NCBI RefSeq assembly: GCF_000020025.1
Contig: NC_010628.1
Coordinates: 4,830,001-4,862,000, forward strand
Origin: Nostoc punctiforme PCC 73102
GTDB lineage: Bacteria; Cyanobacteriota; Cyanobacteriia; Cyanobacteriales; Nostocaceae
Direction: 5' to 3'
Length of the DNA: 32,000 nt
Below, one piece after another: positions 1-32,000 of this stretch. How positions within the stretch are numbered: position 1 is the stretch's first letter; the number at the start of each line of letters is the position of its first letter. Below the pieces are notes generated by a model. It saw only the letters and a list, made by a program, of their open reading frames with translations. It was not told where the DNA came from and searched no databases. The translations under genes and the position numbers were made by a program.

Positions 1-417
1 ATTCAACTGGCGGATAGTAGCGATCGTCTCCACAAAGTGACCTGCGCCCTGATCGGGCAAGTCATCACGGGCGACAGAAGTCAGCACTACATAACGCAAT
101 CCTAAAAGCTGTACTGCCTGTGCAACCTTTTGGGGTTCCTCTAAATCAAGAGGCATGGGTGCATGACCTTTATCTACTTGACAAAAAGCACAAGAGCGTG
201 TGCAAGTAGGCCCCATTAGCAAGAAAGTTGCAGTTTTTTGGGCATAGCACTCTCCCCGGTTGGGACAGCGACCTTCTTCGCAAATTGTGTGGATTTGGCG
301 CTGCTTAATAATGCGTTGTACGGTAGAGATTTCACTGGCTTTACCGATAGGGCGACGTAACCAGCTAGGCATTGCCGCAATTTCAGACTTTAGTTCGGCT
401 TGTTGTGACGAAATCAT
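1..417 (-). CDS. lipA: Lipoyl synthase (radical SAM), N-terminal part; the gene runs off the left edge of the window
   Basis: Absent from the ORF track because it is truncated. Reverse-complement translation from the ATG at 417..415 gives [85 protein letters not shown]... This contains the LipA auxiliary-cluster motif CX4CX5C ([12 protein letters not shown]) and the radical-SAM motif CX3CX2C (CTRSCAFC). Confidence 0.85.
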
Positions 418-749
418 AGACATCCAAGCAAGATACGGATATAAAGTAGTGGTCTTTCAATGGACAAATGATAGACAAGAATAGACGCAGGAAACGGTCT
501 TAATATCTCCGTGTCTCCGTGTCCTTATATGCTTTATGCCTTAGAACAAAGCTAAAGCCTTAAATATCACCATGACATAAATCGAAAAGAGCGCCAGCAA
601 AAGTTTTACAAAACACCTCTAGGAATGTCATTTATACCGAAATATACTATCCCCCAATTGCTAGAAATTTTGTATATAGTGGGAGGATTCTCAAGGACAA
701 TCGGCAAAGCCGCTATTTACACTTAAAGTTTCTGTTAGAGCAAACAGTC

Positions 750-1403
750 GTGGCAAGCAACAAGATTTTAGTTATCGATGACACTACAGTTGTCAGGGTA
801 AAAGTACGAGAAATGTTGCCTCCGGGCAATTTTGAGGTACTGGAAGCAAAAGACGGTTTAGAAGGACTAAATTTTATTCTTCAGGAAAAACTCAGCCTGA
901 TTATGCTGGATTTCCTGCTGCCTAAAATGAGTGGCTGGGAAGTTTTCCAGAAAGTCCAAGCCGATCCGGAATTAAGGAAAATTCCTTTGGTGATCATGTC
1001 TGGTCGCAAGGAAGAGGTAACTGAGAAAATCACAGAACCCTTTGAATACTTTGAATTTCTGGGCAAGCCTTTCGATCAGAAGCAACTAATTAACGCAATT
1101 AAGTTAGCTATGACTAAGGCGAAACTGCCGCGCCCAGAATTAGTAGCAGTCGGAGCAGGGGTTGCTGTTAAAAATAGCACAGTTGCAACTTCTAGTGTTG
1201 CAACTGCTACGTTAGCAACTCCTACTGTTGCCAGTAGTGCGATGCCTACGGCGGCAAGCAACGCAACCCCTACTGCCGGAGGAGTCTCGGAGGCAGAAAT
1301 TAATGCGTTGAACGAGAAAATTGTCAAAATGCAGGCTGAAATCGATGGCTTGAAGAAACAGCTAACTCAAGTTGTTACCTTTATTAAACAAAAAATCAAG
1401 TAG
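750..1403 (+). CDS. Single-domain response regulator (CheY-like REC) with an Ala/Thr/Pro/Ser/Val-rich linker and a C-terminal coiled-coil; no DNA-binding domain
   Basis: GTG start. REC signature residues are present: VIDDTT (acidic pair), MLDFLLP (phospho-acceptor Asp), VIMSG, GKPF. The low-complexity region VATSSVATATLATPTVASSAMPTAASNATPTAG is followed by the heptad-like EINALNEKIVKMQAEIDGLKKQLTQV. Confidence 0.85.
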   Translation: MASNKILVIDDTTVVRVKVREMLPPGNFEVLEAKDGLEGLNFILQEKLSLIMLDFLLPKMSGWEVFQKVQADPELRKIPLVIMSGRKEEVTEKITEPFEYFEFLGKPFDQKQLINAIKLAMTKAKLPRPELVAVGAGVAVKNSTVATSSVATATLATPTVASSAMPTAASNATPTAGGVSEAEINALNEKIVKMQAEIDGLKKQLTQVVTFIKQKIK

Positions 1404-1568
1404 CATTTGTGTTCATTATTATTATCGCAGCCGAAATAACCCGTTCATCATAATGGGTGTCCGATTAAAAGCGGGTAAAAATAGTTAATTCAAAATACTT
1501 ATCTTGACAAACCATCGTTGACAGCAAAATTCAAAAATAGCAAAAAACTACATATAGGGGTAATTCAT

Positions 1569-1617
1569 GAATTGCCTCTACATGTAATTTTGTGTAAGTT
1601 TTATAGGTGCATTTTCA
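1569..1617 (+). repeat. Copy A of a ~46-nt dispersed/direct repeat (gaattgcctctacatgtaattttgtgtaagttttataggtgcattttca)
   Basis: By-eye alignment to 16833..16878 (gaattacccctacaattttgcgtaagttctataggtgcatcttca). The orientation is the same, with a handful of substitutions and one 3-nt indel. Confidence 0.7.
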
Positions 1618-1670
1618 AAAATAAATAGTATTAGTTGTTAGTCTACTGAAACAGCCCTAGACCCACTAAA

Positions 1671-1715
1671 CCTGCCGCAGTTTGCTCTTAACCTAAGAAA
1701 AACGGCAGGCTTTTT
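1671..1715 (+). terminator. Hairpin plus T-tract with no coding gene immediately upstream (rho-independent terminator-like)
   Basis: cctgccg (1671..1677) pairs with cggcagg (1703..1709) and is followed by c-ttttt (1711..1715). The loop is long (~25 nt), so the stem-loop is weaker than a textbook terminator. Confidence 0.35.
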
Positions 1716-2008
1716 ATTGCTTAGTCTCCCACATATACAATCTGCATCAGAGCTTGCTAGTAAACCTACAGATAGAAAACAGTAATAGGGAATATTTACC
1801 AGATAAATCTAGTAATAATATTTTGACAAACTTATACTTTTATACCAAATTAGTTTATTCAAAATTATATTGTTCAAGAAAATATATTTATTAAAAAATT
1901 ATTTTTATTAATAGAAATTAAACAAATAAAATTATTATTTCATGATAATGATAGCCTTCGCACGGGAATACTAAGACATAGAAACAAGAATTATGAGCAT
2001 AGGCTGCA

Positions 2009-5000
2009 ATGTTAGTAGTATTAGATACATTATATTCGTTTCCAGGCTATCACATCACCGAGCAAATATACTCAGGTAGTAAAACTCTAGTTTATCGGGG
2101 CATTAGAGAACAAGACCAAAAACCAGTCGTTCTCAAATTAATGCGGAATGAATATCCTACGTTCGCGGAAATCGCTCAGTTCCGCAATCAATATATCATC
2201 ACCAAAAACCTCGATATTCCTGGCATACTCAAAACCTATAGCTTAGAAAGCTACCGTAACAGCTACATCTTAGTGATGGAAGATTTTGGTGGTATTTCCC
2301 TGCAAGATTGGCGAATAGAGAATAAGGAAAATAAGGAAAACTATCTTTCTCTCAATGAGTTTTTCAATATTGCTATTAAAATTGCTTCTACCCTTGAGGG
2401 GCTACATCGCGATCGCATCATTCACAAAGATATCAAGCCTGCCAACATCCTAATAAACCCTACCACAGATGAAGTAAAAATCATCGACTTTAGTATTGCC
2501 ACCCTCCTACCAAGAGAAATTCAATTTCTCACGAATCCCAACATCTTAGAAGGTACTCTGGCTTACATTTCTCCAGAACAAACTGGAAGGATGAACCGGG
2601 GTATCGACTATCGCACTGATTTTTATTCCCTTGGTATTACCTTCTTTCAACTCCTCACCGGACAGTTACCCTTCACTACTAAAGATCCGATGGAGTTAGT
2701 TTACTCTCATATCGCCAAACAACCGCTAAAAGCCAGCCGCATTAATTCTAAGATTCCAGCAATTTTGTCTGAAATTATCAATAAGCTGATGGCGAAAAAC
2801 GCCGAAGACCGCTATCAGAGTGCTTTGGGGTTAAAGCATGACTTAGAGGTGTGCCAAAAGCAGTGGCAAGAAACAGGAAATATTGCACCCTTTGAAGTAG
2901 GAATGAGGGACATCTCAGACCGTTTCGTAATCCCTGAAAAACTCTATGGTCGTCAAGGTGAAGTTGAAACCCTACTCGCTGCTTTTAAGCGTGTAACTGA
3001 AGGGGCAATAGAAATGATATTAGTTGCAGGTTTCTCTGGCATTGGCAAAACTGCTGTGGTCAATGAAGTTCACAAACCTATTGTGCGACAGCGTAGTTAC
3101 TTCATCAAAGGAAAATTTGACCAGTTTCAACGTGACATTCCCTTATCAGGATTGGTGCAAGCTTTTAGAGATTTAATCGGGCAACTACTCTCAGAAACTG
3201 ATGCCCAAATTCAACAATGGAAAGCCAAAATCCTGCGGGAATTGGGTACACAGACTCAGGTAATTATCGATGTAATCCCTGAACTCGAACAAATTGTTGG
3301 TAAGCAAGCTCCGGTTACAGACCTCTCTGGCAGTGCTGCTCAAAATCGTTTCAATTTATTGTTTCAAAAATTTATTCAAATCTTTACAACTAAAGAACAT
3401 CCCCTAGTTATCTTTATTGATGACTTGCAATGGGCAGATACAGCATCTTTAAAAATAATTCAGTTACTAATGTGTGAGAGTATTTCATCTTCTTTGGCAG
3501 AAAATGCAGAACACACACATGAGAGTCAGGGAGGTTTATTGTTAATTGGTTCTTATCGAGACAATGAAGTTTTCAAAGTAGATCCGCTTTATTTAACACT
3601 ACAGGAAATTGAAAAAGCCGGAGCAGCTATTAATACAATTACCTTATCACCTTTAAATCAGGGTGATTTAAATCATCTCATTGCTGATACTCTGCATTGT
3701 GCTGAAGTAGTCGCAGTTCCGCTCACCCAGATGGTGTTTGCCAAAACCAAAGGCAACCCATTCTTTTCCGTCCAATTCCTCAAGTCTTTACACGATGATG
3801 GGCTAATTATATTAAACTTTGATGTTGGTCATTGGCAGTATGATATTTCCAAAGTTAAAGAGTTAGCTCTCACAGATGATGTAGTAGAATTTATTGCCCT
3901 ACAAATAGGAAAATTGCCAATATATACCCAAAAGGTTCTGAAACTAGCGGCTTGTATTGGTAATCAATTTGACTTAAAGAGTCTAGCGATCGTCAACGAA
4001 AAATCTGTAGTAGATACAGCCTCGGATTTGTGGCAAGCCTTACTTGATGGACTAATTTTACCACAGACTGAAAATTACAATATCTTTGCGAAAGAAAATA
4101 CTAATCAAGAATTCATTGTTCATGGAATAGAATCTATAGAATTTTCCAGTTCTAACTTACAGCTACCTAAATATAAATTCGTACACGATCGGGTGCAGCA
4201 AGCAGCTTATTCTTTGATTCCTGAAGAACAAAAAAAGCCAATTCACTTAAAAATTGGGCTACTGTTATTAAACAATATTCCAGTTGCAGAACAGGAAGAA
4301 AAGATTTTTGAGCTTGTCAATCAGTTTAATATTGCAGTGGAATTCATCTCCCCTCAAGCTAAACGAGATGAACTAGCCCAGATGAATCTAATTGCTGGAC
4401 GTAAAGCTTTAGCATCAACAGCCTATCCTACAGCCCTTAAGTATTTAACTACTGGTATCCAACTGCTGGCAGATGATAGTTGGGAGACGAAACATTATCT
4501 TACCCTGGCTTTATATGAGACTGCGACAGAAGCAGCATATTTAGCTGGCAACTTTGAACAGATGGAACAATTAGCAGAGGTAGTGTTGGTACGTAAACCA
4601 CTACTAGAAAAAGTAAAAGTTTATGAAGTCAAAATTCAGGCTTATGGGGCGCAGAACCAAGCACTGGAGGCCGTAAATACTGCCCTAACCTTTTTGAAAC
4701 TTTTGGGAGTGGAGTTTCCTGAACATCCAAGCCAGTCTGATATTCAGTTAGCAATGGCAGAATTAACGTCAAATCTCAATGAAAGACTCATTGGGGACTT
4801 AATTAATCTGCCGGAAATGATCGAAGCTCAACCTCTGGCAATAATGCGTATACTATCAACTGCAACCCCTATTACCTATGCAGTTGCTCCTAAACTTTTT
4901 CCGCTAATTGTTCTGAAACAAATCGAGTTATCGCTCAAATATGGTAATGCTCCTTTATCTGCCTTTGGCTATAGTAATTACGGGTTAATACTGAGCGGAC

Positions 5001-7624
5001 TAGTCGGAGATATTGAGTCTGGTTATCAATTTGGCAAACTATCTGGGAGTCTAGTGGATAAGCTGAATGCTAAAGATGTTAAAGCTAAAATTATGCTGGG
5101 ATTTAACACAACCATTCGGCATTGGAAAGAACATACTAGACAAGTATTAAAACCTTTAATGGAAGGTTACTATGCCGCACTAGAAATAGGAGATTTAGAA
5201 TATGCAGCTTATTATCTTCACTCTTATTCCTACTCTTCATATTTTATTGGTAAAGAACTCATAGGGTTAGAAAGGGAGATAGAAAATTACAGCAATGTTG
5301 TCAGGCAAATCAACCAAAAAACAGTATTTAACTGGATTAAAATCCACCAACAGAGTGTCTTGAATTTACTGGGAAATGCAGTGAATCCCTGTTATTTAAT
5401 GGGTGAAGCTTACAACGAGAAAAAAATGTTGCCGTTTTACATTGACACCAATGATATAATGGGTATTTTCTATTTATATGTAAGTAAACTACATCTCTGT
5501 TACCTATTTCAGGAATATCCTTTAGCCTTGGAAAATGCTACTTTAGCAGAAAAGTATTTACAAGGTGGAATAGGACAGCAAGTAACTCCTATTTTCTACT
5601 TATATGATTCACTAGCACGACTGGCTGCATACCCTGATGCATCGGATTATGAGCAAAATTTAATTCTGAATAAGGTTCAAGCAAATCAGCAAAAAATGGA
5701 GTGTTGGGCACATCATGCTCCAATGAATTATTTACATAAATATTATATTGTAGAGGCCGAAAAGTATCGGATTAGTGGTCAATATCTTGAAGCAATGGAA
5801 TTTTATGATCGCGCGATCTTCCTTACCAAAGAACATGAGTATATTCATGAAGAAGCACTCGCTCAAGAGCTTGCCGCAAAATTTTATCTCGAATGGGGTA
5901 AACATAAAATTTCCCAAACCTATCTAACAGATGCTTATTATAGCTACGTTCGCTGGGGAGCGTTAGCCAAAGTTGATGATTTGGCAAAACGCTATCCTCA
6001 ATTACTTGCTCCTATATTCCAGCAAGAAAAAGTAAGTATCAAGTCCAGCCAGGAAAGCGTTTCTTTGAATAACACATCTATATCATCTTTATCTACTCTG
6101 AGTAATCAGCAAACTGTTATTGGCTCTAAGACAAGTATTTCTGATTCTCTGGATTTAGCCGCATTCATTAAAGCATCTCAAGCGCTCTCTGGAGAAATCG
6201 AGCTTGAACGACTACTTTCTACTTTGATGGAAGTTGTTATGGAGAATGCAGGAGCCTCTAAATGCGCTTTAATTTTGAGCGAAGGTGATAACTTAGCATT
6301 AACTGTCACAGCTGTTTGTTCAAGTTCAAATTTTGAGTATACCTACACTGAATTTCCATCAACTTCCCTTGAGTCGAGCTACGATGTTCCCATTACTTTG
6401 ATTAACTACGTTAAACGCTCCAGAGAGATACTGGTAATTGATGATACAACATCTGTTTCTTTTCTAGCAAGCGATAACTACATTATTAGTGAAGAACCTA
6501 AGAGTTTGTTGTCTATACCTCTTGTAAATCAAGGTAAATTGATTGGGATTCTTTACCTAGAAAATCATCTGACAACAGGAGCCTTTACCCGCGATCGTGT
6601 AGAAGTACTTAAACTCCTCACCACTCAAGCAGCAATATCCCTAGAGAATGCTATCCTCTACAAAAATTTGGCCAAAGCTAAAGAAAGCTTGGAGGAATAT
6701 AACCATACTTTAGAAGAAAAAGTCCAGGAAAGAACGCAGGAACTCAACGATAAAAATAACTGTTTACAAGAGACTTTACAGGAACTACAGCGTACCCAAA
6801 TTCAATTGATTCAAAGTGAAAAAATGTCTTCTCTAGGACAAATGGTTGCGGGCATTGCTCATGAAATAAATAATCCTATTAACTTTATTCATGGCAATAT
6901 TAATCATGCGGGTGAGTATGTCCAAGACTTGCTTGATTTGCTAGTTGTTTATCAGCAGGAATATCCCCATTCTTCGCCTTTAGTTGAGGAGAAATATGAG
7001 GAGATTGATATAGATTTTCTATCAGAAGACTTGCCAAAGATTCTAGATTCAATGAAAGTGGGTAGTTCGCGTATCCGAAATATCGTTTTGAGCTTACGTA
7101 ATTTTTCTCGCCTAGATGAATCTGAGATGAAGCCTGTAGATATTCATGAGGGAATAGACAACAGCTTAATGATTTTACAACACCGACTTAAAGAAAATAG
7201 CAATTTTCCTGAAATTGAAGTCATCAAACAATACGGAAAATTACCGGAAGTTATTTGTTACCCCGGTCAGCTGAATCAGGTGTTTATGAATATCCTGAGT
7301 AATGCAATCGATGCTTTAGAAGATTCATTATCATCGGCTTCTGATTTTGTAGGAAAAATCCACATCTTTACTGAACTAACAGATTCTAATACGGCGATAA
7401 TTCGAATTACCGATAATGGTTTTGGGATGACAAAAGCGGTGCAGCAGAAAATATTTGACCCATTTTTTACTACCAAGGCGGTAGGAAGTGGCACAGGCTT
7501 AGGGTTGTCCATTAGCTATCAGATTATTGTGGACAAACACAAGGGTCGTTTAACCTGCGACTCTACATTAGGAAAGGGAACTGAGTTTGTGATTGAGATC
7601 CCGATGCAACAGTCAGATATCTAG
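2009..7624 (+). CDS. Multi-domain signalling protein: N-terminal Ser/Thr protein-kinase domain, AAA/STAND-type NTPase, long helical (TPR-like) region, GAF domain, coiled-coil, histidine-kinase core (DHp + HATPase)
   Basis: 1871-aa ORF. Kinase motifs: VLK (Lys), HKDIKPANIL (residues 139-148, nt ~2423), DFS, SPE. Walker A GFSGIGKT (residues 341-348, nt 3029..3052) and Walker B LVIFIDDLQWAD. GAF-like LSTLMEVVMENAGASKCALIL...LYLEN. H-box [10 protein letters not shown] (His codon 6860..6862), N-box QVFMNILSNAIDAL, G1 DNGFGM, G2 GSGTGLGLS. Confidence 0.9.
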   Translation: MLVVLDTLYSFPGYHITEQIYSGSKTLVYRGIREQDQKPVVLKLMRNEYPTFAEIAQFRNQYIITKNLDIPGILKTYSLESYRNSYILVMEDFGGISLQDWRIENKENKENYLSLNEFFNIAIKIASTLEGLHRDRIIHKDIKPANILINPTTDEVKIIDFSIATLLPREIQFLTNPNILEGTLAYISPEQTGRMNRGIDYRTDFYSLGITFFQLLTGQLPFTTKDPMELVYSHIAKQPLKASRINSKIPAILSEIINKLMAKNAEDRYQSALGLKHDLEVCQKQWQETGNIAPFEVGMRDISDRFVIPEKLYGRQGEVETLLAAFKRVTEGAIEMILVAGFSGIGKTAVVNEVHKPIVRQRSYFIKGKFDQFQRDIPLSGLVQAFRDLIGQLLSETDAQIQQWKAKILRELGTQTQVIIDVIPELEQIVGKQAPVTDLSGSAAQNRFNLLFQKFIQIFTTKEHPLVIFIDDLQWADTASLKIIQLLMCESISSSLAENAEHTHESQGGLLLIGSYRDNEVFKVDPLYLTLQEIEKAGAAINTITLSPLNQGDLNHLIADTLHCAEVVAVPLTQMVFAKTKGNPFFSVQFLKSLHDDGLIILNFDVGHWQYDISKVKELALTDDVVEFIALQIGKLPIYTQKVLKLAACIGNQFDLKSLAIVNEKSVVDTASDLWQALLDGLILPQTENYNIFAKENTNQEFIVHGIESIEFSSSNLQLPKYKFVHDRVQQAAYSLIPEEQKKPIHLKIGLLLLNNIPVAEQEEKIFELVNQFNIAVEFISPQAKRDELAQMNLIAGRKALASTAYPTALKYLTTGIQLLADDSWETKHYLTLALYETATEAAYLAGNFEQMEQLAEVVLVRKPLLEKVKVYEVKIQAYGAQNQALEAVNTALTFLKLLGVEFPEHPSQSDIQLAMAELTSNLNERLIGDLINLPEMIEAQPLAIMRILSTATPITYAVAPKLFPLIVLKQIELSLKYGNAPLSAFGYSNYGLILSGLVGDIESGYQFGKLSGSLVDKLNAKDVKAKIMLGFNTTIRHWKEHTRQVLKPLMEGYYAALEIGDLEYAAYYLHSYSYSSYFIGKELIGLEREIENYSNVVRQINQKTVFNWIKIHQQSVLNLLGNAVNPCYLMGEAYNEKKMLPFYIDTNDIMGIFYLYVSKLHLCYLFQEYPLALENATLAEKYLQGGIGQQVTPIFYLYDSLARLAAYPDASDYEQNLILNKVQANQQKMECWAHHAPMNYLHKYYIVEAEKYRISGQYLEAMEFYDRAIFLTKEHEYIHEEALAQELAAKFYLEWGKHKISQTYLTDAYYSYVRWGALAKVDDLAKRYPQLLAPIFQQEKVSIKSSQESVSLNNTSISSLSTLSNQQTVIGSKTSISDSLDLAAFIKASQALSGEIELERLLSTLMEVVMENAGASKCALILSEGDNLALTVTAVCSSSNFEYTYTEFPSTSLESSYDVPITLINYVKRSREILVIDDTTSVSFLASDNYIISEEPKSLLSIPLVNQGKLIGILYLENHLTTGAFTRDRVEVLKLLTTQAAISLENAILYKNLAKAKESLEEYNHTLEEKVQERTQELNDKNNCLQETLQELQRTQIQLIQSEKMSSLGQMVAGIAHEINNPINFIHGNINHAGEYVQDLLDLLVVYQQEYPHSSPLVEEKYEEIDIDFLSEDLPKILDSMKVGSSRIRNIVLSLRNFSRLDESEMKPVDIHEGIDNSLMILQHRLKENSNFPEIEVIKQYGKLPEVICYPGQLNQVFMNILSNAIDALEDSLSSASDFVGKIHIFTELTDSNTAIIRITDNGFGMTKAVQQKIFDPFFTTKAVGSGTGLGLSISYQIIVDKHKGRLTCDSTLGKGTEFVIEIPMQQSDI

Positions 7625-7632
7625 ACTAAGTA

Positions 7633-7723
7633 GGTAAGCAAGAATATTTCCAACAAGATTTGTAGTAATAACTTTAGTTATTATTTTCTAAGCACTAAAT
7701 TTATTACTACAAATTTGCTTACC
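7633..7723. terminator. Nested inverted repeat between convergent genes (candidate bidirectional terminator)
   Basis: atttgtagtaataa (7658..7671) pairs with ttattactacaaat (7701..7714). An outer stem pairs ggtaagcaa (7633..7641) with ttgcttacc (7715..7723). It lies between the stop of the + strand kinase (7624) and the stop of the - strand P450 (7747). Confidence 0.5.
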
Positions 7724-7746
7724 CATCAATTTAACTTGAAAACCAA

Positions 7747-9138
7747 CTAGGATAGGGGTGTAGTTGTCATATTAATTAAAGATTCTTTACGCGCACGTTG
7801 GTCGGTCATTACCATCTTGACTCCACTGCCTGGGGCAAGGTTAAAACCTCTACGCTGAGGTTGCTCTGGCCGCTGATCAACTAGCGCCAAGTGATAGTGT
7901 GACACAATGGTTGCTAATGCTAGCTTTATTTCAAATAGAGCCAAAGCCTCGCCCATACAACGACGGACACCACCGCCAAAGGGCAGGAATTCATAGGGAG
8001 AAAATTGACGTTCAATAAAGCGTTCTGGTTTAAATTGCTTAGATTGGGGATATAAATTCTCGCGATGATGAGTAAGATAAATACTGGGAAGCAGTATAGT
8101 TCCAGGCTCTAAAGAATGTCCCAATAATTCCAGGGGTTCTTGCACTACCCTGGGAAACGAAAACATCGTGACGGGGTGAATTCGCAAGGTTTCATTACAG
8201 ACAGCTGTAAGATATGGTAGTCGGGAAATGCTCATAGGATCTGGGGAATCACCGAGAGTATCCAGTTCTTGAAGCAGTTTTTCACAGACTAAAGGCTGTT
8301 TGTGAATCCAGTACAATCCCCAAGCCATTGCTGTTGCAGTAGTATCGTAGCCAGCAAGTATAAGGGTTATTAACTGATCGCGCAACTCCTGATCTGTCAT
8401 CGGTTGGCCTGCTTCATCCCGACATGATATTAGTAAAGAGAGAATATCGATGCGTTCTGGATCGGCTTGTTGTTGACACTCGGCAATTTCAGTGTAGAGA
8501 AATTGATCAATTTTCTCTCGAACGCGCAAGAAATTTCCCCAAGGACTCCAAGCTCCTAAATCCTGTTGCAAGAATGAGAAAAGGAATAAACTAGAACTAA
8601 GAGGTGACTCAAAAAGCTCTAACAACAATGGCAATAGTTGCCTAAGTTTTTGAATTTTTTCTCCCTCATAAAAGCCAAAGATAGACTGTAAAATGACTTG
8701 CAGAGATATCTCTTTTGTTAGATTACGAGCTACAAAGGGCTTATTTAGTGGTAACTGGTTAAAGATTTTTTTAGACACATTACAGATTAACTGACCATAA
8801 GCTTGCATCCGCTCTCCATGAAAAGAGGGTGTCACGAGTTGTCGTTGGCGTTTGTGGCGATCGCTCTCTAGCATCAGGACTGAATTATCCCCCAAAAGAG
8901 GCTTTAAAATTCCGTTGAGTTCGCCGACAGCTGTAAACTTTTTGCGATCGTTAGTTAAAATTTCCTGAATTGCTTGGGGGTGGTTCACAAAGACCACTGT
9001 ATCCCCAAACCCGACTATCTTTCCAGTAAAAATATCAGGATATTCCTGGGCTGCATTTTCCATATAGCCTATAGGGTCACTAACCCAATGAAGCTTTTGT
9101 AGTAAAGAAGGACTTTTGAGAATATTAGGTAGTTGCAT
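7747..9138 (-). CDS. Cytochrome P450 monooxygenase (cyanobacterial CYP110-like)
   Basis: 463 aa. Heme-binding loop FGGGVRRCMG (Cys codon 7957..7959), I-helix AGYDTTAT, K-helix ETLR. Confidence 0.9.
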   Translation of the reverse strand: MQLPNILKSPSLLQKLHWVSDPIGYMENAAQEYPDIFTGKIVGFGDTVVFVNHPQAIQEILTNDRKKFTAVGELNGILKPLLGDNSVLMLESDRHKRQRQLVTPSFHGERMQAYGQLICNVSKKIFNQLPLNKPFVARNLTKEISLQVILQSIFGFYEGEKIQKLRQLLPLLLELFESPLSSSLFLFSFLQQDLGAWSPWGNFLRVREKIDQFLYTEIAECQQQADPERIDILSLLISCRDEAGQPMTDQELRDQLITLILAGYDTTATAMAWGLYWIHKQPLVCEKLLQELDTLGDSPDPMSISRLPYLTAVCNETLRIHPVTMFSFPRVVQEPLELLGHSLEPGTILLPSIYLTHHRENLYPQSKQFKPERFIERQFSPYEFLPFGGGVRRCMGEALALFEIKLALATIVSHYHLALVDQRPEQPQRRGFNLAPGSGVKMVMTDQRARKESLINMTTTPLS

Positions 9139-9311
9139 CTAGTTCTTGTTTTAAATTGTAGTGAGCTAATGGTCATTTATTCTTACTACCTTAACTTGTT
9201 AAAGTAGCAGCTTAAATATTGATTACATCCAACTTGAAAGCATGTTAATTACTATTTGTTACAAGTTCACTGCTTCACTACTTTGGCTAGTCAATCTAGA
9301 GTGGAAGTTTT

Positions 9312-10283
9312 TTATTTGAACTCTGTTAGCTCTAGCCTTTCTAAATTATGATAGCGATAAGACTCGTAACACCAATCGAGATTACCACGAATCCAACTAT
9401 GCATCCCTGATATATATTTTGTAATTTCAACATCTAATTCTTCTGAAAAAAATGAAAGAGATGATTCTACTTTTATCAAAGAATGTACTTCCTCATTATG
9501 AATTTTTACCACTTGTTCTATTGCTTTTTCTAAAGAGATTTTTTTATGATAATGCAGTACAAATATTAAATTGTGAACATCACCACTAGCTATTTCTCTG
9601 GATGCTGAAAAGATATCGTTAGACCAGGCAATAATGTCAGTTGTAATTAGTTCCAGCTTTTTGACAAGGTGATGATTTCTTAAAACATCGGGAATGATGA
9701 ACTGATTACAAAACTCAGACAATGCGAGAACAGCATAAACACCTACACTTGACCTTCGTATCATAATATAAGTGTCTAGATCGGGTACAATTCCCTTTGC
9801 GCGGTTGGTTGCTTCCTGAACACACCCATAAAAGTAGTCTTCCAAGTAGCTGATGAAGTAATTGAACCATTTTATACTAGCTCTTTGGAGAGTTCGTTTT
9901 CGTAAGTCAATTAATGCATGACTGAATAGTGTATCCTGGCTTGTAAGTTCTGCACCGTTAAGTATTTCTAAATATCTTTGGTGAAAATTATTTAATACTT
10001 CAGGTTGCTTTTTTAACTCTGATAGATCGCATTGGTCATCCCAAATAAACACCCAACTCAACCAGTCATGTGTAATCTTCAATTCTTCAAACTTGCTATC
10101 AGGGTAAGCAGATGCAGCTAAGAAAAAGAATTTGGACTTGCAAAAACGCTTATAAGCTGATTCATTAGCCAGGAGGTTGAAGCGAAGTACCCATTCAAGA
10201 GAGTACTCTTCTAAAACATCGACATACTTATTAGTCTGAGATGGAAATGGACAGTACAAACCAGGGCAAAGTAATTGATTCAT
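9312..10283 (-). CDS. Class I terpene synthase, bacterial sesquiterpene-cyclase type
   Basis: 323 aa. Asp-rich motif DDQCD (nt 10026..10040) and NSE triad NDIFSASRE (nt 9594..9620) with typical spacing. The size fits single-domain bacterial sesquiterpene synthases. Confidence 0.85.
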   Translation of the reverse strand: MNQLLCPGLYCPFPSQTNKYVDVLEEYSLEWVLRFNLLANESAYKRFCKSKFFFLAASAYPDSKFEELKITHDWLSWVFIWDDQCDLSELKKQPEVLNNFHQRYLEILNGAELTSQDTLFSHALIDLRKRTLQRASIKWFNYFISYLEDYFYGCVQEATNRAKGIVPDLDTYIMIRRSSVGVYAVLALSEFCNQFIIPDVLRNHHLVKKLELITTDIIAWSNDIFSASREIASGDVHNLIFVLHYHKKISLEKAIEQVVKIHNEEVHSLIKVESSLSFFSEELDVEITKYISGMHSWIRGNLDWCYESYRYHNLERLELTEFK

Positions 10284-10411
10284 AACAATGTATTAGTTTA
10301 AAGTACCGAAAAAATGGGTTGCCCTACCAGACAGACAGTAGCTCAATACTATTCTTTAAAGAGCCTTTAAAAAACTTTTAAAAAATTTATATATTAAAAC
10401 GCACAAGTTTC

Positions 10412-10441
10412 GTTTACGCCACTACATAGTAGTGTGTAAAC
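10412..10441. promoter_or_regulatory. Imperfect 30-nt palindrome in the divergent promoter region between the terpene synthase and the REC-HK operon (candidate operator)
   Basis: gtttacgc-cactac-ata-gtagtg-tgtaaac. The core cactac/gtagtg (10420..10434) is a perfect match; the outer arms gtttac/gtaaac also match. Confidence 0.3.
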
Positions 10442-10863
10442 ACATATAAATATTTCAACAGCTATCTAGATACTTTCATTAAAAAATAAAAGTAGCCACT
10501 TCTGTGTGTCTTCATTGAGCAATATGGTTGACTAACTGAAAAAGTTAACTGATGGGTATCAACAACGTAACATTAGCACTACATTTATAAAAAGACAAGG
10601 GTAATAATGACTAATTTTAGAGCGATCGTCTTCATAAAGGAGGATTTTCAACTCTAGTGAAAGTGCAGATTTGTCGTTGATGTCCATGCTGTAGCGGTTG
10701 CATAGAGCAATTTAGCCTGAGAATGTTGCTGTTATCAGAGTTTTTGGGAACTATATGGTTGTCAGAGGATATATTTGCCAGTCAGTCTGCAAAATAAGGG
10801 TGACTTAGCTGCGATCGCAGGCAATAGTAAACAATAAATAAGGAGTTAAATTAATTTAAATAC

Positions 10864-12186
10864 ATGAATTATAAGCCATATCTACAAATGCTTAACCTCC
10901 CAGAAGATAGTTTAATTTTAGTGGTGGATGATACCACTACAAATTTAGGAATTGTCTTTGACATATTAACTAATGTTGGTTTTAAAGTTGTTACAGAAAA
11001 TGATGGCAGTAGGGCACTTAAGCAGGCTGAAGAGCAATTACCTGATTTAATTTTATTAGATGTAATGATGCCGGGAATAGATGGATTTGAAACTTGTAAA
11101 AGACTGAAAGAAAATTCAGCTACTTATGATATTCCAGTAATTTTTATGACAGCTAACTCTGATACTAATAGTAAAGTTAGGGGTCTAAATATAGGGGCGG
11201 TTGATTATATTACTAAACCTTTTAATGAAGAAGAGTTACTAGCTAGAATTAAAACCCATCTACAATTACGAAATCTTACAAAAACTTTAGAGAAACGAGT
11301 TGCAGAAAGGACAGCAGCGTTGTCTAAGGCATTAAAAGACCTACAAGAGTCTCAACTTCAGCTTGTGCAGACAGAAAAAATGTCTGCTCTTGGCCAATTA
11401 GTAGCAGGAGTTGCTCATGAAATTAATAATCCAGTTAGTTTCATTCATGGAAATCTCGGACATGCTTCAGTATATTTTCAAGACATAGCTAATATTATTA
11501 ATCTCTATCAGCAGTACTATCCAAATCCGGTACCAGAAATTCAAGAGGAAATTGCAGGGATAGATTTGAAGTATATGCTTTCCGATTTACCTAACTTAAT
11601 TTCTTCAATGAAAGAGGGTGTTCAGCGCATTCGTAATATTAGTACTAGTCTGAGAACTTTTTCTCGTGCAGATAGCGATCGCAAAGTTTCTTGCAACATT
11701 CATGATGGCATCGACAGTACAATCATGATTCTCAAACACCGTTTAAAAGCATCCGAGAATCGACCTGATATTCAAATAATTAGAGATTATGAGAATTTAC
11801 CAGATTTAGAATGCTTTATCGGACAGCTTAATCAGGTATTTATGAATTTATTAGCTAATGCTATTGATTCTTTAGAGGAGTCTAATATAGGACGAACTTA
11901 TATTGAAATTGAAGCAAATCCTAATCAAATTTTTATTCAGACTACTCTCAATGAAAACAATAATTATATTCTAATTCGGATTAAAGATAATGGGGTGGGA
12001 ATGTCGGCTGATGTCCAGCAAAAAATCTTCGACTATTTATTTACCACTAAGCCTGTTGGTCAAGGTACAGGATTAGGATTATCAATTGCTCATCAAATTG
12101 TTGTCGAAAAACATGGAGGAACTCTGGAGGTAAATTCAGAACTTGAACACGGTTCAGAATTTATCATTAAACTCCCTATTTACTAA
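10864..12186 (+). CDS. Hybrid protein: N-terminal receiver (REC) domain fused to a histidine-kinase core
   Basis: 440 aa. REC motifs VVDDTT, LLDVMMPGIDG, FMTA, TKPF. A coiled coil precedes the H-box AGVAHEINNP (His codon 11416..11418), N-box QVFMNLLANAIDSL, DNGVGM, GQGTGLGLS. Confidence 0.9.
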   Translation: MNYKPYLQMLNLPEDSLILVVDDTTTNLGIVFDILTNVGFKVVTENDGSRALKQAEEQLPDLILLDVMMPGIDGFETCKRLKENSATYDIPVIFMTANSDTNSKVRGLNIGAVDYITKPFNEEELLARIKTHLQLRNLTKTLEKRVAERTAALSKALKDLQESQLQLVQTEKMSALGQLVAGVAHEINNPVSFIHGNLGHASVYFQDIANIINLYQQYYPNPVPEIQEEIAGIDLKYMLSDLPNLISSMKEGVQRIRNISTSLRTFSRADSDRKVSCNIHDGIDSTIMILKHRLKASENRPDIQIIRDYENLPDLECFIGQLNQVFMNLLANAIDSLEESNIGRTYIEIEANPNQIFIQTTLNENNNYILIRIKDNGVGMSADVQQKIFDYLFTTKPVGQGTGLGLSIAHQIVVEKHGGTLEVNSELEHGSEFIIKLPIY

Positions 12187-12215
12187 TTATACTAAGTAAC
12201 TTTATCGGAATCTTT

Positions 12216-13367
12216 ATGTTTAAAACAGCAGTAGGCCACAGTAACGATCCAGATTCTCTGTCAGCAATTGAAGAAGTTCTTCAGCAATGTGTCAGTTCCC
12301 TTGGAGGAGATATACCAAAAGCTGGGATTCTTTTTTCTGCAATTGACTTTGAACATGCTCTCATTTTGCAGCAAATTCATCAGTTTTTTCCGGGAATTGA
12401 GTTAATTGGTGGAACAACTGATGGAGAAATTTCTTCAGTTTTAGAATTTCAGCAAGACTCAATCACCTTAATGTTATTTTGCTCAGATGAAGTTGAAATT
12501 AATGCAGGAGTTGGACGTAAGGTTTCAGTCGATCCAATTGCTGTAACTAAACAAGCTGTAGAGCAAGCCAAAGCAAAAACTACTGAAACTCCAAGGCTAT
12601 GTTTAACTCATCCAGAGAGTCTTACAATTAGTGGTGTATCTATATTGCATGGCTTAAAATTAGCTCTTGGTCAAAATGTGCCGATATTCGGCGGTTTAGC
12701 AGGCGATCAGTCCAGATATCAAAATACATATCAATTTTTTCAAACAGAAGTATTAAGTGATTCTGTACCAATTCTACTTTTTTCAGGCACAATATTGTTT
12801 TCTCATGGTGTTGCAAGTGGTTGGCATCCTATCGGTCAAATAAGCCAAGTGACTAAGGTAGATAAGAACATACTCTATGAAATAGATGGTAAACCAGCTT
12901 TAGATTTTTATCATCATTATCTAGGTTTACTTCCTCCTTCAATGGAATATCCTCTAGCAGTATTTGATCAGAATAGAGACAATTTTTATATAAGAGCGCC
13001 GATTGCTTACAATCAGGATTCTGGTAGCATCACCTTTTTTGCAGATATTCCCGATCGAGCTGTAATTCAAATTGCGGAAGCATGTTATGAAGATATTTTG
13101 GCAGCTTCTAAAGCATCATTTATGAATGCCTTAAATAATTATCCAGGTGCAGAGCCAAGTGCTGTTTTATTTTTTTCATGTGTAGCTCGTCGGCAAATAC
13201 TTGGTACGAGAGCAAAAGAAGAGTACCAGAATACGAAACTCTGTTTGACTTACCATTTACCTGGTTGTGGGTTTTATTCTTATGGAGAAATTGCTCCTAT
13301 AGATGGAATGAGCCAGACACAATTCCACAATGAAACTTTTGTAACTTTAATTTTGGGAACTCGGTAG
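12216..13367 (+). CDS. Stand-alone FIST-domain (FIST_N + FIST_C) sensory protein
   Basis: 383 aa. The N-terminus, size and motif pattern (GILFSAIDFEH..., GGTTDGEIS, FGGLAGD, GWHPIG, FFSCVARR, FYSYGEI) match my recollection of FIST proteins; this has not been checked with an HMM. The gene starts 29 nt after the preceding gene. Confidence 0.65.
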   Translation: MFKTAVGHSNDPDSLSAIEEVLQQCVSSLGGDIPKAGILFSAIDFEHALILQQIHQFFPGIELIGGTTDGEISSVLEFQQDSITLMLFCSDEVEINAGVGRKVSVDPIAVTKQAVEQAKAKTTETPRLCLTHPESLTISGVSILHGLKLALGQNVPIFGGLAGDQSRYQNTYQFFQTEVLSDSVPILLFSGTILFSHGVASGWHPIGQISQVTKVDKNILYEIDGKPALDFYHHYLGLLPPSMEYPLAVFDQNRDNFYIRAPIAYNQDSGSITFFADIPDRAVIQIAEACYEDILAASKASFMNALNNYPGAEPSAVLFFSCVARRQILGTRAKEEYQNTKLCLTYHLPGCGFYSYGEIAPIDGMSQTQFHNETFVTLILGTR

Positions 13368-13373
13368 AATTTT

Positions 13374-14420
13374 ATGGAATTTTTGGATTACCAACAAGAA
13401 AATAAGGAACTAAAGAAAGCGAATAGAATTCTTCAAAAGCAATTAGAGCGTTCTGAGGTAGACCGGGTAAAACTAGAAGAGACAAATGAGAAAAAAGAAT
13501 ATTTGCTCAGAAAAGTAATTGCTGAATTAAAGGAATATCAAAACAATCTAGAAGAAAGAAGCCAAGAACTAGAAATGATGCTTCTTAATCTTCAGATAAT
13601 GCAGAATAAGATGTCTAGTTTGGGAAGTTTGGTTGCAGATGTAGCTCATGAAATTAACAATCCAGTTGGCTTTATAGTAGGTAATCTGACTCCAGCTCAA
13701 GAGTATATTCAGAATTTGTTACATTTGATCGACCTATATCAAAAAACCTATCCTCAAGCATCTCAAGAAATTCAAGAAATCATCAAAGTAATGGATCTAG
13801 AGTATGTGCGTGAGGATTTACCTAAACTAATTTCATCAATGAGAGAAGGCACTAATCGCATTTCTAATATTAGTAGTAGCTTGCGAACTTTTTCCAGAAC
13901 AGATACAGAACAAAAAGTTATGTTTAACCTTCATGAATGTATTGACAACACTCTTTTTATTCTCAAGTATCGGTTGAAAGATAATAAGATTCGTCCTGCT
14001 ATTCAAGTAGTTAAAAATTATGACGGTGAGATTCCTCCTATACCATGCTTTCCAGGACAATTGAGTCAGGTATTTATGAATTTGTTGGCAAATGCAATTG
14101 ATGCTTTAGATGAGTCGAATTCGGGATTGAGTTTTGATGAAATTAAGGAAAGTCACAATCAAATTATAATTCATACTGCTCGAAACAAAGATGAGAATCA
14201 CGCATTGATTAAGATTCAAGATAATGGTGTAGGAATATCGCCTGATGTTCAGCAAAAAATGTTTAGTCATTTATTCACAACAAAACCTGTGGGAAAAGGA
14301 ACAGGATTAGGATTATCAATCGCTTATCAAATAATTGTTCAAAAACATAGGGGAACTCTAGAGGTAAAATCTGTGCTAGGAAAAGGTTCTGAGTTTATCA
14401 CTAGAATTCCCATCTCTTAA
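13374..14420 (+). CDS. Soluble histidine kinase with only an N-terminal coiled-coil (no recognisable sensor or TM segment)
   Basis: 348 aa, starting 6 nt after the FIST stop. H-box ADVAHEINNP (His codon 13647..13649), N-box [30 protein letters not shown]. Confidence 0.9.
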   Translation: MEFLDYQQENKELKKANRILQKQLERSEVDRVKLEETNEKKEYLLRKVIAELKEYQNNLEERSQELEMMLLNLQIMQNKMSSLGSLVADVAHEINNPVGFIVGNLTPAQEYIQNLLHLIDLYQKTYPQASQEIQEIIKVMDLEYVREDLPKLISSMREGTNRISNISSSLRTFSRTDTEQKVMFNLHECIDNTLFILKYRLKDNKIRPAIQVVKNYDGEIPPIPCFPGQLSQVFMNLLANAIDALDESNSGLSFDEIKESHNQIIIHTARNKDENHALIKIQDNGVGISPDVQQKMFSHLFTTKPVGKGTGLGLSIAYQIIVQKHRGTLEVKSVLGKGSEFITRIPIS

Positions 14421-14798
14421 AATAGTAAATCTATCAATTCTTGAAATTAAGATTATTTAAAATTAATTTTTAATATAGAATCAGGCGATTGAAACGAATA
14501 ATTTGTGGTTCATAATGGGTAATTAACTACGCTTTCAGAGCAGTAAAATTCATTTATTTAAAATAGAAAAATTTGATCCTGTTTGTAAATAAGCTGGTTT
14601 ATTTGCAAAGTGAGAATTGGTTTGAAGCTAGAAGAGACTTTGCAAAACCGAGAACTGTCGCAACGACAAGATTTAGAAATTGCGATCGCTATCACAATTT
14701 ATTAGAAACACAAGCAAGCACCAACTTCTTTAAAGAAAGGTATCAACCAGTTACTTTATGGTCATTTTGGGGAACTCTATAACTGTAGTTCCAAGATT

Positions 14799-15356
14799 GT
14801 GTTCTCAAAATTTATGACTAATGCACTTAATCATTCGATAGCCACGCTTAATGTTTCTTTAGAACGCGATATATTTTTACGTACATTAATTAGAGAATTA
14901 TCTGGCACTTTGCAGGATGTAGTTGGCTTAGAAGAAGCTTCTGGATTTATTAGTGTAGTTGGTGAAAGGATGGCTACGCAGCTTGATCAAGATTACAAAT
15001 CTGCTCTGGAAGTCTCCAAACTTTCCCGTAAGCAGGTCGCTGATGTCTTGATTGATTTAAAAAAACGAATCCAGGGCGATTTTTATGTTGTTGAGCAGGA
15101 TGATGAAAAAATTGTCTTTGGCAACCGCGTCTGCCCATTTGGGGAAAAAGTGCTTAATCGCCCTGCCATGTGTATGATGACTTCAAACGTCTTTGGGACG
15201 ATCGCAGCTAATAATCTGGGATATGCGAAAGTAGAATTGCAACAGACAATAGCACAGGGTGCTTCGGGATGTAGAGTTATTGTTTACTTAAAATTTACAG
15301 AAGAGGCAGAAGATGCAGAAGGTCGAGAATACTTTAGGGGACTAGAATCTGTGTAA
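14799..15356 (+). CDS. Small soluble three-cysteine protein, V4R / methanogen-output-domain-1-like (putative ligand or redox/metal sensor module)
   Basis: 185 aa. C-terminal pattern RVCPFGEKV...[44 protein letters not shown] resembles V4R-type folds; the family assignment is from memory only. GTG start at 14799; an alternative ATG lies at 14814. Confidence 0.45.
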
Positions 15357-15395
15357 ACTCTTCCTCACTAAAATAACCATAGGATACAAGCTTGA

Positions 15396-16811
15396 GTGCA
15401 GATATGTAAATTAGAATCGAACCCTGAAATTGGAAGCCCCATGACTCCCGAACAATTTCTTGAATTTGCCAGAGTTTTACCAGAACCTTTGCTCCTGGTG
15501 AGTGGAGAGGGTCAGTTGCTAGCGACCAATCAACCAGTAGCAGATATGCTGGGGTTACGCCGTCAGGAACTGCGGGGAAAGATGCTCTTTGAACTTGTAA
15601 CTCAGTCTACTGACGATGTTGTAAAGTACCTGCAAGCTTGTTCAAGTAGTAGAGCAATGGTTATTGGCTCCTTGACTTTACGAAAGAATGATGGACAAAC
15701 CTTAATATGTCGTAGTCAAGGAGCCGTTATTCAACCTTGGTCTCCTGAATCTTCAAGTTTAATTCTCTTACGTTTAGAAAATAGAACTTTAGCTAGCAGT
15801 AATTTTGTTCTCCTAAACCAGAAAATCGATGAGTTAGCAAAAGAAGTTCAGAGACGTAAACAAGCGGAGGAAGCGCTGTGGAAAGCTAATCAAGAGTTAG
15901 AAATTCGGGTTGAGGAACGTACAACTGCTTTACAAGAAACACTAAACGAACTACAACTTACCCAAACTCAACTTATCCAAGCTGAGAAAATGTCTAGTTT
16001 AGGTCAGATGGTTGCTGGTATTGCTCATGAAATAAATAACCCCGTCAGTTTTATTTATGGAAACCTCCACCACGCCTATAAATACACTCATGATTTACTG
16101 AAATTGGTGCAAATCTATCAACAACTTTGTCCCAATACTCCTCTAGAAATCCAACAGGAGCTAGAAGAAATAGACTTAGATTTTCTGATTCAAGATATAA
16201 CTAAACTCTTCCAGTCAATGACAGTAGGAACAGAGCGAATTCAGGAAATTGTTAAATCACTACGTAACTTTTCCAGACTGGATGAAGCAGAGCTTAAACA
16301 AGTCAATATACATGAAGGAATTGATAGTGCTTTAATGATTTTGGAGCATCGACTGCAAGCTAGGCATGAGTACCCAGAAATCAAAGTGATCAAAAAATAT
16401 AGTCAGCTACCTAATGTAACTTGCTATCCTGGTCAACTTAACCAAGTGTTTATGAATATTCTTGCTAATGCGATCGATGCACTGGAAGCGCTGGCGGTCA
16501 ATTCGCAAACAACTGACAATCAAAAGCTGACAAATAATAATCCCCAAATTCAAATCAAAACTGAGGTAATCAATGAAAAATGGATTGCGGTTAGTATTGC
16601 TGATAATGGTTTGGGAATAGATGAACAAGTTCGCTCAAAGGTATTCGATCCATTTTTCACTACCAAAACCGTGGGTAAAGGCACAGGAATAGGGCTATCT
16701 GTAAGCTATCAAATTATAGTTGAAAAACATGGCGGACAACTGAGCTGTTTTTCGGTTCCAGGAAAAGGTGCAGAATTTGTGATCAAGATACCTGTTAACT
16801 CAGTCTCATAA
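15396..16811 (+). CDS. PAS-like sensor histidine kinase
   Basis: The ORF starts at GTG 15396, but ATG 15441 (MTPEQFLEF...) is the more likely start. An N-terminal PAS-like ~120 aa and a coiled coil precede the H-box [10 protein letters not shown] (His codon 16026..16028), N-box [29 protein letters not shown]. Confidence 0.88.
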
Positions 16812-16820
16812 AATTTTAGG

Positions 16821-16878
16821 ACTTACGTAAAAGAATTACCCCTACAATTTTGCGTAAGTTCTATAGGTGCATCTTCAT
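16821..16878 (+). repeat. Copy B of the ~46-nt repeat (16833..16878), embedded in a 12-bp hairpin just after the kinase stop codon
   Basis: acttacgtaaaa (16821..16832) pairs with ttttgcgtaagt (16848..16859), including one G-U pair. The loop, right arm and following 20 nt align to 1569..1617. Confidence 0.7.
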
Positions 16879-16915
16879 ACAGAATTCAATACTCCTCGAA
16901 GCAACACATTCTTGG

Positions 16916-16943
16916 GTAAAGACGCGATTCATCGCGTCTCTAC
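16916..16943. repeat. Short palindromic hairpin element (gta-a-agacgcgat-tc-atcgcgtct-c-tac)
   Basis: A perfect 9-bp stem agacgcgat/atcgcgtct with a 2-nt loop. It resembles small palindromic repeats common in Nostocales intergenic DNA. Confidence 0.5.
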
Positions 16944-17077
16944 AGATGGTCTATTTGTCGCATTCTTTTTTCAAATTGGTATTAAAGGTTTTTTCTTTTC
17001 CCCGCCCCTTCCCACCTTACCCTTTTCCCCAAAACCCGACGACAAGTATTGATACAGAATTGGTATTAATAGATATG

Positions 17078-17110
17078 AAAAACGCCTGTCTGCTAATTAG
17101 CAAACAGACG
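17078..17110 (-). terminator. Rho-independent terminator of ndhB
   Basis: The minus strand reads cgtctgtttgc-taatta-gcagacaggcg followed by ttttt. It lies 34 nt downstream of the ndhB stop. Confidence 0.7.
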
Positions 17111-17143
17111 TATCTTTGAGTAGAAAGTTATATTGAGAATCGG

Positions 17144-18748
17144 TTAAATCTTAGCGGTAGAATCAACTGAGGGTTGAGACTGACTAACCGAATCTAACTT
17201 TGGTAAAAGCAGTAGATTTTGTGCTTCTACATGACTGTTGATTGTTGCTTGCAAAAATGGCGTATTGGAGATGGAATTGTTAGCCAATGTAAACAGTGGA
17301 TTTGACAAAATCCCTGCTAGGGAAGTGGCAATTAATGTTATCACCAGCCCGACTTGCAAAGGCCTTAGTCCAGGTAAATCCCAACGCACTTGTGGATAAT
17401 TCTTCACCGCGTCGGACATTTCATGGGGTTCTTTGACTACCATCATCTTAACTACGCGAATGTAGTAGTAGATGGAGACGACGGTGGTAACTAAGCCCAG
17501 TAAGACTAACCAATAAAGTCCTGCTTGCCAACCAGCCCAGAATAAGTAAATCTTGCCGAAAAACCCAGCCAATGGTGGAATACCACCCAAGGAAAGCAGA
17601 GCAATACTCAACCCCAATGTTAGGAGTGGGTCTTTTTGATATAACCCAGAGTATTCGGCAATCTGGTCGGTTCCTGTCCGCAGTGAGAACAGGATGATGC
17701 AGGTAAAACCGCACAGGTTCATGAACAAGTAAACCAGTAGGTAAAATATCATACTGGCATACCCTGCTTGTGTCCCAGCAATCAAGCCAATCATCACAAA
17801 CCCGGCTTGGGCAATGGATGAATAAGCTAGCATTCGTTTCATGCTGGTTTGGGCTAGGGCGACTACGTTACCCAAAATCATGCTGAGAACGGCTAGAGCA
17901 GTGAAGACAAATCTCCACTCGTCTGCAACAAGAGGGAAGGCTGTTGTCAGCAAGCGGATGGCTAGGGCAAACCCAGCTGCTTTGGAACCAACAGATAAAA
18001 AGGCGATGACTGGGGTGGGAGCGCCTTCATAAACGTCTGGTGTCCACTGGTGGAAAGGTGCAGCGGAGATTTTAAAGCCAATACCTGCGATCGCAAAAAC
18101 TAGAGCAATCACTAAACCTAAAGATTGTCCCACTTTCGCTGTGGCAATGCCATTTGCGATCGCACTTAATTCAGTTTGTCCTCCAGATAATCCATACAGC
18201 AGTGATACACCGTACAAAAATACTGCTGTACTGGAAGCTCCAATTAACAAGTATTTCAGCGCCGCTTCATTGGAGCGGGGGTCACGCTTGGTATAACCTG
18301 TCAGCAAGTAAGAGGAAATACTCAGGGTTTCTAGGGAGATGAAAATCATCACCAACTCACTAGCCCCGGATAAAAACATCCCTCCTAAAGTCGCACTCAG
18401 CAAAATAGCGATGAATTCGGCTAAAGGAGTGCCGCTTTGATCGACGTAGCGAATTGACATCAGTATAGTCACAGCCGCAGACAAGGCAATGATGCCGCGA
18501 AAGACGATACTCAGGTCATCACCATTAAAGCCACCGGTAAAAGAGATGGGATTAGGATTGTCCCATTGAAAATATAGGGCGACAATGGAAGTAAATAAAC
18601 CTGCGATCGCTAGATATCCAATCCAGCGTGCGGATGTACGCCCCAAAATCAAATCAACAATCAAAACCCCCAAGAGGGTGAGAATAACAATCCCCTCTGG
18701 TAAAATCGTTCCAGCATTTAACTGGGATGCAATATTAGCAAAATCCAT
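17144..18748 (-). CDS. ndhB: NAD(P)H-quinone oxidoreductase (NDH-1) subunit 2
   Basis: A 534-aa polytopic membrane protein. The N-terminus [33 protein letters not shown]... and the rest of the sequence are characteristic of cyanobacterial/chloroplast NdhB. Confidence 0.93.
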
Positions 18749-19043
18749 GAGATGTATAGGTTTTGGCGATTAGACATTAAGGCTAACTCTGTTCACTCTA
18801 GCAAGTTTTCTAATCCCCGGACTAGCTCTTTGAACAAGAGCTTAACAGCTTGGGTGCAAATTGCGATCGCCTACGGCATACTGTTCGCGTTCGCACCAAC
18901 TTCACTAGCTTACCAGCAGGTTTCTCAGTAGTTAGGGATTCACCTAAATACTTTCCTACTTGGTTTTTAAGGTATGACCTTAATTAAATAATGATGCCGC
19001 AGCTGCGATCGCTATGTACAAAAAGCTAATTAATAATTAATAA

Positions 19044-19064
19044 GGGCACAGGATTGCTGTGCCC
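19044..19064 (-). terminator. Hairpin downstream of the 90-aa gene (terminator candidate)
   Basis: gggcacag / ctgtgccc form an 8-bp stem with a 5-nt loop. On the minus strand it is followed by an A/T-rich run (ttattaattatt), not a clean U-tract. Confidence 0.4.
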
Positions 19065-19091
19065 CTACAAGATTCATAACTTTTAACTTTA

Positions 19092-19364
19092 TTAAAAACC
19101 CACTGATGGCAGCTTGCCTTGTAGCGATTGGAATCTAGACTGAACACAGTTTGCACAATTGCAACCAACTCGATCAATAATCGGATTGGATGCTTGAATC
19201 AAGTTTACTGTCACTAGATCGGAAATTTGTTGTGTAGATGCTACAGTAACAACTTGTGTAGCATATAGAGATTTGAGGCTGGATGCGTGTACTGGATTAA
19301 CTATCAGTAGCATGGATACCAGAAATGCGGGACAAGCAAGTAAAATCAGTTTCACTATGTTCAT
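19092..19364 (-). CDS. Small secreted hypothetical protein with a CxCxxC motif
   Basis: 90 aa. N-terminal signal-peptide-like MNIVKLILLACPAFLVSMLLIVNPVHA/SS. The mature part contains GCNCANC. I do not recognise a family. Confidence 0.5.
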   Translation of the reverse strand: MNIVKLILLACPAFLVSMLLIVNPVHASSLKSLYATQVVTVASTQQISDLVTVNLIQASNPIIDRVGCNCANCVQSRFQSLQGKLPSVGF

Positions 19365-19442
19365 AATTTACACAAAAATACCTTTGGTGATACAGCATAA
19401 CCAATAAATTGACGAGGTTCAACTTTAATTACTGAGTATTAT

Positions 19443-20501
19443 TTAACTACGCCCAAATCCTTGACCTCGTAAAACCTTTGACCAAATAACCAATTCGCCT
19501 TGCTCACCACCTGCGGCCAGTAACTTGCCTTGGGGATGCCATGCTAAGGTCGAAAAACCTCCTGAGACACCTGTGATAATTTGAGATACTTCCTTGGCTT
19601 GGTTCCACAAACACAACCAGCCATCAGCAGCAGCAGAAGCGAGAAGGAAACTTTTTGGTGCAAAGGCGATCGCATTGATCGTACCTACATGATTTGTTAA
19701 TACTCGTGCTTCCCAACCTAAAGTATCATCCTCTAGTTTCTCCCACACCACAATACCTTCAACGCTGGAAGATGCCAGGATTGGCGCACCTACTTTAGTC
19801 ATAGCTTCTGACCATGCCAATTGGCGAATTTTTCCAGGGAAACCACGCATTACCCAAGGGTCGGGATTGTTCCATTCCAAAACAGTGACACTACGATCCA
19901 TGTTGCCAGAAGCCAGGAATTTACCATCGGGCGACCAAGCCATAGCTAAACTGACAGTAGTCATATCTAGGCTGTATGGTTCTTCATCCCAGTTTTGACT
20001 ATGCCAAATCTTTACTCCCTTATAACCACTAATGGCTAAGTATTGTCCGTCAATGCGCCAATCTATACCCAATACTGAAGAGTTGTCGAAATTCAGCGTC
20101 ACGACAATTTCATGAGTATCTACATCCCAGACTTGGACGTAACGCCCCAAACTAAAAGCCAGTTGGTTACTGGTGTAATTCCAAGCTAGCTTGTCAACCC
20201 ATGCGGGGGCATTTTCCAAGGTGGCGATTAATTCAGTATTCTGCCAAATTTTTACTTGTCCATCCTGTCCGCCAACAGCTAAAAATTTTCCATCTGGGGA
20301 AAATGCCAGACAGTCTACTGATTTACCGTTACCAGTTTGTAAAGTTGTGAGTTCGCCATCATTCCACAAAACTACTTCACCAGCGGCGGAAGTTGCTGCT
20401 AAAGTTTTACCTTGTGGCGACCAAGCGATCGCAGTTACATAATCTGAAAGTGTCCCCGAATAGTGTTGTTCAAATTCCTTAGATTTGGTTGTGGAGTTCA
20501 T
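19443..20501 (-). CDS. WD40-repeat beta-propeller protein (stand-alone)
   Basis: 352 aa with roughly seven to eight repeats ending in W-x motifs (VVLWND, VKIWQN, VQVWDV, VKIWHS, IVVWEK, LCLWNQ, LVIWSK), plus recurring SPDGKFLA and GG.DG segments. Confidence 0.88.
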   Translation of the reverse strand: MNSTTKSKEFEQHYSGTLSDYVTAIAWSPQGKTLAATSAAGEVVLWNDGELTTLQTGNGKSVDCLAFSPDGKFLAVGGQDGQVKIWQNTELIATLENAPAWVDKLAWNYTSNQLAFSLGRYVQVWDVDTHEIVVTLNFDNSSVLGIDWRIDGQYLAISGYKGVKIWHSQNWDEEPYSLDMTTVSLAMAWSPDGKFLASGNMDRSVTVLEWNNPDPWVMRGFPGKIRQLAWSEAMTKVGAPILASSSVEGIVVWEKLEDDTLGWEARVLTNHVGTINAIAFAPKSFLLASAAADGWLCLWNQAKEVSQIITGVSGGFSTLAWHPQGKLLAAGGEQGELVIWSKVLRGQGFGRS

Positions 20502-20516
20502 ATTTGCAAGGTGGAG

Positions 20517-20551
20517 TGGGGAATGGGGAATGGGGAATGGGGAATGGTAAA
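20517..20551 (+). repeat. Heptamer tandem repeat (TGGGGAA)x4 plus one degenerate unit; STRR-like
   Basis: tggggaatggggaatggggaatggggaatggtaaa, located in the 73-nt spacer between the COG0523 stop and the WD40 start. It is flanked by the complementary pair ggagtgg / ccactcc. Confidence 0.9.
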
Positions 20552-20574
20552 TTCCCTACTTTCCACTCCCTAAC

Positions 20575-21546
20575 TTATGCTAGACAAGCGAGAAAATCTT
20601 GCTTGAGTTGGGCTGCATCAAGGTTGCGGCCGATGAAGACTAGTTCGTTTTTGGGGGTTTCGCTAGGTTTCCAGGGGCGATCGGGTTTGCCATCAAATAT
20701 CATGTGTACCCCTTGGAATACAAATCGATTATCTTCTCCAGCAATATTTAAAATGCCTTTCATCCGAAAGATGTCTGGGCCTTGGGTACGCAGTAATTTC
20801 GAAAGCCAAGTGTTTAATTTTTCTCCATCGACTGCGCCTGCTTCTACTAAAGCCACAGAATAAACAGTTTCATCGTGTACGTGGGCATCTTCACCTAAGA
20901 AATCTGGATCGATTTCTAATGCACGATCTAAATCAAAGGCTTTTACACCTAATAAAGCATCCATTCCTAGTTCAGAATTTTGGGTGCGGTAGATTTTTGC
21001 GATCGCATTCATCGCCCGAATCCGTTTTTCTAATTCATCTAACTCTTCTGGCGCTACCAAATCTGTTTTATTAAGTAAAATTACATCGGCAAAGGCAATC
21101 TGTTCTTGGGCTTCGTCTGCATCCCAATGCTGCCAAATATGCTTGGCATCTACCACTGTCACTACCGCATCTAGAGATATTTGACTTTGCAAATCTTCAT
21201 CTACAAAAAATGTCTGAATCACTGGAGCTGGATCGGCTAATCCAGTTGTTTCAATTACTAAATGGTCAAATTTATCGCGCCGCTTCATCAAATTACCAAT
21301 GATGCGAATTAAATCGCCGCGTACTGTACAACAGATACAGCCATTATTCATTTCAAATATTTCTTCATCTGCATCGATAATCAATTGATTATCAATACCC
21401 ACTTCCCCAAATTCATTGACAATCACAGCAACTTTTTTGCCGTGTTCGTAGGTGAGGATGTGATTGAGTAGAGTCGTTTTACCTGCTCCCAAATAGCCTG
21501 TAAGAACAGTAACGGGAACTGAATTGTTGATTACGTCAGCCACCAT
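20575..21546 (-). CDS. COG0523-family (CobW/YjiA/ZigA-like) metallochaperone GTPase
   Basis: 323 aa. P-loop GYLGAGKTT, the metal-binding signature GCICCTV (CxCC), the NKTD GTPase motif, and a CobW-type C-terminal domain. Confidence 0.9.
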   Translation of the reverse strand: MVADVINNSVPVTVLTGYLGAGKTTLLNHILTYEHGKKVAVIVNEFGEVGIDNQLIIDADEEIFEMNNGCICCTVRGDLIRIIGNLMKRRDKFDHLVIETTGLADPAPVIQTFFVDEDLQSQISLDAVVTVVDAKHIWQHWDADEAQEQIAFADVILLNKTDLVAPEELDELEKRIRAMNAIAKIYRTQNSELGMDALLGVKAFDLDRALEIDPDFLGEDAHVHDETVYSVALVEAGAVDGEKLNTWLSKLLRTQGPDIFRMKGILNIAGEDNRFVFQGVHMIFDGKPDRPWKPSETPKNELVFIGRNLDAAQLKQDFLACLA

Positions 21547-21575
21547 ACTCTAAATTCCTCTTGTCTCACCTTATG

Positions 21576-21588
21576 GATAATCATTATC
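21576..21588. promoter_or_regulatory. Zur/Fur-family operator-like perfect palindrome GATAAT-C-ATTATC
   Basis: ggATAATCATTATcg context, 30-42 nt upstream of the COG0523 start codon (21546). It matches the core of the 7-1-7 TGATAATNATTATCA box used by Fur-family zinc regulators. Confidence 0.6.
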
Positions 21589-21684
21589 GCCCATAATAAA
21601 TCTTTTTCTATTTTTGTGCGAACTTACTGTTATTTTGGGTTTCAGTAAAATAATCAAATAATTTAATCACAGAACATTTTATTT

Positions 21685-21810
21685 TTATGCATCTGTAATA
21701 AGTAATAAATATTCATAAGTTGGGGTAGCTGGTAGGAATATGGCATACAAGCCGACCCACAGTGCGGCCAATACGGTTAGATTAAAGTTAGCACTCTTTG
21801 TCAAAGTCAT
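21685..21810 (-). CDS. Possible 41-aa single-TM micro-protein (below the ORF-track threshold)
   Basis: Manual translation gives ATG(21810)-MTLTKSANFNLTVLAALWVGLYAIFLPATPTYEYLLLITDA-TAA(21685), with a hydrophobic stretch LTVLAALWVGLYAIFL. I see no recognisable family and no clear RBS. Confidence 0.2.
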   Translation of the reverse strand: MTLTKSANFNLTVLAALWVGLYAIFLPATPTYEYLLLITDA

Positions 21811-21817
21811 TTTTTTA

Positions 21818-22022
21818 ACGTAGACGCGGAGCGGTGAGCCAGTCCGGTGGACGGGTTCCCCGGCATAAAGGAACTGGCGTTAGCGTAGCGGTAGCGAGGT
21901 ACGAGCGTCTACCCGTAGGGCTTGCCGCAGGCTACCACAGAGGCGCAGAGAGCGCAGAGAGAAAAAGTGCGAGAACTGCATTTGCTTCTCTCTCTGTGTC
22001 CTCTGCGCCTCTGCGGTTTAAA
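21818..22022. repeat. Cluster of GC-rich imperfect inverted repeats (MITE-like/dispersed Nostocales-type repeats)
   Basis: cagaggcgcagagagcgcagagagaa ... ttctctctctgtgtcctctgcgcctctg form a long imperfect hairpin. gtagacgc ... gcgtctac are further arms. The GC content is visibly higher than in the flanking AT-rich spacer. Confidence 0.7.
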
Positions 22023-22105
22023 AGAATTTATTAACCAATATTTTACCCTTCTTGAAAGGGCTAGTTCTATAATCCTAGTCTCGCACCAAGGTGCAATATA
22101 AAGAT

Positions 22106-23017
22106 TTAATTTTCTGAAGAGAACAAAAAATCTTGAACTACTTCTAAAACAACGGCTGGATATTCTTCATGCAATCCCAAAGAACCGGGAATAACAACAC
22201 TTCTCACTCCTGGTAATGCTACCAAAGCGTTCATTTCTTCTCGTGATTTGGGGGGGCTGGATTCCCCAATTACTACCATGAGCGGTACAGTTAAAGATTG
22301 CACAAGTTCCAGAAAATCAGATTGTTCGCGTACAGCATCGAGATTACCAGTTACAAAAGCAGCAGATGCAAATCGCGCTCCTGGTTGTTGAGTTGTCTGC
22401 CACTTCTTCTCAATGAAACTGGGTGTAATTTTAGCCGCGTCAGTAAAGACATGGCGACGGTACATCAAACTTAAGAAAGATTGGGTAGTGTTGAGTTTGT
22501 AGAGAGCTTGACCAAGTATAGGCGATCGCACTAATTCTCTCACAAAGCCAGCTATCTGTTGACTTGCCCCCATTGTTGGCAAAGGCCCGCGCCAAGTAGG
22601 AGCCAACAATACAATTTTTGAGAAAGCAGCCTGCTTGAGAGCTAATTGTAAAACGTAACTAGCAGCATGACCAGCCGCCACCACAGTAATGGGGGTATTA
22701 AAAACAGCTTTGACAAAATCTTCCAGAAAGTGCTGATATATTTCCGGTCGGTAATCCAAGCTAGGGCGAGAAGATTCACCAAATCCAGGCCAATCTATGG
22801 CTACAACTTGAAAATTGGGAGCTAGTAATTTGGCAAGTTCACCTACTTCCAAGCGAGTCGAAACACTGCTGAAAGATGGTAGTAGCAATAGCGGTGAACC
22901 TTCACCAAGGGTTTCATAAACAACGCGCAATTGCTGATTTTCCCAATTCCAGAGATATTCTTGAACTACTCCACCAAAGCCAATAGCAGCAAAGGTGGAT
23001 AATACATTGGTTGACAT
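22106..23017 (-). CDS. Alpha/beta-hydrolase-fold protein, apparently lacking the nucleophilic serine
   Basis: 303 aa. It has the typical layout (LLLLPSF..., AIDWPGFGES, C-terminal GLHEEYP His motif), but the nucleophile elbow reads AAGHAASY where G-x-S-x-G is expected. Confidence 0.75.
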   Translation of the reverse strand: MSTNVLSTFAAIGFGGVVQEYLWNWENQQLRVVYETLGEGSPLLLLPSFSSVSTRLEVGELAKLLAPNFQVVAIDWPGFGESSRPSLDYRPEIYQHFLEDFVKAVFNTPITVVAAGHAASYVLQLALKQAAFSKIVLLAPTWRGPLPTMGASQQIAGFVRELVRSPILGQALYKLNTTQSFLSLMYRRHVFTDAAKITPSFIEKKWQTTQQPGARFASAAFVTGNLDAVREQSDFLELVQSLTVPLMVVIGESSPPKSREEMNALVALPGVRSVVIPGSLGLHEEYPAVVLEVVQDFLFSSEN

Positions 23018-23048
23018 GACACTAAATTTTGGTAGTTGTACCTTATTT

Positions 23049-23132
23049 ATTTGTCATTTGTCCTTTGTCCTTTGTCCTTTGCAAATGACCAATGACCAAT
23101 GACCAATGACTAATGACCAATGAGCAATAACC
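23049..23132. repeat. Composite STRR-type heptamer array: (TTTGTCC)n followed by (AATGACC)n
   Basis: atttgtcatttgtcctttgtcctttgtcctttgc followed by aaatgaccaatgaccaatgaccaatgactaatgaccaatgagcaataacc. The TGACCAA unit is the complement of the classical STRR heptamer TTGGTCA. Confidence 0.9.
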
Positions 23133-23136
23133 AAGT

Positions 23137-23577
23137 TTAGCTAGGCAAATCTAACTTACATTCCAACGCTTTTTTTTGCATGGTTTTAAAAATGTTGTAA
23201 AATCCATTAGCGCGGGAAGGTGTCAGACTAACGTTTAAGCCTGTTTCTTGAATAAAATCTGGGGTAAGTTGGACAATTTCAGTTGGCGTTAGTCCCTGCA
23301 ATCCTTCAACTAGAAGCCCTACTAAACCTTTGGTTAACTGGGAATCAGACTCGCCCTGAAACACAACCTTACCGTCATTCAAAGTTGCTGTGATATAAAC
23401 TTGAGACACGCAACCAGGAACTTTATTTTCGGGTAATTTATCAGCTTCTGGGAACTCATTGAGCTTCTGAGCATACCAGATTAGCTGTTCGTAGCGCCGC
23501 TTCGGTTCAGAAGCGCGTTGAAAGCGCTGGACAATTTTAGCAAGCGCAGGTGGCAAAGAATCTAGAGTTGAGGACAT
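23137..23577 (-). CDS. sufE: Cysteine desulfuration (sulfur-acceptor) protein SufE
   Basis: 146 aa. It contains the conserved PGCVSQVY segment carrying the acceptor Cys and has an N-terminus typical of the SufE family. Confidence 0.85.
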   Translation of the reverse strand: MSSTLDSLPPALAKIVQRFQRASEPKRRYEQLIWYAQKLNEFPEADKLPENKVPGCVSQVYITATLNDGKVVFQGESDSQLTKGLVGLLVEGLQGLTPTEIVQLTPDFIQETGLNVSLTPSRANGFYNIFKTMQKKALECKLDLPS

Positions 23578-23628
23578 AACAGAAGCTGCAAATGATCGGT
23601 CTTACCTTGAGTGTAAATTATCTGGAGA

Positions 23629-23747
23629 GCGATGCCTACGGTGGGCTGCACCTACACGCCTCTGGTTCTCTTGCTGGTATGAAGCTAGCTTATAACTTGT
23701 CAAATTCAGATAATTCCTGCGTAGGCGCTGCCCGCCGTAGGCATCGC
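23629..23747. repeat. GC-rich inverted repeat pair (gcgatgcctacggtgggc / gcccgccgtaggcatcgc) separated by ~83 nt
   Basis: The arms at 23629..23646 and 23730..23747 are reverse complements with one mismatch. The sequence style is related to 21818..22022 and 31041..31140. Confidence 0.7.
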
Positions 23748-23907
23748 ACTTATCTTCAGTTACCTTTTTAATGCATCTAATCGCAAAAACTTAATTTTTT
23801 TATAAGCAGCCTTTAACAGCAACTCTGTACAAGTTACGTTGTATCGATATGCATTTACAAAAATAGCTGCAAGTAGCTTGTAACTAAGCAGCCAGATGAT
23901 AATCAAC

Positions 23908-23954
23908 AATTAAAAATTAAAAATCAAAAAAATTCTGACTTTTAATTTTTAATT
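23908..23954 (-). terminator. A/T-only long hairpin immediately downstream of the RRM-protein gene
   Basis: aattaaaaattaaaaatc (23908..23925) pairs with gacttttaatttttaatt (23937..23954) with one mismatch. It starts 16 nt after the stop codon. Confidence 0.45.
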
Positions 23955-23969
23955 TCTCTCCCTTAGGGA

Positions 23970-24479
23970 TTAGTTCGTAGTTTGTGCAGCTAGCATCTGC
24001 TTCAGCTTTTCTAATTCCGAAGCCCAACGAGGATCTGGACGAATAGCGTCTGAATCGGTAGTTGTTGTGGTGCTGTTGTCGCGAGAACCGCCGCCACTGC
24101 CGCCACGACGAGGCTTTTTAGAGCTTTTCTCCCGACGGCTACCTTCTCTATTAACGCTAGGAGTGGGCGTACTACTACCAGCCAGAGTAACTGGTTTAGG
24201 AGCTTGTTCGTCGCCCTCTTCACCCTTTGTCCGAGGTAATGCCTTTTCTAGCTTAATGGCAGTGTCTTTAAACATCTGACCATTATACTTTTCAATGATT
24301 TCGTCAGCTTGTTCGTCATTGTTGACGGTAAGAAAACCGAAACCACGGCATTTGCCAGTTTTGCGGTCTTTAATTAATTTAGTAGTTACAGCTTCACCTT
24401 CTGCTGCAAAAACTGCTTGCAAATCTTGACGATCAATTTCTTCTTTAGGCAAATTACCTATATATAGGCGAACGGACAT
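23970..24479 (-). CDS. RRM-type RNA-binding protein with a long disordered Ser/Gly/Arg/Thr-rich C-terminal extension
   Basis: 169 aa. RNP2 LYIGNL and RNP1 RGFGFLTV are present. The C-terminus ...PDPRWASELEKLKQMLAA resembles the non-glycine-rich (type II) cyanobacterial Rbp class, from memory. Confidence 0.85.
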   Translation of the reverse strand: MSVRLYIGNLPKEEIDRQDLQAVFAAEGEAVTTKLIKDRKTGKCRGFGFLTVNNDEQADEIIEKYNGQMFKDTAIKLEKALPRTKGEEGDEQAPKPVTLAGSSTPTPSVNREGSRREKSSKKPRRGGSGGGSRDNSTTTTTDSDAIRPDPRWASELEKLKQMLAAQTTN

Positions 24480-24886
24480 GAACTATACCTCCAAAGTTAA
24501 ATGAACATGGCAAGGCGAGAAAACAATCACTTGGCTTTGGCTTTTAATTTAAATAGATGCTATTGACCAAGACTGCCATCAACCAATTTTTTGCTCGAAA
24601 CTGTCAACCTATACAATACAGTTTTTCGTCGGGATCAAGCTTGTTTAATCCAAAGGCCCACACAATGGTGAGCTAATAACACCTTAATTCTAAGAATTGT
24701 AAATTTAATAGCCTATTGCCTGCTAAAGTACACGCTTTCTTCCATGCCTTTTTCGCAGAATCAAATACCATTCCTTACATTACCACGGTATTTTCTACGT
24801 AGCTAGTTTAGCGCATACATTTCTAACGTTAGTATTACTGTATCGTAACATAAAACACATTTTTTTATTCAAGGGAGCATAATTTG

Positions 24887-25017
24887 AAACAAAAACCAGC
24901 CGATGGCTGGTTGATTTCCTGCTGTGTTGGGAGGATAAAAAGGTATGGAGGGGGGAAAAGCATCCGAATTCATGACTAAGCTGTAGTGCTGAGTTATGTT
25001 GGCTGCTATTGTTTGTG
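24887..25017 (-). ncRNA. Candidate ~130-nt small RNA defined by a promoter-like element and a strong intrinsic terminator
   Basis: The minus strand reads TTGCAG-N17-TACATT (25052..25024), then ~130 nt, then the hairpin aaccagcc-atc-ggctggtt followed by tttgtttc (24912..24887). The body contains two CCTCC motifs (ttcccccctccat, atcctcccaac). Confidence 0.3.
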
Positions 25018-25023
25018 TAAATA

Positions 25024-25052
25024 AATGTAACACTTTGAAAGAAAACCTGCAA
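25024..25052 (-). promoter_or_regulatory. Sigma70-like promoter candidate for the putative sRNA
   Basis: -35 TTGCAG (25052..25047), a 17-nt spacer, and -10 TACATT (25029..25024), read on the minus strand. Confidence 0.3.
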
Positions 25053-25085
25053 CTTTTCTTTACATTACAATTTGTAATTTGTCAG

Positions 25086-25122
25086 TTGTCCTTTGCTAAT
25101 GACCAATGACCAATGACTAACC
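25086..25122. repeat. Second, shorter copy of the TTGTCCTTTGC-(AATGACC)n composite repeat
   Basis: ttgtcctttgctaatgaccaatgaccaatgactaacc. It abuts and overlaps the stop codon of the 25117.. gene and is nearly identical to 23070..23110. Confidence 0.85.
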
Positions 25123-27393
25123 AGTCAGAAAAACGTATGCGCCCCAAGCCTGTGCTGCAACTGCCAAAAAAGTAGACCAGATGGGATGAGGGCTATGAAT
25201 AGTTTTACCACTTTGAGTTTCTAAGGTGTGGACATCGATCCAAGGTGTCGCTCCTCGCCGGAACCAACCTGTGACGATAATTTGCCGACCGATGAGATCC
25301 TGGTGATTCACTGACTGTCCTAGCCAAGAAATGTGGTGTAATTTCACCAAGCCTGTGCTGGATTGGAGGATTAAATCTTGTGCTAGGGAGTTGCTAGTGC
25401 CTTGACGACCTAATAGTTTGCCCACCAGACGCACGCTGACGCTATCAATAGGTAAGGCAGAAGGGTCGGCTAATAGGTTGGGCAGGTAGTCATCAGTTTG
25501 CACAGTAGCGGATTTGATGTCAGGGAAAAAAGAATTAATCCGCATTACTGTACCGATGCTAAAGCCAATTAGAAGGCAGCCTGTAATGAAAGACCAATCT
25601 TCATATATCCACTTTAGATTTAAAAACTTGAGTACGAATGCTAGTTGCCAGGTTAGCCAGACCAAAGCTGCAAACAGAAACCCTAAAGGAATTCCCAACC
25701 AGGGAGCGATTTGTAATAAGAAAGACTGACGGTTAACCTGTGATGGTTCGCTAGCAAAATGCAGTTCGGTGTCCAGATGCCAGTGACGGGCTATTTTGCA
25801 GAGGTGTTCGATGCGATCGCCCATCAAAGAATGACTATTATTAATAGTAAACCATTGGCGATAGGGATTAGCGGTATCCCACTTCAAAAATGATTCAAAA
25901 GATAAATTGCTGGCAATAGTGCCCAAAGAAAGGCTCTGTTGGTGGCCGACTGGTGTTAAGAGATTTAAGCTTTCTAATTGCCAACTGGTCTGTTCTTCTT
26001 TTTGGATATCAGCTGCAATACCAATGGAAATTTTGAGTAAAGCGCGAATCAGGGCATTGGGATTACCAGTAATTTCAGATGCGACGCGATCGCTATAATA
26101 AAGCCGCAACCGCGACAACCACAATCCAGTCCCAGTCAGTAAACCCCAAACTCCATAAACGAGACTAGCCACAATTGTCACCGGCCAGCGCCAGATTTCC
26201 CTCGATATTTTGTCTCCCAACTCTGATATTTGCTGATAAAGCTTATGGATGGGTAGTGTCACCAGCAGCAACAAAGACATCACAGAAAAATCCCAGTGAG
26301 CAATGTGCCCTAGCTGCGTGGCGTAAATAATTGCGATTTCATCATCTGCTAGTTGCTCTAATAGCCCTTGACTTACAACAATCCTGGCATTACGTGGTAA
26401 ACTACCGTAAGTTAGAATAATTGGTGCAGCCATTGGTAAAATCCGCAGTTTGGGTAAGGGCCAGTGACGCTGTTGACAACAACGTTGTAGCACCCGCACA
26501 GCTTCGCGGCTATGGGCATTCAATACATCTTTGGGAAATTCTCGCTGACCATATAAGTTCGCCAGTAGCAGATCCAGTAACCAAGGTGATATTCCAATCA
26601 AAATCACCAATACTATTAGCAACAATTTAGTAGGGTTGCTGTATAAAAGCTGCAACGGCTCCAGATAAGGTAGTTTGACTAAAGTCAGGTTGATGAATCC
26701 CATTGCAAACTTTAGGATTTCTCGCATCACCCAAAATAGGGCAATGAATGTTCCTGCTGTCAGCAGCCGTAAAGGAATTAATTTCGGTTTACGTAGAGGT
26801 TGCCATGCTTTGGCACGTTGTGCTTGTCGCCAATAGATAACACCAAATAATTTAGCTTGGGTGCGGGTAACAGAACCCATGAAACCGTTTAAAGGTGCAG
26901 TCGGTGGTGGTAATGGTGTAGCTACCGTAGCTTTGAGTCTAGGTAGTGGCACCATCGGCGGGGTGTCGGTCTTAGTTTCTATTACTTGCTCTTCTGGCTT
27001 TTCCTCTAATGTAGGATTTTCCGGGGGGGTAACTGGGGGAGAATCTGGAGGAGGATCTGGAGTTGAGTTATCAAACGCTACAAATCCAGTTTCGACATTT
27101 TTTGATTCTCGATCGCGTTTCTTACGTTTTGTCAGGTGTTCGAGAGCGCGTGTTGCCCACTCTTGAACTTGCGGATTGTTACTCTCAATGAGATTCTGGG
27201 AAATAGCGATCGCTTTGGGAACTTCGCCAGTGCGAGCATAAGCCATCACTAAACCAACCTGGGCTTGTAAGCTAGCAGTACCATTGTTTTGGCTGCTAGC
27301 AATAGGTTCTAGTTGAGCGATCGCTGTTTGGTAATTTCCCTGCTTGAGGGCAATTAAACCAGCCTCCAAAGACGGTTTGGCATGTGAAGGCAT
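25117..27393 (-). CDS. Large polytopic membrane protein with an N-terminal TPR-like region, a Pro-rich linker and a degenerate M48 (HtpX/Ste24-like) peptidase segment
   Basis: The ORF track extends to 27441, but that codon is TTG; the first ATG is 27393..27391 (MPSHAKPSLEAG...). The linker is PDPPPDSPPVTPPENP and there are multiple hydrophobic helices. The segment DDEIAIIYATQLGHIAHWDF aligns to the M48 HELGHIxxxD region with His->Thr and Glu->Gln. Confidence 0.6.
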   Translation of the reverse strand: MPSHAKPSLEAGLIALKQGNYQTAIAQLEPIASSQNNGTASLQAQVGLVMAYARTGEVPKAIAISQNLIESNNPQVQEWATRALEHLTKRKKRDRESKNVETGFVAFDNSTPDPPPDSPPVTPPENPTLEEKPEEQVIETKTDTPPMVPLPRLKATVATPLPPPTAPLNGFMGSVTRTQAKLFGVIYWRQAQRAKAWQPLRKPKLIPLRLLTAGTFIALFWVMREILKFAMGFINLTLVKLPYLEPLQLLYSNPTKLLLIVLVILIGISPWLLDLLLANLYGQREFPKDVLNAHSREAVRVLQRCCQQRHWPLPKLRILPMAAPIILTYGSLPRNARIVVSQGLLEQLADDEIAIIYATQLGHIAHWDFSVMSLLLLVTLPIHKLYQQISELGDKISREIWRWPVTIVASLVYGVWGLLTGTGLWLSRLRLYYSDRVASEITGNPNALIRALLKISIGIAADIQKEEQTSWQLESLNLLTPVGHQQSLSLGTIASNLSFESFLKWDTANPYRQWFTINNSHSLMGDRIEHLCKIARHWHLDTELHFASEPSQVNRQSFLLQIAPWLGIPLGFLFAALVWLTWQLAFVLKFLNLKWIYEDWSFITGCLLIGFSIGTVMRINSFFPDIKSATVQTDDYLPNLLADPSALPIDSVSVRLVGKLLGRQGTSNSLAQDLILQSSTGLVKLHHISWLGQSVNHQDLIGRQIIVTGWFRRGATPWIDVHTLETQSGKTIHSPHPIWSTFLAVAAQAWGAYVFLTG

Positions 27394-27510
27394 ACAAATT
27401 CTGGCACTCCAATCTCTTCTAGGTGATCCACGTTTGTGCAAAAGCGCGAACCTCGGATGCCGTGGAACTCAACCGCGCCCGAGTTTTGCTTGTCAAGTGA
27501 ATGATAAAGA

Positions 27511-27580
27511 TTGAATTCAGGAGTCAGTCGTCAGAATTCAGTTGAGTCTTCATCTGAATTCTGGATTCTGAATTCTGTAT
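27511..27580. repeat. Cluster of GAATTC-centred 10-mers forming nested hairpins downstream of prfC
   Basis: ttgaattcag (27511..27520) and cagaattcag (27532..27541) are complementary to ctgaattctg at 27554..27563 and 27568..27577. This may act as the prfC terminator, but there is no U-tract. Confidence 0.5.
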
Positions 27581-27586
27581 TCTTCT

Positions 27587-29215
27587 TCATTCCTCCACTG
27601 GTTGTTGACTAGAAAATACTGGAGCGATCGCGCTTAATTTTAACTCTGGATGGTCGCCCAGTAACTGTTGACAATTCCATTCATTGCGGAATAGCAATAC
27701 TGGCCGTCCCATACTGTCTTTAACTGTAGTGGTATTGAATATACGTCCCACCTTTTCTAATGCTTCCCAACCACCCTCAACCCAACGGGCGACACTGTAG
27801 GGCAATAAATCTAATATGGTTTCTACACCATACTCGTTTTGTAAGCGAAACTGCACTACTTCAAATTGCAACTGACCCACCGCCGCCAAAATTGGATCGC
27901 GCTTGGCTTCATCAGTTGAATACATAATTTGCACAGCACCTTCTTCGCGCAATTCCGCAACGCCTTTTTGGAATTGTTTAGACTTTGAGGGGTTGGGATT
28001 CCTCAGAGATGCAAACAGTTCCGGCGAGAAATACGGAATCCCCTCATATTCGAGCTTTTGTCCTGTGTAAATTGTATCCCCGATCGCAAAAACACCGGGA
28101 TTGTTCAAACCGATCACATCGCCAGGATAAGCCACATCAATCGATTCTCGCTCTTGGGCAAAGAGTTTTTGCGGGCGAGACAGACGGATGAGTTTACCAA
28201 TGCGGGCGTGATTCACCATCATATCTTTTTCAAACTTACCAGTACAGACCCGGATAAATGCGACGCGATCGCGGTGTTTCGGGTCCATATTTGCTTGTAG
28301 TTTAAAGACAAACCCCGAAAATTCTGGGTATGTAGGGGCAACTTCACCAACACTGCTGTAGTGAGAACCGGGTTTAAGGGCATATTCGAGGAAATACTTG
28401 AGGAATAACTCTACCCCAAAGTTGGTCATGGCACTACCAAAAAACACAGGTGTCATTTTGCCTTCGTGTACTAACTGCAAATCTAGTTCTGGCCCAACTC
28501 CTTCTAGGAGTTCTAAATCATTTTTCAGTTGGTAGTACAGGCTTTGTTCTAGCTTCTCTTCTATTCTCGGATCGCCTAATTCGACTATCGTATCACGGGC
28601 TTCTCGGCTACCGTGGGCACTGCGTTCAAACAAGTGAATTTGTTGCTTGTGTCGGTCAAAAACACCTTTAAAGCGATCGCCCATACCAATCGGCCAGTTG
28701 ACCGCATAGGTTTGCAATCCCAATTCTTGCTCAATTTCATCCAACAGTTCTAGAGGTTCTCTTCCGGGGCGATCGAGCTTGTTGATAAAAGTAAAAATTG
28801 GAATACCGCGCAACTTACACACTTCAAACAATTTACGGGTTTGGGGTTCCAAACCTTTTGCCGCATCAATTAACATCACTGCATTATCAGCGGCGGCGAG
28901 AGTACGATAAGTATCTTCACTGAAATCTTGGTGTCCAGGAGTGTCTAATAAATTGATTTGACACTTTTGGTATTCAAATTGCAACACTGTGGAGGTAATG
29001 GAAATACCCCGTTGTTGCTCCATCGCCATCCAGTCAGAGGTAGCCTTACGCTGTGCCCGTCGCGCCTTAACCGCCCCAGCTTCGTGAATTGCACCTCCGT
29101 ACAGGAGTAACTTTTCTGTTAGTGTCGTTTTACCCGCATCGGGGTGAGATATAATCGCAAAATTGCGGCGCAGTTCAACCGCTTGAATAAGTTCAGACTG
29201 AAGTTCAGTAGACAT
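27587..29215 (-). CDS. prfC: Peptide chain release factor 3 (translational GTPase)
   Basis: 542 aa. N-terminus [28 protein letters not shown], then DTPGHQDF and NKLD. The overall length and sequence are typical of RF3. Confidence 0.93.
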
Positions 29216-29339
29216 AATTGTATTTGTTTGTTAGCTAGCTTAATTTTTTTTGACTCTGGCAAGTCTTTTAATCTTAAGACAACGATGCTCGTGATAGGGT
29301 CGTAGTATAACCAACAATCTAACTAAAGAGGAGAAAGCA

Positions 29340-29699
29340 ATGTACGACACAGACAAGCGAAAGCTTCTATCAGCCTTGTCGCATGGAGCCATTTTTTTCA
29401 GCACAACATTGGTATCTGTCGGTGTACCTATCGCCATACTGCTTGTATCTGACGATCCTGTTGTTAAAGAAAACGCCAAAGAATCCATCAATTTCCACTT
29501 TAATGTCTGGTTTTATGGTGCAATTCTGGGAGCGCTGTTTTTTCTATTCGGTTGGTTAGTCTTACCTCTATTATTACTTGGACCACTAGCTGGTCTGGGA
29601 TATCTATTACACTGGGGATTAACAATTTGGGCGCTCATCGGAGTTTTCAGTAATCCTGATATACCCTTCCGTTATCCCTACATTTTCCGATTTCTTTAG
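29340..29699 (+). CDS. Small integral membrane protein, DUF4870-like
   Basis: 119 aa. The pattern LSHGAIFF...PIAILLVSDDPVVKENAKESINFHFNVWFY followed by two further TM helices resembles the DUF4870 family, from memory. Confidence 0.6.
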   Translation: MYDTDKRKLLSALSHGAIFFSTTLVSVGVPIAILLVSDDPVVKENAKESINFHFNVWFYGAILGALFFLFGWLVLPLLLLGPLAGLGYLLHWGLTIWALIGVFSNPDIPFRYPYIFRFL

Positions 29700-30028
29700 A
29701 AGAAATTATCATTGGGCATTGGGAATTGTTAGTTATTTTTGTTAAGCTGTTGTGCCTTGAATTTGCACACAACCAATCGCCAGGATTTTGCCAACAGAAG
29801 GTCTGACGATTTTGAATTTTGAATTGCTTATTATGTCGTTTTTTTCCCAGTCCGTTGGATAGGTGCAACCAAGCTGTAGAATACAAAATTGCCCCACAAC
29901 TTGATTAAGAGTAGGGCAAAGGACAGTTAAGCACTGTTTGTAGTCTGTCTGACGGCAGGAAAATTTTAGCCTGCTTTTGTGACGCTTTATTTTGTGTCCA
30001 TTTGCGTTGTTTTTCTTCATAAAATTTT

Positions 30029-31009
30029 ATGTTTCCTACACACCGCCCCCGTCGTCTGCGTACCCATCCTCAACTGCGCCGGATGGTTCGTGAAACTGTT
30101 TTAACAACAAGCGATTTAATTTACCCATTATTTGCCGTACCAGGTGAGGGAATCGCTAATGAGGTTAAATCCATGCCCGGAGTCTACCAACTTTCGGTAG
30201 ATAAAATCGTTGAAGAAGCAAAAGAAGTTTACGACTTAGGAATTCCTTCTATTATTTTATTTGGTATTCCGGCTGATAAAGATGTAGATGCAACTGGTGC
30301 TTGGCATGATTGCGGTATCGTCCAAAAAGCAGCGACGGCGGTAAAAGCAGCAGTGCCAGATTTGATTGTAATTGCTGATACTTGTTTGTGTGAGTACACT
30401 AGCCACGGTCATTGTGGTTATCTGCAAGTTGGTGATTTAACAGGAAGAGTTTTAAATGACCCAACTTTGGAATTGTTGAAGAAAACGGCAGTTTCTCAAG
30501 CCAAAGCCGGTGCTGATATTATCGCGCCTTCTGGGATGATGGATGGGTTTGTGCAAGCAATTCGTCAGGGTTTGGATGAAGCAGGATTTCAAGACACGCC
30601 GATTTTGTCTTATGCTGCTAAGTATGCTTCAGGTTATTATGGCCCATTTCGGGATGCCGCAGACTCGACACCGCAATTTGGGGATAGAAGAACTTACCAA
30701 ATGGATCCAGGTAATGCGCGCGAAGCAATTAAAGAGATTGACTTGGATATCGCTGAAGGTGCTGATATGCTCATGGTTAAGCCAGCCTTAGCATACATGG
30801 ATATTATCTGGCGGGTGAAAGAAGCGAGTAACTTACCAGTTGCGGCTTACAATGTTTCTGGTGAGTATGCGATGGTGAAAGCTGCGGCTCTCAATGGTTG
30901 GATTGATGAAGAGCGCGTAGTTATGGAAACTTTAACTGGGTTTAAACGGGCTGGTGCAGACTTGATTTTGACCTACCATGCCAAAGATGCGGCGCGATGG
31001 TTAAAATAG
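30029..31009 (+). CDS. hemB: Porphobilinogen synthase (5-aminolevulinate dehydratase), cysteine-rich zinc-site type
   Basis: 326 aa. Metal site [14 protein letters not shown] (three Cys), the Schiff-base Lys context MVKPAL, and an N-terminus RPRRLR typical of HemB. Confidence 0.93.
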
Positions 31010-31040
31010 TCTAGGCATATTCAATACCGATTTACTGGGA

Positions 31041-31098
31041 AATCTCACGCAGAGGCGCGAAGACGCAGAGTTGTGTTTTGGTGTTTGGGCGTGAGATT
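31041..31098. repeat. GC-rich hairpin repeat just downstream of hemB
   Basis: aatctcacgc (31041..31050) pairs with gcgtgagatt (31089..31098). The loop contains cagaggcgcgaagacgcagag, related to the 21950..21975 repeat. It is followed by gcgatgtctgtggcggctacgcctag, related to the 23629 repeat. Confidence 0.65.
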
Positions 31099-31195
31099 CT
31101 TTGTTTACGCCTAGTGCGATGTCTGTGGCGGCTACGCCTAGACCAGCAATATAGATTAGACCATAACTCTTGTCTGACATCCTTAACAATTTCAC

Positions 31196-31425
31196 TAATT
31201 TCTTCTAGCGTGGGTTGATTACGATCGGGTTCTAAATCTTCTAAGCCTTGCAGAAATTCATCTGAATCTACATTCGGTTTCCTAATTTTTTTTCAACACA
31301 ATTTCATCTTCTGTAACCGATACTTCATACTCAATAAAGGGCTGAAGCTGTCCTAACACTTCTGGAATTTATAGCTTTCCATCAGCAGTTACTTTGGCAA
31401 TAACAGCTGTTTCCATAATTTTCAT
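31196..31425 (-). pseudogene. Decayed small gene (AbrB/SpoVT-like antitoxin-type N-terminus) with an in-frame stop and an A8 frameshift
   Basis: The minus strand from ATG 31425 reads MKIMETAVIAKVTADGKL-TAA-IPEVLGQLQPFIEYEVSVTEDEIVLKK, then an aaaaaaaa tract. Removing one A restores ...IRKPNVDSDEFLQGLEDLEPDRNQPTLEEISEIVKDVRQELWSN. The 3' end runs into the GC-rich repeat. Confidence 0.35.
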
Positions 31426-31945
31426 ATTTGAGTCCGATTGAAATTTATCTTTTTATTTGTGGCATTTGGCTGAAGCGTAGACAAAGAGTTACATACAGTC
31501 GCTACAAATATTTTTAACCGAACCATATTGTCATCCATTCTACAAAGGTAAATACATCTTAAATAGCCCAAAAACTTAAGATAAACAACGTTTTTAATTG
31601 TTCTACAATAGGCATATTTAATTATTGCTACAAAAAATTTTTACTCTGGTGTGACTGGGATTAAGTTAGTATCTTTCAGTCCGGAAGTGTCGAATGTATT
31701 TTATACATTCACTCTAAGTTTTATTACATAAATAAATCAGCAGATTTGCCAGAGGGTGAGGCGATCGCTCATAAAACCTCTAAAATCTAAATTAAATAGC
31801 TTTGATATAGTTATGGCAATTACTCGCTCTATGTTTGGGGCAGTTCGTTTGAAAAACCCAATCTCTAACTAGTGCGATCGCTCACCGTATTTGCGACAGC
31901 AGCACGATAAAATTCTAAAACCATAATCGTACTAAAAGGTCTAAA

Positions 31946-32000
31946 TGGCAGAAACACTATTCTTCAACGCCTTACGCGAAGCCATTGATGAAGAAATGGC
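31946..32000 (+). CDS. pdhB: Start of the pyruvate dehydrogenase E1 beta subunit gene (truncated by the window edge)
   Basis: MAETLFFNALREAIDEEM matches the conserved N-terminus of cyanobacterial/plastid PDH E1-beta as I remember it. Only 18 codons are visible. Confidence 0.55.

Follow-up and report, generated by a model that had tools for sequence, protein, structure and literature searches.

Terpene synthase classes are matched by classes of a predicted TPR arm in the neighbouring kinase at Nostoc sesquiterpene loci

Gene organization of the locus

The window analysed here, a stretch of 32,000 nucleotides from Nostoc punctiforme PCC 73102, contains a two-gene terpenoid cassette that is surrounded by seven genes for signalling proteins (Table 1). 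A sequence-only reading of this DNA had described nine genes, and Pfam searches placed all nine at the positions and with the domains given there. Its gene orientations were also correct, with the gene for the multidomain kinase GIANT convergent on the P450 gene and the REC-HK gene divergent from the terpene synthase (TS) gene. Likewise, a domain search of all seven signalling proteins bore out the description of a set that lacks HTH, GGDEF or other classical output domains. All seven are predicted to be soluble, and GIANT has no transmembrane segment. The four kinase cores are paralogues that are 47-57% identical to one another, with a nearly invariant DHp helix, so the crowding of signalling genes here partly reflects local duplication. 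The P450 gene lies downstream of the TS gene on the same strand after a gap of 173 bp, the FIST and HK3 genes are 6 bp apart, and the REC-HK gene lies just 580 bp from the TS gene. At the left edge of the window, lipA is the housekeeping border of a conserved lipA-RECo-GIANT frame; its position is occupied by a Radical_SAM gene in loci L088-L094.

Table 1. Positions of genes and gene segments in the window
Feature	Position	Strand	Domains or description	Evidence
lipA (lipoyl synthase)	1..420	-	5' part; continues beyond left window edge	radical-SAM motif CxxxCxxC
RECo (REC-only)	750..1403	+	REC + ~95-aa tail	Pfam REC, 61.5 bits
GIANT	2009..7624	+	Pkinase + AAA_16 + GAF + HisKA/HATPase	Pfam
V segment of GIANT	4529..5968	+	aa ~841-1320	class matching, AlphaFold, Foldseek
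GAF-HK part of GIANT	6149..7624	+		distance comparisons
Cytochrome P450	7747..9138	-		Pfam p450, 250 bits; exact match ACC82215
NP1 sesquiterpene synthase (TS)	9312..10283	-		Pfam Terpene_syn_C_2, 171 bits; exact match B2J4A4/ACC82216
TS/REC-HK intergenic region, TS-proximal half	10284..10560			identity bins vs L064
REC-HK	10864..12186	+		Pfam
FIST protein	12216..13367	+	FIST_N + FIST_C	Pfam
HK3	13374..14420	+	histidine kinase without sensor domain	Pfam
MetOD1 protein	14799..15356	+		Pfam MetOD1, 80 bits
PAS-HK	15396..16811	+		Pfam

The exact sequence match identifies the TS as the enzyme that Agger et al. 2008 characterised. Its DDxxD motif (WDDQCD, aa 81-86) and NSE motif (NDIFSASRE, aa 222-230) are invariant in the alignment. 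The reported product of the NP1 enzyme is 5-epi/8a-epi-alpha-selinene (PMC7821278, PMC4390852), and for two members of its family the reported products differ, being germacrene A and an epi-alpha-selinene (PMC4390852).

GIANT consists of a Ser/Thr kinase domain (aa 14-285), an AAA_16 STAND-type NTPase (aa 311-488), a helical/TPR arm (aa ~760-1343), a GAF domain (aa 1398-1546) and a HisKA/HATPase module (aa 1609-1867), a soluble dual kinase of the cbSTKIII/HstK family by the placement in PMC2176072. Its catalytic and Walker motifs are intact, and judged by these the Ser/Thr kinase domain is apparently active. An AlphaFold model of aa 760-1400 is all-alpha (pLDDT 85.8, pTM 0.81) and is matched in Foldseek to TPR solenoids, the nearest being the protein- or peptide-binding solenoids of LGN, Tom70, TTC7B and APC/C subunits. 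The V segment is the variable part of this confidently predicted TPR-type alpha-solenoid, and is a candidate specificity-determining sensor arm. RECo has a canonical REC domain (D10/D11/D54/K106), followed by a low-complexity Ala/Thr/Pro-rich linker (aa ~125-180) and a conserved short C-terminal amphipathic helix (aa 181-217); searches with this tail returned weak coiled-coil-type matches alone. RECo is the probable phospho-acceptor of GIANT.

Conservation of gene order

Synteny was examined in 80 species-level TS loci, the flank being complete on the GIANT side in 70 of them and on the opposite side in 74. GIANT adjoins TS in 67 of the 70 loci, throughout Nostocales and including Calothrix, Scytonema, Fischerella and Tolypothrix, and RECo accompanies GIANT in 53 of the 70, as it does in all seven of the lipA-frame loci sampled through GIANT, six of them without TS. 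The coupling is not obligate: TS loci L003, L018, L028 and L046 lack GIANT, and a second GIANT copy in Halotia has no obvious cassette. On the other flank, all five remaining signalling genes are found in 28 of the 74 loci, while 16 loci lack FIST/HK3, three lack MetOD1/PAS-HK, four have REC-HK alone and 21 have none. Thus only GIANT, usually together with RECo, travels with the terpene cassette. This three-gene cluster has been published before. The sequence-only reading had pictured the signalling genes as a single network around the terpenoid and had suggested testing whether TS orthologues co-occur with the FIST/HK3 and MetOD1/PAS-HK pairs; a real evolutionary link was found for GIANT, usually with RECo, but both sensor/kinase pairs are independent of TS, and five of the seven signalling genes lack conserved synteny, the outcome by which that reading said it would be refuted.

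FIST is present in 31 of the 74 loci, each time with HK3, and its presence varies inside a single TS class; remnants persist as pseudogenes in L008, L032, L047, L048, L051, L059 and L060. The protein scores 87 bits against the NCBIfam NosP model, for which the cut-off is 450, and the FIST/HK3 architecture is NosP/NahK-like. FIST/HK3 is an independent, dispensable sensor/kinase pair, and this patchy distribution speaks against FIST as the terpenoid sensor. The description of the MetOD1 protein as V4R-like with three cysteines was apt: C112, C125 and C158 are invariant among 24 cyanobacterial homologues, and the AlphaFold model (pLDDT 80) matches Bet3, the V4R phenol-sensor domains of PoxR/MopR/DmpR, and H-NOX. 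Homologues number 7313 and begin MTNALNHS, from which the true start is probably the ATG at 14814. The distribution of MetOD1 speaks against a role in sensing the terpenoid, because homologues in Arthrospira, Spirulina, Stanieria and Rivularia retain 74-78% identity, and the pairing of MetOD1 with PAS-HK is kept in three genomes whose flanks hold no TS, those of Spirulina, Stanieria and Cylindrospermum. MetOD1/PAS-HK is therefore a widespread cyanobacterial sensor/kinase pair unrelated to TS. Similarly, Cylindrospermum stagnale has a REC-HK–MetOD1–PAS-HK–ndhB block without TS, and REC-HK is a piece of a separate ancestral block, running from REC-HK to ndhB, that is uncoupled from TS class. FIST/HK3 and MetOD1/PAS-HK would then be separate modules, each a stand-alone sensor with its kinase, that sense something else. 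The 16-kb region is best read as three or four signalling modules that evolve independently and happen to adjoin a biosynthetic cassette, and not as one network devoted to the terpenoid.

Co-variation of the kinase arm with the biosynthetic genes

What appears to be new is that classes of the GIANT TPR arm match TS classes almost one-to-one. The adjusted Rand index (ARI) of TS class is 0.95 with GIANT aa 781-1140 and 0.92 with aa 1141-1380, as against 0.18 with the N-terminal and 0.22 with the C-terminal part of the kinase. For the V segment as a whole it is 0.99, for the remaining kinase 0.09, and RECHK shows no association with TS class (0.02). When reduced to 37 unique haplotype combinations the index is 0.986, with a maximum of 0.18 in 10,000 permutations. 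An unbiased scan of 60-aa bins, using the ratio of distances between and within TS classes, gave values of 2.3-3.3 only in GIANT aa 841-1320; P450 gave 1.7-2.0. The ratio was 1.0-1.4 in every bin of RECo, RECHK, NdhB and the rest of GIANT (1.2-1.4 in GAF-HK), so that RECHK, RECo and NdhB do not vary with TS class. RECHK follows the species background. In a distance-matrix regression, the V segment was predicted most strongly by P450 (0.63, p=0.001), then by TS (0.23, p=0.001), with no significant effect of species (0.01). By comparison, species is the predictor for the N-terminal part, GAF and HK (0.66-0.81; beta_species 0.66-0.69 for GAF-HK), and individual GAF-HK bins correlate with species distance at 0.40-0.76.

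The same pattern is visible at silent sites. Among 15 pairs of loci with different TS classes on similar backbones, third-codon-position identity is 0.64 for V, 0.67 for P450 and 0.64 for TS, compared with 0.87 (0.865) for GAF-HK, 0.88 for the N-terminal part of GIANT and 0.91 for RECHK, whereas in 11 same-class pairs the order is reversed, with V, P450 and TS at 0.81-0.83 and the N-terminal part, GAF-HK and RECHK at 0.78-0.79. The TPR arm and P450 plus TS are thus two deeply divergent islands, and the GAF-HK DNA that separates them resembles the background. P450 belongs to the variable biosynthetic island. In 150-nt bins from the TS side, the TS/REC-HK intergenic region is 59, 64, 80, 95 and 100% identical to locus L064, the half near TS diverging along with TS class and the half near REC-HK being conserved. 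The C-terminal bin of TS is variable even inside one class.

The matching rule also holds outside Nostoc, in Calothrix/Goleter comparisons, and in metagenome loci from outside the derivation set. For Calothrix PCC 7507 and PCC 7716 the values are V 86, backbone 74 and TS 75, and for PCC 7507 and Goleter they are V 63, backbone 85 and TS 54.5. One or two matches are imperfect (L031; L023 vs L025). There are about eight well-sampled TS classes of related sequences, and the number of independent events is consequently modest. In other genera the lipA-RECo-GIANT frame holds tryptophan-type cassettes, in which a Trp halogenase or IDO is joined by flavin monooxygenases and an AetD-like enzyme; comparison between genera shows no grouping of V segments by cassette type (AetD-AetD 0.63, AetD-TS 0.61, TS-TS 0.64).

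A possible synthase and receptor pair

Co-variation reflects shared history or selection and says nothing about what the arm recognises. Nevertheless, as GIANT accompanies TS and its arm co-varies with TS and P450, the general idea put forward earlier, that a kinase encoded nearby senses the product of the cassette, still stands, though the receptor is another one. The functional unit would be lipA | RECo - GIANT - [cassette], in which the TPR arm is the specificity determinant, matched to the cassette at the 3' end of the kinase gene, here the NP1 selinene-type synthase and its P450. A lipophilic terpenoid, from the cell itself or from neighbouring filaments, would bind the arm and free the NTPase module, as in other STAND proteins, thereby switching the Ser/Thr- and His-kinase outputs; the His kinase would phosphorylate RECo, which would act via protein contacts, not DNA binding. 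The solubility of all the proteins fits a membrane-permeant ligand. Because near-identical Nostoc backgrounds carry alternative matched classes, the system behaves like pherotypes, comparable to those of agr or comQXP. On these sequence comparisons, we infer with about even confidence that the strain-specific terpenoid and its matched GIANT receptor form a signal-synthase/receptor pair with specificity groups.

Peptides or proteins are commoner ligands of TPR arms than small hydrophobic molecules are, which counts against a terpenoid here. The arm might instead bind the TS and/or P450 protein, with GIANT as a scaffold or as a kinase acting on the enzymes post-translationally, for instance by Ser/Thr phosphorylation, and with co-variation reflecting a co-evolving protein-protein interface. 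The structural matches of the arm, its co-variation with both enzymes and the apparently active Ser/Thr kinase domain are all consistent with such a role, but 26 of 28 class-diagnostic TS residues map to aa 101-240, a part of the catalytic core flanked by the DDxxD and NSE motifs, and not to the termini, the usual TPR epitopes. Moreover, the unrelated folds of the AetD-like, Trp halogenase and IDO enzymes beside the same frame are more easily explained by a ligand sensor than by a conserved interface, and we consider enzyme binding unlikely. It is rather unlikely that arm and cassette are uncoupled. In that case they would simply be the two stretches of an old haplotype block that have diverged most, frequent exchange of short recombination patches would even out only the conserved GAF-HK between them, and the association would be a by-product of recombination mechanics and ~3 kb linkage. 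The islands are close together, the HK bins nearest P450 are partly linked to it (beta_P450 0.22), and the classes are few. In addition, silent-site identity between the window and L064 is lower across the whole of GIANT (0.88-0.89) than in RECHK, PASHK and ndhB (0.94-0.97), as expected around old linked polymorphisms. Yet two or more TS classes occur on each of at least 10 backbones, implying many class switches, and mismatches are nearly absent. With conserved anchors flanking each island, replacement of V or TS alone should be at least as easy as joint replacement, and P450 classes now and then common to different TS classes indicate that partial exchanges occur. RECHK, for all its proximity to TS, is unassociated.

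The single network of seven proteins proposed from the sequence, with FIST or MetOD1 binding the terpenoid or the network gating its synthesis, is largely refuted by synteny and now seems very improbable. The genes are indeed adjacent in N. punctiforme and in the 28 related loci, the V4R/Bet3/H-NOX fold binds hydrophobic ligands, and cross-talk among such closely paralogous kinase cores is conceivable. However, FIST/HK3 is missing from 43 of the 74 loci, MetOD1/PAS-HK is retained where the locus has no TS, neither module varies with TS class, and in Calothrix and Dulcicalothrix the genes bordering GIANT and the cassette are RNA-repair genes alone, with no further signalling gene nearby. Conflict systems of multicellular bacteria also commonly contain STAND NTPases with variable repeat arms (PMC7159879), and GIANT could be a conflict or immunity sensor whose arm was diversified by phages or competitors, with the terpenoid as an effector or allelochemical under its control. 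Divergence in the arm is two to three times that in the rest of the protein, as this scenario would have it, but we judge it improbable, since an external arms race predicts no near one-to-one matching of arm and enzyme, and the GIANT region has kinases as outputs and no typical effector (nuclease, TIR, protease). Furthermore, inside a class the arm diverges at the pace of the backbone (r 0.75), which argues that it is not hypermutating.

Gene content and the terpene cassette

The block of signalling genes lies between lipA on the left and, on the right, ndhB with other housekeeping genes. It contains, besides a terpene synthase (TS) and a P450, seven signalling genes whose domain assignments in the sequence-only reading were all confirmed by Pfam and NCBIfam. 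By exact sequence the window belongs to Nostoc punctiforme PCC 73102; its proteins correspond to ACC82214-82218, and TS is identical to B2J4A4. All seven signalling proteins are predicted to be soluble. The block has no classical output domain, HTH and GGDEF included, and neither HTH nor GGDEF was found in any ORF of the 32-kb window. RECo, the REC-only protein, consists of a REC domain followed by a low-complexity linker and a conserved short amphipathic helix, and is without the DNA-binding or enzymatic output of a classical response regulator. Rfam and tRNA scans of the window returned no Rfam family and no tRNA, and a promoter and terminator scan gave counts at or below chance.

Genes and other features of the window and of homologous loci, with positions in the sequence named
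Feature	Sequence	Position	Strand	Basis
RECo, REC-only protein	window	750-1403		Pfam/NCBIfam
GIANT, 1871 aa: Ser/Thr kinase, AAA_16 NTPase, GAF, His kinase	window	2009-7624		Pfam/NCBIfam
P450	window	7747-9138	minus	Pfam/NCBIfam
TS, class I terpene synthase	window	9312-10283	minus	Pfam/NCBIfam
REC-HK	window	10864-12186		Pfam/NCBIfam
FIST_N + FIST_C protein	window	12216-13367		Pfam/NCBIfam
HK3, kinase without sensor domain	window	13374-14420		Pfam/NCBIfam
MetOD1 protein, 185 aa	window	14799-15356		Pfam MetOD1
PAS-HK	window	15396-16811		Pfam/NCBIfam
Four His-kinase cores	window	6629-7624; 11269-12186; 13374-14420; 15816-16811		
89-aa ORF	window	16850-17119		
AetD-like slot, Nodularia	L090	11689-15586		
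AetD-like slot	L089	11741-12457		
AetD-like slot	L091	11636-16285		
AetD-like slot	L092	11744-16308		
AetD-like slot	L093	11825-15921		
TS directly followed by RECo	L046	10001-12695		
P450 remnant	L014	11028-11288		
FAD_binding_3 monooxygenase gene	L087	4645-5934		
PAS-HK with extra REC domain	L083	7001-9192		

TS is a bacterial class I enzyme (PF19086, Terpene_syn_C_2, 171 bits), and its motifs WDDQCD (DDxxD, aa 81-86) and NDIFSASRE (NSE, aa 222-230) are invariant in the TS alignment. It is reportedly the enzyme that Agger et al. named NP1 in J Bacteriol in 2008. For exactly this protein, B2J4A4, the reported product is 8a-epi (= 5-epi)-alpha-selinene (PMC4390852, PMC7821278). The co-location of TS and P450 with a 'hybrid two-component protein' as a minicluster of Nostoc and Fischerella has been described (Micallef et al. 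2015, PMC4558948), as have variants in which a flavin oxidoreductase replaces the P450 or the synthase is accompanied by the kinase alone (PMC4558948). The published minicluster is the very locus considered here, with NP1, the adjoining P450 and the large kinase downstream, and both variants also occur among the loci compared here (L071 and L020, respectively); thus neither the cassette nor its link to one kinase gene is new. In the open-access literature searched, no mention was found of a kinase segment that co-varies with TS or of a kinase frame with non-terpene cassettes, and a literature search by locus tags, which were guessed and possibly wrong, gave no match. Judged against that open-access literature, the matched specificity classes of TS/P450 and the kinase's TPR arm, together with an exchangeable cassette slot, appear to be new.

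Across the Nostoc loci of L001-L080 with flanking genes at 80-99% identity, TS matches the window enzyme at either 80-88% or 55-64%, a bimodal distribution. At L064, REC-HK is 98%, PAS-HK 99% and ndhB 99% identical to the window, and TS 57%. By these values the TS cassette has been swapped inside a conserved frame.

Conservation of gene order

Gene order was compared over 80 loci from different species, gathered via the TS-homologue alignment, with every window protein mapped onto each. On the P450 side, GIANT, a large protein that joins a Ser/Thr kinase, an NTPase, a TPR arm, a GAF domain and a His kinase, is present at constant spacing and in convergent orientation in 67 of the 70 loci with a complete flank, and its adjacency to TS spans Calothrix, Scytonema, Fischerella, Tolypothrix and Dulcicalothrix; in 53 of the 70, RECo comes after GIANT. 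On the other side, for which 74 complete flanks were available, all five remaining signalling genes are found in 28, FIST and HK3 are missing from 16, MetOD1 and PAS-HK are missing from 3, REC-HK alone is retained in 4, and none of the five is present in 21. Because FIST never occurs without HK3 (across the 74 loci the two are always present or absent jointly) and MetOD1 never without PAS-HK, these are two-gene modules, and FIST pseudogene remnants indicate that FIST has been lost repeatedly.

The modules also exist apart from the cassette. The MetOD1 protein has 7313 homologues, reaching 74-78% identity in Arthrospira, Spirulina, Stanieria and Rivularia, and in Spirulina subsalsa, Stanieria and Cylindrospermum stagnale its gene lies directly upstream of PAS-HK with no TS nearby; Cylindrospermum carries the whole REC-HK-MetOD1-PAS-HK-ndhB block without TS, P450 or GIANT. 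In Calothrix and Dulcicalothrix, the trio of TS, P450 and GIANT sits between RNA-repair genes (Pnkp/Hen1, Thg1) with no other signalling gene nearby.

The sequence-only reading had joined the seven signalling genes and the cassette into one network, and had named non-conserved synteny beforehand as evidence against it. Such synteny was found for five of the seven genes. The crowding that it had observed is real, but only the part of its interpretation that concerns the kinase neighbour survives: GIANT is linked to TS, whereas the other five genes are independent of it. Synteny largely refutes the whole-network model, and the seven genes as a unit are rejected on synteny, including the occurrence of MetOD1/PAS-HK without TS and the loss of FIST/HK3. 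Signalling genes crowded around a biosynthetic gene are thus not necessarily a single network, and the earlier over-reading is corrected here.

Four TS loci have no GIANT (L003, L018, L028, L046). In one of these, Nostoc sp. CCCryo 231-06 (L046), both GIANT and P450 are gone and TS is directly followed by RECo, and in Nostoc sp. CHAB 5836 (L014) only the last ~87 P450 codons are left beside an intact GIANT. Some genomes hold two copies of the locus: Nostoc sp. ChiSLP01 has two TS-GIANT pairs (L026, L065), DedSLP01 has two TS loci (L028, L066) with GIANT at L066 only, and Halotia branconii has one GIANT with TS/P450 and another in a lipA-RECo frame without a cassette (L087, L088). Such coexisting copies would fit orthogonal channels. 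Halotia copy 1 (L087) has P450 and TS downstream of GIANT and, directly upstream of it, a gene for a FAD_binding_3 monooxygenase as well, perhaps a sign that tailoring around the kinase varies further.

Architecture of the kinase

GIANT has the domain content of the cbSTKIII/HstK family (Pkinase 131 bits, GAF 64, HisKA 31, HATPase_c 81 in Pfam), the 'dual protein kinases' of filamentous cyanobacteria that begin with a Ser/Thr kinase, end with a His kinase and include at least one GAF domain; all4687 of Anabaena PCC 7120 is listed as one of them (PMC2176072). The family is defined by domain content, and the architecture of GIANT is identical; for the interval between NTPase and GAF, no earlier proposal of a ligand or partner specificity was noted for the family (PMC2176072). 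The NTPase matches AAA_16 at 138 bits, with weak nSTAND6 and NACHT matches, and its Walker A (GFSGIGKT) and Walker B (LVIFIDD) motifs, read from the sequence, are intact, as are the catalytic and acceptor residues. GIANT is without a transmembrane segment.

Modelled confidently by AlphaFold from 39 homologues (pLDDT 85.8, pTM 0.81), aa 760-1400 are predicted as an all-alpha solenoid of ~30 helices that runs out into a disordered linker ahead of the GAF domain, and Foldseek relates it to TPR superhelices (E 3e-5 to 1e-3). On this model, AAA_16 and the TPR arm are laid out as in STAND signalling NTPases that have a repeat sensor arm. A total of 16,369 50%-identity cluster representatives match the arm segment (E <= 0.001), and by that count the arm is a regular building block of a very large family rather than an insertion peculiar to the locus. 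STAND NTPases of the MalT type have a Walker NTPase, a helical region and an alpha-solenoid arm, and the arm region of MalT binds its small-molecule inducer. GIANT has the same order, from NTPase with Walker A and B motifs through helical region to alpha-solenoid arm, but here the module sits behind a Ser/Thr kinase and ahead of a GAF-His kinase, and there is no output that binds DNA. The arm of GIANT may likewise bind a ligand.

Matched classes of synthase and kinase arm

Distances and classes (discrete sequence groups) were compared over 45 Nostoc-type loci, with the species background taken from NdhB and REC-HK. The Ser/Thr kinase, NTPase, GAF and His-kinase distances of GIANT track the species background, and those of the middle of the protein track P450 and TS. 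Measured by the adjusted Rand index (ARI), TS class agrees with GIANT aa 781-1140 at 0.95 and with aa 1141-1380 at 0.92, as against 0.18 for the N-terminal and 0.22 for the C-terminal part, which agree with one another at 0.81. For 37 unique haplotype combinations, drawn from related genomes in which about eight classes are well sampled, the ARI between TS and the V segment (aa ~841-1320, the variable part of the predicted solenoid) is 0.986, the highest of 10,000 permutations being 0.18; the corresponding values between TS and backbone, REC-HK and P450 are 0.09, 0.02 and 0.43. At least 10 backbones occur with more than one TS/V combination, and a TS class found on several backbones keeps its V class every time, bar L031. 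Imperfect class matches number one or two (L031; L023 versus L025).

When RECo, GIANT, P450, REC-HK and NdhB were scanned in 60-aa bins, the ratio of between-class to within-class distance was 2.3-3.3 at GIANT aa 841-1320, 1.7-2.0 in P450 and 1.0-1.4 elsewhere. Regression on distance matrices gave, for the V segment, a beta_TS of 0.23 and a beta_P450 of 0.63 (both p = 0.001) with a beta_species of 0.01, and the domains flanking V are species-dependent (beta 0.66-0.81). By distance correlations alone the arm follows P450 more than TS, whereas its discrete classes are near one-to-one with those of TS; both patterns are reported, and neither enzyme is claimed to matter more. A metagenome set of just 20 loci, 8 of which repeat loci of the genome set, served as a small out-of-sample test: in all 4 informative cases the nearest V and nearest TS neighbours shared a locus or class, and the nearest backbone neighbour was a different one in 3 of the 4.

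The same two islands emerge from DNA and silent-site identity. Between N. punctiforme and the near-isogenic Nostoc sp. LEGE 12447, flanking genes show ~95-98% DNA identity, nt ~4709-5908 only 72-79%, and GAF-HK again 91-97%; the value is 87-92% in the P450 body and 56-81% in TS and the TS-proximal intergenic DNA. In 15 pairs with different TS classes on similar backbones, mean identity at third codon positions is 0.91 in RECo, 0.88 in the N-terminal part of GIANT and 0.87 in GAF-HK, and 0.91 in both REC-HK and ndhB, as compared to 0.64 in the V segment, 0.67 in P450 and 0.64 in TS. In 11 same-class pairs, mostly on divergent backbones, V, P450 and TS stand at 0.83, 0.81 and 0.82, slightly above the N-terminal part of GIANT (0.79), GAF-HK (0.78) and REC-HK (0.79), with ndhB (0.85) as similar as the islands. 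Thus V and P450+TS, although non-contiguous, share a history that is absent from the intervening 1.5 kb. Outside Nostoc, Calothrix PCC 7507 compared with PCC 7716 gives 86 for V, 74 for backbone and 75 for TS, and compared with Goleter gives 63, 85 and 54.5, respectively; by these values the co-variation of V and TS recurs beyond the genus.

Other cassettes beside the same kinase

A search with GIANT returned matches of which the best 120 are all at least 68% identical, and other genera were sampled through the context of selected matches. In these sampled orthologues, lipA-RECo-GIANT forms a conserved frame with a variable slot at the 3' end of the kinase gene. The slot holds P450 and TS in Goleter and Nostoc, TS and a flavin oxidase in Trichormus (L071), TS alone in Fischerella muscicola, two flavin monooxygenases and a 237-aa protein in Nodularia, a Trp halogenase, an FMO and a ~240-aa protein in Dendronalium and Aulosira, an esterase, an IDO, a flavoenzyme and a 238-aa protein in Tolypothrix tenuis, a 238-aa protein alone in Cylindrospermum NIES-4074, and no obvious cassette in Halotia copy 2.

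The ~240-aa proteins are mutually homologous (40-75% identity), and that of Nodularia matches AetD in the PDB with E = 4e-49. AetD is the diiron nitrile synthase of aetokthonotoxin biosynthesis, where its substrate is a halogenated tryptophan. The product of the AetD-like cassettes looks to be tryptophan-derived and possibly halogenated or a nitrile. The Nodularia flavoenzymes were considered as AetF-like halogenases and rejected, their matches being to generic FMO/BVMO proteins only. Judging by gene content, one kinase frame pairs with either a sesquiterpenoid or a tryptophan-modifying cassette, an arrangement explained more easily by a kinase that reads its neighbour's product than by the alternatives. 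Between genera, V segments are not sorted by cassette type, all being about 60-65% identical.

A candidate terpenoid signal and receptor

We infer that the TPR arm recognises the product of the cassette; in support, 26 of the 28 class-diagnostic residues of TS lie between the DDxxD and NSE motifs, and two members of the NP1-type family are reported to make different products (PMC4390852). Such recognition would switch the NTPase and kinase modules, and the His kinase of GIANT would in turn signal to RECo. Taken with the exchangeable slot, the matched classes give the idea of a terpenoid signal and its receptor a footing that can be tested.

It is also plausible that what the arm binds is TS or P450 itself rather than their product, as TPR arms usually bind peptides, but this fits poorly with the position of the class-diagnostic residues in TS and with the unrelated enzymes that occupy the same slot elsewhere. 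Nor is the association of TS with V necessarily functional: with so few classes, neutral hitch-hiking is possible. Conserved anchors, however, lie on both sides of each island, class switches are frequent, some P450 classes are common to several TS classes, and REC-HK is unlinked despite lying 580 bp from TS, so that mismatches would be expected under hitch-hiking, yet they are nearly absent. GIANT could instead serve as a conflict or immunity sensor, a role that does not predict an arm matching the adjoining enzyme.

The proposed recognition of a product by the arm invites comparison with pherotype systems. In agr (AgrB/D/C) and comQXP of Firmicutes, the signal gene lies beside a histidine kinase, and signal genes and sensor are hypervariable around a conserved core. 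In the window, 122 bp separate TS/P450 from the 3' end of GIANT, and the two are neighbours in 67 of 70 loci; the variable part of the candidate receptor co-varies with TS (ARI 0.95-0.99 for the arm versus 0.09-0.22 for the rest) around a conserved core. In its signal-gene adjacency, variable sensor, conserved core and classes spread over strain backgrounds, the locus may thus be likened to agr and comQXP. Their signals, however, are peptides sensed extracellularly by membrane kinases; here the kinase is a soluble STAND/TPR protein, its neighbours are TS and P450 with no peptide precursor, and the candidate signal is a sesquiterpenoid. The variable islands are two and non-contiguous, rather than the one hypervariable stretch of agr and comQXP. 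The RRNPP proteins (Rap/NprR/PlcR/PrgX) are cytoplasmic TPR receptors with cognate peptides, and GIANT may be compared to them as a putative cytoplasmic TPR-type sensor encoded beside a candidate signal gene and falling into specificity groups, although the peptides to which they respond are imported, and they act as transcription factors or phosphatases, not as NTPase-kinase fusions.

A broader proposal, tentative and on balance doubtful, is that filamentous cyanobacteria use strain-specific, lipophilic private signals, with the exchangeable TPR arm of a STAND-type dual Ser/Thr-His kinase as their cytoplasmic reader and a single-domain response regulator as the next relay. These signals would be sesquiterpenoids in Nostoc, Calothrix and Fischerella, and tryptophan-derived compounds (possibly halogenated nitriles) in Nodularia, Aulosira, Dendronalium and Tolypothrix. 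If true, this would amount to pherotype or kin recognition by a system whose chemistry and architecture are both new, and would give bacterial sesquiterpenes a physiological role. To our knowledge, no receptor has been identified for any of the sesquiterpenes that bacteria and cyanobacteria make. A kinase whose arm changes class together with the TS beside it is a concrete receptor candidate, and its presence in the genetically tractable N. punctiforme ATCC 29133 makes the question of what these compounds do directly testable. Confirmation would add a cytoplasmically sensed terpenoid channel to bacterial cell-cell signalling, provide a function for one member of the very large cbSTKIII/HstK family, and point to discrimination between strains where these organisms form mixed populations (symbioses, crusts).

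The two sensor-kinase pairs and minor features

The 185-aa protein, described as V4R-like in the sequence-only reading, belongs to MetOD1 (PF18546, 80 bits versus a cut-off of 23.8) and has three invariant cysteines (C112, C125, C158). The description was apt: although a sequence search against the PDB gave no match, the model of the protein (pLDDT 80) is matched in Foldseek by Bet3 (E 6e-5, TM 0.55-0.57), by the V4R phenol-sensor domains of PoxR, MopR and DmpR (E 1e-3 and above) and by H-NOX (E 2e-3). The same reading's proposal that this protein senses the terpenoid fares less well, as the high conservation of MetOD1 across cyanobacteria argues for a universal ligand and against a strain-specific terpenoid. 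The FIST protein (PF08495, 156 bits; PF10442, 107 bits), separated from HK3 by a 6-bp gap, is NosP-like in architecture and kinase adjacency, but its NF041558 score of 87.3 bits is far under the curated NosP equivalog cut-off of 450.

NosP/NahK and H-NOX/HnoK are pairs of a stand-alone sensor and a kinase. FIST/HK3 and MetOD1/PAS-HK share their two-gene layout, with a soluble sensor directly upstream of a soluble kinase that has no sensor of its own or a PAS domain only. The likeness of the MetOD1 protein to H-NOX is at the level of fold only, and its three cysteines are nearer to the zinc site of V4R phenol sensors than to a haem site. By analogy, both pairs may operate like 'soluble sensor plus partner kinase' systems; neither is filed as a family member. 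In Stanieria (L083), the PAS-HK partner of MetOD1 has an extra C-terminal REC domain, as a hybrid kinase, and the two genes overlap by 4 bp. The mechanically called MetOD1 ORF begins at GTG 14799, and all homologues begin five codons later (MTNALNHS...); the true start is probably ATG 14814, which explains why the 185-aa form has no exact database match.

The 89-aa ORF downstream of PAS-HK matches no family and has a full-length counterpart only in the closest relative, L064, with a partial match elsewhere in the locus of L058; it is probably not a conserved gene. The four His-kinase cores are paralogues, 47-57% identical, and the DHp helix around the phospho-acceptor His is near-invariant among them (MSSLGQxVAGxAHEINNPxxFIxGN). 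This similarity suggests local duplication, and possibly response-regulator partners that are common or cross-talking. G+C content is 0.34-0.36 over TS, REC-HK, FIST and HK3 (9000-15000), compared with 0.41-0.45 in the housekeeping genes from 17 kb on.

Follow-up and report, generated by a model that had tools for sequence, protein, structure and literature searches.

A candidate Zur-controlled COG0523-WD40 gene pair and a probably separate gene for a small secreted cysteine protein in Nostoc punctiforme

Introduction

The locus described here raises the question of how many genes stand under the control of a single Zur-type operator. The DNA analyzed is a stretch of 32,000 nt from Nostoc punctiforme PCC 73102, hereafter the window. 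A perfect palindrome is followed on its minus strand by genes for a COG0523 GTPase, a WD40 propeller and a 90-aa secreted protein with a cysteine motif. An initial annotation of the sequence read the three genes as a possible Zur-controlled operon, held that co-regulation of the WD40 and small-protein genes would be new, and added the caveat that the 90-aa gene may be transcribed independently. The analysis below indicates that the locus probably comprises two transcription units, a Zur-repressed GTPase-WD40 bicistron and a separate 90-aa gene.

Results

The first gene (20575..21546, minus strand, 323 aa, ATG at 21546) encodes a G3E GTPase of the COG0523 family and putative zinc metallochaperone. 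In a profile search, the translation matched Pfam cobW (PF02492, 1.6e-63) over residues 11-186 and the C-terminal domain CobW_C (PF07683, 9e-26) over residues 230-322. It carries the COG0523 GTPase motifs GYLGAGKT (17-24), ETTG (99-102) and NKTD, together with the CxCC metal motif C70-I-C72-C73. The N-terminus reads MVADVINNSVPVTVLTG with the P-loop from residue 17, and the METAP1-docking N-terminal extension that marks ZNG1 proper is absent from the translation. E. coli YjiA was the closest solved relative (8.9e-63), and the identity to orthologs from 80 cyanobacterial species was 82-99%. The WD40 gene lies 73 nt downstream, which is the gene clustering of COG0523 subfamily 5. We infer that the GTPase is an ortholog of all1751 and Npun_R3841, of subfamily 5 in the ZNG cluster, because an orthologous locus (L031) shares the operator 23-mer and geometry of all1751, and Npun_R3841 is listed by Haas et al. 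(2009). A search of a plasmid collection with the locus gave as its sole match a short GTPase stretch in Priestia, which is irrelevant here.

Upstream of this gene, a Zur-type operator with the 7-1-7 palindrome core GATAATGATTATC was read directly at 21576..21588, the 15-mer being cGATAATGATTATCc. Read on the minus strand it occupies 21588..21576, that is, -42 to -30 from the GTPase ATG with 29 nt between, which confirms the initial placement 30-42 nt upstream of a CxCC COG0523 GTPase. It forms a 7-1-7 inverted repeat and agrees with the consensus TGATAATnATTATCA at 13/13 core positions and 13/15 overall. The window contains a single exact match to GATAATNATTATC, compared with 0.01 occurrences expected from shuffled sequences. 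An Rfam scan of 18700-22200 found no known RNA element, and the sub-threshold matches to miRNA precursors fell on a long inverted repeat only. A GC-rich inverted repeat was also observed upstream in the window's clade.

The operator is retained at the orthologous position in approximately 57 of 79 cyanobacterial loci, 34 of them with a perfect copy, and it stands about 14-33 nt ahead of the projected start codon. These loci span several cyanobacterial orders and include Microcoleus, Symplocastrum, Coleofasciculus and Leptolyngbya; the position and sequence of the box stay the same among orthologs while the flanking bases diverge. The window's operator also matches the cyanobacterial sites in Additional file 5 of Haas et al. 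(2009; PMC2770081). The 23-mer of L031 is the all1751 site of that file with the same -46 geometry, and the window's site differs from the published all1751 23-mer outside the 13-bp core only. A consensus scan placed a candidate sigma-70-type promoter at 21593..21622 on the minus strand (-35 TTCGCA, 18 nt, -10 TATTAT), and both hexamers fall within conserved blocks, AGTTCGCACAAAAATA ... TTATCAT, in an alignment of 52 upstream sequences. The operator begins 4 nt past the predicted -10 TATTAT and would therefore cover the transcription start; an alternative -10, GATAAT, lies inside the box. These results support the view that the palindrome would be located where a Zur operator is expected.

The second gene of the putative operon (19443..20501, minus strand, 352 aa) encodes a stand-alone WD40 beta-propeller. 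Multiple WD repeats were found, with PF00400 matching four stretches at 2.6e-40 alongside many propeller families, and the Nostoc WD-40 repeat protein 2ymu was the best solved match (2.3e-71). The translated N-terminus, MNSTTKSKEFEQHYSG, has no hydrophobic signal and no recognisable signal peptide. Among 47 diverse orthologs, 92 positions were at least 95% conserved. Metal-ligand-like residues were sought in this family, and the conserved positions proved to be mostly structural W, G and D; H271, C297 and H322 are conserved without forming an obvious site. An AztD-like reading of the protein was rejected, as there is no signal peptide and no AztD chain appeared among the PDB matches with E<=1e-15. 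A literature search on the role of a WD40 partner beside a ZNG-type zinc GTPase in bacteria found nothing.

The synteny of the two genes in other cyanobacteria had been proposed as a check, and in 68 of the 74 informative loci the WD40 gene stood directly downstream of the GTPase gene, with both on one strand. In five of the loci (L054, L061, L069, L070 and L078) the two ORFs apparently overlap, and the spacer ranges from -13 to 439 nt; both the overlaps and the spacer lengths are projections from tblastn coordinates. With such a variable projected length, the spacer itself is not conserved. In the window it is 73 nt long (20502..20574, minus strand) and contains four CCCCATT heptamers, which fold into a hairpin of -22.2 kcal/mol (z -3.4). 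This hairpin has no U tract, and thus it is not a canonical terminator. The linkage supports the WD40 gene as the likely operon partner of the GTPase gene, and together with the apparently overlapping ORFs it makes the locus a good system for asking what the WD40 protein does for the GTPase.

The third gene (19092..19364, minus strand) encodes a predicted secreted protein of 90 aa containing GCNCANC. The spacers of 73 and 78 nt initially given for this gene order were reproduced. The protein consists of a signal-peptide-like N-terminus ending VHA↓SS (the arrow marks the predicted cleavage), a variable linker and a conserved C-terminal module, NPIxDxxGCxCxxC...LQGKLP. By inspection, the N-terminus runs from MNIVK through a 17-residue hydrophobic core to NP(A/V)xA↓S, an element kept in 35/35 aligned homologs. 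C67, C69, C72, L80, Q81, G82, L84 and P85 are invariant. The substitutions by codon position were 301/241/521. All of the 84 homolog clusters bear a hypothetical or blank name, and searches of Pfam and NCBIfam with the protein and these clusters gave no family match. These results indicate a real gene, one of an unnamed family that is found mainly in Nostocales and in which CxCxxC and LQGxLP do not vary.

Two readings of this protein were rejected. Bacterial metallothioneins have a cysteine-rich cluster of about 9 Cys plus His with a Zn4 site; the mature part of the 90-aa protein has 3 Cys and no His after the predicted cleavage, which does not fit SmtA/BmtA. The cysteine of LLAC, which might suggest a lipoprotein, is Phe in many homologs. 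An AlphaFold2 prediction with 35 homologs gave a model that was unusable (mean pLDDT 53, pTM 0.19). Extracytoplasmic thiol chemistry or metal binding is suggested by the three invariant cysteines of this small, putatively exported protein.

The 78-nt spacer between the WD40 and 90-aa genes has no significant structure (z -0.66). It contains a promoter-like block on the minus strand (19394..19422), composed of -35 TTGAAC (19422..19417), 17 nt and -10 TATGCT (19399..19394). The block, GTTGAA(C/G)-N17-TATGCTGTATCA, recurs in the majority of 43 upstream regions that were aligned with the window's and is more conserved than the surrounding spacer; it is missing in a Dolichospermum copy (L084) and diverges in L039, L066 and L070. 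No Zur box was apparent before the 90-aa gene in the upstream alignment. Behind the gene, a terminator-like hairpin with a T-rich tail lies at 19040..19068 on the minus strand (12 pairs, 6 GC; -18.9 kcal/mol, z -3.8). Its tail is TAATTATTAA, so that the GC-rich hairpin and U-rich tract of an intrinsic terminator are both present. The first convincing hairpin had been placed after the third gene. A canonical terminator-like one does stand there, but the hairpin between the GTPase and WD40 genes comes earlier.

In sister strains, a gene of the all3515 family, 'Zur-repressed PEP-CTERM protein' (NCBIfam, 320 bits), adjoins the operon and carries the same box. Elsewhere in the Nostocales the neighbour is a ZnuA-family gene on the downstream side or a zepA-like gene on the upstream side, and many Nostocales have the 90-aa gene between the COG0523-WD40 pair and a gene for a ZnuA/AztC-like binding protein. 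This downstream binding protein scored highest against AztC (232.7 bits, below the cut-off of 350), and a good Zur box preceded the ZnuA-family gene in 4 of 24 loci only. In the window's clade ndhB is found downstream, and the binding-protein gene is absent from the window. The 90-aa CxCxxC gene is conserved, unannotated and repeatedly placed beside zinc-uptake genes.

Discussion

Whether the 90-aa gene belongs to the Zur-controlled unit was judged from its behavior across loci. A single tricistron running from the Zur promoter through all three genes to the hairpin at 19040-19068, with TTGAAC-N17-TATGCT minor or non-functional, would agree with the lack of a terminator-like structure in front of the 90-aa gene and with the position of the sole canonical terminator-like site after it. 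Moreover, 39 of 66 informative loci have the 90-aa gene after the WD40 gene, the median gap being 78 nt, and this order extends from Nostoc to Argonema (43-nt gap) and Mastigocoleus and is compatible with co-transcription. However, the gene is 300-1000 nt away from the WD40 gene in L028, L029, L030, L032 and L076, and three almost identical Nostoc loci (L007, L014 and L018) lack it although their COG0523-WD40 pair is intact. In the Anabaena/Dolichospermum clade it lies on a different contig from the pair, relocated together with the binding-protein gene, and no Zur box was seen upstream of the two relocated copies inspected (L081 and L084). The promoter-like block, which outconserves its spacer, is present before the copies behind murT (L081-L083), and in Anabaena UHCC 0187 both the block and the hairpin are kept at murT. 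After the relocated copies of L081 and L084 comes a similar hairpin with a CACAGCAA..CTGTG core, both stem arms differing. Because its own promoter-like block and hairpin persist at the murT locus without a Zur box, the 90-aa gene is most likely a separate transcription unit, which the Zur promoter would reach by read-through only. The three-gene operon is therefore doubtful and we consider it unlikely; the caveat of independent transcription from 19422..19394 has turned out to be the better reading.

A chance palindrome without regulatory role might be suspected since the local intergenic DNA is AT-rich and one of 100 shuffles gave such a site, but the same sequence stands at the same position before the ortholog in dozens of species from several orders while its flanks diverge. 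This conservation effectively refutes the idea, and the palindrome is not chance. The box could otherwise be bound by FurA (iron) or PerR/FurC instead of Zur, with the operon answering iron or oxidative stress. By Bacillus standards the 7-1-7 sequence of the operator is a Fur box, and TGATAATnATTATCA serves as the classical 7-1-7 Fur consensus of other bacteria as well. In addition, the Fe-S assembly gene sufE keeps its place two genes upstream in many loci, and cross-talk of Anabaena Zur/FurB with FurA has been reported (PMC10957091). Against this stand the listing of all1751 among the Anabaena Zur targets in a review (PMC6103462), the all3515-family gene with the same box right beside the operon in sister strains, the clustering of ZnuA-family genes at the locus, and the fit of the cyanobacterial motif to the Anabaena Zur consensus given in the ZepA paper. 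Control by a Fur paralog is thus very improbable. The view of the palindrome as a signature of zinc limitation was supported by its conservation across cyanobacterial orders and by the listing of all1751 in the Zur regulon.

Under the two-unit reading, the first unit would be a Zur-repressed bicistron of the subfamily-5 GTPase and the WD40 protein, orthologous to all1751-all1750 of Anabaena PCC 7120. Given sufficient zinc, a Zn-Zur dimer would sit on the 7-1-7 palindrome, cover the transcription start and block RNA polymerase. Under zinc limitation Zur would leave the DNA, and the cell would make the GTPase, which carries the CxCC metal site, along with the WD40 propeller. The propeller would most likely act as the protein-interaction partner of the GTPase, as adaptor or as client, and by analogy with ZNG1 and METAP1 the pair may deliver zinc in the cytoplasm in a GTP-dependent manner. 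In a zur mutant of Anabaena, the exoproteome level of All1750, the presumed WD40 ortholog, showed no significant change (log2FC -0.24); for a protein without a signal peptide, such a level is a poor proxy of expression.

The second unit would be the 90-aa gene, served by a sigma-70-type promoter-like block (TTGAAC-N17-TATGCT) and a hairpin terminator of its own. As no terminator separates it from the WD40 gene, some zinc-dependent read-through is possible, which would not be its main mode of expression. A bolder and rather improbable proposal is that the 90-aa protein handles zinc or acts on thiols in the periplasm, as a new small factor that works with a ZnuA/AztC-like protein and is a functional analogue of ZinT or AztD; the gene in the window would then be what is left of a larger zinc island, reached to some extent by zinc-dependent read-through that starts at the Zur promoter. 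Its partner may then be the ZnuA/AztC-like binding protein rather than the cytoplasmic GTPase. The link of the 90-aa gene to the binding-protein gene is the only new lead from this locus.

The COG0523-WD40 operon behind a Zur box is already described, and the Nostoc copy is another ortholog. Haas et al. (2009; PMC2770081; main text, Additional files 3 and 5) reported that genes of COG0523 subfamily 5 and WD40 genes lie together behind Zur sites in Nostoc PCC 7120, Prochlorococcus, Cyanothece and alpha-proteobacteria, and they listed Npun_R3841. Their entry "Nostoc PCC 7120 all1751, COG0523-5-WD40" is given with its operator, so the co-regulation of the WD40 gene cannot count as new. Furthermore, Table 3 of a review (PMC6103462), citing Napolitano 2012, counts all1751 among the members of the Anabaena Zur regulon.

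Haas et al. (2009) placed all1751 in subfamily 5 with human CBWD1/2, yeast YNR029c and At1g26520. Eukaryotic ZNG1 (CBWD/Zng1), which metalates METAP1, and plastid ZNG2 share the COG0523 architecture and CxCC with the Nostoc GTPase, and are likewise linked to zinc deficiency, being induced or required under it (PMC10642216). The METAP1-binding N-terminal extension is characteristic of cytosolic ZNG homologs only (PMC10642216); the Nostoc GTPase does not have it, and its adjacent partner gene encodes a WD40 propeller instead of a methionine aminopeptidase. In Paracoccus (PMC6689063), AztD and AztC, a periplasmic zinc chaperone system, also combine a beta-propeller and an AztC-like gene near COG0523 in a zinc context, but AztD is periplasmic and outside the WD40 family, while the Nostoc propeller is a canonical WD40 protein without a recognisable signal peptide. 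Zur site, GTPase and WD40 recur in the alpha-proteobacterial znuCBA-COG0523-5-WD40(-sapB) and Prochlorococcus znuA-COG0523-5-WD40 clusters (Haas et al., 2009, Additional file 5). There, one predicted operon is linked to a ZnuA-type binding protein, whereas the Nostocales carry the binding-protein gene farther downstream, past the 90-aa gene, and the window has none. The closest system is all1751-all1750 of Anabaena/Nostoc sp. PCC 7120, with Npun_R3841: the same gene pair stands in the same order behind the same operator core at equal distance from the start, the GTPases of the orthologous loci share 89-99% identity with that of the window, and nothing essential differs.

Predicted Operator and Promoter of the COG0523 Gene

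On the minus strand of the window, the Zur-type palindrome GATAATGATTATC was located at 21588..21576, its end 29 nt before the ATG (21546) of the COG0523 gene. A search of the window for the exact palindrome GATAATNATTATC gives a single match, where 0.01 would be expected. In about 57 of 79 orthologous cyanobacterial loci, a palindrome that is perfect or carries one or two mismatches lies roughly 14–33 nt ahead of the projected start codon, and 34 of the 79 have it without any mismatch. The conserved blocks in an alignment of 52 upstream sequences were a -35-like TTCGCA, a -10-like TATCAT (TATTAT in the window), the palindrome, which begins 3–4 nt past the -10-like block, and the Shine-Dalgarno region. 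This geometry fits repression by Zur, the zinc-responsive repressor, through occlusion of the predicted transcription start. A 23-mer in one of these loci (L031) is identical to the published site of all1751, the PCC 7120 ortholog of the GTPase gene, and the -46 geometry is shared. The coordinates of the initial annotation were all correct on re-reading, and its interpretation as Zur-type control of a COG0523 gene agrees with the conserved palindrome position and with the all1751 entries in literature tables.

The COG0523–WD40 Pair

The GTPase gene (20575..21546, minus strand) encodes 323 aa with Pfam cobW and CobW_C domains and the motifs GYLGAGKT, C70-I-C72-C73, ETTG, and NKTD. Conservation was scanned with one genome per species, yielding 80 cyanobacterial loci (L001–L080) whose GTPases are 82–99% identical to that of the window, those of Nostoc being closest. 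The WD40 ORF (352 aa; 19443..20501, minus strand) follows after 73 nt, and a same-strand ortholog is found directly 3' of the GTPase gene in 68 of the 74 loci with enough sequence. The spacer has a projected length of -13 to 439 nt across species. In five non-heterocystous genomes (L054, L061, L069, L070, and L078), coordinates projected from tblastn matches give an overlap of a few bases between the ORFs, which is the signature of an operon. The WD40 gene is a probable member of the operon, as had been proposed.

In the window, the spacer forms a stable hairpin (-22.2 kcal/mol, z -3.4) lacking a U tract. Four tandem CCCCATT heptamers, resembling STRR repeats of Nostoc, pair there with an upstream GGGAGTGG...GGGAAT (20502–20574). 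The first convincing hairpin had been placed only after the third gene; the spacer hairpin is also stable, although the missing U tract still sets it apart.

The Small Cysteine Protein and Its Transcription

The 90-aa ORF containing GCNCANC (19092..19364, minus strand) starts 78 nt after the WD40 ORF. Its homologs form 84 clusters, mostly from Nostocales, all annotated as hypothetical or unnamed, and no Pfam or NCBIfam family was found for them. The protein has a conserved length, a signal-peptide-like N-terminus ending in AxA, and a linker that evolves fast; C67, C69, C72, and L80-Q81-G82-x-L84-P85 are invariant in its C-terminal module. Substitutions at the three codon positions numbered 301, 241, and 521, with third positions dominating, and the ORF is a real gene.

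The initial annotation joined this gene to the COG0523 and WD40 genes in one operon. The WD40–small gene spacer of the window has no significant structure (z -0.66), so read-through from the Zur promoter is possible, and a terminator-like hairpin of 12 pairs with a T-rich tail follows the small gene at 19040–19068. On the other hand, a promoter-like block, GTTGAA(C/G)-N17-TATGCTGTATCA, is kept ahead of the small gene in most Nostocales loci. Three Nostoc loci (L007, L014, and L018) with GTPases 97–98% identical to that of the window lack the small gene, and it lies 300–1000 nt from the WD40 gene in several genera. In the Anabaena/Dolichospermum clade it has left the COG0523–WD40 locus and now stands behind murT. 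The relocated copies of Anabaena UHCC 0187 (L081–L083) retain the promoter-like block, while a Dolichospermum copy (L084) lacks it; L081 and L084 keep the terminator-like hairpin, and no Zur box was seen 5' of either. The conserved block, the relocated copies without a Zur box, and the loci without the gene indicate that the three-gene operon is probably wrong. The small gene behaves as its own module, and two transcription units are the most economical reading, which coincides with the caveat, raised from the start, that this gene may be transcribed independently.

A perfect 5-3-5 palindrome, TGCTG-TAT-CAGCA, encloses the -10 region of the small gene in most orthologs; in the window (19381–19396), its second arm reads CACCA. 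This palindrome could be an operator of some regulator or a 5'-end RNA hairpin.

The Surrounding Zinc Genes

In Cylindrospermum PCC 7417, sufE, an alpha/beta hydrolase gene, COG0523, WD40, the small gene, and a ZnuA-family gene follow one another on a single strand, and the order is similar in Calothrix PCC 7507. Of the 39 loci among L001–L080 that bear the small gene, 15 have a ZnuA-family lipoprotein gene 3' of it. So does every relocated copy whose downstream sequence is long enough to tell, the two genes having moved jointly in the Anabaena/Dolichospermum clade. The lipoprotein gene also lies at L085 5352-6413, L087 5888-6877, L081 5399-6382, and L084 2368-3342. Its best NCBIfam match, AztC, falls under the cut-off (232.7 vs 350), and a good Zur-like box precedes it in only 4 of 24 loci. 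As read by eye, the copies of the Anabaena/Dolichospermum clade no longer have the canonical His ligands, showing for example PLTY or PINY instead of DPHxY. The clade of the window has no binding-protein gene, and ndhB follows instead.

A second Zur-type box occurs about 200–260 nt 5' of the COG0523 start in several sister strains, as a perfect TGATAATGATTATCA in L013, L015, and L017 and with one mismatch in L021, L024, L039, and L047. In L013, the one locus searched for it, an all3515-family (ZepA) "Zur-repressed PEP-CTERM protein" gene (4741-5691, minus strand; NCBIfam NF040463, 320 bits) lies divergently just past this box. Neither the window nor its clade has a zepA-like gene; in its place, between the hydrolase gene and the COG0523 promoter, is a GC-rich inverted repeat (21934-22017; 32-nt arms, 84% complementary, 20-nt loop). 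Its appearance suggests a small mobile or repeat element, and its only Rfam matches were sub-threshold ones to miRNA precursors.

The order sufE, hydrolase, COG0523 (window 22106-23577) is kept in upstream flanks from Nostoc to Argonema, Floridaenema, and Calothrix NIES-3974. Only about 50–60 nt separate the end of the hydrolase gene from the COG0523 start in several genomes, which puts the Zur box immediately after the hydrolase gene. The varying zinc-linked neighbors mark a variable zinc island, of which the predicted exported cysteine protein is a persistent part; direct Zur control of its gene is not implied.

Elsewhere, the window holds two further gene groups (7747-10283 and 10864-16811). 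Terpene synthase and cytochrome P450 genes form a minus-strand pair, and a plus-strand cluster encodes a response-regulator/histidine-kinase hybrid, a FIST-domain protein, two further histidine kinases, and a MetOD1-domain protein.

Comparison With Known Systems

Prokaryotic COG0523 subfamily 5 members cluster with WD40-repeat genes, several of them downstream of Zur sites (Haas et al., 2009, PMC2770081). Additional file 5 of that study lists the all1751 site, annotated COG0523-5-WD40, with the same arrangement in Prochlorococcus and Cyanothece and znuCBA-COG0523-5-WD40 in alpha-proteobacteria; Npun_R3841 of Nostoc punctiforme is entered in its Additional file 3. In the table of a review (PMC6103462, citing Napolitano 2012), all1751 is one of the COG0523 genes assigned to the Zur regulon of Anabaena. 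Co-regulation of the WD40 gene is thus not new, contrary to the initial annotation.

Two Anabaena exoproteome studies (PMC10957091; PMC4390845) recovered All1750, the presumed WD40 ortholog of PCC 7120, which falls in COG category R and lacks a signal peptide. Its level was unchanged in the zur mutant exoproteome (log2FC -0.24). Such behavior is odd in a protein that should be cytoplasmic and under Zur control. Literature searches found no study of the function of the WD40 partner. Eukaryotic ZNG1 has a known client, METAP1, while that of ZNG2 is unknown. The N-terminal extension characteristic of the cytosolic homologs only (PMC10642216) is absent from the GTPase of the window.

Given these published listings, the operator, the GTPase, and the WD40 partner are already a known system. 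The sole fresh item is the uncharacterized small protein family with its recurrent zinc-gene neighborhood, and this family is worth a low-cost follow-up.
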